DNA of 64,000 nt from Macrostomum lignano (Eukaryota): assembly GCA_002269645.1 (NCBI GenBank), contig NIVC01000891.1, positions 248,001-312,000 of the forward strand. Direction: 5' to 3'. The translations under genes and the position numbers were made by a program. Below the pieces are notes generated by a model. It was not told where the DNA came from. It did not search any database and saw only the letters and a list, made by a program, of their open reading frames with translations. This document shows positions 1 to 64,000 of this stretch, piece by piece (the first letter of the stretch is position 1; each line of letters starts with the position of its first letter).

Positions 1-429
1 AATCAACAAAACTAATCATCACCAAACTACTAAGCTAAACTACGGAATCAAAAGCACACGCTCGTACGGCTATCTGGCTTTAAAGAGGTAGCCTAATCAA
101 AATAATAAAAAAGAAAATAGGAGAGTAAACACATCTCAGTAAGGATAAGACAACACACGCACAGATACTTACCCGTCAGAAAGGAATTATTAGTACATTT
201 GAAAACAACACAGAAATAGCTAAAAGCCGGAAATGCCAGTGAGAAAGCCAGAGTTTCGGCATGCCAGACTTTGGCCAATCGAACTCAGCAACAGCAATAG
301 AGGGTTCGCTAAATAATTTCAGCGCCATGCCGAACCACAAAAAGCACAACAAATTCACAAAAGCTAAAAGCTACAAATGCCATAAGAAAAGCGACAGTAC
401 TTATTAATTACGACACCAAAGAATCTTAC

Positions 430-3400
430 CGAACTCTCCAGTGACACGTATTGCAGAATATCAGAATACGAGCACTCAACGATTTGACCAAATCCAGACA
501 CCAACCCAGAGCTCAGAGTGTTACCAGAGAAGGATGAAGTCAGGGAGCGAGAGTCCAAAGGTGAACGTAGAAAACTTTGAGAAGAAGTATTGCCTACATT
601 GCTTGGGTCAAAAGAGCTCGAACCTCCGCTCGCCTCAACTGAAGATATGCTTAGCGAAGAGGGGCGTCTTACAACTGCACCAGATTGCAGGCCTGGTGGA
701 CTGGATTCCAATCGCAACTCCTCAGCCTCCTTAAAAGCTTCCTGTGCATTCTTATCACACTGCTCTGCTGCTCCGTTGCTTTCCTGGTCTGCGCGCAGCT
801 CGAGCTCTTTGATTTCGGGCTTCAGCTGCTCTTGTCGCTCTTCTGACGGACGCGACTCGGCGGCTTGCGCGTCTGTTGGAGACACCTCGTCCTTGACCTC
901 AGCCTGCCCAGCAGCCTCTTCTGGCTTTGGTACTGCATCGCTTTCCTGGTCTGCGCGCAGCACGAGCTTTTTGGTTTCAGGCTTCAGCTGCTCTTGTCGC
1001 TCTTCTGACGGGCGCGACTCGGAAGCTTGCGCGTCTGTTGGAGCCGCCTCGTTCTTGACCTCAGCCTGCTTAACAGCATCTTCAGGCTTCGGAGCTTCTC
1101 GGCTCTCCTGATCTGCGCGCAGCTCGAGCTCTTTGGTTTCAGGCTTCACCTGCTCTTGTCGCTCTTCTGACGGACGCGACTCGGCGGCTTGCGCGTCTGT
1201 TGGAGACACCTCGTCCTTGACCTCAGCCTGCCCAGCAGCCTCTTCTGGCTTTGGTACTGCATCGCTTTCCTGGTCTGCGCGCAGCACGAGCTTTTTGGTT
1301 TCAGGCTTCAGCTGCTCTTGTCGCTCTTCTGACGGACGCGACTCGGAAGCTTGCGCGTCTGTTGGAGCCGCCTCGTTCTTGACCTCAGCCTGCTTAACAG
1401 CATCTTCAGGCTTCGGAGCTTCTCGGCTCTCCTGATCTGCGCGCAGCTCGAGCTCTTTGGTTTCAGGCTTCAGCTGCTCTTGTCGCTCTTCTGACGGACG
1501 CGACTCGGCGGCTTGCGCGTCTGTTGGAGCCGCCTCGTCCTTGACCTCAGTTTTTTCGGCAGCCTCTTCAGGCTTTGGAGCTTCTCGGCTCTCCTGATCT
1601 GCGCGCAGCTCGAGCTCTTTGGTTTCAGGCTTCAGCTGCTCTTGTCGCTCTTCTGACGGACGCGACTCGGCGGCCTCCGCCTCTGTTGGAGACACCTCGT
1701 CCTTGGCCTCAGCCTGCCCAGCAGCCTCTTCTGGCTTTGCTACTGCACCGCTTTCCTGGTCTGCGCGCAGCACGAGCTCTTTGGCTTCGGGCTTCAGCTG
1801 CTCTTGTCGCTCTTCTGACGGACGCGACTCTGAGGCCTCCGCCGCTGTTGGAGCCGCCTCGTCCTTGACCTCAGTCTTTTCGGCAGCCTCTTCAGGCTCC
1901 GGAGCCTCTCGGCTCTCCTGATCTCCACGCAGCTCGAGCTCTTTGGTTTCAGGCTTCAGCTGCTCTTGTCGCTCTTCTGACGGGCGCGACTCGGAAGCTT
2001 GCGCGTCTGTTGGAGCCGCCTCGTTCTTGACCTCAGCCTGCTTAACAGCCTCTTCAGGCTTCGGAGCTTTTCGGCTCTCCTGATCTGCGCGCAGCTCGAG
2101 CTCTTTGATTTCGGGCTTCAGCTGCTCTTGTCGCTCTTCTGACGGACGCGACTCGGCGGCTTGCGCGTCTGTTGGAGACACCTCGTCCTTGACCTCAGCC
2201 TGCCCAGCAGCCTCTTCTGGCTTTGGTACTGCATCGCTTTCCTGGTCTGCGCGCAGCACGAGCTTTTTGGTTTCAGGCTTCAGCTGCTCTTGTCGCTCTT
2301 CTGACGGGCGCGACTCGGAAGCTTGCGCGTCTGTTGGAGCCGCCTCGTTCTTGACCTCAGCCTGCTTAACAGCATCTTCAGGCTTCGGAGCTTCTCGGCT
2401 CTCCTGATCTGCGCGCAGCTCGAGCTCTTTGGTTTCAGGCTTCACCTGCTCTTGTCGCTCTTCTGACGGACGCGACTCGGCGGCTTGCGCGTCTGTTGGA
2501 GACACCTCGTCCTTGACCTCAGCCTGCCCAGCAGCCTCTTCTGGCTTTGGTACTGCATCGCTTTCCTGGTCTGCGCGCAGCACGAGCTTTTTGGTTTCAG
2601 GCTTCAGCTGCTCTTGTCGCTCTTCTGACGGACGCGACTCGGAAGCTTGCGCGTCTGTTGGAGCCGCCTCGTTCTTGACCTCAGCCTGCTTAACAGCATC
2701 TTCAGGCTTCGGAGCTTCTCGGCTCTCCTGATCTGCGCGCAGCTCGAGCTCTTTGGTTTCAGGCTTCAGCTGCTCTTGTCGCTCTTCTGACGGACGCGAC
2801 TCGGCGGCTTGCGCGTCTGTTGGAGCCGCCTCGTCCTTGACCTCAGTTTTTTCGGCAGCCTCTTCAGGCTTTGGAGCTTCTCGGCTCTCCTGATCTGCGC
2901 GCAGCTCGAGCTCTTTGGTTTCAGGCTTCAGCTGCTCTTGTCGCTCTTCTGACGGACGCGACTCGGCGGCCTCCGCCTCTGTTGGAGACACCTCGTCCTT
3001 GGCCTCAGCCTGCCCAGCAGCCTCTTCTGGCTTTGCTACTGCACCGCTTTCCTGGTCTGCGCGCAGCACGAGCTCTTTGGCTTCGGGCTTCAGCTGCTCT
3101 TGTCGCTCTTCTGACGGACGCGACTCTGAGGCCTCCGCCGCTGTTGGAGCCGCCTCGTCCTTGACCTCAGTCTTTTCGGCAGCCTCTTCAGGCTCCGGAG
3201 CCTCTCGGCTCTCCTGATCTCCACGCAGCTCGAGCTCTTTGGTTTCAGGCTTCAGCTGCTCTTGTCGCTCTTCTGACGGGCGCGACTCGGAAGCTTGCGC
3301 GTCTGTTGGAGCCGCCTCGTTCTTGACCTCAGCCTGCTTAACAGCCTCTTCAGGCTTCGGAGCTTTTCGGCTCTCCTGATCTGCGCGCAGCTCGAGCTCT

Positions 3401-6400
3401 TTGGTTTCAGGCTTCAGCTGCTCTTGTCGCTCTTCTGACGGACGCGACTCGGCAGCTTGTGCGTCTGTTGGAGACACCTCGTCCTTGACCCCAGCCTGCC
3501 CAGCAGCCCCTTCTGGCTTCGGTACTGCACCGCTTTCCTGGTCTGCGCGCAGCTCGAGCTCTTTGGTTTCAGGCTTCAGCTGCTCTTGTCGCTTTTCTGA
3601 CGGAAGTGACTCGGCGGGTTGCGCGTCTGTTGGAGCCGCCTCGTCCTTGACCTCAGTCTTTACGGCAGCCTCTTCAGGCTTTGGAGCTTCTCGGCTCTCC
3701 TGATCTGCGCGCAGCTCGAGCTCTTTGGTTTCGGGCTTCAGCTGCTCTTGTCGCTTTTCTGACGGACGCGACTCGGCGGCCTCCGCCTCTGTTGGAGAAA
3801 CCTCGTCCTTGAACTCATTCTGCCCAGCAGCCTGTTCTGGCTTTGGTACTGCATCGCTTTCCTGGTCTGCGCGCAGAACGAGCTCTTTGGTTTCGGGCTT
3901 CAGCTGCTCTTGTCGCTCTTCTGACGGGCGCGACTCGGCGGCTTGCGCGTCTGTTGGAGCCGGCTCGTCCTTGACCTCAGCCTGCTTAACAGCATCTTCA
4001 GGCTCCGGAGCTTCTTGGCTCTCCTGATCTGCGCGCAGCTCGAGCTCTTTGGCTTCGGGCTTCAGCTGCTCTTGTCGCTCTTCTGACGGACGCGACTCGG
4101 CGGCTTGCGCGTCTGTTGGAGCCGGCTCGTCCTTGACCTCAGCCTGCTTAACAGCATCTTCAGGCTCCGGAGCTTCTTGGCTCTCCTGATCTGCGCGCAG
4201 CTCGAGCTCTTTGGCTTTAAGCTTCGGCTGCTCTTGTCGCTCTTCTGACGGACGCGACTTGGCAGCTTGCGCGTCCGTTGGAGACACCTCGTCCTTGACC
4301 TCAGTCTTTTCGGCAGCCTCTTCAGGCTTTGGAGCTTCTTGGCTCTCCTGATCTGCGCGCAGCTCGATCTCTTTGGTTTCGGGCTTCAGCTGCTCTTGTC
4401 GCTCTTCTGACGGGCGCGACTTGGCGGCTTGCGCGTCTGTTGGAGCCGGCTCGTCCTTGACCTCAGCCTGCTTAACAACATCTTCAGGCTCCGGAGCTTC
4501 TCGGCTCTCCTGATCTGCGCGCAGCTCGAGCTCTTTGGCTTCGGGCTTCAGCTGCTCTTGTCGCTCTTCTGACGGACGCGACTCGGCGGCTTGCGCGTCT
4601 GTTCGAGCCGGCTCGTCCTTGACCTCAGCCTGCTTAACAGCATCTTCAGGCTCCGGAGCTTCTCGGCTCTCCTGATCTGCGCGCAGCTCGAGCTCTTTGG
4701 CTTTAAGCTTCAGCTGCTCTTGTCGCTCTTCTGATGGACGCGACTCGGCGGCCTCTGCCTCTGTTGGAGACACCTCGTCCTTGGCCTCAGCCTGCCCAGC
4801 AGCCTCTTCTGGCTTTGCTACTGCACCGCTTTCCTGGTCTGCGCGCAGCACGAGCTCTTTGGTTTCGGGCTTCAGCTGCTCTTGTCGCTCTTCTGACGGA
4901 CGCGACTCGGCGGCTTGCGCGTCTGTTGGAGCCGCCTCGTCCTTGACCTCAGTCTTTTCGGCAGCCTCTTCAGGCTTTGGAGCTTCTTGGCTCTCCTGAT
5001 CTGCGCGCAGCTCGATCTCTTTGGTTTCGGGCTTCAGCTGCTCTTGTCGCTCTTCTGACGGGCGCGACTTGGCGGCTTGCGCGTCTGTTGGAGCCGGCTC
5101 GTCCTTGACCTCAGCCTGCTTAACAACATCTTCAGGCTCCGGAGCTTCTCGGCTCTTCTGATCTGCGCGCAGCTCGAGCTCTTTGGCTTCGGGCTTCAGC
5201 TGCTCTTGTCGCTCTTCTGACGGACGCGACTCGGCGGCTTGCGCGTCTGTTGGAGCCGCCTCGTCCTTGACCTCAGTCTTTTCGGCAGCCTCTTCAGGCT
5301 TCGGAGCTTCTCGGCTCTCCTGATCTGCGCGCAGCTCGAGCTCTTTGGCTTCGGGCTTCAGCTGCTCTTGTCGCTCTTCTGACGAACGCGACTCGGCGGC
5401 CTGTTTCTGTTTTGCAGTTAATCTCTCAGTCTTTGTGTTCTCTGGTACTGGGTGACTTGGTTCCTGCAATTGTACAGCCAATACGCGGGTTTCAGATTCG
5501 ACAACCACTGTCGTTTCCGAACCCTTGCGGCCTGCACTGAGTTGCTCTTTACTCTCAGTGGCGGTATCGGTTGTGACCTTCGACGGCACGGATGTCGTAT
5601 CAGCATCCTCACTAAGCCTATGCTCTGCATTGTCAATTTTAGGCCGTTCCCAATCGACTAATTCCGTTGGCTTTGAGGATTCAAAACCTAATGCCTCAGA
5701 AGGCTGAGCAGCCTCTTCTAGCTTTGGCGCTGCAGCGATTTTCGGGTCCGCGCGCAGCTCGAGCTCTTTGGCTTCGGGCTTCAGCTGCTCTTGTCGCTCT
5801 TCTGACGGACGCGACTCGGCGGCTTGCGCGTCTGTTGGAGCCGGCTCGTCCTTGACCTCAGCCTGCTTAACAGCATCTTCAGGCTCCGGAGCTTCTTGGC
5901 TCTCCTGATCTGCGCGCAGCTCGAGCTCTTTGGTTTCGGGCTTCAGCTGCTCTTGTCGCTCTTCTGACGGACGCGACTCGGCAGCTTGCGCGTCTGTTGG
6001 AGACACCTCGTCCTTGACCTCAGTCTTTTCGGCAGCCTCTTCAGGCTTTGGAGCTTCTCGGCTCTCCTGATCTGCGCGCAGCTCGATCTCTTTGGTTTCG
6101 GGCTTCAGCTGCTCTTGTCGCTCTTCTGACGGACGCGACTCGGCGGCTTGCGCGTCTGTTGGAGCCGCCTCGTCCTTGACCTCAGTCTTTACGGCAGCCT
6201 CTTCAGGCTTTGGAGCTTCTTGGCTCTCCTGATCTGCGCGCAGCTCGATCTCTTTGGTTTCGGGCTTCAGCTGCTCTTGTCGCTCTTCTGACGGGCGCGA
6301 CTTGGCGGCTTGCGCGTCTGTTGGAGCCGGCTCGTCCTTGACCTCAGCCTGCTTAACAACATCTTCAGGCTCCGGAGCTTCTCGGCTCTTCTGATCTGCG

Positions 6401-9400
6401 CGCAGCTCGAGCTCTTTGGCTTCGGGCTTCAGCTGCTCTTGTCGCTCTTCTGACGGACGCGACTCGGCGGCTTGCGCGTCTGTTGGAGCCGGCTCGTCCT
6501 TGACCTCAGCCTGCTTAACAGCATCTTCAGGCTCCGGAGCTTCTTGGCTCTCCTGATCTGCGCGCAGCTCGAGCTCTTTGGCTTTAAGCTTCAGCTGCTC
6601 TTGTCGCTCTTCTGACGGACGCGACTTGGCAGCTTGCGCGTCCGTTGGAGACACCTCGTCCTTGACCTCAGTCTTTTCGGCAGCCTCTTCAGGCTTTGGA
6701 GCTTCTCGGCTCTCCTGATCTGCGCGCAGCTCGATCTCTTTGGTTTCGGGCTTCAGCTGCTCTTGTCGCTCTTCTGATGGACGCGACTCGGCGGCCTCCG
6801 CCTCTGTTGGAGACACCTCGTCCTTGGCCTCAGCCTGCCCAGCAGCCTCTTCTGGCTTTGCTACTGCACCGCTTTCCTGGTCTGCGCGCAGCACGAGCTC
6901 TGTGGCTTCGGGCTTCAGCTGCTCTTGTCGCTCTTCTGACAGACGCGACTCGGCGGCTTGCGCGTCTGTTGGAGCCGCCTCGTCCTTGACCTCAGTTTTT
7001 TCGGCAGCCTCTTCAGGCTTCGGAGCTTCTCGGCTCTCCTGATCTGCGCGCAGCTCGAGCTCTTTGGTTTCGGGCTTCAGCTGCTCTTGTCGCTTTTCTG
7101 ACGGACGCGACTCGGCGGCCTCCGCCTCTGTTGGAGAAACCTCGTCCTTGAACTCATTCTGCCCAGCAGCCTGTTCTGGCTTTGGTACTGCATCGCTTTC
7201 CTGGTCTGCGCGCAGAACGAGCTCTTTGGTTTCGGGCTTCAGCTGCTCTTGTCGCTCTTCTGACGGGCGCGACTTGGCGGCTTGCGCGTCTGTTGGAGCC
7301 GGCTCGTCCTTGACCTCAGCCTGCTTAACAACATCTTCAGGCTCCGGAGCTTCTCGGCTCTCCTGATCTGCGCGCAGCTCGAGCTCTTTGGCTTCGGGCT
7401 TCAGCTGCTCTTGTCGCTCTTCTGACGGACGCGACTCGGCGGCTTGCGCGTCTGTTCGAGCCGGCTCGTCCTTGACCTCAGCCTGCTTAACAGCATCTTC
7501 AGGCTCCGGAGCTTCTCGGCTCTCCTGATCTGCGCGCAGCTCGAGCTCTTTGGCTTTAAGCTTCAGCTGCTCTTGTCGCTCTTCTGATGGACGCGACTCG
7601 GCGGCCTCTGCCTCTGTTGGAGACACCTCGTCCTTGGCCTCAGCCTGCCCAGCAGCCTCTTCTGGCTTTGCTACTGCACCGCTTTCCTGGTCTGCGCGCA
7701 GCACGAGCTCTTTGGTTTCGGGCTTCAGCTGCTCTTGTCGCTCTTCTGACGGACGCGACTCGGCGGCTTGCGCGTCTGTTGGAGCCGCCTCGTCCTTGAC
7801 CTCAGTCTTTTCGGCAGCCTCTTCAGGCTTTGGAGCTTCTTGGCTCTCCTGATCTGCGCGCAGCTCGATCTCTTTGGTTTCGGGCTTCAGCTGCTCTTGT
7901 CGCTCTTCTGACGGGCGCGACTTGGCGGCTTGCGCGTCTGTTGGAGCCGGCTCGTCCTTGACCTCAGCCTGCTTAACAACATCTTCAGGCTCCGGAGCTT
8001 CTCGGCTCTTCTGATCTGCGCGCAGCTCGAGCTCTTTGGCTTCGGGCTTCAGCTGCTCTTGTCGCTCTTCTGACGGACGCGACTCGGCGGCTTGCGCGTC
8101 TGTTGGAGCCGCCTCGTCCTTGACCTCAGTCTTTTCGGCAGCCTCTTCAGGCTTCGGAGCTTCTCGGCTCTCCTGATCTGCGCGCAGCTCGAGCTCTTTG
8201 GCTTCGGGCTTCAGCTGCTCTTGTCGCTCTTCTGACGAACGCGACTCGGCGGCCTGTTTCTGTTTTGCAGTTAATCTCTCAGTCTTTGTGTTCTCTGGTA
8301 CTGGGTGACTTGGTTCCTGCAATTGTACAGCCAATACGCGGGTTTCAGATTCGACAACCACTGTCGTTTCCGAACCCTTGCGGCCTGCACTGAGTTGCTC
8401 TTTACTCTCAGTGGCGGTATCGGTTGTGACCTTCGACGGCACGGATGTCGTATCAGCATCCTCACTAAGCCTATGCTCTGCATTGTCAATTTTAGGCCGT
8501 TCCCAATCGACTAATTCCGTTGGCTTTGAGGATTCAAAACCTAATGCCTCAGAAGGCTGAGCAGCCTCTTCTAGCTTTGGCGCTGCAGCGATTTTCGGGT
8601 CCGCGCGCAGCTCGAGCTCTTTGGCTTCGGGCTTCAGCTGCTCTTGTCGCTCTTCTGACGGACGCGACTCGGCGGCTTGCGCGTCTGTTGGAGCCGGCTC
8701 GTCCTTGACCTCAGCCTGCTTAACAGCATCTTCAGGCTCCGGAGCTTCTTGGCTCTCCTGATCTGCGCGCAGCTCGAGCTCTTTGGCTTCGGGCTTCAGC
8801 TGCTCTTGTCGCTCTTCTGACGGACGCGACTCGGCAGCTTGCGCGTCTGTTGGAGACACCTCGTCCTTGACCTCAGTCTTTTCGGCAGCCTCTTCAGGCT
8901 TTGGAGCTTCTCGGCTCTCCTGATCTGCGCGCAGCTCGATCTCTTTGGTTTCGGGCTTCAGCTGCTCTTGTCGCTCTTCTGACGGACGCGACTCGGCGGC
9001 TTGCGCGTCTGTTGGAGCCGCCTCGTCCTTGACCTCAGTCTTTACGGCAGCCTCTTCAGGCTTTGGAGCTTCTTGGCTCTCCTGATCTGCGCGCAGCTCG
9101 ATCTCTTTGGTTTCGGGCTTCAGCTGCTCTTGTCGCTCTTCTGACGGGCGCGACTTGGCGGCTTGCGCGTCTGTTGGAGCCGGCTCGTCCTTGACCTCAG
9201 CCTGCTTAACAACATCTTCAGGCTCCGGAGCTTCTCGGCTCTTCTGATCTGCGCGCAGCTCGAGCTCTTTGGCTTCGGGCTTCAGCTGCTCTTGTCGCTC
9301 TTCTGACGGACGCGACTCGGCGGCTTGCGCGTCTGTTGGAGCCGGCTCGTCCTTGACCTCAGCCTGCTTAACAGCATCTTCAGGCTCCGGAGCTTCTTGG

Positions 9401-12400
9401 CTCTCCTGATCTGCGCGCAGCTCGAGCTCTTTGGCTTTAAGCTTCAGCTGCTCTTGTCGCTCTTCTGACGGACGCGACTTGGCAGCTTGCGCGTCCGTTG
9501 GAGACACCTCGTCCTTGACCTCAGTCTTTTCGGCAGCCTCTTCAGGCTTTGGAGCTTCTCGGCTCTCCTGATCTGCGCGCAGCTCGATCTCTTTGGTTTC
9601 GGGCTTCAGCTGCTCTTGTCGCTCTTCTGATGGACGCGACTCGGCGGCCTCCGCCTCTGTTGGAGACACCTCGTCCTTGGCCTCAGCCTGCCCAGCAGCC
9701 TCTTCTGGCTTTGCTACTGCACCGCTTTCCTGGTCTGCGCGCAGCACGAGCTCTGTGGCTTCGGGCTTCAGCTGCTCTTGTCGCTCTTCTGACGGACGCG
9801 ACTCGGCGGCTTGCGCGTCTGTTGGAGCCGCCTCGTCCTTGACCTCAGTTTTTTCGGCAGCCTCTTCAGGCTTCGGAGCTTCTCGCTCTCCTGATCTGCG
9901 CGCAGCTCGAGCTCTTTGGTTTCGGGCTTCAGCTGCTCTTGTCGCTTTTCTGACGGACGCGACTCGGCGGCCTCCGCCTCTGTTGGAGAAACCTCGTCCT
10001 TGAACTCATTCTGCCCAGCAGCCTGTTCTGGCTTTGGTACTGCATCGCTTTCCTGGTCTGCGCGCAGAACGAGCTCTTTGGTTTCGGGCTTCAGCTGCTC
10101 TTGTCGCTCTTCTGACGGGCGCGACTCGGCGGCTTGCGCGTCTGTTGGAGCCGGCTCGTCCTTGACCTCAGCCTGCTTAACAGCATCTTCAGGCTCCGGA
10201 GCTTTTTGGCTCTCCTGATCTGCGCGCAGCTCGAGCTCTTTGGCTTTAAGCTTCAGCTGCTCTTGTCGCTCTTCTGACGGACGCGACTCGGCAGCTTGCG
10301 CGTCTGTTGGAGACACCTCGTCCTTGACCTCAGTCTTTTCGGCAGCCTCTTCAGGCTTTGGAGCTTCTTGGCTCTCCTGATCTGCGCGCAGCTCGATCTC
10401 TTTGGTTTCGGGCTTCAGCTGCTCTTGTCGCTCTTCTGACGGGCGCGACTTGGCGGCTTGCGCGTCTGTTGGAGCCGGCTCGTCCTTGACCTCAGCCTGC
10501 TTAACAACATCTTCAGGCTCCGGAGCTTCTCGGCTCTCCTGATCTGCGCGCAGCTCGAGCTCTTTGGCTTCGGGCTTCAGCTGCTCTTGTCGCTCTTCTG
10601 ACGGACGCGACTCGGCGGCTTGCGCGTCTGTTGGAGCCGCCTCGTCCTTGACCTCAGCCTGCTTAACAGCATCTTCAGGCTCCGGAGCTTCTCGGCTCTC
10701 CTGATCTGCGCGCAGCTCGAGCTCTTTGGCTTTAAGCTTCGGCTGCTCTTGTCGCTCTTCTGATGGACGCGACTCGGCGGCCTCTGCCTCTGTTGGAGAC
10801 ACCTCGTCCTTGGCCTCAGCCTGCCCAGCAGCCTCTTCTGGCTTTGCTACTGCACCGCTTTCCTGGTCTGCGCGCAGCACGAGCTCTGTGGCTTCGGGCT
10901 TCAGCTGCTCTTGTCGCTCTTCTGACGGACGCGACTCGGCGGCTTGCGCGTCTGTTGGAGCCGCCTCGTCCTTGACCTCAGTCTTTTCGGCAGCCTCTTC
11001 AGGCTTCGGAGCTTCTCGGCTCTCCTGATCTGCGCGCAGCTCGAGCTCTTTGGCTTCGGGCTTCAGCTGCTCTTGTCGCTCTTCTGACGAACGCGACTCG
11101 GCGGCCTGTTCCTGTTTTGCAGTTAATCTCTCAGTCTTTGTGTTCTCTGGTACTGGGTGACTTGGTTCCTGCAATTGTACAGCCAATACGCGGGTTTCAG
11201 ATTCGACAACCACTGTCGTTTCCGAACCCTTGGGGCCTGCGCTGAGTTGCTCTTTACTCTCAGTGGCGGTATCGGTTGTGACCTTCGACGGCACGGATGT
11301 CGTATCAGCATCCTCACTAAGCCTATGCTCTGCATTGTCAATTTTAGGCCGTTCCCAATCGACTAATTCCGTTGGCTTTGAGGATTCAAAACCTAATGCC
11401 TCAGAAGGCTGAGCAGCCTCTTCTAGCTTTGGCGCTGCAGCGATTTTCGGGTCCGCGCGCAGCTCGAGCTCTTTGGCTTCGGGCTTCAGCTGCTCTTGTC
11501 GCTCTTCTGACGGACGCGACTCGGCGGCTTGCGCGTCTGTTGGAGCCGGCTCGTCCTTGACCTCAGCCTGCTTAACAGCATCTTCAGGCTCCGGAGCTTC
11601 TTGGCTCTCCTGATCTGCGCGCAGCTCGAGCTCTTTGGCTTCGGGCTTCAGCTGCTCTTGTCGCTCTTCTGACGGACGCGACTCGGCAGCTTGCGCGTCT
11701 GTTGGAGACACCTCGTCCTTGACCTCAGTCTTTTCGGCAGCCTCTTCAGGCTTTGGAGCTTCTCGGCTCTCCTGATCTGCGCGCAGCTCGATCTCTTTGG
11801 TTTCGGGCTTCAGCTGCTCTTGTCGCTCTTCTGACGGACGCGACTCGGCGGCTTGCGCGTCTGTTGGAGCCGCCTCGTCCTTGACCTCAGTCTTTACGGC
11901 AGCCTCTTCAGGCTTTGGAGCTTCTTGGCTCTCCTGATCTGCGCGCAGCTCGAGCTCTTTGGCTTCGGGCTTCAGCTGCTCTTGTCGCTCTTCTGATGGA
12001 CGCGACTCGGCGGCCTCCGCCTCTGTTGGAGAAACCTCGTCCTTGACCTCAGCCTGCTTAACAGCATCTTCAGGCTCCGGAGCTTCTCGGCTCTCCTGAT
12101 CTGCACGCAGCTCGAGCTCTTTGGTTTCAGGCTTCAGCTGCTCTTGTCGCTCTTCTGACGGACGCGACTCGGCGGCTTGCGCGTCTGTTGGAGCCGCCTC
12201 GTCCTTGACCTCAGTCTTTTCGGCAGCCTCTTCAGGCTTTGGAGCTTCTCGGCTCTCCTGATCTGCGCGCAGCTCGAGCTCTTTGGCTTCGGGCTTTAGC
12301 TGCTCTTGTCGCTCTTCTGATGGACGCGACTCGGCGGCCTCCGCCTCTGTTGGAGAAACCTCGTCCTTGAACTCATTCTGCCCAGCAGCCTGTTCTGGCT

Positions 12401-15400
12401 TTGGTACTGCATCGCTTTCCTGGTCTGCGCGCAGAACGAGCTCTTTGGTTTCGGGCTTCAGCTGCTCTTGTCGCTCTTCTGACGGGCGCGACTTGGCGGC
12501 TTGCGCGTCTGTTGGAGCCGGCTCGTCCTTGACCTCAGCCTGCTTAACAGCATCTTCAGGCTCCGGAGCTTCTTGGCTCTCCTGATCTGCGCGCAGCTCG
12601 AGCTCTTTGGCTTCGGGCTTCAGCTGCTCTTGTCGCTCTTCTGACGGACGCGACTCGGCAGCTTGCGCGTCTGTTGGAGACACCTCGTCCTTGACCTCAG
12701 TCTTTTCGGCAGCCTCTTCAGGCTTTGGAGCTTCTCGGCTCTCCTGATCTGCGCGCAGCTCGATCTCTTTGGTTCGGGCTTCAGCTGCTCTTGTCGCTCT
12801 TCTGACGGACGCGACTCGGCGGCTTGCGCGTCTGTTGGAGCCGCCTCGTCCTTGACCTCAGTCTTTTCGGCAGCCTCTTCAGGCTTTGGAGCTTCTCGGC
12901 TCTCCTGATCTGCGCGCAGCTCGAGCTCTTTGGCTTCGGGCTTCAGCTGCTCTTGTCGCTCTTCTGATGGACGCGACTCGGCGGCCTCCGCCTCTGTTGG
13001 AGAAACCTCGTCCTTGACCTCAGCCTGCTTAACAGCATCTTCAGGCTCCGGAGCTTCTCGGCTCTCCTGATCTGCACGCAGCTCGAGCTCTTTGGTTTCA
13101 GGCTTCAGCTGCTCTTGTCGCTCTTCTGACGGACGCGACTCGGCGGCTTGCGCGTCTGTTGGAGCCGCCTCGTCCTTGACCTCAGTCTTTTCGGCAGCCT
13201 CTTCAGGCTTTGGAGCTTCTCGGCTCTCCTGATCTGCGCGCAGCTCGAGCTCTTTGGCTTCGGGCTTCAGCTGCTCTTGTCGCTCTTCTGACGGACGCGA
13301 CTCGGCAGCTTGCGCGTCTGTTGGAGACACCTCGTCCTTGACCTCAGTCTTTTCGGCAGCCTCTTCAGGCTTTGGTACTGCATCGCTTTCCTGGTCTGCG
13401 CGCAGAACGAGCTCTTTGGTTTCGGGCTTCAGCTGCTCTTGTCGCTCTTCTGACGGGCGCGACTTGGCGGCTTGCGCGTCTGTTGGAGCCGGCTCGTCCT
13501 TGACCTCAGCCTGCTTAACAACATCTTCAGGCTCCGGAGCTTCTCGGCTCTCCTGATCTGCACGCAGCTCGAGCTCTTTGGTTTCAGGCTTCAGCTGCTC
13601 TTGTCGCTCTTCTGACGGACGCGACTCGGCGGCTTGCGCGTCTGTTGGAGCCGGCTCGTCCTTGACCTCAGCCTGCTTAACAGCATCTTCAGGCTCCGGA
13701 GCTTCTTGGCTCTCCTGATCTGCGCGCAGCTCGAGCTCTTTGGCTTCGGGCTTCAGCTGCTCTTGTCGCTCTTCTGACGGACGCGACTCGGCGGCTTGCG
13801 CGTCTGTTGGAGCCGCCTCGTCCTTGACCTCAGTCTTTTCGGCAGCCTCTTCAGGCTTCGGAGCTTCTCGGCTCTCCTGATCTGCGCGCAGCTCGAGCTC
13901 TTTGGCTTCGGGCTTCAGCTGCTCTTGTCGCTCTTCTGACGAACGCGACTCGGCGGCCTGTTCCTGTTTTACAGTTAATCTCTCAGTCTTTGTGTTCTCT
14001 GGTACTGGGTGACTTGGTTCCTGCAATTGTACAGCCAATACGCGGGTTTCAGATTCGACAACCACTGTCGTTTCCGAACCCTTGGGGCCTGCACTGAGTT
14101 GCTCTTTACTCTCAGTGGCGGTATCGGTTGTGACCTTCGACGGCACGGATGTCGTATCAGCATCCTCACTAAGCCTATGCTCTGCATTGTCAATTTTAGG
14201 CCGTTCCCAATCGACTAATTCCGTTGGCTTTGAGGATTCAAAGCCTAATGCCTCAGAAGGCTGAGCAGCCTCTTCTAGCTTTGGCGCTGCAGCGATTTTC
14301 GGGTCCGCGCGCAGCTCGAGCTCTTTGGCTTCGGGCTTCAGCTGCTCTTGTCGCTCTTCTGACGGACGCGACTCGGCGGCTTGCGCGTCTGTTGGAGCCG
14401 GCTCGTCCTTGACCTCAGCCTGCTTAACAGCATCTTCAGGCTCCGGAGCTTCTTGGCTCTCCTGATCTGCGCGCAGCTCGAGCTCTTTGGCTTCGGGCTT
14501 CAGCTGCTCTTGTCGCTCTTCTGACGGACGCGACTCGGCAGCTTGCGCGTCTGTTGGAGACACCTCGTCCTTGACCTCAGTCTTTTCGGCAGCCTCTTCA
14601 GGCTTTGGAGCTTCTCGGCTCTCCTGATCTGCGCGCAGCTCGATCTCTTTGGTTTCGGGCTTCAGCTGCTCTTGTCGCTCTTCTGACGGACGCGACTCGG
14701 CGGCTTGCGCGTCTGTTGGAGCCGCCTCGTCCTTGACCTCAGTCTTTTCGGCAGCCTCTTCAGGCTTTGGAGCTTCTCGGCTCTCCTGATCTGCGCGCAG
14801 CTCGAGCTCTTTGGCTTCGGGCTTCAGCTGCTCTTGTCGCTCTTCTGATGGACGCGACTCGGCGGCCTCCGCCTCTGTTGGAGAAACCTCGTCCTTGACC
14901 TCAGCCTGCTTAACAGCATCTTCAGGCTCCGGAGCTTCTCGGCTCTCCTGATCTGCACGCAGCTCGAGCTCTTTGGCTTCGGGCTTTAGCTGCTCTTGTC
15001 GCTCTTCTGACGGACGCGACTCGGCGGCCTCCGCCTCTGTTGGAGAAACCTCGTCCTTGAACTCATTCTGCCCAGCAGCCTGTTCTGGCTTTGGTACTGC
15101 ATCGCTTTCCTGGTCTGCGCGCAGAACGAGCTCTTTGGTTTCGGGCTTCAGCTGCTCTTGTCGCTCTTCTGACGGGTGCGACTTGGCGGCTTGCGCGTCT
15201 GTTGGAGCCGGCTCGTCCTTGACCTCAGCCTGCTTAACAACATCTTCAGGCTCCGGAGCTTCTCGGCTCTCCTGATCTGCACGCAGCTCGAGCTCTTTGG
15301 TTTCAGGCTTCAGCTGCTCTTGTCGCTCTTCTGATGGACGCGACTCGGCGGCTTCCGTGTCTGTTGGAGACACCTCATCTTTGACCTCAGTCTTTTCGGC

Positions 15401-18400
15401 AGCCTCTTCAGGCCTCGGAGCTTCTTGGCTCTCCTGATCTGCGCGCAGCTCGAGCTCTTTGGCTTCGGGCTTCAGCTGCTCTTGTCGCTCTTCTGACGGA
15501 CGCGACTCGGCGGCTTGCGCGTCTGTTGGAGCCGGCTCGTCCTTGACCTCAGCCTGCTTAACAGCATCTTCAGGCTCCGGAGCTTCTTGGCTCTCCTGAT
15601 CTGCGCGCAGCTCGAGCTCTTTGGCTTCGGGCTTCAGCTGCTCTTGTCGCTCTTCTGACGGACGCGACTCGGCGGCCTCCGCCTCTGTTGGAGACACCTC
15701 GTCCTTGGCCTCAGCCTGCCCAGCAGCCTCTTCTGGCTTTGCTACTGCACCGCTGTCCTGGTCTGCGCGCAGCTCGAGCTCTTTGGTTTCGGGCTTCAGC
15801 TGCTCTTGTCGCTCTTCTGATGGACGCGACTCGACGGCCTCCACCGCTGTTGGAGCCGCCTCGTCTTTGACCTCAGTCTTTTCGGCAGCCTCTTCAGGCT
15901 TCGGAGCTTCTCGGCTCTTCTGATCTGCGCGAAACTCGAGCTCTTTGGCTTCGGGCTTCAGCTGCTCTCGTCGCTCTTCTGATGGACGCGACTCGGCGGC
16001 CTCCACCGCTGTTGGAGCCGCCTCGTCCTTGACCTCAGTCTTTTCGGCAGCCTCTTCAGGCTTCGGAGCTTCTTGGCTCTCCTGATCTGCGCGCAGCTCG
16101 AGCTCTTTGGCTTCAGGCTTCAGCTGCTCTTGTCGCTCTTCTGACGGACGCGACTCGGCGGCCTCCGCCTCTGTTGGAGAAACCTCGTCCTTGAACTCAT
16201 TCTGCCCAGCAGCCTGTTCTGGCTTTGGTACTGCATCGCTTTCCTGGTCTGCGCGCAGCTCGAGCTCTTTGGCTTCGGGCTTCAGCTGCTCTTGTCGCTC
16301 TTCTGACGGACGCGACTCGGCGGCTTGCGCGTCTGTTGGAGCCGGCTCGTCCTTGACCTCAGCCTGCTTAACAACATCTTCAGGCTCCGGAGCTTCTCGG
16401 CTCTCCTGATCTGCGCGCAGCTCGAGCTCTTTGGCTTCGGGCTTCAGCTGCTCTTGTCGCTCTTCTGACGGACGCGACTCGGCGGCTTGCGCGTCTGTTG
16501 GAGCCGCCTCGTCCTTGACCTCAGTCTTTTCGGCAGCCTCTTCAGGCTTCGGAGCTTCTCGGCTCTCCTGATCTGCGCGCAGCTCGAGCTCTTTGGCTTC
16601 GGGCTTCAGCTGCTCTTGTCGCTCTTCTGACGAACGCGACTCGGCGGCCTGTTCCTGTTTTACAGTTAATCTCTCAGTCTTTGTGTTCTCTGGTACTGGG
16701 TGACTTGGTTCCTGCAATTGTACAGCCAATACGCGGGTTTCAGATTCGACAACCACTGTCGTTTCCGAACCCTTGGGCCTGCACTGAGTTGCTCTTTACT
16801 CTCAGTGGCGGTATCGGTTGTGACCTTCGACGGCACGGATGTCGTATCAGCATCCTCACTAAGCCTATGCTCTGCATTGTCAATTTTAGGCCGTTCCCAA
16901 TCGACTAATTCCGTTGGCTTTGAGGATTCAAAGCCTAATGCCTCAGAAGGCTGAGCAGCCTCTTCTAGCTTTGGCGCTGCAGCGATTTTCGGGTCCGCGC
17001 GCAGCTCGAGCTCTTTGGCTTCGGGCTTCAGCTGCTCTTGTCGCTCTTCTGACGGACGCGACTCGGCGGCTTGCGCGTCTGTTGGAGCCGGCTCGTCCTT
17101 GACCTCAGCCTGCTTAACAGCATCTTCAGGCTCCGGAGCTTCTTGGCTCTCCTGATCTGCGCGCAGCTCGAGCTTTTTGGCTTCGGGCTTCAGCTGCTCT
17201 TGTCGCTCTTCTGACGGACGCGACTCGGCAGCTTGCGCGTCTGTTGGAGACACCTCGTCCTTGACCTCAGTCTTTTCGGCAGCCTCTTCAGGCTTTGGAG
17301 CTTCTCGGCTCTCCTGATCTGCGCGCAGCTCGATCTCTTTGGTTTCGGGCTTCAGCTGCTCTTGTCGCTCTTCTGACGGACGCGACTCGGCGGCTTGCGC
17401 GTCTGTTGGAGCCGCCTCGTCCTTGACCTCAGTCTTTTCGGCAGCCTCTTCAGGCTTTGGAGCTTCTCGGCTCTCCTGATCTGCGCGCAGCTCGAGCTCT
17501 TTGGCTTCGGGCTTCAGCTGCTCTTGTCGCTCTTCTGATGGACGCGACTCGGCGGCCTCCGCCTCTGTTGGAGAAACCTCGTCCTTGACCTCAGCCTGCT
17601 TAACAGCATCTTCAGGCTCCGGAGCTTCTCGGCTCTCCTGATCTGCACGCAGCTCGAGCTCTTTGGCTTCGGGCTTTAGCTGCTCTTGTCGCTCTTCTGA
17701 CGGACGCGACTCGGCGGCCTCCGCCTCTGTTGGAGAAACCTCGTCCTTGAACTCATTCTGCCCAGCAGCCTGTTCTGGCTTTGGTACTGCATCGCTTTCC
17801 TGGTCTGCGCGCAGAACGAGCTCTTTGGTTTCGGGCTTCAGCTGCTCTTGTCGCTCTTCTGACGGGTGCGACTTGGCGGCTTGCGCGTCTGTTGGAGCCG
17901 GCTCGTCCTTGACCTCAGCCTGCTTAACAACATCTTCAGGCTCCGGAGCTTCTCGGCTCTCCTGATCTGCACGCAGCTCGAGCTCTTTGGTTTCAGGCTT
18001 CAGCTGCTCTTGTCGCTCTTCTGATGGACGCGACTCGGCGGCTTCCGTGTCTGTTGGAGACACCTCATCTTTGACCTCAGTCTTTTCGGCAGCCTCTTCA
18101 GGCCTCGGAGCTTCTTGGCTCTCCTGATCTGCGCGCAGCTCGAGCTCTTTGGCTTCGGGCTTCAGCTGCTCTTGTCGCTCTTCTGACGGACGCGACTCGG
18201 CGGCTTGCGCGTCTGTTGGAGCCGGCTCGTCCTTGACCTCAGCCTGCTTAACAGCATCTTCAGGCTCCGGAGCTTCTTGGCTCTCCTGATCTGCGCGCAG
18301 CTCGAGCTCTTTGGCTTCGGGCTTCAGCTGCTCTTGTCGCTCTTCTGACGGACGCGACTCGGCGGCCTCCGCCTCTGTTGGAGACACCTCGTCCTTGGCC

Positions 18401-21400
18401 TCAGCCTGCCCAGCAGCCTCTTCTGGCTTTGCTACTGCACCGCTGTCCTGGTCTGCGCGCAGCTCGAGCTCTTTGGTTTCGGGCTTCAGCTGCTCTTGTC
18501 GCTCTTCTGATGGACGCGACTCGACGGCCTCCACCGCTGTTGGAGCCGCCTCGTCTTTGACCTCAGTCTTTTCGGCAGCCTCTTCAGGCTTCGGAGCTTC
18601 TCGGCTCTTCTGATCTGCGCGAAACTCGAGCTCTTTGGCTTCGGGCTTCAGCTGCTCTCGTCGCTCTTCTGATGGACGCGACTCGGCGGCCTCCACCGCT
18701 GTTGGAGCCGCCTCGTCCTTGACCTCAGTCTTTTCGGCAGCCTCTTCAGGCTTCGGAGCTTCTTGGCTCTCCTGATCTGCGCGCAGCTCGAGCTCTTTGG
18801 CTTCAGGCTTCAGCTGCTCTTGTCGCTCTTCTGACGGACGCGACTCGGCGGCCTCCGCCTCTGTTGGAGAAACCTCGTCCTTGAACTCATTCTGCCCAGC
18901 AGCCTGTTCTGGCTTTGGTACTGCATCGCTTTCCTGGTCTGCGCGCAGCTCGAGCTCTTTGGCTTCGGGCTTCAGCTGCTCTTGTCGCTCTTCTGACGGA
19001 CGCGACTCGGCGGCTTGCGCGTCTGTTGGAGCCGGCTCGTCCTTGACCTCAGCCTGCTTAACAACATCTTCAGGCTCCGGAGCTTCTCGGCTCTCCTGAT
19101 CTGCGCGCAGCTCGAGCTCTTTGGCTTCGGGCTTCAGCTGCTCTTGTCGCTCTTCTGACGGACGCGACTCGGCGGCCTCCACCGCTGTTGGAGCCGCCTC
19201 GTCTTTGACCTCAGTCTTTTCGGCAGCCTCTTCAGGCTTCGGAGCTTCTTGGCTCTCCTGATCTGCGCGCAGCTCGAGCTCTTTGGCTTTAAGCTTCAGC
19301 TGCTCTTGTCGCTCTTCTGACGGACGCGACTCGGCGGCCTCCGCCTCTGTTGGAGAAACCTCGTCCTTGAACTCATTCTGCCCAGCAGCCTGTTCTGGCT
19401 TTGGTACTGCATCGCTTTCCTGGTCTGCGCGCAGCTCGAGCTCTTTGGCTTCGGGCTTCAGCTGCTCTTGTCGCTCTTCTGACGGACGCGACTCGGCGGC
19501 TTGCGCGTCTGTTGGAGCCGGCTCGTCCTTGACCTCAGCCTGCTTAATAACATCTTCAGGCTCCGGAGCTTCTCGGCTCTCCTGATCTGCACGCAGCTCG
19601 AGCTCTTTGGTTTCAGGCTTCAGCTGCTCTTGTCGCTCTTCTGATGGACGCGACTCGGCGGCTTCCGTGTCTGTTGGAGACACCTCATCCTTGACCTCAG
19701 TCTTTTCGGCATCCTCTTCAGGCCTCGGAGCTTCTTGGCTCTCCTGATCTGCGCGCAGCTCGAGCTCTTTGGCTTCGGGCTTCAGCTGCTCTTGTCGCTC
19801 TTCTGACGGACGCGACTCGGCGGCTTGCGCGTCTGTTGGAGCCGGCTCGTCCTTGACCTCAGCCTGCTTAACAGCATCTTCAGGCTCCGGAGCTTCTTGG
19901 CTCTCCTGATCTGCGCGCAGCTCGAGCTCTTTGGCTTTAAGCTTCAGCTGCTCTTGTCGCTCGTCTGACGGACGCGACTCGGCGGCCTCCGCGTCTGTTG
20001 GAGCCGCCTCGTCCTTGACCTCAGTTTTTTCGGCAGCCTCTTCAGGTTTCGGAGCTTCTCGGCTCTCCTGATCTGCGCGCAGCTCGAGCTCTTTGGCTTC
20101 GGGCTTCAGCTGCTCTTGTCGCTCTTCTGACGAACGCGACTCGGCGGCCTGTTCCTGTTTTGCAGTTAATCTCTCAGTCTTTGTGTTCTCTGGTACTGGG
20201 TGACTTGGTTCCTGCAATTGTACAGCCAATACGCGGGTTTCAGATTCGACAACCACTGTCGTTTCCGAACCCTTGGGGCCTGCGCTGAGTTGCTCTTTAC
20301 TCTCAGTGGCGGTATCGGTTGTGACCTTCGACGGCACGGATGTCGTATCAGCATCCTCACTAAGCCTATGCTCTGCATTGTCAATTTTAGGCCGTTCCCA
20401 ATCGACTAATTCCGTTGGCTTTGAGGATTCAAAGCCTAATGCCTCAGAAGGCTGAGCAGCCTCTTCTAGCTTTGGCGCTGCAGCGATTTTCTGGTCCGCG
20501 CGCAGCTCGAGCTCTTTGGCTTCGGGCTTCAGCTGCTCTTGTCGCTCTTCTGACGGACGCGACTCGGCAGCTTGCGCGTCTGTTGGAGACACCTCATCCT
20601 TGACTTCAGTCTTTTCGGCAGCCTCTTCAGGCTTCGGAGCTTCTTGGCTCTCCTGATCTGCGCGCAGCTCGAGCTCTTTGGCTTCGGGCTTCAGCTGCTC
20701 TTGTCGCTCTTCTGACGGACGCGACTCGGCGGCTTGCGCGTCTGTTGGAGCCGGCTCGTCCTTGACCTCAGCCTGCTTAACAGCATCTTTAGGCTCCGGA
20801 GCTTCTTGGCTCTCCTGATCTGCGCGCAGCTCGAGCTCTTTGCTTTCGGGCTTCAGCTGCTCTTGTCGCTCTTCTGACGGACGCGACTCGGCGGCCTCCG
20901 CCTCTGTTGGAGACACCTCGTCCTTGGCCTCAGCCTGCCCAGCAGCCTCTTCTGGCTTTGCTACTGCACCGCTTTCCTGGTCTGCGCGCAGAACGAGCTC
21001 TTTGGCTTCGGGCTTCAGCTGCTCTTGTCGCTCTTCTGACGGGCGCGACTTGGCGGCTTGCGCGTCTGTTGGAGCCGGCTCGTCCTTGACCTCAGCCTGC
21101 TTAACAACATCTTCAGGCTCCGGAGCTTCTCGGCTCTCCTGATCTGCGCGCAGCTCGAGCTCTTTGGCTTCGGGCTTCAGCTGCTCTTGTCGCTCTTCTG
21201 ACGGACGCGACTCGGCGGCTTGCGCGTCTGTTGGAGCCGGCTCGTCCTTGACCTCAGCCTGCTTAACAGCATCTTCAGGCTCCGGAGCTTCTTGGCTCTC
21301 CTGATCTGCGCGCAGCTCGAGCTCTTTGGCTTTAAGCTTCAGCTGCTCTTGTCGCTCTTCTGACGGACGCGACTCGGCAGCTTGCGCGTCTGTTGGAGAC

Positions 21401-24400
21401 ACCTCGTCCTTGACCTCAGTCTTTTCGGCAGCCTCTTCAGGCTTTGGAGCTTCTCGGCTCTCCTGATCTGCGCGCAGCTCGATCTCTTTGGTTTCGGGCT
21501 TCAGCTGCTCTTGTCGCTCTTCTGACGGACGCGACTCGGCGGCCTCCGCGTCTGTTGGAGCCGCCTCGTCCTTGACCTCAGTCTTTTCGGCAGCCTCTTC
21601 AGGCTTTGGAGCTTCTCGGCTTTCCTGATCTGCGCGCAGCTCGAGCTCTTTGGCTTCGGGCTTCAGCTGCTCTTGTCGCTCTTCTGACGGACGCGACTCG
21701 GCGGCCTCCGCCTCTGTTGGAGACACCTCGTCCTTGACCTCAGCCTGCCCAGCAGCCCCTTCTGGCTTCGGTACTGCATCGCTTTCCTGGTCTGCGCGCA
21801 GAACGAGCTCTTTGGTTTCGGGCTTCAGCTGCTCTTGTCGCTCTTCTGACGGACGCGACTCGGCGGCTTGCACGTCTGTTGGAGCCGCCTCGTCCTTGAC
21901 CTCAGTCTTTTCGGCAGCCTCTTCAGGCTTTGGAGCTTCTCGGCTCTCCTGATCTGCGCGCAGCTCGAGCTCTTTGGCTTCGGGCTTCAGCTGCTCTTGT
22001 CGCTCTTCTGACGGACGCGACTCGGCGGCCTCCACCGCTGTTGGAGCCGCCTCGTCTTTGACCTCAGTCTTTTCGGCAGCCTCTTCAGGCTTCGGAGCTT
22101 CTTGGCTCTCCTGATCTGCGCGCAGCTCGAGCTCTTTGGCTTCGGGCTTCAGCTGCTCTTGTCGCTCTTCTGACGGACGCGACTCGGCGGCCTCCGCCTC
22201 TGTTGGAGAAACCTCGTCCTTGAACTCATTCTGCCCAGCAGACTGTTCTGGCTTTGGTACTGCATCGCTTTCCTGGTCTGCGCGCAGAACGAGCTCTTTG
22301 GTTTCGGGCTTCAGCTGCTCTTGTCGCTCTTCTGACGGGCGCGACTCGGCGGCTTGCGCGTCTGTTGGGGCCGGCTCGTCCTTGACCTCAGCCTGCTTAA
22401 CAACATCTTCAGGCTCCGGAGCTTCTCGGCTCTCCTGATCTGCGCGCAACTCGAGCTCTTTGGTTTCAGGCTTCAGCTGCTCTTGTCGCTCTTCTGACGG
22501 ACGCGACTCGGCGGCCTCCGCCTCTGTTGGAGACACCTCGTCCTTGGCCTCAGCCTGCCCAGCAGCCTCTTCAGGCTTCGGTACTGCACCGCTTTCCTGG
22601 TCTGCGCGCAGCACGAGCTCTGTGGCTTCGGGCTTCAGCTGCTCTTGTCGCTCTTCTGACGAACGCGACTCGGCGGCCTGTTCCTGTTTTGCAGTTAATC
22701 TCTCAGTCTTTGTGTTCTCTGGTACTGGGTGACTTGGTTCCTGCAATTGTACAGCCAATACGCGGGTTTCAGATTCGACAACCACTGTCGTTTCCGAACC
22801 CTTGGGGCCTGCGCTGAGTTGCTCCTTACTCTCAGTGGCGGTATCGGTTGTGACCTTCGACGGCACGGATGTCGTATCAGCATCCTCACTAAGCCTATGC
22901 TCTGCATTGTCAATTTTAGGCCGTTCCCAATCGACTAATTCCGTTGGCTTTGAGGATTCAAAGCCTAATGCCTCAGAAGGCTGAGCAGCCTCTTCTAGCT
23001 TTGGCGCTGCAGTGATTTTCTGGTTCGCGCGCAGCTCGAGCTTTTTGGCTTCAGGCTTCAGCTGCTCTTGTCGCTCTTCTGACGGACGCGACTCGGCGGC
23101 TTGCGCGTCTGTTGGAGCCGGCTCGTCCTTGACCTCAGCCTGCTTAACAGCATCTTCAGGCTCCGGAGCTTCTTGGCTCTCCTGATCTGCGCGCAGCTCG
23201 AGCTCTTTGGCTTTAAGCTTCAGCTGCTCTTGTCGCTCGTCTGACGGACGCGACTCGGCGGCCTCCGCGTCTGTTGGAGCCGGCTCGTCCTTGACCTCAG
23301 TCTTTTCGGCAGCCTCTTCAGGCCTCGGAGCTTCTTGGCTCTCCTGATCTGCGCGCAGCTCGAGCTCTTTGGCTTCGGGCTTCAGCTGCTCTTGTCGCTC
23401 TTCTGACGGACGCGACTCGGCGGCTTGCGCGTCTGTTGGAGCCGGCTCGTCCTTGACCTCAGCCTGCTTAACAGCATCTTCAGGCTCCGGAGCTTCTTGG
23501 CTCTCCTGATCTGCGCGCAGCTCGAGCTCTTTGGCTTTAAGCTTCAGCTGCTCTTTTCGCTCTTCTGACGGACGCGACTCGGCAGCTTGCGCGTCTGTTG
23601 GAGACACCTCGTCCTTGACCTCAGTCTTTTCGGCAGCCTCTTCAGGCTTTGGAGCTTCTCGGCTCTCCTGATCTGCGCGCAGCTCGATCTCTTTGGTTTC
23701 GGGCTTCAGCTGCTCTTGTCGCTCTTCTGACGGACGCGACTCGGCAGCTTGCGCGTCTGTTGGAGACACCTCGTCCTTGACCTCAGTCTTTTCGGCAGCC
23801 TCTTCAGGCTTTGGAGCTTCTCGGCTCTCCTGATCTGCGCGCAGCTCGATCTCTTTGGTTTCGGGCTTCAGCTGCTCTTGTCGCTCTTCTGACGGACGCG
23901 ACTCGGCGGCTTGCGCGTCTGTTGGAGAAACCTCGTCCTTGAACTCATTCTGCCCAGCAGCCTGTTCTGGCTTTGGTACTGCATCGCTTTCCTGGTCTGC
24001 GCGCAGAACGAGCTCTTTGGTTTCGGGCTTCAGCTGCTCTTGTCGCTCTTCTGACGGGCGCGACTCGGCGGCTTGCGCGTCTGTTGGAGCCGCCTCGTCC
24101 TTGACCTCAGTTTTTTCGGCAGCCTCTTCAGGCTTCGGAGCTTCTCGGCTCTCCTGATCTGCGCGCAGCTCGAGCTCTTTGGTTTCAGGCTTAAGCTGCT
24201 CTTGTCGCTCTTCTGACGGACGCGACTCGGCGGCCTCCGCCTCTGTTGGAGACACCTCGTCCTTGGCCTCAGCCTGCCCAGCAGCCTCTTCTGGCTTTGG
24301 TACTGCATCGCTTTCCTGGTCTGCGCGCAGCACGAGCTCTGTGGCTTCGGGCTTCAGCTGCTCTTGTCGCTCTTCTGACGGACGCGACTCGGCGGCTTGC

Positions 24401-27400
24401 GCGTCTGTTGGAGCCGCCTCGTCCTTGACCTCAGTCTTTTCGGCAGCCTCTTCAGGCTTCAAAGATTCTCGGCTCTCCTGATCTGCGCGCAGCTCGAGCT
24501 CTTTGGCTTCGGGCTTCAGCTGCTCTTGTCGCTCTTCTGACGAACGCGACTCGGCGGCCTGTTCCTGTTTTACAGTTAATCTCTCAGTCTTTGTGTTCTC
24601 TGGTACTGGGTGACTTGGTTCCTGCAATTGTACAGCCAATACGCGGGTTTCAGATTCGACAACCACTGTCGTTTCCGAACCCTTGGGGCCTGCGCTGAGT
24701 TGCTCTTTACTCTCAGTGGCGGTATCGGTTGTGACCTTCGACGGCACGGATGTCGTATCAGCATCCTCACTAAGCCTATGCTCTGCATTGTCAATTTTAG
24801 GCCGTTCCCAATCGACTAATTCCGTTGGCTTTGAGGATTCAAAGCCTAATGCCTCAGAAGGCTGAGCAGCCTCTTCTAGCTTTGGCGCTGCAGCGATTTT
24901 CTGGTCCGCGCGCAGCTCGAGCTCTTTGGCTTCAGGCTTCAGCTGCTCTTGTCGCTCTTCTGACGGACGCAACTCAGCGGCTTCCGTGTCTGTTGGAGAC
25001 ACCTCATCCTTGACCTCAGTCTTTTCGGCAGCCTCTTCAGGCCTCGGAGCTTCTTGGCTCTCCTGATCTGCGCGCAGCTCGAGCTCTTTGGCTTCGGGCT
25101 TCAGCTGCTCTTGTCGCTCTTCTGACGGACGCGACTCGGCGGCTTGCGCGTCTGTTGGAGCCGGCTCGTCCTTGACCTCAGCCTGCTTAACAGCATCTTC
25201 AGGCTCCGGAGCTTCTTGGCTCTCCTGATCTGCGCGCAGCTCGAGCTCTTTGGCTTTAAGCTTCAGCTGCTCTTGTCGCTCTTCTGACGGACGCGACTCG
25301 GCAGCTTGCGCGTCTGTTGGAGACACCTCGTCCTTGACCTCATCCAGCCCAGCAGCCTCTTCTGGCTTTGGTACTGCATCGCTTTCCTGGTCTGCGCGCA
25401 GCACGAGCTCTTTGGTTTCGGGCTTCAGCTGCTCTTGTCGCTCTTCTGACGGACGCGACTCGGCGGCTTGCGCGTCTGTTGGAGCCGCCTCGTCCTTGAC
25501 CTCAGTCTTTTCGGCAGCCTCTTCAGGCTTTGGAGCTTCTCGGCTCTCCTGATCTGCGCGCAGCTCGAGCTCTTTGGCTTCGGGCTTCAGCTGCTCTTGT
25601 CGCTCTTCTGACGGACGCGACTCGGCGGCCTCCACCGCTGTTGGAGCCGCCTCGTCTTTGACCTCAGTCTTTTCGGCAGCCTCTTCAGGCTTCGGAGCTT
25701 CTTGGCTCTCCTGATCTGCGCGCAGCTCGAGCTCTTTGGCTTCGGGCTTCAGCTGCTCTTGTCGCTCTTCTGACGGACGCGACTCGGCGGCCTCCGCCTC
25801 TGTTGGAGAAACCTCGTCCTTGAACTCATTCTGCCCAGCAGACTGTTCTGGCTTTGGTACTGCATCGCTTTCCTGGTCTGCGCGCAGAACGAGCTCTTTG
25901 GTTTCGGGCTTCAGCTGCTCTTGTCGCTCTTCTGACGGGCGCGACTCGGCGGCTTGCGCGTCTGTTGGGGCCGGCTCGTCCTTGACCTCAGCCTGCTTAA
26001 CAACATCTTCAGGCTCCGGAGCTTCTCGGCTCTCCTGATCTGCGCGCAACTCGAGCTCTTTGGTTTCAGGCTTCAGCTGCTCTTGTCGCTCTTCTGACGG
26101 ACGCGACTCGGCGGCCTCCGCCTCTGTTGGAGACACCTCGTCCTTGGCCTCAGCCTGCCCAGCAGCCTCTTCAGGCTTCGGTACTGCACCGCTTTCCTGG
26201 TCTGCGCGCAGCTCGAGCTCTGTGGCTTCGGGCTTCAGCTGCTCTTGTCGCTCTTCTGACGAACGCGACTCGGCGGCCTGTTCCTGTTTTGCAGTTAATC
26301 TCTCAGTTTTTGTGTTCTCTGGTACTGGGTGACTTGGTTCCTGCAATTGTACAGCCAATACGCGGGTTTCAGATTCGACAACCACTGTCGTTTCCGAACC
26401 CTTGGGGCCTGCGCTGAGTTGCTCCTTACTCTCAGTGGCGGTATCGGTTGTGACCTTCGACGGCACGGATGTCGTATCAGCATCCTCACTAAGCCTATGC
26501 TCTGCATTGTCAATTTTAGGCCGTTCCCAATCGACTAATTCCGTTGGCTTTGAGGATTCAAAGCCTAATGCCTCAGAAGGCTGAGCAGCCTCTTCTAGCT
26601 TTGGCGCTGCAGCGATTTTCTGGTCCGCGCGCAGCTCGAGCTCTTTGGCTTCAGGCTTCAGCTGCTCTTGTCGCTCTTCTGACGGACGCAACTCAGCGGC
26701 TTCCGTGTCTGTTGAAGACACCTCATCCTTGACCTCAGTCTTTTCGGCAGCCTCTTCAGGCCTCGGAGCTTCTTGGCTCTCCTGATCTGCGCGCAGCTCG
26801 AGCTCTTTGGCTTCGGGCTTCAGCTGCTCTTGTCGCTCTTCTGACGGACGCGACTCGGCGGCCTCCACCTCTGTTGGAGACACCTCGTCCTTGACCTCAT
26901 CCTGCCCAGCAGCCTGTTCTGGCTTTGGTACTGCATCGCTTTCCTGGTCTGCGCGCAGCTCGAGCTCTTTGGTTTCAGGCTTCAGCTGCTCTTGTCGCTC
27001 TTCTGACGGACGCGACTCGGCGGCTTGCGCGTCTGTTGGAGCCAACTCGTCCTTGACCTCAGCCTGCTTAACAACATCTTCAGGCTCCGGAGCTTCTTGG
27101 CTCTCCTGATCTGCGCGCAGCTCGAGCTCTTTGGCTTTAAGCTTCAGCTGCTCTTGTCGCTCTTCTGATGGACGCGACTCGGCGGCCTCCACCGCTGTTG
27201 GAGCCGCCTCGTCCTTGACCTCAGTCTTTTCGGCAGCCTCTTCAGGCTTTGGAGCTTCTCGGCTCTCCTGATATGCGCGCAGCTCGAGCTCTTTGGCTTC
27301 GGGCTTCAGCTGCTCTTGTCGCTCTTCTGACGGACGCGACTCGGCGGCCTCCGCCTCTGTTGGAGACACCTCGTCCTTGAACTCATTCTGCCCAGCAGCC

Positions 27401-29823
27401 TGTTCTGGCTTTGGTACTGCATCGCTTTCCTGGTCTGCGCGCAGAACGAGCTCTTTGGTTTCGGGCTTCAGCTGCTCTTGTCGCTCTTCTGACGGGCGCG
27501 ACTCGGCGGCTTGCGCGTCTGTTGGAGCCGCCTCGTCCTTGACCTCAGTCTTTTCGGCAGCCTCTTCAGGCTTCGGAGCTTCTCGGCTCTCCTGATCTGC
27601 GCGCAGCTCGAGCTCTTTGGTTTCGGGCTTCAGCTGCTCTTGTCGCTCTTCTGACGGACGCGACTCGGCGGCCTCCGCCTCTGTTGGAGACACCTCGTCC
27701 TTGGCCTCAGCCTGCCCAGCAGCCTCTTCTGGCTTTGGTACTGCATCGCTTTCCTGGTCTGCGCGCAGCACGAGCTCTGTGGCTTCGGGCTTCAGCTGCT
27801 CTTGTCGCTCTTCTGACGGACGCGACTCGGCGGCTTGCGCGTCTGTTGGAGCCGCCTCGTCCTTGACCTCAGTCTTTTCGGCAGCCTCTTCAGGCTTCGG
27901 AGCTTCTCGGCTCTCCTGATCTGCGCGCAGCTCGAGCTCTTTGGCTTCGGGCTTCAGCTGCTCTTGTCGCTCTTCTGACGGACGCGACTCGGCGGCCTCC
28001 ACCGCTGTTGGAGCCGCCTCGTCTTTGACCTCAGTCTTTTCGGCAGCCTCTTCAGGCTTCGGAGCTTCTTGGCTCTCCTGATCTGCGCGCAGCTCGAGCT
28101 CTTTGGCTTCGGGCTTCAGCTGCTCTTGTCGCTCTTCTGACGGACGCGACTCGGCGGCCTCCGCCTCTGTTGGAGAAACCTCGTCCTTGAACTCATTCTG
28201 CCCAGCAGACTGTTCTGGCTTTGGTACTGCATCGCTTTCCTGGTCTGCGCGCAGAACGAGCTCTTTGGTTTCGGGCTTCAGCTGCTCTTGTCGCTCTTCT
28301 GACGGGCGCGACTCGGCGGCTTGCGCGTCTGTTGGGGCCGGCTCGTCCTTGACCTCAGCCTGCTTAACAACATCTTCAGGCTCCGGAGCTTCTCGGCTCT
28401 CCTGATCTGCGCGCAACTCGAGCTCTTTGGTTTCAGGCTTCAGCTGCTCTTGTCGCTCTTCTGACGGACGCGACTCGGCGGCCTCCGCCTCTGTTGGAGA
28501 CACCTCGTCCTTGGCCTCAGCCTGCCCAGCAGCCTCTTCAGGCTTCGGTACTGCACCGCTTTCCTGGTCTGCGCGCAGCACGAGCTCTGTGGCTTCGGGC
28601 TTCAGCTGCTCTTGTCGCTCTTCTGACGAACGCGACTCGGCGGCCTGTTCCTGTTTTACAGTTAATCTCTCAGTCTTTGTGTTCTCTGGTACTGGGTGAC
28701 TTGGTTCCTGCAATTGTACAGCCAATACGCGGGTTTCAGATTCGACAACCACTGTCGTTTCCGAACCCTTGGGGCCTGCACTGAGTTGCTCTTTACTCTC
28801 AGTGGCGGTATCGGTTGTGACCTTCGACGGCACGGATGTCGTATCAGCATCCTCACTAAGCCTATGCTCTGCATTATCAATTTTAGGCCGTTCCCAATCG
28901 ACTAATTCCGTTGGCTTTGAGGATTCAAAGCCTAATGCCTCAGAAGGCTGAGCAGCCTCTTCTAGCTTTGGCGCAGCAGCGATTTTCTGGTCCGCGCGCA
29001 GCTCGAGCTTTTTGGCTTCAGGCTTCAGCTGCTCTTGTCGCTCTTCTGACGGACGCAACTCAGCGGCTTCCGTGTCTGTTGGAGACACCTCATCCTTGAC
29101 CTCAGTCTTTTCGGCAGCCTCTTCAGGCCTCGGAGCTTCTTGGCTCTCCTGATCTGCGCGCAGCTCGAGCTCTTTGGCTTCGGGCTTCAGCTGCTCTTGT
29201 CGCTCTTCTGACGGACGCGACTCGGCGGCTTGCGCGTCTGTTGGAGCCGGCTCGTCCTTGACCTCAGCCTGCTTAACAGCATCTTCAGGCTCCGGAGCTT
29301 CTTGGCTCTCCTGATCTGCGTGCAGCTCGAGCTCTTTGGCTTCGGGCTTCAGCTGCTCTTGTCGCTCTTCTGACGGACGCGACTCGGCGGCCTCCACCTC
29401 TGTTGGAGACACCTCGTCCTTGACCTCATCCTGCCCAGCAGCCTCTTCTGGCTTTGGTACTGCATCGCTTTCCTGGTCTGCGCGCAGCACGAGCTCTTTG
29501 GTTTCGGGCTTCAGCTGCTCTTGTCGCTCTTCTGACGGACGCGACTCGGCGGATTGCGCATCAGTTGGAGACATCTCGTGATATTTTATTGGCTTTAATT
29601 GTACAGCTAAAACCAAAGTCTCTGAATAGGTCACAGTGGCTGGTTGGTTGTCTGTATCGGTTTCTATAATATTTTTTTCAGGAGTACGAATGAGTGACGG
29701 TGAGGAAAGAAATGATTTGGAGGTTGGCGTTGGTGGATTGGGAGCCTGGATTTGGTGAGTTCGCGGTGACGTACTTTTCTGATAATACTGCTGGTCACTG
29801 TAGTCAGAGATACTTAGTACTGG
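430..29823 (-). CDS. Exon 18, giant ~29.4-kb exon encoding ~9,800 aa of acidic PEVK-like tandem repeats; three -1 indels at ~16776, ~12773 and ~9885
   Basis: Acceptor ccattcaaacag|CCA (29823) and donor TCG|GTAAGA (430). ORFs 16666-29841, 12620-16756, 9768-12683 and 364-9747 abut at single-base deletions relative to sister repeat copies. There is no intron-like interruption of the 162/423-bp periodicity. Confidence 0.83.
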
Positions 29824-32800
29824 CTGTTTGAATGGAAGCAAATTGTTTGGTTTGAAAAATTAAGCAAATTTGAGTCGTAATACAAGTAAGCACTAGTGTT
29901 ACGCTTTTTAGTTAGCAGTTTTTTACAATAGTAAGTGGAACTCATTGTAATTGTTAAGAAGCTATAAACAGTTAAAGTTATTCTAGATTTTAGAACACAC
30001 CAATGTTTTTTACAAACCTGAGTGCTGAATCCAACGGGAAATTGATCTGGATCCAGTTTTTGACCGTGAAACTCGTGGCTTGCGTGACTCAAATGCTGGA
30101 TAGCTAAACTACTGACAATATTCTGTTCCATGGATGCGGCTGACATCCGCCTAACTGTTTGACTATATGCACGATCGTCAGTGTCTAAACTGCTGCCTTT
30201 CGTATCGGTGTCTTTGCTAATACTGACCCCGGCATCGCCATCTGAGGCCGATGGTGAAGTCTGATTGAAATTTCGATTGTCAAGCTTCTTGGCACCACCG
30301 GAATCCGCAACTGCTTCAGGAACTCCAGTTTTATCTGCAGAGTGGTATTTAGGCATATTGCATTAGATACTGATAGTCACAGACCAATTCTGAAAAAAGA
30401 TAATTTTGCTTACCTTCATGGACACTTTGCATAGCGTCCAGTGTAGTATCTTTGTCACTTCGAAGAGAAAACTTCGGTTCATCCAACTCATCAACTTCTC
30501 TGTTTTCACTGTCTTTGATGTTTGGTCGGCCAAATAACTCTGAATCATCTTTCATATTGGAGTCTGTGATCTCGGTTGAACTAGCGATAGAAATTGAATC
30601 ACCAGCATTTGATGATTCCTTATGTGCATCTTTCGTGGCTTGGGATGATTCATCTTGATCAAGTCTAGTTAAACCAGATTCAAGTACAATTTGTTGCCTT
30701 TGTGAAGCTTCGGATTGCTCTTCGGATGTTTTAATAATGCCTGATTCTTCGCTCTTTCCGACGTCTTCTGCAGCAGAGTCGCTAGAATTTGCAGCTGCCT
30801 TCTTGGCACTAAGCTGCTCAGAGTATTGTTCTTCTCTAGAAATATCCGGTTGTTCAACTGCATCAGAATAAACAACAGTGAAATCCTTATCTGCATTTAA
30901 TGTATAAAGCGTGGAATCTGATTCCTTTATCGATGTTAGGTCTTTGGGTAGCTCTGAAACGTCTTTCGGTGAATCTGAGCCTGCCTTAGAGTCGTTAGAA
31001 CCCGGGGAAGCACCAGATGGTCTTTCCAAATTCGAGGATTCAGTTGGGGAATCCTGAAGAATTGGTCGATGTGACTGCTGATGTTGGTCTGCGTCGGCAT
31101 CTGTATCTGGCTGCATTTGAGCAGTTTCTGGAACTTCATGGCTGGAAGTTTCCCCCTCTTCGACAAGCGCGTCAGTTGATAGCGATGTTGCTGCTTCGGA
31201 TACCTGTTCAGCCTTGCGAACATCGGTCTTCTGCTGTTGCGATAATGCGTCCAATTGGAAAGAATTGCGTGTTTGTAAATCTGCTACCGTTTCTGAGCCT
31301 ACTTTAGATTCTGTACCAGCTTTATCGCCAGACGCACTAACTCCTGCAATCTGGTTCTGGCTGACTGAGAGTGATTGATCGGCACTAATCGCTGAAAGAA
31401 GATCCGAAGCATTTGTTGGCACTTCGCGATGCCCCGGCCCTTTTATTTGCGAAACATCCAGCTGCAACTTCAGAAAGCCTGATCGCAGAGCTTGAGAAAA
31501 TGACATAGAAGGGAGGTGCAAGCTTTTATGCTCAATTAAATCACCAGATTCTCTGTCAACGACATTCCGTTCCAGTGCGTCGCGTAGCGGCAGCTCAATG
31601 CGGGTTACTGGATCAACTAAACGCGAGTTGTTCAAGTCAATCAGGCCCATGTCTAAGCAATCGCTAAACTTTAATTGTTGGCCTGATATTGTGTCGAAAA
31701 ATAGTAGAACCGGTGAAAATCCTATGGCCTGAACTTCGGCAACTGCTTGCTCTCTGTAAGTCTGAGTTTTGTAATCCCCGGAAACGGCTACATTTTTCGA
31801 ACTGTGCACTGTCTCTGCGATGCTGGAAGCCAGTTCGCTGCTAGACTCAACACTATAACTACCGCTATGAGCAGCATTCGAGTCAGACAAGCAAGCCACG
31901 CTTTCTGGGTCAGCGAATGTTTCAGAAGGCTGTGTAGGAATATAAATAGCATTTCATACATGTGCATGATGCTTATTTTGAATGTTGCAAGCTTTACGCT
32001 TGTCAGGTTACTATTAATAGTATTAAGTCGAACGGATATAATTAAGCGGAAAAGTACTTATAGCAAATACCTGCTACTTTATTTTGTGGTGAACCATAAA
32101 TATATAAATATAAATGACTAGAAATTTTAAAAAGCTACATATATTCACCTTAACCTGTTAAATCTGGTAGTGGATTATCATTGCAGTAGCTATATGCTAG
32201 ATATTTTACGAAATGTGAGCATAAATATAATTTGTTAATACCCAAAAGACAAAACATTGGAGAAACATATCGGACTAAATACGGGTTGCCAACCTTAAAT
32301 CAATATCTTACCTTATCAGACTGAGGCGAACCGGGTGCGACACCGACTGCAGAGGCGTCGCCACTTCCAGAACGCTCGATATCTGCTGGCGGAGCGAAGA
32401 AAGTTTCACGTGTAAAAACAATATCAAACAGCTTCAAAGTAGTAGTAAAAAATGAAAACGAAACCATTACCTTCAGATACATCTCGCACAGTATCACCTT
32501 TGGAAACGAATTCATCGTACGTTGAAACACTTTCTGCCGTCATCGATTCTGTAACCTGAAGCTTCCCTCGAAGTAGCTCCGCTTCATCCTGGGTCAGCAG
32601 TCCTCGACGTAAGGCTTCATCAATCGAGATCTGCTCGCCACTTCTCGGGTCTGTGACGGTTCCGGACTTTGTGTCTAACGATTTGCTCATCTCGTCGAAC
32701 GGTGGTTTGGAGGCCTCCTTCAGCTTCAGAGCCTCTTCTTCTGACAACAGACCTCGTCGTGCTGCCTCGTCAATCGACAGCTGCTCGCCAGTTCTCGAGT

Positions 32801-35800
32801 CTGTTACCAAACCACTCTTCTTATCCAATGAGTTGCTCAAGTCTTCAAACGAAGGTTTTACCTTCATTTTGAGTCTTTCGGCTTCATCACTACTGAGTAA
32901 TTCACGACGTACGGCTTCATCAATCGAGATCTGCTCGCCACTTCTCGGGTCCGTGACGGTTCCTAACTTTGTGTCTAACGATTTGCTCATCTCGTCGAAC
33001 GGTGGTTTGGAAGCCTCCTTCAGCTTCAGAGCCTCTTCTTCTGACAACAGACCTCGTCGTGCTGCCTCGTCAATCGACAGCTGCTCGCCAGTTCTCGAGT
33101 CTGTTACCAAACCACTCTTCTTATCCAATGAGTTGCTCAAGTCTTCAAACGAAGGTTTTACCTTCATTTTGAGTCTTTCGGCTTCATCACTACTGAGTAA
33201 TCCACGACGTACGGCTTCATCAATCGAGATCTGCTCGCCACTTCTCGGGTCTGTGACGGTTCCGGACTTTGTGTCTAACGATTTTCTCATCTCGTCGAAT
33301 GGTGGTTTGGAAGCCTCCTTCAGCTTCAGAGCCTCTTCTTCTGACAACAGACCTCGTCGTGCTGCCTCGTCAATCGACAGCTGCTCGCCAGTTCTCGAGT
33401 CTGTTACCAAACCACTCTTCTTATCCAATGAGTTGCTCAAGTCTTCAAACGAAGGTTTTACCTTCATTTTGAGTCTTTCGGCTTCATCACTACTGAGTAA
33501 TCCACGACGTACGGCTTCATCAATCGAGATCTGCTCGCCACTTCTCGGGTCCGTGACGGTTCCTAACTTTGTGTCTAACGATTTGCTCATCTCGTCGAAC
33601 GGTGGTTTGGAAGCCTCCTTCAGCTTCAGAGCCTCTTCTTCTGACAACAGACCTCGTCGTGCTGCCTCGTCAATCGACAGCTGCTCGCCAGTTCTCGAGT
33701 CTGTTACCAAACCACTCTTCTTATCCAATGAGTTGCTCAAGTCTTCAAACGAAGGTTTTACCTTCATTTTGAGTCTTTCGGCTTCATCACTACTGAGTAA
33801 TCCACGACGTACGGCTTCATCAATCGAGATCTGCTCGCCACTTCTCGGGTCCGTGACGGTTCCTAACTTTGTGTCTAACGATTTGCTCATCTCGTCGAAC
33901 GGTGGTTTGGAAGCCTCCTTCAGCTTCAGAGCCTCTTCTTCTGACAACAGACCTCGTCGTGCTGCCTCGTCAATCGACAGCTGCTCGCCAGTTCTCGAGT
34001 CTGTTACCAAACCACTCTTCTTATCCAATGAGTTGCTCAAGTCTTCAAACGAAGGTTTTACCTTCATTTTGAGTCTTTCGGCTTCATCACTACTGAGTAA
34101 TCCACGACGTACGGCTTCATCAATCGAGATCTGCTCGCCACTTCTCGGGTCTGTGACGGTTCCGGACTTTGTGTCTAACGATTTGTTCATCTCGTCGAAT
34201 GGTGGTTTGGAAGCCTCCTTCAGCTTTAGAGCCTCTTCTTCTGACAACAGACCTCGTCGTGCTGCCTCGTCAATCGACAGCTGCTCGCCAGTTCTCGATT
34301 CTGTTACCAAACCACTCTTCTTATCCAATGAGTTGCTCAAGTCTTCAAACGAAGGTTTTACCTTCATTTTGAGTCTTTCGGCTTCATCACTACTGAGTAA
34401 TCCACGACGTACGGCTTCATCAATCGAGATCTGGTCGCCACTTCTCGGGTCTGTGACGGTTCCTAACTTTGTGTCTAACGATTTGCTCATCTCGTCGAAC
34501 GGTGGTTTGGAAGCCTCCTTCAGCTTCAGAGCCTCTTCTTCTGACAACAGACCTCGTCGTGCTGCCTCGTCAATCGACAGCTGCTCGCCAGTTCTCGAGT
34601 CTGTTACCAAACCACTCTTCTTATCCAATGAGTTGCTCAAGTCTTCAAACGAAGGTTTTACCTTCATTTTGAGTCTTTCGGCTTCATCACTACTGAGTAA
34701 TCCACGACGTACGGCTTCATCAATCGAGATCTGGTCGCCACTTCTCGGGTCTGTGACGGTTCCTAACTTTGTGTCTAACGATTTGCTCATCTCGTCGAAC
34801 GGTGGTTTGGAAGCCTCCTTCAGCTTCAGAGCCTCTTCTTCTGACAACAGACCTCGTCGTGCTGCCTCGTCAATCGACAGCTGCTCGCCAGTTCTCGAGT
34901 CTGTTACCAAACCACTCTTCTTATCCAATGAGTTGCTCAAGTCTTCAAACGAAGGTTTTACCTTCATTTTGAGTCTTTCGGCTTCATCACTACTGAGTAA
35001 TCCACGACGTACGGCTTCATCAATCGAGATCTGTCTCGCCACTTCTCGGGTCTGTGACGGTTCCTAACTTTGTGTCTAACGATTTGCTCATCTCGTCGAA
35101 CGGTGGTTTGGAAGCCTCCTTCAGCTTCAGAGCCTCTTCTTCTGACAACAGACCTCGTCGTGCTGCCTCGTCAATCGACAGCTGCTCGCCAGTTCTCGAG
35201 TCTGTTACCAAACCACTCTTCTTATCCAATGAGTTGCTCAAGTCTTCAAACGAAGGTTTTACCTTCATTTTGAGTCTTTCGGCTTCATCACTACTGAGTA
35301 ATCCACGACGTACGGCTCTCATCAATCGAGATCTGCTCGCCACTTCTCGGTCTTTCGTTCATCGAGTGACGTACGTTCATCTCGAGATCTTTGTGTCTAA
35401 CGATTTGCTCATCTCGTCGAACGGTGGTTTGGAAGCCTCCTTCAGCTTCAGAGCCTCTTCTTCTGACAACAGACCTCGTCGTGCTGCCTCGTCAATCGAC
35501 AGCTGCTCGCCAGTTCTCGAGTCTGTTACCAAACCACTCTTCTTATCCAATGAGTTGCTCAAGTCTTCAAACGAAGGTTGTACCTTCATTTTGAGTCTTT
35601 CGGCTTCATCACTACTGAGTAATCCACGACGTACGGCTTCATCAATCGAGATCTGCTCGCCACTTCTCGGGTCCGTGACGGTTCCTGACTTTGTGTCTAA
35701 CGATTTGCTCATCTCGTCGAACGGTGGTTTGGAAGCCTCCTTCAGCTTCAGAGCCTCTTCTTCTGACAACAGACCTCGTCGTGCTGCCTCATCAATCGAA

Positions 35801-38800
35801 ATTTGCTCACTAGTCTTTGGGTCCATCAATAAACCACTCCTCTTGTTTAATGATTCTTTCAGGTATTTTAGGGTGTCTTTTGTGCTCGTTTCTGATTGTG
35901 AAATAATTTGACTAGACTCTGTGATGGTAGTATTTTCAGCACTTAGTGATGATTGATGATAATCAATCGAAGTCCTCTCATCACGAGTCTCTGACTGCGA
36001 AAACTCTACTGAGCTGCTGTTAGCGTAGTGTTGAGAGTTCTCTCGTCGAGAGTTCCCAACACTAGTATTTTCGTATAATTGCACGGAAGCATCAGTTTGT
36101 GTCTGATTTTCATTTGAAACTTGTGATTCATTGATATCAGTGTCATTTTGCATATGCTTATCTTGAAAGTGAAGCTCTGATATGGCCTCACTCTCTGTAG
36201 CGATTCGATCATCGATTTCCCATGTGGCGTACCGCTCTTCTTCTAATTCTATGTCCAACGCATCAATTGTCTCTTCTGGTGGCGTCGGTTCCGTCTGCTC
36301 CGTTACTTCTTTGAAGAAAACACCAGTTTCGATTAATTCTGACCGGTGCGTACTAGCAAACGAAATAGTAGTCTCTTTCGTCTGCTCCTGATCTACGCTA
36401 CTAGCTTCTGTCGTCGTTGCTTCGGAAAGTAAGACTTCCTCAGAGGCAATTCGTTCAGCATTCAGCCGATCAGTAATATCCAAAGCACCTGAATTGCTTG
36501 CAGCACTTTCTATGTCCACTTCTTCCACCTTGAAGTCTGTATTCTCTTGGGCTTGCATAGTTACCTCAGAAACAGTTTTAGTGGTGACATCTAGAGAACT
36601 AACTGTAACGTCTTCAAAGCTCTCCTTGACACTTTGTTCCATCTTCTTTGCTTTAGAAGAGCTAATAATCTCGGTAGTGATTACAACTTCATCAGGCTTT
36701 GGCTTCATCTTGTCTTTAAGTTTCTTTGACTCGGAAGGAGACAGAAGTCTCTTTGCTAATGCCTCATCGATTGTCAGCTCTTCACCAGTTCTAGGATCAG
36801 TGACAGTGCCACTCGCTGGGTCAAGCGAATTCGCAACATCTTCGAACTTCGGCTTTACTTGACTTCGCAGTTTCTTCGCTTCTGCTAGAGTCAGTATTTT
36901 GTTTGCAATCGCATCGTCAATGGTCATCTCCTCCCCGGTCCTGGGGTCAGAGACCGTGCCATCTATCGGATCTAGCGAATTCGCCACGTCCTCGAACTTC
37001 GGTTTGACCTTCTCTTTAAGCTTTTTGGCTTCTGAAGGCGTCAAAAGTTTCTTGGCAAGCGCATCATCAATGGTCAATTCTTCACCAGTTCTGGGATCTG
37101 AAACGGTACCATCCATGGGATCTAAAGAATTTGCGACGTCCTCAAACTTGGGCTTAACCTTATTGCGCAGCTTTTTAGCTTCGCTAGGCGTTAGAACACT
37201 GTTAGCAAGCGCTTCATCGATAGTCAGTTCATCCCCAGTTCTGGGATCCGCGACAGTTCCGCTCACCGGGTCCAAAGAATTTGCAACGTCTTCAAATTTA
37301 GGCTTTACCTTCTTTCGCATTTTTTTGGCTTCGGCTGGGGTTATAAGCTTTTTCTTTAGTGCATCGTCAATTGAAAATTCTTCGCCAGTTCTAGGATCGG
37401 TCACCGTACCGTCCATGGGATCTAGAGTTTTTTCGATTTCTTCGAATTTTGGCTTTACTTTGTCCCTTAGTTTCTTTGCTTCGGACGGCGATAAAAGTTT
37501 TTTGGTCAGCGCATCATCAATGGACAATTCTTCCCCAGTTCTGGGATCCGTAATGGTACCCGAGTTGGGATCCAGAGAATCAGCCAAGTCAGAAAACTTC
37601 GGCTTCACCTTATCTTGAAGCTTTTTTGCTTCGCTTGGAGACAAGAGTTTTTTTGATAACGCCTCTTCAATCGGCACGTTCTTTCCCGTTGCTGGATCCG
37701 CAACGGTGCCTTTGCTGGGATCGAAAGATTTCCTGAGATCGCGGAAAGAAGGCTTCGCAGCCTTTGCTGCAGGCGGACTAGACAAGTTTCTGGTACTGGG
37801 GGTTTGCTGTACAGGAGCCTCAGTAGACGGCTCAGTAGGCTGTGCAGAAATCTCTGCGGACGGGACAGCTGACTGTCCGGGAGTCTTTTGAACCGGTGCG
37901 ACAGGCGCGCTTTCAGGCTTTGCTTCGACAGGAGCCTGAAAAAATTTAAATGAATTTCATATTAGCATTGAAACGGCCCACACATAGAATTGTCGCTATT
38001 TAAAATAACAATATTTTTTTATTGTTTTAACGCCCTATTTTTGACCATCACATACCAACCTAACGCACAGATTCAATAGTATATAAAGGACGATCCAAAA
38101 ATCAGACTTACCACTAGCTTTATCAACCAATCAGACTACCCCCAAATTCACCAGCCTAGCCCTAGATTCACAAGACAATCACAGAGTAGTCCTCGATTCA
38201 CTAGCCAACCACAGATTAGCCCTAGATTCACCAGCCAACCACAGACTAGCCCTAGATTTACCAGCCAATGACATACTAGCCCTAGATTTACCAGCCAATG
38301 ACATACTAGCCCTAGATTTACCAGCCAATCACAGAGTAGCCATAGATTCACCAGACAATCACAGACTAGCCCTAGATTCACAAGCCAATCACAAACTAGA
38401 CATAGATTCACCAGCCAAATCACAGACTAGACATAGATTCACCAGCCAACTCACAGACTAGCCCTAGATTTACCAGCCAATGACATACTAGCCCTAGATT
38501 CACCAGACAATCACAGACTAGCCCTAGATTCACCAGCCAATCACAGACTAGCCATAGATTCACCAGCCAATCACAGACTAGCCATAGATTCACCAGCCAA
38601 TCACAGACCACTCTGACAGTAAAAATGCCTAAAAATTTTGCTCACCTCTTGTCGCGGTTCGGCACTGGTCGCAGTTTTCTGCCGCTCCCGCTGAGCGACA
38701 TCCGGCGGCATGGGATTCGGGCTGGACAATCCGATCTCCTCCTCGATGGTACGCGCGTGACAGCTGTCGAATTGGTTACCAAGCGGCGGCGGCGACCGCC

Positions 38801-41800
38801 GGCTGTAGGGCGCCACCTGGACGAGGCCCTCCGAGATGGCGTCGGCCAGAGTGGACACGTTGCCGGTGGCCGAGTCCATGTAGGTCGCCCGCGTGGCGTC
38901 GATTAGCCCGAGGTCGAGGGCCTCGCTAGGTGGCAGCATGCGCCGCGATTTCGCGTCGTAAATGGATTGCACCTGCACAGGGGGCCGGGGTTGCAGCATT
39001 AGTTAGTTGAAATTGTTTTTAATGCATGCACACGTTCGAGACACGATATTAACTAAAATGATTAATCCACTTTATAAGTATTTTGCACAAATTTTATTGT
39101 CAATTCAAAGAGGCAAGATGAAAGAAAAATCTAGAGCCTTCATATAAACACGCATCTAACCTGTATAATTGGCGCCCAGACTGGTCTGTCTAATGGTCAA
39201 AACTAATATTACAATTTAACGGATAGATAAGCATTTTTTCGGCAGCAATTGCGCAAGCTGAAGCCGCGTAGTTTACGCAAATCTGTAAAGCAATTGCTGC
39301 CGTGAAAGAATCTGTCTATGTCGTTATTGTACCATTTTGAAGGAAATTGATTGTTGCCGGATGCTAGAGCTCGTAACTAACCGCAAGATACTCCGCAATC
39401 TGTGCTATCCCGAAGCTTCTGAAGAAGTGCCCGGGCCTCCGAAGTCCCGGGTGAGAGCACTGAAAATACGGCTGATCAAATACTTCAATCAAGGAAAGAT
39501 CAGCGCATGCGCACTCGAGCAACAAAGCATTCGACAGGTTCTACAGCTAGAAACATTGCAGCAACTCATTGCCACGGCCACCCAATGCAAACCTCCAATG
39601 GCGGCTCTCGCCGGTTTCTGAACCGCTCGATCAGCAGCAGGCCGTCGCGACCCACGGTAATCACCGTGGCGAACAGGCTGCGCCGGCGGATGGCATCGGC
39701 GAAGCTGACTCGACTCTGCGTTGTCGGGTCCTTCATCGTGCCAGACTCCAGGTCGATATCGCCGTTAATGAGCATCTGCGAGGTGATGTGCAGCTCCAGG
39801 CCGGTGCCGCGGTGCTCGTGCCAGATGCAGTCAATGATGCAGTTTCTCTCGCCGGGAATTGGCTCGCCGATTTCTGCAGCCTCGTCGGCTGGCGGAGCCA
39901 CCGCTGCTCGGGAGGGCGGCGGCGGCGGCTGCTGCTGCTGCTGCGGCGGCGGTGGCGGCGGTCTTCTTCGCCGGCCGGTTGCCGGCGGCAGACGCGGAAC
40001 CGCCGATTCACTGAGCATTTGAGACGCCATCGGTGAGACAGCGTCTTCCTCAACCGAGTCTCCTGTTTCGTCTGTTTCTTCTGCTGCTGCTGCTGCTTTG
40101 GCTACGATGGGCGTGGAATGCAGCTGGTTAGCCGGCTCTCTGCTCTCTACTAGCGGCTGCTCTGCACTCCGCTCCGCCCGAGCGGGGCTGGCGTTTTGTG
40201 TGCGCAGCGACAGACCCGAGTCAGCCGAGGTGAGGCCGCCCCCAAACTCGTACTCAGGCCCCATTGAGCTCGCGGTTGAGGCCGGGGCGCTGGGCCGCAC
40301 AATGGCCTCACTGTCGGCCTCCCCCTTCGCCGGGGCGACCCGCCCAGCCAATGGCTGCTTGGCCAGCACGACCGCCTCCTCTGCCAGTACGGAGCGGTGC
40401 TGCTGCACTTCGGGCGGGCGCCGGGTCAGCACGGCCGCGTCCTGACCGATGAGTCCGTCGGCGGCGGCCTGCCGCAGGCTGATCCGCCGGCCGGTGCGGT
40501 GGTTCACATAGACGCCCTGGTCCGGGTCCACAATGCCCAGCTTCACCGCCTCTTCGAATGTCACGGCCTCCTGCGTGACAGGGTTCAGCACCGAGGCCGG
40601 TCCGGCCAGCCGAGCCCGAGAGACCCGAGCCCGGTCCAGCGGCCGCATCACCACGCTGGAGGTGAGCAACACCGGGCAGGACAGCTGCATGAGCAGCATA
40701 GCCTTGTCAGCTGTCAGCAGGCTGCCGCTTGCCGCCTCCTGGATAGTGTACACCGCGCCGCTTTGCGAGTCCACAACCTGGCCCTGCCTGGCGTCGAACA
40801 CGCCAGCCTGAGCAGCCTCCAGGACCGTCAGCTCGGCGCCGTCCGACTGTCGGTGCCGCCGCAGCCCGGAGCCGGCGGTCAGCGCGGCAGCCGCCTGTTC
40901 GCTCACCAGGCCGCGCTGCACCGCGGTCGCCAGAGGGAGGCCGCAGAACCGGCCGGCGGCCAGGTCCACCTGGCCCCGCTGCACGGCAGTTGCTAGGGGC
41001 AACCGAACAGCCGTCGCACTGACCGCCACGGCATCGGGAAACGGCACGGCGACCTCCTCGCTGTGCAGCAGGACTCGCGACTCGGCCAGGGCGACGGTCA
41101 GCGGCTGCGGCTCCGGCTGGCACTGAAGGCGGCAGTCCGCAGTCAGAAGGCCTCGTTGAAGCGCTTCGCTCAGGCTGACGGATTTTCGCTCGATGCCGCC
41201 GCCCGTGGAGCTGGCGCAGTCCAGCACCAGCGCTTTCTGCTCGCCGTCGATGACGCCGTCGCTAAGCAACCGCGGCAGGTCAGCGCCATCGTTTTCGCCG
41301 TTTCCAGATTGCAGAAGTCCCTGCAGTGGTGGTGTGGCCATTTGTTTGACACATGTAGCAGCTAAGCACCATGCTTAAAATAGACCTAGATTTTGGGACT
41401 GCGTCCACTCTGGAGGAGGCCTGTGTGCACCCGGGAGGAGGGCTGTGTGCACTCTGGAGGAGGCCTGTGTGCACTCTGGAGGAGGGCTGTGTGCATTCTG
41501 GAGGAGGACTGTGTGCACCCGGGAGGAGGGCTGTGTGCATTCTGGAGGAGGCCTGTGTGCACTCTGGAGGAGGGCTGTGTGCACTCTGGAGGAGGGCTGT
41601 GTGCACTCTGAAGGAGGCCTGTGTGCACTCTGGAGGAGGGCTGTGTGCACTCTGGAGGAGGCCTGTGTGCACTCTGGAGGAGGCCTGTGTGCACCCGGGA
41701 GGAGGCCTGTGTGCACCTGGGAGGAGGAGAGCCTACCGAACTCAACGCCTCCCCGGGCGTCAACGGCGGCAGCAGCAGGCCGCGCCGCCTCGCCTCCGGG

Positions 41801-44800
41801 AAGTCCAGCCAGTCGCCGGTGTTGAAATCCCGCATTTTCCCGGTCGCCAAATCGACCACTCCGGCTGAGCAGGCCTCTGCAAGCGTCATTTTGCCTGCGT
41901 CTGACGATGCGACAACCTCCTTGACGCCGGTGTCCAGCAGGGAGCCGGCCCCGGCCGCGGCCTGGGCGAAGGTGAGCAGCCGGCCTGAGCAGGGGTCGAG
42001 GACGCCGCCAGGCCGGGCCAGCCCGCTGTCCAGCAAGCGGCTCAGGCCCAGCCGAACTGACGCCGAGTCGGCGCCGCCAAAATGGCCGCGAGTTCGAGCC
42101 CGCACCAGCCCTGAATCATCGGGATCGGCCGAGTCGACAGTCTGCAGTTGCTGCTGCTGCTCCGAGGCCTCCTTGACTGCGCTGGCAGCCGGATCGAGTC
42201 CTGCCGGCTGCAGGATGCCGGTCCGCAGGCTGGCGATGGCGGCCTCGGCGCCGGCCACGCAGGCCGCGTAGTCGGCGTTGACGCGGCCGAGCTCCTCCGC
42301 CAGCTGCTGCGCGTTGCCGCTGCTTCCGCCGCCGCCGCCGTCGACAGCTTCGTAGCGTTGCGCGGCCGAGGCCAAGGCGCCGCCGGCGGTATTCAGAGCG
42401 TCAATGTCCGGCCGGGCGGAGCGCAGGCTCTGGCGCAGGGCCAAGGCCCGTTCAAATGACCGGCAGAGCGGCTCCAGTGAGGAGTGGGCAGCGGGGCGGC
42501 CGGCGGACTGCAGGTTGCGCAGCTTCTGCCGGCAGCCGGCCAGCCAGACGGCGCAGTCCTGCACCAGCTGCTGGTAGGCGGCGAAATCACCGGAGCAGGC
42601 GCGCAGAGTGCGCAGGCGCGGCTCCAGCGATGATGACAGATGGCGCCGACATCTGGCGACTGTGGCGTCGGCTGCCGCAGAGGCTGTCGAGGCTGCTGCG
42701 GCAGCAGCGGAGGACTGCTGAGCTGCTCGCTGCTGCTTGCTGATGCAGTCTTGCAAGGCTTCGTGTAAGCTGGCTTGGGTTTTCTGCAAACAGAGCAATA
42801 ATTGGGTGACAGTCAGTCCCGGCTTGCTATTTGTACACACAGTCAGTCCCGGCTTGCTATTTGTACACACAGTCAGTCCCGGCTTGCTATTTGTACACAC
42901 AGTCAGTCCCGGCTTGCTATTTGTACACACAGTCAGTCCCGGCTTGCTATTTGTACACACAGTCAGTCCCGGCTTGCTATTTGTACACACAGTCAGTCCC
43001 GGCTTGCTATTTGTACACACAGTCAGTCCCGGCTTGCTATTTGTACACACAGTCAGTCCCGGCTTGCTATTTGTACACACAGTCAGTCCCGGCTTGCTAT
43101 TTGTACACACAGTCAGTCCCGGCTTGCTATTTGTACACACAGTCAGTCCCGGCTTGCTATTTGTACACACAGTCAGTCCCGGCTTGCTATTTGTACACAC
43201 AGTCAGTCCCGGCTTGCTATTTGTACACACAGTCAGTCCCGGCTTGCTATTTGTACACACAGTCAGTCCCGGCTTGCTATTTGTACACACAGTCAGTCCC
43301 GGCTTGCTATTTGTACACACAGTCAGTCCCGGCTTGCTATTTGTACACACAGTCAGTCCCGGCTTGCTATTTGTACACACAGTCCGTCCCGGCTAGCCAT
43401 CAACCGCTATAAGCTCACCGTGAGCGCCTCCAGGCTGCGGTCCATCTGCGCTTGGGTCAGCGGAAATCCGGCCACCTCGGCGAAAGCGAGGGCCTCGGCA
43501 GCCGTCAGGCGAATCTCCAGTTCGGCCACGGCGTCGCTGAGGCTGCCGCTGCGGGTGTCGGCGGAGTCTTCCGCTTGGCTGCCGGCCAGCGAGCTCTGGC
43601 AGGAGCGCCGGCAGAGCTCCAGCTCGGCGCGGAGCTTCTTTGACGCTTCATCGTCGTCGATGCTTTCCGTGGCCTCGTCCGTCAGCTGCTGTTCAACTTC
43701 GCGTTCAACGGCCGCCAGAGCCGCTCGCCGCTGCTCAGCCGACGTCGCAAGCGTCGACGAAGACCGGCTGCCGCTGCGCAAGCCGGCCAGGCGGCTCAGC
43801 AGGTGGCGCCGTCGTAGGGCGAGCCGGCGCCGGCGCCACAGGGCAGCGGCAGAGGCCGCCTCGGCTTGGAGGCTGCGCGCCGCGGACACGGCGGCCGGCC
43901 AGGGGGTGCGCAGGCAGACGGCCGGCAGCCAGCAGGTTGTTGTCGCCGTTGTGCTTGCAGTCGACGATGTCACGGCGGACGACGAAGGCGACACCAGACA
44001 CATTGGACCGTCGATGCGGTGCAGAGCGACTGTCAGATTGGTGGGCAGGCCGGACCACTGGCACAGCAGCTGGCCGCTCAGGCTGCCCGGGTTGCCATCG
44101 AAAACTGCTGGCGCAAGCAGGGCTTGATGAGGCGCGGAGGCTGCGAGCTGCAAGGGCGAGGATAAGGTGGGGGTGGCGGATGCGCGCACAGTGCTGAGAA
44201 TGTGTAAATGTAAATGGGAGCCTTTGCAGCCCACAGTGTTAGAGCTTCCGACTCAGTGTGTGAGCGCGTGCGTGCTCAGGGGCTTGTTGAAAGCGACTCA
44301 CCGAGTTGGCCTCGCCAGCCGCCCGGTCCAGCTGCTCCCGCAGGCCGTCCACCGCTCTGAGCCGGCTGGCTGTGGATTCGGCCGACTGGCCGGGCCGCTG
44401 GTCGAGAAATTCGGTGCCAAGTCGGCGGGTGATGTCGGCCAGGCTGGCCCGGACGCGCCACGCCCCGGCAGAGTGGGCGGCAGCGGCCGCAGCGGCTTCG
44501 GTCTGGTGCTGCAGGCAGCCGGCCAGGCTGAGGTGGGCGGCCCAGCGCTCCTCCAGGCGGCGCAGGCAGGCCTCGGCCGGGTGCGCGGCGGCTGACGAGC
44601 CGGAAGTGGAGCGGCCACCGGCAGCTGCGTAGCGGCGAATCAGGCGGGCGCCGGAGGTCACCGCGGCCGCGAATTTCGCCTCGCGATCTTCGAGCTCGGA
44701 TACGGTGGACTGCGGGCGGGATTTGGCTAGGATTAGCGAATACTGAGATTAGTGCGCATAGGTTGGATTGATAAGAACACAGGTAAATTGCATACCTGAA

Positions 44801-47800
44801 GTCGCTGAAGACAGCCCTGTGGGGGAAAGGAAAAGGCGGCAGTTGTAGTTTAAATTTTGTTAGCAAATCGCTGCGAGTTTCAGAAAGCTTAAAAAATAAT
44901 TTAAACAATGACACCGGATGTCCTGTATGCCATGTATGGCTTGTAATATATGATATAGGATTCGCAGTGGGATGCGAGAGGAAAGTGAGAGATCCCAACC
45001 AGCTGGACAGGGGGTGGGTGGGAGAGGGAAGTGAGAGATCCCAACCAGCCGGACAGGGGGTGGGTGGGAGAGGGAAGTGAGAGATCCCAACCAGCCGGAC
45101 AGGGGGTGGGTGGGAGAGGGAAGTGAGAGATCCCAACCAGCTGGACAGGGGGTGGGTGGGAGAGGGAAGTGAGAGATCCCAACCAGCTGGACAGGGGGTG
45201 GGTGGGAGAGGGAAGTGAGAGATCCCAACCAGCCGGACAGGGGGTGGGTGGGAGAGGGAAGTGAGAGATCCCAACCAGCCGGACAGGGGGTGGGTGGGAG
45301 AGGGAAGTGAGAGATCCCAACCAGCCGGACAGGGGGATGGGCACGCGGTCGCTCACCTTCAAATAGGCCTCAACGTCTGCGACCTCGGCCAGCCGCGGCT
45401 GCCTCCGCTGCAGCCGCAGCACGCGGGCCTCGCGCTCGTCCAGCCAGGCCAGAAGAGACGCCGCGGACTCGGCGAAGGCCAGCCAGGCCTCCAGATGGCG
45501 AAGTCGACGCTGCGCGGCGCCGGTCAGATCGGTGCAGGCCGCCTCCAGCTCCGTCAGCAAGGCGGCGTAGGTCGCTCGGTCCGACTCCGGCAGGCCGTCG
45601 CCGATAGCGCCGCAGGCCGCCGCTTCGGCCACCGTGTCGTTGGCCGTCTGGCAGAACTCCCGCTGCCAGTCGACTTGACGCCGAAGCTCGTCAAGGCCAG
45701 CGACGTCTTCTTGAGCGGCAGCGGCGGCGGCAGCGGCGGCCATGGTGGCGGCCTCTGCCCGATCCAGCTGTTCACGCCGCTCCCTTACGCGGCCCATGCA
45801 GCGGCGGATCGGCGAGAAGGCGGGCGAGTCCGAGAAGGCCCGGCTGACGCTCGTCACGTCTCTGTAGTGCTGCCGCTCCAGCCGGCGGTGCTGCTGGCCG
45901 CGGTGCTGCTGCTGAAGCAGGCGAATCCGCGGCGCCAGGCTGTCAACGAGACGGTGCAGCTCCAGGTAAGCCAGGTGGGCGGTGCACAGCGAGTGGTACA
46001 GCTGCTCAGCGCGGCCGTAGCGCTCATCTCGCAGGCGCTGGATCCGCTCGAACAGGCGATTGACGGCTTCGCCGGCTTCGGAGACTCCGCTGGCCAAGCG
46101 GTCCATGGCGGACTCGGCGTCCATGGCGTCCAGGCTGCTGCTGGCCGAGGCGGCCGCGGAGGACAAACTGGCGCGGAGGTGGCGCTCCGAGTCGCCGAGG
46201 TCGGTCAGGCGGGCCTCCAAGGCGCCGATGTCGGTCCTGGCGGCCTCGGCCAGCCTGTGCAGGCGCTCCAGCCGCTGCCTGTGCAGCTGAGCGGAGCGGC
46301 AGCGATCGCGGGCGAGGGCCAAGCAGCGCTCGGCCTGGCGGCCCAGCTGGTCCGGGTGCGCACCGGCCTCCAGCTGCTGCTGGCGCCGCCGCTGATGCTG
46401 AGGGACAGCGGCTGAGGCCGCCTGAGACAGGCGGTCGTAGCGCTGGCGGAGATCCTGCAGCTGCACGCTGGTGCGCTCCGAGATCTTCGGGATGGAGGAG
46501 GGTAGGGTTGGTGCCCTCAGGGTAGGCTCAGTCACTCTAGTCAGTCAGTCATTAACTCGCTCAGTCACTCAGCCCCTAACTCAGTCTGTCACTCAGCCAC
46601 TAACTCAGCCAGTCACTCAGCCACTAACTCAGCCAGTCGCTCAGCCACTAACTCAGCCAGTCGCTCAGCCACTAACTCAGCCAGTCGCTCAGCCACTAAC
46701 TCAGCCAGTCGCTCAGCCACTAACTCAGTCTGTCACTCAGCCACTAACTCAGCCAGTCGCTCAGCCACTAACTCAGCCAGTCGCTCAGCCACTAACTCAG
46801 TCTGTCACTCAGCCACTAACTCAGCCAGTCGCTCAGCCACTAACTCAGCCAGTCACTCAGCCACTAACTCAGTCTGTCACTCAGCCACTAACTCAGTCTG
46901 TCACTCAGCCACTAACTCAGTCTGTTACTCAGCCACTAACTCAGCCTGTCACTCAGCCACTAACTCAGTCTGTTACTCAGCCACTAACTCAGCCTGTCAC
47001 TCAGCCACTAACTCAGCCAGTCGCTCAGCCACTCCCTCACCTCAGTGAGCAGGGCTTGAGCCGCTTCCGCATTGGCCCGCGCCTGAGTCAGGCCAGTTGG
47101 CGGGTCACCGGCCGCGGCGGCCTCCTTGGCCGCCCGCTGCAGCCAGGCGGACAGCTCGGAGGCGGCTTCCCGATACGCCAGCTCCTCCCGCTTGTTCGCC
47201 TCTTCCTCGGCGTCGCCGTCGCGCTCGTCACTGACCTGGCCGCGGCCAATCGGCCTGTCGGCCAAGGCGTCGTAGAGCGCGCTGAGGTAGGTGATGAGCG
47301 ACAGGTCGTCGGCGTGCGGCGTGTCCACGTCTTCGGGCTCGAGGAGGCGGGCGACGCCCAGGTGGCGCTCGCTGATGTCGAAGGCCAGGCGCAGCCGCTC
47401 CGCGTTGGACAGCCGGCTGGTCCGCTCCGGATCGATGAGGTCCGGCCTGGGGGCGGGTGCGACAGCTGACTGGCTTTGACCGCGACTTTGGGGATGCAGT
47501 TGAGGCTGTGCCTGCCCATACCTTGTATGAGCTGTGTTTCCTCGGGTTCTCCACTCTCCACCTCCTTTCTCTAGGCCTCCTCTCACCCTACCTCTCCTCT
47601 CACCCTACCTCTCCTCTCACCCTACCTCTGCTCTCACCCTACCTCTCCTCTCACCCTACCTCTCCTCTCACCCTACCTCTCCTCTCACCCTACCTCTGCT
47701 CTCACCCTACCTCTGCTCTCACCCTACCTCTCCTCTCACTCTACCTCTCCTCTCACCCTACCTCTCCTCTCACCCTACCTCTGCTCTCACCCTACCTCTC

Positions 47801-50800
47801 CTCTCACCCTACCTCTGCTCTCACCCTACCTCTGCTCTCACCCTACCTCTCCTCTCACCTACCTCTCCTCTCACCCTACCTCTACTCTCACACTACAACT
47901 CCTCTCACCCTACCTCTCCTCTCACCTTACCTCCCTCTCACCCTACCTCTCCTCTCACCCTACCTCTCCTCTCACTCTACTTCTTTTTTCACTCTACTTT
48001 TCCCTCTCCCTCTCCGTCCCTCTCACCTGGCTCTGTGCAGCAGACACACAAAAGCTCTGCCATCCTGCCAGCAGGAGGTAAAGTTGGTCACCGACAGTCC
48101 ATAGGGCGCCAGCTCGGCTCTGCACCAGGCCAGCAGGAAGTCTCTCACAGCTCGATTGTCGTCCAACTGCTGCTGCTGCTGCGGCTGCTGCTGCCGCTGC
48201 AGAGAGCCGGATGCGGTGGAGAAGCTGGGCAGAATCTCCGATATCTGGCGGGCAAGAGAGCGCGTCCCAATTTTCTTTTCTGCTTGAGTAAAAACAATCC
48301 GGAGAAAAAATCTAACGATTTAGCCGGAATAAACAAAACTTTGTGATAATTAAGAACAAAATTTTTTTTGTTAACGTCCATTTCTAAAGATGCAAAATAT
48401 CAAAGCTGCAGATATCATGGTGTCCCTACACTGCCAATCCTGAGCATCTGCAGATATCATGATGTCCCTACACTGTCAATCCTGAGCATCTGCAGGTATC
48501 ATGATGTCCCTACATACACTGCCAATCCTGAGCAGCTGCAGATATCATGGTGTCCCTACACTGCCAATCCCGAGCATCTGCAGATATCATGGTGTCCCTA
48601 CACTGCCAATCCCGAGCATCTGCAGATATCATGGTGTCCCTACACTGCCAATCCCGAGCATCTGCAGATATCATGATGTCCCTACACTGCCAATCCCGAG
48701 CATCTGCAGATATCATGATGTCCCTACACTGCCAATCCTAGCAGCTGCAGATATCATGGTGTCCCTACACTGCCAATCCTGAGCAGCTGCAGATATCATG
48801 ATGTCCCTACACTGCCAATCCTGAGCATCTGCAGGTATCATGATGTCCCTACACTGCCAATCCTGAGCAGCTGCAGATATCATGATGTCCCTACATACAC
48901 TGCCAATCCCGAGCATCTGCAGATATCATGATGTCCCTACACTGCCAATCCTGAGCAGCTGCAGATATCATGATGTCCCTACACTGCCAATCCTGAGCAT
49001 CTGCAGGTATCATGATGTCCCTACACTGCCAATCCTGAGCAGCTGCAGATATCATGATGTCCCTACATACACTGCCAATCCCTAGCATCTGCAGGTATCA
49101 TGATGTCCCTACACTGCCAATCCTGAGCAGCTGCAGATATCATGATGTCCCTACATACACTGCCAATCCCGAGCATCTGCAGATATCATGATGTCCCTAC
49201 ACTGCCAATCCTGAGCATCTGCAGATATCATGATGTCCCTACACTGTCAATCCTGAGCATCTGCAGGTATCATGATGTCCCTACATACACTGCCAATCCT
49301 GAGCAGCTGCAGATATCATGGTGTCCCTACACTGCCAATCCCGAGCATCTGCAGATATCATGATGTCCCTACACTGCCAATCCTGAGCAGCTGCAGATAT
49401 CATGATGTCCCTACACTGCCAATCCTGAGCAGCTGCAGATATCATGATGTCCCTACATACACTGCCAATCCTAGCAGCTGCAGATATCATGGTGTCCCTA
49501 CACTGCCAATCCTGAGCAGCTGCAGATATCATGATGTCCCTACATACACTGCCAATCCTGAGCATCTGCAGGTATCATGATGTCCCTACACTGCCAATCC
49601 TGAGCAGCTGCAGATATCATGGTGTCCCTACACTGCCAATCCTGAGCAGCTGCAGATATCATGGTGTCCCTACACTGCCAATCCCGAGCATCTGCAGATA
49701 TCATGATGTCCCTACATATACTGTCAATCCTGAGCATCTGCAGATATCATGATGTCCCTACACTGCCAATCCTGAGCATCTGCAGGTATCATGATGTCCC
49801 TACATATACTGTCAATCCTGAGCATCTGCAGGTATCATGATGTCCCTACATACACTGCCAATCCTGAGCATCTGCAGGTATCATGATGTCCCTACACTGC
49901 CAATCCTGAGCATCTGCAGGTATCATGATGTCCCTACATACACTGCCAATCCTGAGCATCTGCAGGTATCATGATGTCCCTACACTGCCAATCCTGAGCA
50001 GCTGCAGATATCATGGTGTCCCTACACTGCCAATCCCGAGCATCTGCAGATATCATGATGTCCCTACACTGCCAATCCTGAGCAGCTGCACCACCTGACT
50101 GTCTATCGAGCTGCACTCCTTATCCAAATCGAGGCCGCTCCATCTGAGCAGCTCGGTGGACGCTGACCCGGCCGCAACATCGGCCAATCCGGCCACCGAG
50201 TCCGCAGCGGCAGCCGCCCCGCTGCCGCCCACTCGCAGCTTCCGCTTGAAGCGAAGCAGCCGCGGCCGGCCGAGCAGCCAGCGGTTGTTGGCGCCGCAGC
50301 AGCCGGCAAAGGGCAGCATGAGCTGGACTGCTACTAGGAGAAGAGCTTTGGTGGAACTGGACGGCAACAAATGACCAACAGTTGGTGTCACAACTTCATT
50401 CCCAATAGCAAGTAGAGGAATATTTATGCGGAAAAGTCAAGACCTTACTCATTCCCCACAGCTAGCTCATAAATTTCTCACCCTAAATCTCCCCTTTTCT
50501 CTGTTCCCGCGTTATTATTAACTTGAATTTCATTTTTTCTTCCCAATGCTCTGACCGGAAAAAGTGCATTGTTCTCAACTATTATCTAATTACCCGTTGA
50601 GATGAGAAGATACCGCAGCTACAACGCATTCGCCTTATTTTCTTTTTTTTCTAAAAAATATTTTTAAAATCATTAAATTTGGCATTGTGAGAAGTTTAGG
50701 GCCCATTGCAAATGAAGGGTGTTGGTTGGCATTTCAGGCCAGCTGCCGCAAAGGCACGCGCGCCCTCTCTCACTGCCTCACTCACTTCATTTCGATAATA

Positions 50801-53800
50801 ATTTCTCCCTTTCACAAAAGCACACAGAGAGCAGAAAGCCTGGCAGAGCAAAGCATATTTCTAGCACGCATTCGCGCTTCTACCGGGGTGGTGGAGCAAG
50901 CAGAGCAGGGCTGAGCAGCTTGAGCACTATAGCGGTGTGCACTCCGCCACTGCGCCAACCTCAAGCTCGCAGTCACAGCTTGCACAGCACAGAGACGGCA
51001 TCTGCCCAGCGAATTCGCGTTGCCAAAGCAGAGAGGAAACAGCAAATATGACTTTGACTGACTCAGATACGCGCGGCCAGCATAAGAAAATCGTTCAGAA
51101 AATCTATTTTAATCGCCCACGCTCTGACTAAAAAAGCCTGTCTGTCCGCCTGTTTGCTAGTCACGAGTCTGTCACCTACAGCTGATCTCTCTAACACTTG
51201 TAAACACTTGCGAATACATAAACCAGACATGCGATATGCCTGCAGTTCGAACTACACCCTCGCAGACAACGCCCAATTAAATATGGTATTGTATAACGTC
51301 TATGGCTCATTGCCAAGAAGCAAATTCCCGGGAAGCCACAGCCGTGAAGTTGGCATTCCATCTTATGCCTGGGTATTCTCTGCACCCAATAGGACCACAG
51401 AATTTAGCTATATTTCTATATAAATCTACAGGCCAACTTTGACGAACTTGACAAACAGATTTCAGCGGACCAGAAAGGCACACAACACAGAGACTGAGAA
51501 AGAGAAATAAAGGCAAAAAAGACCAGAGCAAAGAGACAGTTTTGCAGAAAGAATAGCTGATTCAATAGGAATGACCTCGCCAGCTGGGGTTAAGAGCTGG
51601 ATATGCCTTGCTCAGCAGAGCATCCGAGCTCTCACACAATGCCTGCGGAGGCGTAGCGAACACCTCTGCGCGCGGAGCTGCAACAGCGCACACAGAGAGA
51701 AGAGAATACACGATACTTGCTCAGGTAAGAACTGCTGCATATACAATTTAACGGGGCCAAAAACTAAAGCAACGATACGAAATAAAAAACTAGATTGTTT
51801 TGTGCCAACTAGTACTAGCAAGTAGTAACACCTGTGCTTCTCCATACTTATTAGCAGTAAACTACAGCTATAATAACTGAGGAAACTTGATGCAGAACCG
51901 AAGAATCAGACAGGCAAGGCTGCAGTTTATACTCACAAGCCGGACAGGGCCTGAGGAACCTCTGAGCAGCCGTCCCACCGCTACAAGACCGCATGAGTAC
52001 AGGAGGATGAGTAGCAGGCCAGCCAGCAGCAGAGCTCCCGGCCATAGAAGGTGAACCTCGCGTGTGAACGGACTCGACATGTGACTGAGCTGGGCATGAG
52101 CAGCCCGTACGCCTCCCACTCACCGACTGTCTCCTCTCTCCCAGCGATCAGTTATAATATATTTTTTCTGTACAGCCGCTTGACTTTCGCTATAGGAAGA
52201 TATTTTTACTTCTTCTGCTCTCAGGAGTGGCAGATATTGCCGCCAATCAAACTGGGACAGACAGGGCCGGGAGACGGGGGCTGTGGGTTGGTGACACGGC
52301 AGATCCGCCACCGACAATGTACGGCAAGGACGCCCGCAACTGCAGCTTGGAATGGCTGACGACTGGAACAGCTTTGAGCTGCACAGCAGAAGAAGCCTTA
52401 TCTGCCCGCGCTTTTCTGCTATTTAGGTCTATCTTCTGTTCTGCTAGCCAGCGTTTGAGAAATAATGACAGAGACGGCTCAATGTCACAGCGATTCAGTC
52501 ATAAATTCGGGCTAATGAGACAAACAAAAAGCAGTGAAAGCAGAGTCTGCTGGACCGATAACGACTTCTTCCAGACGCAAAGATAAAAGCGGAGAGCTTT
52601 GCTTCTGCGGCTGCGCGTCTCTATCTGTTTCTCTCTGCCTACAAACTTTATAAACTGCAACGGGACAGTCAGGGAGCGCAGGAAGTGAATTCCGCCGCTG
52701 CACTTGACTGCAAATTTCACTGCAGCTGGCTGGCAGCACGCAGCCGAGTGTACAACAGTACAGTGCACGCGAATTCAAGTGTGCGGGAATAGAAACCCAT
52801 CAGCCCGCCTCATCGTCAATTACTGCAGCACCCAGCTGCCCAAGCAGACTAAAAATAGATATTTCACTACTATATTGATTTATAATAGCAAATTATGAGC
52901 ATCTCATCCTTTATAGTAAAGATTTTGCTTAATAATCATAAAATCATGAATAATGTTAGCAATGTCCTAAAGTGCTACTCCAAGTAGGAATAAAAAAGTA
53001 TTCGAACTGAAAATTTAACTCAAAATTATTTAAAAATCAAGCGAAAAAGTTCATCAAAAGAACTACTAAATGAGAATACTAATTAGATAAATTCAAACCA
53101 ATCACCTGTCGCTAAATTTAGCTGCAACGCCTATTCAATATTCTGATCCATTCTTCGTACAGGCAAACACAATGGGATCACGGGATCTCTAGAAATGCAC
53201 TACTAGCCCGATGGGGTACAGATCAAGTGCAATAGACTGGAATTCTTAAGCTCGACCTATTACATGATAGATCGAGTGACTGATAAAATGGGTGAATGGG
53301 TGAGTTAGCGAGTGAGTGAGTGAGTGAGTGAGTGAGTGAGTGAGTGAGTGAGTGATTGAGTGAGTGAGTGATTGAGTGAGTGAGTGAGTGAGTGAGTGGT
53401 TGAGTGAGTGGTTGAGTGAGTGGTTGAGTGAGTGAGTGAGTGATTGAGGAGTGAGTGAGTGAGTGATTGAGGAGTGAGTGAGTGAGTGATTGAGTGAGTG
53501 AGTGAGTGAGTGAGTGAGTGAGTGAGTGAGTGAGTGAGTGAGTGAGTGAGTGAGTGAGTGAGTGAGTGGTTGAGTGAGTGGTTGAGTGAGTGGTTGAGTG
53601 AGTGAGTGAGTGATTGAGGAGTGAGTGAGTGAGTGATTGAGGAGTGAGTGAGTGAGTGATTGAGTGAGTGAGTGAGTGAGTGAGTGAGTGAGTGAGTGAG
53701 TGAGTGAGTGAGTGAGTGAGTGAGTGAGTGAGTGGTTGAGTGAGTGAGTGAGTGGTTGAGTGAGTGAGTGAGTGAGTGAGTGAGTGAGTGAGTGAGTGAG

Positions 53801-56800
53801 TGAGTGAGTGAGTGAGTGAGTGAGTGAGTGAGTGAGTGAGTGAGTGAGTGAGTGAGTGAGTGAGTGAGTGAGTGGTTGAGTGAGTGAGTGAGTGAGAGTG
53901 TAAGTGAGTGAGTAAGTGAGTGAGTGAGTGAGTGAGTGAGTGAGTGAGTGAGTGAGTGAGTGAGTGAGTGAGTGAGTGAGTGAGTGAGTGAGTGAGTGAG
54001 TGAGTGAGTGAGTGAGTGAGTGAGTAAGTGAGTGAGTGAGTGAGTGAGTGAGTGAGTGAGTGAGTGAGTGAGTGAGTGAGTGAGTGAGTGAGTGAGTGAG
54101 TGAGTGGTTGAGTGAGTGAGTGAGTGAGTGGTTGAGTGAGTGAGTGAGTGAGAGTGTAAGTGAGTGAGTAAGTGAGTGAGTGAGTGAGTGAGTGAGTGAG
54201 TGAGTGAGTGAGTGAGTGAGTGAGTGAGTGAGTGAGTGAGTAAGTGAGTGAGTGAGTGAGTGAGTGAGTGAGTGAGTGAGTGAGTGAGTGAGTGAGTGAG
54301 TGAGTGAGTGAGTGAGTGAGTGAGTGAGTGAGTGAGTAAGTGAGTGAGTGAGTGAGTGAGTGAGTGAGTGAGTAAGTGAGTGAGTGAGTGAGTGAGTGAG
54401 AGTGTAAGTGAGTGAGTGAGTGAGTGAGTGAGTGAGTGAGTGAGTGAGTGAGTGAGTGAGTGAGTGAGTAAGTGAGTGAGTGAGTGAGTGAGTGAGTGAG
54501 TGAGTGAGTGAGTAAGTGAGTGAGTGAGTGAGTGACTACAGTGGAGCTGCACTGAGCCATACAAATTGGGCATCAAGAACAGAATGCAATGGAGGTCTCC
54601 AGAGCAGCGCCCTTCGCTCACGCATTCGCTACAGTCAGGCATATTACTAAGCGGACCAAAAGTTACTAAAGTCATTAATAATCATACGCAATTACTGCGC
54701 ACAGCGGGGGGTCTGGGTGTGCCATGCCCAGACGCAGCTGCATGTGCACAGCAGCTCCTCGCACATCCCTCCAGTCTGCCCCAGTCTGGGAAAAAGCACT
54801 TTAGCACTTTAAGGCCTTAGCCGAATAGAAATGACGAATAACAGGGAAATTTCGGGGGAAGGGAAGCGAACAGGGGGTCCGGAGTGCAGCTTAGAAGATA
54901 ATAGCCGCGGGCGTGGGCGCTGGGTTGCCACCCGGAGGCTTAAACGGTGCAGTGAATAATCCTAGAAGCAAGTGAGTCAGCAGCAGACTGCAAACTAAAC
55001 AGGAAACAAGGCTTTACTTCGCGGATAAATCGGCAATAAAAATCTGAGTTTGAGTCCGCAATTGCTTGATTGGAATGCAACCCATTGCTGTTAACTCACG
55101 TTAGCAAAGCTGCCCACTCGGCGTTGGATTTTAACTCGCTAAAAAGACAGCAAAGCGTTGAACAATCTTTGTAAAAAACTGACAACATTAATGTTATAAT
55201 CGCGATAGTTACTGGGCGGCTGCCAGCAGCCTGCATGCAAAGAGTAATAAACAAAATATTGACATTAAATTGTGCATTGCGTGCACTTTGATCAGCTAAT
55301 TCACCCGGATTGAGGCTTACTACACCCAGTCTGAGGCTTACTACACCCAATCTGAGGCTTATTTACACCCAATCTGAGGCTTACTACACCCAATCTGAGG
55401 CTTATTTACACCCAAGCTGAGGCTTACTACACTCAATATGAGGCTTACTACACCCAGTCTGAGGCTTACTACACCCAGTCTGAGGCTTACTACACCCAGT
55501 CTGAGGCTTACTTACACCCTATATGAGGCTTATTTACACCCAATCTGAGGCTTATTTACACCCAAGCTGAGGCTTACTACACTCAATATGAGGCTTACTA
55601 CACCCAGTCTGAGGCTTACTACACCCAGTCTGAGGCTTACTACACCCAGTCTGAGGCTTACTTACACCCTATATGAGGCTTATTTACACCCAATCTGAGG
55701 CTTATTTACACCCAATCTGAGGCTTACTACACCCAATCTAAGGCTTACTACACCCAATCTGAGGCTTATTTACACCCAATCTGAGGCTTATTTACACCCA
55801 ATCTGAGGCTTATTTACACCCAATCTGAGGCTTACTACATCCAATCTGAGGCTTACTACACCCAATCTAAGGCTTACTACACCCAATCTGAGGCTTGCTA
55901 CACCCAATCTGAGGCTTACTACACCCAATCTGAGGCTTACTACATCCAATCTGAGGCTTGCTACACCCAATCTGAGGCTTACTACACCCAATCTAAGGCT
56001 AATGACATAAGTTTACACCCATATCAACAGCAACAGCACCTGAAGGGGGGCTAATAACATGTGATTTATGCTAGCACACAGTAAAGACAACACATACTAT
56101 TATTGTTGAGCTGAAAGTTGGAATAAAACACAGACTGACTCGTATCGATAAGAATTTGGTAAATACTGAAGCCAATGCGTGCACTATGGTGTGAAGTAAA
56201 TAAAAGTACAAATTGCAGCTTCACTAGCTGCATCAATTACCGGACTATCGGCACTGTGCAATTCAATTCCGCGCACAACCTGCGGTTTTGTTTTGTTTCA
56301 AGTTTTAAAATAGAATTTATCATTACAGAATCGCTGTCGTTAGTAGTGATGTAAGAGAGCGTTTCATTCACGAACAAAAAGCCAATATTGCTGTCAAAGC
56401 TGAAGCCGAAATCCCAAAGCCTCTCGGGCTGCTACTTTTCGACCATAGACAAAAGTCTAGAATTATCTGTGGCCCGTTCATAAACAGCCCGTTCATATTC
56501 CTTTTTGCGATTCACTTTGCCCGCAGAAACTCGTGCCTATCTATGTCCCATTTAACCCCAACTTTAGCCATAGACTAATCTTCGAAGCTGCATTCAATTT
56601 CGCAACAACAACAAAATACGTTGCCAGCCGGTCAAGCGAGGCAAGACAAGGTTACTGGGCCTGGGCGCGAATGCAGGTCGCACCGCCGGCAGTATCCGGG
56701 GCGCCGCATCGACCTGCTGTTCCAGCGATTCCGTCAGCGTTGTACAACAGGACGATCTCGATCACCGCCCGGAACAACGCCGCTCTCTGGCGGTCGAACA

Positions 56801-59800
56801 GGACCTTGGACTGCAGGACTGCCCTCACAGAACGAAAAGCAGCCCAGACAGCCCAGCCTAGGATCTTACTTCGGATTTCGCATTTCTTCTGATTACGAAG
56901 CAGATTTGCACATCAGTGCTCAAGCGAGATGTGGAGGCCTCAAGAAAGAAGTGCATTCAGTGGATGCACCATTTATACTCTATTGTACATCCAGAGGTGT
57001 ATAGAGCTGTTCGACATATTTGTCTGCATGACAACCAGCTGGCCTCTCTCTTCATTTCAGTTAACATTTTCTCTGTTTATTGCTGAAATTCCACTCTTGA
57101 ATTGATCGGAGGTCGCAGCTATGGCAAAATTGAGTGCAGTTTTCGGAGATTAGTCTATGGCTCAAGCTGGGGTCAAAACGGGACTTAGATAGGCACGAAT
57201 TTCTGCAGGCAAAATTGAGTGCAGTTTTCGGAGATTAGTCTATGGCTCAAGCTGGGGTCAAAACGGGACTTAGATAGGCACGAATTTCTGCAGGCAAAAT
57301 CGATTGTAGTTTAGGCAAACTGAATCGCAAAAAGGTAAACAAATCTTAATTTACATTCAGTACAGAGCAGCATTGCTGCAAGCTATTTCCAGTTGCAGAC
57401 TTTTGTCCATGGGCGAAATGTAAGAGCCCGAGTGTTTGAGATGCAAACAAATATGCAACGCAAACTTCGTTCCTGAAACCCAAAATTTAGCATAAGGTAA
57501 ATAAATAAGCAAACAAGGCAAAGGACCCCAACCTGATAATGTAGAATGATCACCCACACCAGACCGAGAGTCAGTTTGGGATTGCCGTCCACAATGTCAT
57601 CCGGACGAATGTTCACTATTCGAGCCTGCGGGGGCGTCATGAAAGTACACGATGCACTAATGCCGCTGCTCGAATAAAAAAATAAAAAAAATAAATCTGT
57701 CTTACCCCATCAAATTGAAGAAACTGTAGCGCGATTTCCACATTTTGCAGATAGTGAAACCGCAGGTGGCCCCGTTCGACTGGCTGCATTGGGAAGGGAG
57801 GGGGGAGGCTGCGTTGGATTCTAAAAGTGCAAAGCAACAGCCTAAGCTCGGTAGGTACTGTAGTCTATGCACATATAGCCTTCACGTGTAGATTCCATAA
57901 TAAATTCTGACTATTTTCAAATATTTTAATTTATTGGATCAGATCCATTATACTAAAAATTTGATTTTCTAAATCCCTAGAAAATCCAGGTGATTTCTCA
58001 AATCCCTAATAAATCCAGGTGATTTCTCAAATCCCCAATAAATCCAGGTGATTTCTCAAATCCCCAATAAATCCAGGTGATTTCCCAAATCCCCAAATAA
58101 ATCCAGGTGATTTCCCAAATCCCTAATAAATCCAGGTGATTTCTCAAATCCCCAATAAATCCAGGTGATTTCTCAAATCCCCAATAAATCCAGGTGATTT
58201 CTCAGATCCCCAATAAATCCAGGTGATTTCCCTAATCCCCAAATAAAGCCTGGTGGTTTTCCCAATCCCCAAATAAATCCAGGTGATTTCTCAAATCCCC
58301 AATAAATCCAGGTGATTTCTCAGATCCCCAATAAATCCAGGTGATTTCTCAAATCCCCAATAAATCCAGGTGATTTCCCTAATCCCCAAATAAAGCCTGG
58401 TGGTTTTCCCAATCCCCAAATAAATCCAGGTGATTTCCCAAACCCCACAATAAACCCGCACAGGTCCCAGAGCGGTGTCTCACCAGCACGTGGCCAGACA
58501 GAACCTCCAGCAAGGTGATTAGCGCAAACCCATTGCGCAAGTCTTGGAAAAGATCCGAAATTCTTGTCGATTTCTGAAAACAAAAAAGAGGCATCCGATT
58601 CGGTAGGAATTCAGTTTTTTTTTATTGGTGGAGAAAAATAGGCGGAGACCCGACTGAGTCACTATAGTTGCTTCTTCTCTCGGCAGTCGCGCAGGCAGTG
58701 ACAGCAAGTTTCGGTTGCTAGGCAACCGTGCAAATGGTAGGAAGACAATTTACAAAGATTCGCACGCGCCCAGCTAATTAAAATAAAGTTAAAACTAAGC
58801 GAAACCGATCGAAGTGGAAACTGGTAGAATTCTGGTCTCAATTGCCTCACCTGTTTCAGCTGCTGATTCACCCATCTGGTAAAGGTTCGCTTCTGAATGC
58901 AGTCCCTGGCGTCTGGATGAGGGTTGGTTTACTCAATGCTTTATCGAGTTAGACAGGTACAGAGTGAGATATTGATAGCAGTTGGTATTGGAAATTGAAA
59001 TCATTAGAGACGCAAGTGTTATGCAGCATACAAACTGATTTTGGTACGGTCTATGTTAGAACCACACAGGTTTGACGTATTGCTGTAAAACAGTTCAAAT
59101 CCAGGAGTTTAGTAAAGTGCATTTAAAAATATGATAATTAATGAAATTTACGCAATATTTATTGAGTTATTATTAAGCACTTTTCACGCTTAATGTTAGG
59201 AAACTTTCAAAGCCGGAAAGTGCACGAGACAGAATTCATGTACAATAAATGACTACCTTGATTGCTAGTTCCCTGTGTTAAACTCTATCACCAGTTCGTA
59301 CGCGTTAAATTTAAACTTGTAAGAAAGTTACGAAACCTTTACCAGAGAAAAATTTTGGCATTAGCTGGAGATCAGCTGAGATGCTGCTCTAACACTGTTA
59401 GCTTTTCTCTCTCTTGCACCCAGCCTCTCTCTCTCTCACCTGGGCCAGCAGCTTCATCAGGCGCGAGATGAAGCCAGCAGCAGCCGAAAGTTCTACTGCG
59501 AGGTGGCAAATGTTTTAACAAAATAATACAAGTAATATTTCATAACCAGCAGTAAATTCAACCCTAGTATTCAATCAAAAAGCCAACTATAAAAGTGCAT
59601 GCGCTTTCAGATGGGAACAAACGAGTGATGCAGAAACTACAGGGGCGCACAGCAACTGCTGAGCATAGCAGGTATTGCAAAATTCCGCATACTCAAATTT
59701 AATTTAGCTTGATTGATAACTACAAGGCCTAGATATAACAGACAACAGTAGGACAAGGTACAGCTAAGACAATAAGCATATTGAGATCGAGGTTAAAGTA

Positions 59801-61803
59801 GAGATGGAGGAAAGGTTGATTGATTGATTGATTTTCATGTCCTGTTCAATTTAAGTTCAGCGAAATACTGCTCTGCTTACATAGGTAGGAGAAAAAATGA
59901 GTACAAATCGAAATATACTTTATATTCTATATATAGAGAGATATTAAGGCAAACTTCAAAGTTAAAAAATAAACCGCTAAAAAAGACATTTTCCATTAAT
60001 AAAAATCAACCAATTGAGAACTGATTGTGTCCAGAATACCAGAGATCAGAGCCTCAAACAGTTCGGCTTGCAGCCTGTGGGGAGAGTGTCAGCTTCTTGA
60101 TCACTCAAGAGGAGAAACTTGAAAATTATTGATTAAGCGTCACGAAGCATGTAAGATGCCAAGAAATCCTAGGAATTCCTGAGTAATTTAAGAAGTCCTT
60201 GGCGTCAGCTTGATTGGCTCTATTGTCTATGGCCGAGTGCGGGCGGGGGCAGCGAGTTTGGATTCTCCATTCTGACCGGCTCAATTGGCTCTATTGTCTA
60301 TGGCCTGGCCAAGTGCGGGCCTGCGGCAGCGAGTTTGGATTCTCCATTCTGACCGGCTCAATTGGCTCTATTGTCTATGGCCTGGCCAAGTGCGGGCCTG
60401 CGGCAGCGAGTTTGGATTCTCCATTCTGACCGGCTCAATTGGCTCTATTGTCTATGGCCTGGCCAAGTGCGGGCCTGCGGCAGCGAGTTTGGATTCTCCA
60501 TTCTGACCGGCTCAATTGGCTCTATTGTCTATGGCCGAGTGCGGGCGGGCCTGCGGCAGCGAGTTGGATTCTCCATTCTGACCGGCTCAATTGGCTCTAT
60601 TGTCTATGGCCGAGTGCGGGCCGGCGGCAGCGAGTTTGGATTCTCCATTCTGACCGGCTCAATTGGCTCTATTGTCTATGGCCGAGTGGGGGCTGGCGGC
60701 AGCGAGTTTGGATTCTCCATTCTGACCGGCTCAATTGGCTCTATTGTCTATGGCCGAGTGCGGGCTGGCGGCAGCGAGTTTGGATTCTCCATTCTGACCG
60801 GCTCAATTGGCTCTATTGTCTATGGCCGAGTGCGGGCCTGCGGCAGCGAGTTTGGATTCTCCATTCTGACCGGCTCAATTGGCTCTATTGTCTATGGCCG
60901 AGTGCGGGCCTGCGGCAGCGAGTTTGGATTCTCCATTCTGACTGGCTCAATATACCTTTTGCGTTCTATTTGGCTTTTCATTCATTCAAATTGGTGCCAG
61001 GACCATTTGTTAAAATCAGTTTAGTAGACAGAGGATGGTGAACGAATACGTGACTGGTCGTTTGGAGTTTGACTTTCGCGAGATAACCCAAATTGATAAA
61101 GAAAAAAACAAATTACCTGGCGATTTGAGTTCTTAGTCTATGGTGAATATTAGCTCTTTGCAACGCACCAAATCGAACGCAGTAAAAACCAAACAGAAAG
61201 CAAAAACATGCAAAAGCAAAAGAGAGTTTGCTTCGAGCGAGGCTTCAAACGGGGTAGGAAGTCGAGAGGGTCCCGATGAAAACGCTACCCAGGCCAAGTA
61301 GCGTCACCAGAGTCACTTGCGTCACTCCAAAGTCTTTTCAGAATCGTTGCTCTAGACGGCTTTTAAACGACGAGATGTCGCGTTAAAAGTCGCCAAAAAG
61401 TCATCCAAGAGTCGTCAAAAAGTCAATTTGAGGCGTCTTGTTGTCTGCGACTCTGAACCGACTCTGGGAGGCCTCTATAACGACTCTTGTCGCTTGAGCC
61501 ACTTTTAAGTTGTTTGCAATGACTCTTTCGCAATTTTTGTCACGGTAAAATTTTCAACGGAGGTGGCACACTGTCGAGCAGAGTGCGGGAAAGACTAAGA
61601 AAGGGATACAGTAAAACACAACAACAAACATCAAAACAGAAACGCAACGACTGCTTCTAAAAGCAGAGAAGATTCTCCTCACCGGCCACTAGAATCACGG
61701 CCCTGTCGGCGGCGTCCAGCTTGAGCAGGCTGAGCGGCGCGTAGGACTCGTGCAACCGCGGGTCGGCCCCGGCCTTGCGCCGGCCGAACAGAAACGAATT
61801 CAT
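430..61803 (-). CDS. DST/MACF1-like: Giant spectraplakin/plakin-family cytolinker (dystonin/MACF1/Shot/VAB-10-like), 18 coding exons in window, >=14,400 aa, probably 3'-incomplete
   Basis: Manual splicing gives join(61683-61803,58851-58912,58484-58573,57706-57783,57533-57625,48027-48244,47041-47446,45357-46484,44302-44709,43419-44147,41737-42783,39593-41320,38646-38972,32471-37935,32312-32385,30414-31929,30018-30334,430-29823). All introns are GT-AG with matching phases. The N-terminus LDAADRAVILVADARDCIQKRTFTRWVNQQL matches the family motif [31 protein letters not shown]. CH1, CH2, plakin/SH3 and plectin repeats follow in the expected order. Confidence 0.9.
808..29575 (-). repeat. Coding tandem array: 151 x 162-bp (54-aa) monomers plus 10 x 423-bp (141-aa) spacers
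   Basis: Consensus ELELRADQESREAPKPEEAAEKTEVKDEAAPTDAQAAESRPSEERQEQLKPEAK. Spacer-to-spacer distances (2367,1719,1881,2529,3500,2691,2852,2852,2853 from ORF-track coordinates) all equal n x 162 + 423, minus the single-base deletions. Confidence 0.97.
30018..30334 (-). CDS. Exon 17, low-complexity linker
   Basis: Acceptor ctctgcag|AT (phase 1), donor CAG|GTTTGT (phase 0), 317 nt, inside ORF 29814-30356. Confidence 0.8.
30414..31929 (-). CDS. Exon 16, plectin repeats (FFDTISGQQLKFSDCLDMGLIDLNNSRLVDPVTRIELPLRDALERNVVD) plus Ser/Asp/Glu-rich disordered region
   Basis: Acceptor ctacacag|CCT in frame with ORF 30349-31899; donor GAAG|GTAAGC (phase 1); 1516 nt. Confidence 0.85.
32312..32385 (-). 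CDS. Exon 15, 74-nt small exon (ADIERSGSGDASAVGVAPGSPQSDK)
   Basis: Needed to bridge the phase-1 donor at 32471 to the phase-0 acceptor at 31929; NAGNAG acceptor ccgccag|CAG|AT; donor AAG|GTAAGA. Confidence 0.78.
32471..37935 (-). CDS. Exon 14 (~5.5 kb): 7 diverged plus ~22 homogenised 50-aa plectin-like repeats and a Thr/Glu/Ser-rich linker; frame interrupted near 35034 and 35328-35390
   Basis: Acceptor tttttcag|GCT in frame with ORF 35377-37785; continues in ORFs 35020-35343 and 32424-35042; donor GAAG|GTAATG (phase 1). Confidence 0.82.
32570..35850 (-). repeat. Coding array of ~11 x 300-bp (100-aa) dimers of a 50-aa plectin-like repeat
   Basis: Shadow ORFs recur every 300 bp (32669, 32969 ... 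34769, 35070, 35391); unit GEQISIDEAVRRGLLSSDEAERLKMKVKPSFEDLSNSLDKKSGLVTDSRT/GEQLSIDEAARRGLLSEEEALKLKEASKPPFDEMSKSLDTKLGTVTDPRS. Confidence 0.96.
36703..37752 (-). repeat. Coding array of 7 diverged 150-bp (50-aa) Lys-rich plectin-like repeats
   Basis: PKFEDVANSLDPxxGTVxDPRTGEELTIDDALAKKLLTPSEAKKLKEKVK x7 in ORF 35377-37785, with much synonymous divergence. Confidence 0.93.
38150..38608. repeat. Intron 13 minisatellite, 30-bp unit, ~15 copies
   Basis: cctagattcaccagccaatcacagactagc repeated with variants. Confidence 0.93.
38646..38972 (-). CDS. Exon 13, plectin repeats (VQSIYDAKSRRMLPPSEALDLGLIDATRATYMDSATGNVSTLADAISEGLV)
   Basis: Acceptor ctgtgcag|GTG, donor GAG|GTGAGC, 327 nt, phase 0-0. 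Confidence 0.87.
39593..41320 (-). CDS. Exon 12, plectin (plakin) repeats plus Pro/Gln-rich linker
   Basis: Acceptor ctgcag|GGA, donor GAG|GTTTGC, 1728 nt; VLNPVTQEAVTFEEAVKLGIVDPDQGVYVNHRTGRRISLRQAAADGLI is a typical plectin repeat. Confidence 0.87.
41406..41728. repeat. Intron 11 minisatellite, 22-bp unit, ~14 copies
   Basis: ggaggaggcctgtgtgcactct. Confidence 0.93.
41737..42783 (-). CDS. Exon 11, end of plakin domain and first plectin repeats
   Basis: Acceptor tttgcag|AAA, donor TCG|GTAGGC, 1047 nt; VLDPCSGRLLTFAQA and MTLAEACSAGVVDLATGKMRDFNTGDWLDFPEARRRGLL are plectin-repeat-like. Confidence 0.85.
42809..43393. repeat. Intron 10 minisatellite, 30-bp unit, ~19 identical copies
   Basis: acagtcagtcccggcttgctatttgtacac; successive 60-nt lines are identical. 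Confidence 0.97.
43419..44147 (-). CDS. Exon 10, plakin SH3-like insertion and following spectrin repeat
   Basis: LLCQWSG...CWLPAVCLRTPWPAAVSAA aligns by eye with plakin SH3 ALCDY...VPSVCFxxPPPNxEAV; acceptor cccttgcag|CTC, donor ACG|GTGAGC; 729 nt. Confidence 0.8.
44302..44709 (-). CDS. Exon 9, plakin domain (STVSELEDREAKFAAAVTSGARLI...AHPAEACLRRLEERWAAHLSL)
   Basis: Acceptor cccgcag|TCC, donor TCG|GTGAGT, 408 nt, phase 0-0. Confidence 0.85.
44976..45336. repeat. Intron 8 G-rich minisatellite, 46-bp unit, ~8 copies
   Basis: gagagggaagtgagagatcccaaccagccggacagggggtgggtgg. Confidence 0.95.
45357..46484 (-). CDS. Exon 8, plakin-domain spectrin-like repeats
   Basis: Within ORF 44901-46535; helical Ala/Leu/Glu/Arg sequence with LLAWLDEREARVL; donor AAG|GTGAGC; 1128 nt. 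The acceptor cccgaag|ATC is the best candidate but nearby in-frame AGs exist. Confidence 0.82.
46545..47033. repeat. Intron 7 minisatellite, 24-bp unit, ~20 copies
   Basis: cactcagccactaactcagccagt. Confidence 0.94.
47041..47446 (-). CDS. Exon 7, CH2 second half and start of plakin domain
   Basis: RPDLID...AFDISERHLGVARLLEPEDVDTPHADDLSLITYLSALYDAL; acceptor ccccag|G, donor GAG|GTGAGG; 406 nt. Confidence 0.93.
47577..47985. repeat. Intron 6 pyrimidine-rich minisatellite, 17-bp unit, ~24 copies
   Basis: ctcaccctacctctcct. Confidence 0.93.
48027..48244 (-). CDS. Exon 6, CH1-CH2 linker with Gln run and CH2 first half: ISEIL...FLLAWCRAELAPYGLSVTNFTSCWQDGRAFVCLLHRA
   Basis: Acceptor cgccag|ATA, donor CCAG|GTGAGA (phase 2), 218 nt; NFTxxWxDGRAF CH2 motif. 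This frame is absent from the ORF track. Confidence 0.93.
48406..50089. repeat. Intron 5 minisatellite, 42-bp unit (46-bp variant with extra taca), ~39 copies
   Basis: ctgcagatatcatgatgtccctacactgccaatcctgagcat. Confidence 0.95.
50095..50319 (-). CDS. Candidate alternative first (or cassette) exon in intron 5: MLPFAGCCGANNRWLLGRPRLLRFKRKLRV...KECSSIDSQ
   Basis: GC-rich, exon-like island in AT-rich or repetitive intron; ATG at 50319; phase-0 donor CAG|GTGGTG (non-optimal) is compatible with the phase-0 acceptor of exon 6. Confidence 0.5.
53310..54535. repeat. ~1.2-kb (GTGA)n/(TCAC)n microsatellite
   Basis: Long gtga run with gtaa/gttga/gattga interruptions; source of the SLTH/HSLT pseudo-ORFs. 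Confidence 0.98.
55311..56000. repeat. Intron 5 minisatellite, 21-22-bp unit, ~32 copies
   Basis: tgaggcttactacacccaatc. Confidence 0.95.
56640..57090 (-). mobile_element. Decayed non-LTR retrotransposon (RTE/LINE-like) reverse-transcriptase C-terminal fragment
   Basis: Minus strand reads MLTEMKREAS... and LGWAVWAAFRSVRAVLQSKVLFDRQRAALFRAVIEIVLLYNA/(frameshift)TESLEQQVDAA. This resembles the AW.AF..L...L...K..LF.A.V...LLY..ETW.L motif that follows LINE RT domains. Stops and frameshifts are present. Confidence 0.55.
57123..57300. repeat. Exact 85-bp tandem duplication
   Basis: ggcaaaattgagtgcagtt...ttctgca starts at 57123 and 57208, with a partial third copy at 57293. Confidence 0.9.
57533..57625 (-). 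CDS. Exon 5, CH1 end: [31 protein letters not shown]
   Basis: Acceptor cccgcag|GCT, donor CAG|GTTGGG, 93 nt; canonical [20 protein letters not shown] motif. Confidence 0.95.
57706..57783 (-). CDS. Exon 4, CH1: PVERGHLRFHYLQNVEIALQFLQFDG
   Basis: Acceptor atgcag|CCA, donor GGG|GTAAGA, 78 nt; resembles GRMRFHxLQNVQIALDFL. Confidence 0.92.
57971..58455. repeat. Intron 3 minisatellite, ~29-bp unit, ~17 copies
   Basis: aaatccaggtgatttctcaaatccccaat. Confidence 0.93.
58484..58573 (-). CDS. Exon 3, CH1: KSTRISDLFQDLRNGFALITLLEVLSGHVL
   Basis: Acceptor ttttcag|AAA, donor CTG|GTGAGA, 90 nt; DLFxDLRxGxxLxxLLEVLSG motif. Confidence 0.93.
58851..58912 (-). CDS. Exon 2, CH1 start: (D)ARDCIQKRTFTRWVNQQLKQ
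   Basis: Acceptor catccag|AC, donor CAG|GTGAGG, 62 nt; QKxTFTxWVN signature of spectrin-family CH1. Confidence 0.92.
60213..60950. repeat. Intron 1 minisatellite, ~72-77-bp unit, ~10 copies
   Basis: ttggctctattgtctatggccgagtgcgggcctgcggcagcgagtttggattctccattctgaccggctcaa. Confidence 0.94.
61683..61803 (-). CDS. Exon 1 (putative first coding exon): MNSFLFGRRKAGADPRLHESYAPLSLLKLDAADRAVILVA
   Basis: ATG at 61803, 121 nt, donor GCCG|GTGAGG (phase 1). LDAADRAVILVA resembles the [12 protein letters not shown] segment that precedes CH1 in plectin-1c/MACF1/DST isoforms. Not in the ORF track because it is short. Confidence 0.85.
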
Positions 61804-62594
61804 GCCGGCAAAAGCTGCTCCCGGAGGATGCTTAGGAAGACAAAATTTTCATTTGTAGAATTGGTGATGAAGAGTTTCTCCTGCGCGGCAAGATTCGGGT
61901 CTGCTGCGAGGCGTCAATAAAAAAAGCGTTTGATTGCCTCGCTGAAAGCAGAGTAGAGACCAACCTTTATTTATTCCTAAAAAAGAAACAAGTCGTCTGG
62001 ACAGCACGAAATGAAGCAATGATTGCGAAGTAAAAACGCACAACAGGGCAGTAACTATCGCATTTTGGTTAGAAATTTCTACATTTTTGCCGCTTGGTGG
62101 TAGATAAAACTGACTGATAGATAGCCTGAGCAGCGACTTGTTTTCTGACTGAGCTGTTCCTGTCTTATCATGGCACAGCAGGCTTGTCTGCCCGGCAGCC
62201 ACAAGTCAAACTACTGGCAATCATGGTAATACAAAAAATTAGTTCAATTTCTATAAAAAAATCTATAAACTCAATTAAAACAGCGCAAAGGGTAAACTTC
62301 TATGTGCAAAATTGTTTTGCTTTTGTTATCTCCGTATCGTAAACACAAACTCTACAGCAATAATTAACCAATGCAGAGTTAGTAGTTTCCCAGAAATGCT
62401 GCAATGGACATGTTGTGTACAGCCGCAGCCCTTGGCGAATGTCTGCTACTTGACCGCTTGTGATTTGACCCCTGACCCATTTAGTCTTACAGCCGACTAT
62501 TAAACTTTTTAATGTTAACTTTTACAATAGTCAACAAAAAGAATAATGGTACATGTAGGAACATAAACTTTAAATGCTTGAAGCTTGGGGTTGC

Positions 62595-63225
62595 TAAATT
62601 TCTGCGGCTCATGGGGGTTGCTGAGATGCTGCGGCTCATGGTGAGGGGTGGCTGAGATGCTGTGGCTCATGGAGGGTTGCTGAGATACCAGGTGGCTCAT
62701 GGGGGTTGCTGAGATACTGTGGCTCATGGGGAGGGGGTGGCTGAGATGCTGTGGCTAATAGGGGTTTGCTGAGATGCTGTGGCTCATGGGGGGTTGCTGA
62801 GATGCTGTGGCTAATAGGGAGGGGGTGGCTGAGATGCTGTGGCTCATGGGAGGGGGTGGCTGAGATACTGTGGCTCATGGGAGGGGTTTGCTGAGATGCT
62901 ATGGCTCATGGGGGGTGGCTAAGATGTTGTGGCTCGTGGGAGGGGTGGCTGAGATGTTGTGGCTCGTGGGAAGGGGGTGGCTGAGATACTGTGGCTCATG
63001 GGGAGGGGGTGGCTAAGATGCTATGGCTCATGGGGGGTGGCTGAAATGCTGTGGCTCATGGGGGGTTGCTGAGATGCTGTGGCTCATGGGAGGGGTGGCA
63101 GAGATGCTGTGGCTCGTGGGAGGGTGTGGCTGAGATGCTGTGGCTCGTAGGAGGGTGTGGCTGAGATGCTGTGGCTCATGGGGAGTGGGTGGCTGAGATA
63201 CTATGGCTTATTGGGGGTTGCTCAG
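62595..63225. repeat. Upstream G-rich minisatellite, ~27-30-bp degenerate unit
   Basis: ggggtggctgagatgctgtggctcatgg variants. Confidence 0.9.
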
Positions 63226-64000
63226 AAAGGGTCAATTGGGAGTTTTTTGTAGGCCTAGGATCACATGGAGAGTAAGAGTAAGCATTAGGGTTAAGCTGTG
63301 GCTTAAAGAGAGGCTTTGATGGCATTGATGCCAAAGCTCAAAGGGTACCTTAGATATCTTATACCTTAATACCTTAGATATCTTATGCTAGATAACTAGC
63401 ATTCAAGGCAACAGTTCAAGGCAACTGTTTTTTGTTTTAAATATCACTTTTCTAGGGAACTAGCAATCATAACTATACAAGGTGAAAGCTACAATAGTTT
63501 ATTAAAAAAATTTCTTTGTTGTTTTTTTAATAGAAGGGCAAAGATGATTAGTCTTTGCATTAAAATCCTGCCTTTTGGCACTAAATTAATGCTAAAATCT
63601 TGCCTCTAGCACTAAATTGATACTAAAATATTGCCTTTGGCACTAAAATCTTGTCTTATAGCACTAAAGACATTGACTATGGGTATTATGAATTTTGGTT
63701 TGTGATTGCCCCCACCCTGAGACTAGATGAAAATCTGGTTATTAGCAACAATTTATTAGAATATATATTTACTATGCTAAAAACTATCAAAGAAACCAAT
63801 ATATTCAAAACACCTGCATGAGACAAATGATCTAATATTAAGATAAGATCTTGTAATTCAATCACTTAAAAATTAGGACTAATAAGCTAGCCACTGAAAG
63901 AAAAGATAAACTATTTAAAGCTAAGCTAGTTAAAGCAAAGCTTGAATCTCATTGATAAATTAAATATTAACTTATGAAATATAATGGGCTTAAAGATAAA

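Follow-up and report, generated by a model that had tools for sequence, protein, structure and literature searches.

Plakin-repeat members of the spectraplakin family, including Drosophila Shot B, mammalian MACF1b and BPAG1b, and C. elegans VAB-10A, share a layout in which CH1-CH2 and the plakin domain are followed by large exons encoding plectin/plakin repeats (PMC3352950). The large exon is internal in Shot B and near-terminal in VAB-10A. Giant cytoskeletal proteins of another kind contain long, proline-containing, Glu-rich tandem repeats of low complexity and predicted disorder, as in the PEVK region of titin, built of ~28-aa PPAK motifs and poly-E with Ig/Fn3 flanks, and in the PEVK-like regions of Sallimus and TTN-1. 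Single, very large coding exons made of tandem repeats are found in human AHNAK, MUC16 and TTN, which hold the human record at ~17-22 kb. In the flatworm Macrostomum lignano itself, the adhesion proteins Mlig-ap1 (5,407 aa) and Mlig-ap2 (14,794 aa) are giant and repetitive; both are secreted and Cys-rich, and they are either Lys/Arg-rich or equipped with vWD, TSP-1, EGF and lectin domains (PMC6410801).

Here we describe a gene in a 64,000-nucleotide stretch of M. lignano DNA (the window) that has the domain order of the plakin-repeat spectraplakins and, as in Shot B, MACF1b and BPAG1b, an additional module of very large size 3' of the plakin domain. It departs from them in that a ~9,800-residue acidic chain of non-plakin, non-spectrin repeats follows its plectin repeats, in an exon that could match either the internal position of Shot B or the near-terminal one of VAB-10A. 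At 29.4 kb, this exon is larger than the human record holders; AHNAK repeats (128 aa, basic or amphipathic) are unrelated to it in sequence, and MUC16 is a secreted or transmembrane mucin, whereas the M. lignano exon appears to encode an internal, acidic, cytoplasmic plakin module. The whole protein would be comparable in size to Mlig-ap1 and Mlig-ap2, but its giant-exon repeats are Cys-free, acidic (pI 4.4) and joined to CH, plakin and plectin domains.

Results

A plakin-family gene upstream of the giant exon

On the strand of the giant exon, the sequence 5' of it encodes two CH domains (E=3e-41), a plakin-domain region and at least 25 Plectin repeats (Table 1), and these domain and homology matches bear out the CH-CH, plakin and plectin-repeat exons that an initial annotation had placed 5' of the array. 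A 659-aa ABD+plakin query matched plectin-like and dystonin proteins at 30-36% identity with 96% covered. Judged by these similarities, the gene is a plectin/dystonin-family (plakin) cytolinker. A spectraplakin in the strict sense also has a spectrin rod, EF-hands and a GAR domain, and the exons for this claimed C-terminal half would fall beyond position 1, outside the window. The exon order runs from CH1-CH2 through the plakin domain and a long plectin-repeat region to a Ser/Glu-rich exon, for which a Pfam search gave no match, and then to the giant exon. Within the plectin-repeat exons, a 300-nt x 10.6 array (97% identity; 32601-35799, minus strand) is accompanied by a more divergent one with a 150-nt period (36697-37633, minus strand), and two frame lesions lie in the plectin-repeat array, at ~35030 and 35340-35395. 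The figure of at least 14,400 aa in the window proposed earlier is plausible, a rough sum of the exons giving ~14,400-14,500 aa. Minisatellite sequence sits inside almost every intron of the gene.

Table 1. Positions of features of the plakin gene within the window
Feature	Positions	Strand	Details
First coding exon	61684..61803	-	MNSFLFGRRKAGADPRL...; 100% identity with P0003 residues 1-40
CH1, four exons	57533..58913	-	58913-58851, 58576-58472, 57783-57700, 57625-57533
CH2 exon, first part	48026..48244	-	
Plakin-domain region	41386..47448	-	exons split by introns full of minisatellite
End of CH2	47032-47448	-	within the 41386..47448 region
Further exons with plectin repeats	38601..41341	-	GC-rich
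Plectin-repeat exons	32471..37785	-	
Small exon	32312..32382	-	DIERSGSGDASAVGVAPGSPQSDK
S/E/D-rich exon	30414..31929	-	plectin-repeat-like stretch at start; donor GAAG|GTAAGC
Exon ..DKTGVPEA...PVGFSTQ	30018..30337	-	in paralog model P0002; skipped in P0064
Giant exon	430..29823	-	29,394 nt as assembled; 9,799 codons after three 1-nt repairs
Unique head	29536..29823	-	96 aa, P/S/T/Q-rich; ends ..ETLVLAVQL.. (spacer-like) plus partial unit
Repeat array	778..29535	-	152 full 54-aa units, 11 blocks
Spacer 1	28627..28986	-	120 aa, KIAAAPKLEEAAQPSEALGFESSKPTELVDWERPKIDNAEHRLSEDADTT...AESRS; preceded by unit truncated after 21 aa
Spacer 2	26260..26619	-	
Spacer 3	24541..24900	-	
Spacer 4	22660..23019	-	
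Spacer 5	20131..20490	-	
Spacer 6	16631..16989	-	holds frameshift site 1
Frameshift 1	16775..16777	-	CCC vs CCCC or CCGC in paralogous spacers; 1-nt deletion
Spacer 7	13940..14299	-	
Frameshift 2	12773..12774	-	AA vs AAA in 11 otherwise matching copies; 1-nt deletion
Spacer 8	11088..11447	-	
Frameshift 3	9885..9885	-	C vs CC in matching copies; 1-nt deletion, original frame regained
Spacer 9	8236..8595	-	
Spacer 10	5383..5742	-	nucleotide sequence identical to spacer 9
Unique tail	430..777	-	116 aa, Ser-rich; ..NGAAEQCDK...ECSYSDILQYVSLESS
Donor GTAAGA region	364..429	-	unspliced: 22 extra codons, then stop 366-364

Splice junctions and organization of the giant exon

Both splice sites assigned to the giant exon are present, the acceptor as AAACAG|CC at 29823 and the strong donor as TCG|GTAAGA after 430 (GT at 429-428). 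The proposed join 30018->29823 is likewise in frame, reading ..FPVGFSTQ|PVLSISDYSD.. across the junction. A second acceptor lies at 29819, and with these tandem acceptors, donors that differ in phase are each brought back to a single shared frame. Gene model P0064 (UniProt fragment A0A1I8GMD7; 99-100% identical to the window) enters the giant exon at 29819 from plectin-repeat exons: its Plectin repeats (Pfam E=1e-15) are connected by canonical GT-AG junctions to the first units of the array, with 100% identity at 29820-29377. The paralog model P0002 (A0A1I8GYN2) similarly runs from plectin-repeat exons into the array, and together the two models back the claim that in-frame splicing connects a very large exon with the CH-CH, plakin and plectin exons upstream.

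A tandem repeat of 162 nt, or 54 aa (consensus SEERQEQLKPEAKELELRADQESREAPKPEEAAEQAEVKDEVAPTDAQAAESRP), makes up the array (TRF: period 162, 85-89% matches, 0% indels). Its blocks contain 3, 12, 8, 9, 13, 19, 14, 15, 15, 15 and 29 units, with a succession of unit subtypes that varies between blocks, and are separated by 10 near-identical 120-aa spacers, the whole being flanked by a unique head and tail. Pfam gave no match for the tail, and a database protein search with it returned no homologue and no downstream exon. The chain consists of 22.7% E, 14.7% A, 9.1% P, 8.4% K, 8.1% Q and 7.3% S, in agreement with the stated dominance of these residues, and all 10 Trp residues fall in the 10 spacers, as had been claimed. 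The stated lack of Cys holds for units and spacers but not for the exon, which has two Cys, both in the unique tail.

Evidence that the array is coding

Since an array of stop-free units is open by construction, the length of the reading frame is in itself little proof of coding. The lengths of the unit (162 nt) and of the spacer replacement (423 nt), however, are both divisible by 3, and the 152 units contain no indels apart from three singleton homopolymer deletions. No stop is created by any of the 145 distinct substitution variants, where neutrality predicts 7.9 (P≈3e-4). Overall, constraint on the amino acids is weak (pN/pS 0.60; 42 synonymous variants vs 37 expected), and it is uneven along the unit: pN/pS is 0.36 for residues 1-23 and 0.78 for residues 24-48, with residues 1-23 and 49-54 nearly invariant (0.28-0.36). 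Plectin repeats, S/E exon and array recur in the same order, at 95.5% identity, on the Mlig_3_7 contig NIVC01000201.1, where the array spans at least 23 kb. Models P0001 and P0066 on that contig belong to an annotation for which RNA-seq assemblies were the sole source (PMC5730564), which indicates that the array is transcribed, this support concerning the paralog contig rather than the copy in the window.

The exon had been described as uninterrupted. As assembled, it is not: three 1-nt deletions break it into four open stretches (29859-16669, 16795-12623, 12857-9771 and 10005-367, minus strand) in three different frames, and its reading frame ends at 16669 after ~4,400 residues. The proposed ~9,800-aa chain is recovered, as 9,799 codons from 29823 to 430, only once one base is added at each deletion site. 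We infer that errors in the long-read consensus are the most likely source of the frameshifts, because all three are singletons in short homopolymers with flanks otherwise identical to sister repeats, the plectin-array stretch 35340-35395 is garbled in a manner resembling consensus noise, the Mlig_3_7 paralog array changes frame throughout, and PacBio CLR data underlie the M. lignano assemblies (PMC5730564).

An acidic chain of predicted disorder

The repaired exon encodes 9,799 aa (1.09 MDa, pI 4.4, net charge -1,341). As anticipated, its chain is acidic and by prediction largely disordered; it is also poor in hydrophobics, with FCR 0.43, NCPR -0.14, kappa ~0.06 and 28% acidic residues, and falls among disordered chains in the Uversky plot. 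An AF2 model of the repeat, of low confidence and from single-sequence input (mean pLDDT 55, pTM 0.19), has helices only in residues 1-24 of the units (pLDDT 70-83). Each module is predicted to comprise a charged, helix-prone stretch of ~24 conserved residues, SEERQEQLKPEAKELELRADQES, and then a ~30-residue Pro/Glu/Ala-rich coil. The chain gave no PDB match, no Pfam match and no known binding motif or domain. The initial description as titin-PEVK-like is apt by analogy but goes no further: P+E+V+K amount to 45%, against ~70% in titin PEVK, the unit is 54 aa long with a constrained, helix-prone first ~24 residues, and neither PPAK (or any other Pfam) matches nor Ig/Fn3 flanks are present. The array is also ~4x the length of human PEVK.

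No similar sequence outside M. lignano was found among 1.84 billion representative proteins, nor did we find a description of the giant repeat exon in the literature. The claimed novelty holds to that extent, although unnamed fragments of the gene are already in UniProt/NCBI.

Discussion

We consider it probable that the array belongs to a giant exon of an M. lignano plakin cytolinker, that this exon is genuine, transcribed and protein-coding, and that the encoded chain would act as an extensible acidic tether or spacer. The lesions could instead be real, in which case the window would hold a decaying duplicate (homeologue) with a truncated or absent protein. Five frame-disrupting lesions in a single gene, the existence of a paralogous copy and the partial duplication of the DV1 genome, in which duplicated blocks of >=95% identity add up to 180 Mb (PMC5730564), are in keeping with this idea, but we think it improbable given the homopolymer context of the three deletions, the consensus-like noise at 35340-35395 and the far greater number of frame breaks in the Mlig_3_7 array, which is typical of assembly error. 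Moreover, ~9,800 codons contain no nonsense substitution, 2.5 kb of unique exon sequence compared with the paralog shows no exon indels where introns have some, and dN/dS against the paralog is 0.25-0.7. It is less probable still, and in our judgement very unlikely, that the array is a product separate from the plakin protein, either an SL-trans-spliced mRNA translated from the single in-frame Met at exon residue 84 (..KYHEM|SPTDAQ..) or a satellite, intronic or in a 3' UTR, that is non-coding and open by chance. Many M. lignano transcriptional units are polycistronic and resolved by trans-splicing (PMC5730564), the introns of this gene are rich in minisatellite, and one open frame in a 162-nt unit is not improbable by chance. 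Against this stand the in-frame cis-joining to upstream exons in two database gene models, the tandem acceptors, the triplet unit and spacer lengths with their lack of indels and depletion of stops, and a unique head and tail that are open in the array frame and end at a consensus donor; a Met-initiated chain would also have neither a signal peptide nor another N-terminal feature.

If gene and exon are as we describe, the array might still serve chiefly as a multivalent scaffold or polymer brush instead of a load-bearing spring, which we regard as possible but unlikely. The 162 copies of the conserved, helix-prone motif (AAESRP-SEERQEQLKPEAKELELRADQES), or its acidic side chains, would then bind a partner, for example Ca2+, a basic protein or a filament of the cytoskeleton, or else would hold filaments at a distance in the manner of neurofilament side-arms or MAP projection domains. 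The net charge and acidic content fit such roles, as does the near invariance of the very unit residues that include the sole part predicted to be helical. However, the searches brought up no known binding motif or domain, part of the unit could owe some of its conservation to the history of subtype divergence under concerted evolution, and sequence evidence favours neither these roles nor a tether.

For the extensible tether, an entropic-spring mechanism like that of titin PEVK is plausible by analogy. The ~9,800 residues (1.1 MDa, net charge ~-1,340) would form a strongly charged, well-mixed polyampholyte that is unable to collapse and would therefore behave as an extensible tether or spacer of great length (contour length ~3.7 um). 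Such an element may lie between the actin-/intermediate-filament-binding N-terminal half and the product of downstream exons, the spring reading requiring that the chain be held between two binding ends, and cytoskeletal coupling could then persist when this animal, soft-bodied and highly contractile, is strongly deformed. Muscle attachment and anchor cells, among the sites first suggested, would be speculative locations for it. That the helix-prone 24-mer is more tightly conserved is a hint that this segment has a specific role, in binding or in structure, rather than a purely entropic one.

Layout of the giant repeat exon

The period-162 arrays detected by Tandem Repeats Finder span positions 778-29579 (85-89% matches, 0% indels), and their translation on the minus strand yields a 54-residue unit with the consensus SEERQEQLKPEAKELELRADQESREAPKPEEAAEQAEVKDEVAPTDAQAAESRP. 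As assembled, the giant exon contains 152 complete units, an exact copy number that is uncertain; they form 11 blocks, with 3 to 29 units in each, and the blocks are parted by ten spacers, each of which consists of a unit cut after residue 21 followed by a 120-residue unique segment (KIAAAPKLEEAAQPSEALGFESSKPTELVDWERPKIDNAEHRLSEDADTT…AESRS). Any two spacers differ at 0-10 of 423 nt. The composition described in the initial annotation, dominated by E, A, P, K, Q and S, was recovered (22.7, 14.7, 9.1, 8.4, 8.1 and 7.3%, respectively), as was the confinement of Trp to the spacers (10 of 10 residues). The absence of Cys from the unit, likewise described there, holds too: the exon has two Cys residues, both in its tail. 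Once one base is put in at each of three deletion sites, the exon reads as 9,799 codons, with a product of 1.09 MDa, pI 4.4 and a net charge of -1,341.

The order of unit subtypes differs from block to block and adjoining blocks have sub-strings in common, a pattern characteristic of unequal crossing-over and not of a loop in the assembly. A collapsed or expanded repeat was ruled out as the source of the array by these distinct, partly shared orders and by the same architecture in an independent assembly. We rate the giant repeat exon as a real feature. At a paralogous locus on contig NIVC01000201.1 of the Mlig_3_7 assembly, plectin repeats, a Ser/Glu-rich exon and the array follow one another in the same order at 95.5% identity, the array there being at least 23 kb long.

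Coding status and reading frame

The length of the open reading frame is by itself weak evidence for coding, because a stop-free unit keeps any array open by construction. Conservation of frame, depletion of nonsense changes and indels, in-frame junctions and transcript support nevertheless place the giant exon among protein-coding exons, with the caveat of three singleton deletions. The 162-nt units and the spacers have lengths that are multiples of three, and the only indels among the 152 units are those three singletons. None of the 145 distinct substitution variants creates a stop, against 7.9 expected from the observed mix of transitions and transversions (P≈3e-4). Among 82 distinct unit sequences pN/pS is 0.60 overall, with values of 0.36 for residues 1-23, 0.78 for residues 24-48 and 0.28 for residues 49-54. 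Two database gene models join the giant exon in cis and in frame to upstream exons. The paralogous locus carries gene models PAA88133.1 and PAA88136.1 (transcriptional unit Mlig027975), and the annotation behind them was built purely from RNA-seq assemblies (PMC5730564), from which it follows that the array is transcribed. Mlig_3_7 splits the gene over two contigs, NIVC01004408.1, which ends within it, and NIVC01000201.1, which has the array; the window allows what public annotation divides to be recognised as one gene.

The exon had been described as uninterrupted, and in this respect the assembled sequence departs from the description: on the minus strand it is open over 29859-16669, 16795-12623, 12857-9771 and 10005-367, in three phases. 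The breaks are three 1-nt deletions that sum to -3, so that the original frame is regained. Evidence from the sequence favours consensus error as their origin, since all three are singletons that fall in homopolymers whose flanking sequence is the same as in sister copies, and since there are zero nonsense substitutions across about 9,800 codons. The quality of the assemblies points the same way: the adjoining plectin array looks unpolished (an insertion at ~35030, garbled sequence at 35340-35395), a dozen frame changes occur within 20 kb of the paralogous array in Mlig_3_7, and M. lignano assemblies are based on PacBio CLR reads from a very repeat-rich and partly duplicated genome (PMC5730564). 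Relative to the paralog, 2.5 kb of unique exon sequence is free of indels, while introns have some, which again favours consensus error. Values of dN/dS between the paralogs are below 1 (low power; exon 30337-30018 left out). We regard the rival reading, in which the window copy is a decaying duplicate with real frame lesions, as improbable.

Structure and splicing of the gene

The acceptor at 29823 (AAACAG/CC) and the donor after 430 (TCG/GTAAGA) proposed for the giant exon are both present, and the junction from 30018 to 29823 is in frame. UniProt entry A0A1I8GMD7 (P0064), a 786-aa fragment with a Pfam Plectin match (E=1e-15), maps to the window at 99-100% identity in four pieces, and all of its junctions are canonical GT-AG. 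A second entry, A0A1I8GYN2 (P0002), comes from the paralog and has an extra exon, 30337-30018, ahead of the repeats. The giant exon begins with tandem acceptors 4 nt apart (29823 and 29819; CAG/CCAG/TA), by which the same frame is entered from the phase-0 donor at 30018 and from the phase-1 donor at 30414. The match of these acceptors to donors of both phases implies that exon 30337-30018 is an optional cassette. From the Ser/Glu-rich exon, A0A1I8GYN2 is also missing 651 nt (217 aa; window 30895-31545) without loss of frame, and its entry into the repeats corresponds to 29592 instead of 29823. An exitron, an error of the gene model or a deletion in the paralog could account for these differences.

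Pfam searches and exon mapping bear out the earlier placement of CH-CH and plectin-repeat exons upstream on the same strand. An N-terminal tandem CH actin-binding domain is confirmed by two CH stretches (E=3.3e-41) in the paralog model P0003 and by a Pfam CH match in the window ORF 47008-47586. In the GC-rich region, a 659-aa query for the actin-binding and plakin domains is homologous over 96% of its length (30-33% identity, E about 1e-75) to proteins from molluscs, arthropods and vertebrates that are plectin-like or dystonins and carry PF21020, PF17902 and PF00435. A plakin domain consists of spectrin-like repeats with an SH3 embedded in them. Among the window ORFs and P0003, Pfam found no SH3_10 and only a sub-threshold Spectrin_4; the plakin domain is a putative one, with homology but not Pfam thresholds in its favour. 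At least 25 Pfam Plectin repeats lie upstream of the giant exon on the same strand. We estimate that the exons in the window sum to roughly 14,400-14,500 residues. Only 429 nt of the window lie downstream of the giant exon, which by analogy could be internal, as the insert of plakin repeats is in Shot B, MACF1b and BPAG1b, or near-terminal, as in VAB-10A.

Base composition swings within the gene, from 63-67% GC in the plakin-domain and first plectin exons to 45-47% in the main plectin-repeat exons and 59-60% in the giant exon (window 40000-48000 versus 30000-38000). The exons of 63-67% GC encode an Ala/Arg/Leu/Gln-rich protein, with a (GGC)n run at 39915-39961. The plectin repeats include a very young higher-order array at 32601-35799, in which 300 nt (two ~50-aa plectin-type modules) are repeated 10.6 times at 97% identity; two lesions break its frame, the insertion, which is of 1 nt (GAG-A-CAG), and the garbled stretch, which is of ~55 nt.

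Features of the plakin gene and its giant exon, in window coordinates
Feature	Position	Strand	Detail
Start exon	61803-61684	minus	
CH1	57533-58913	minus	four exons
CH2	47032-48244	minus	two exons
PF00681	39566-41341		E=1.9e-18
PF00681	35377-37785		8 stretches, E=1.4e-62
PF00681	32424-35042		16 stretches, E=8e-118
A0A1I8GMD7, piece 1	end at 32471	minus	last plectin repeats
A0A1I8GMD7, piece 2	32382-32312	minus	small exon
A0A1I8GMD7, piece 3	31929-30414	minus	Ser/Glu-rich exon
A0A1I8GMD7, piece 4	entry at 29819	minus	giant exon
Unique head of giant exon	29823-29536	minus	96 residues
Frameshift	16775-16777	minus	CCCC/CCGC to CCC, 1-nt deletion versus otherwise identical sister copies
Frameshift	12773-12774	minus	AAA to AA, 1-nt deletion versus otherwise identical sister copies
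Frameshift	9885	minus	CC to C, 1-nt deletion versus otherwise identical sister copies
Ser-rich tail of giant exon	777-430	minus	116 residues
Intron minisatellites	38152-38608, 41399-41727, 42809-43394, 44967-45341, 46539-47033, 47577-47984, 48406-50090, 55311-56000, 57966-58454, 60213-60951, 62602-63242		

Relation to known proteins

A query of unit plus spacer matched Macrostomum lignano entries only. An exhaustive HMMER search of 1.84 billion representative proteins gave matches to just three M. lignano fragments, a fourth match, to a bacterial PKD-repeat protein, being weak and spurious. The 126-aa unique tail had zero matches among 5.8 billion proteins. Pfam assigned no family, PPAK included, to the array (1,280 aa), the head-proximal exon or the tail; a PDB sequence search gave no match, and Rfam found nothing within the window. 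UniProt and NCBI already have fragments of the gene, under no proper name or a wrong one ("Glutaredoxin domain-containing", "UCH domain-containing", "hypothetical protein"). The first of these names (A0A1I8GMD7) and the second (A0A1I8GYN2) are unsupported: Pfam finds nothing but Plectin repeats in the former and no family in the latter. Literature searches combining Macrostomum with plectin, spectraplakin, plakin, dystonin or MACF1 found no paper on the gene, and none of the matches listed concerned a spectraplakin in flatworms. The identifiers Mlig027975 and Mlig001914 led to no paper and are absent from the supplements of PMC5730564. Such database fragments slightly lessen the novelty claimed at the outset; the literature searched has no description of the gene.

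The likeness to titin PEVK proposed earlier stands as a functional analogy only. Titin PEVK is about 70% P+E+V+K and is built of ~28-residue PPAK motifs and poly-E segments, whereas the giant exon has a P+E+V+K fraction of 0.448 and a 54-aa unit, with PPAK absent. That the array might belong to one of the known adhesives Mlig-ap1 and Mlig-ap2 was ruled out by composition, Cys content, domains and secretion; the giant adhesives of M. lignano are secreted and Cys-rich, and are either basic or domain-rich (PMC6410801). Spectraplakins in the strict sense are defined by a dystrophin-like rod of spectrin repeats after the plakin/PRD region and, at the C-terminus, by EF-hands and a microtubule-binding GAR (GAS2-related) domain, the last of which is restricted to them within the spectrin superfamily (PMC3352950); in this gene such parts would lie beyond the window.

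Predicted properties and possible function of the chain

Predictions of disorder agree with the proposal of an unstructured chain. AlphaFold2, run at low confidence on a single sequence of the form unit-unit-spacer-unit-unit (mean pLDDT 55, pTM 0.19), places a helix in the opening ~24 residues of each unit (pLDDT 70-83) and predicts coil for the remainder and essentially the entire spacer. Charge-hydropathy and kappa are disorder-like as well (FCR 0.43, NCPR -0.14, kappa about 0.06, that is, high charge mixing), statistics typical of a polyampholyte or polyelectrolyte that stays expanded and does not collapse. The contour length of the chain is about 3.7 µm.

The usual picture of plakins and spectraplakins is one of modular, rigid rods in which spectrin repeats, coiled coils and globules of plakin repeats are combined. 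In the gene, the actin-binding domain and the region homologous to plakin domains are followed by plectin repeats, the acidic chain and then a good donor. We favour the view that the acidic chain may serve as a tether or spacer, extensible and very long, which would build an entropic spring into a cytolinker and would fit an animal whose body is soft and contracts strongly. The main competing proposal for its function is that the array acts as a multivalent acidic scaffold or brush, as the selective conservation of the helix-prone 24-mer suggests. Roles for the tether in muscle attachment or anchor cells, suggested by the initial annotation, are putative.

If the tether reading were true, the plakins would include a member that works by a different mechanical principle, its acidic, disordered insert of megadalton size forming a charged tether that is both soft and very long; the exon would then rank with the longest animal coding exons, and the protein with the largest cytoskeletal proteins, on record. 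Function would be directly testable because RNAi, in situ hybridisation and transgenesis exist for M. lignano, which would make this a tractable case for the role of a megadalton intracellular entropic spring. In full, the proposition is that the plakin or spectraplakin of M. lignano is at least 14,500 aa long and that a single 29.4-kb exon codes for its acidic, disordered chain of 1.1 MDa, a micron-scale elastic element that evolved independently of titin and is specific to this flatworm lineage; we put it forward tentatively and consider it somewhat doubtful.

Introns and neighbouring sequence

Nearly every intron of the plakin gene has a minisatellite of its own, in which a unit of 17-72 nt occurs in 8-39 copies at 83-99% identity. 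The upstream part of the paralogous gene on NIVC01004408.1 (L002) has the same minisatellites in the same places with other copy numbers; one of them, with a 42-nt unit, occupies 1.7 kb in the window versus about 3.7 kb in L002 (25749-29504). The long CH1-CH2 intron holds a (GTGA)n microsatellite at 53292-54535 (about 312 copies, 1.24 kb, 91% matches), which spawns spurious "ORFs" of 445-456 aa. Upstream of the paralogous plakin gene, at 891-5402 of L002 (beyond window position 64000), lie three tandem histidine phosphatase (His_Phos_1) genes on the opposite strand.
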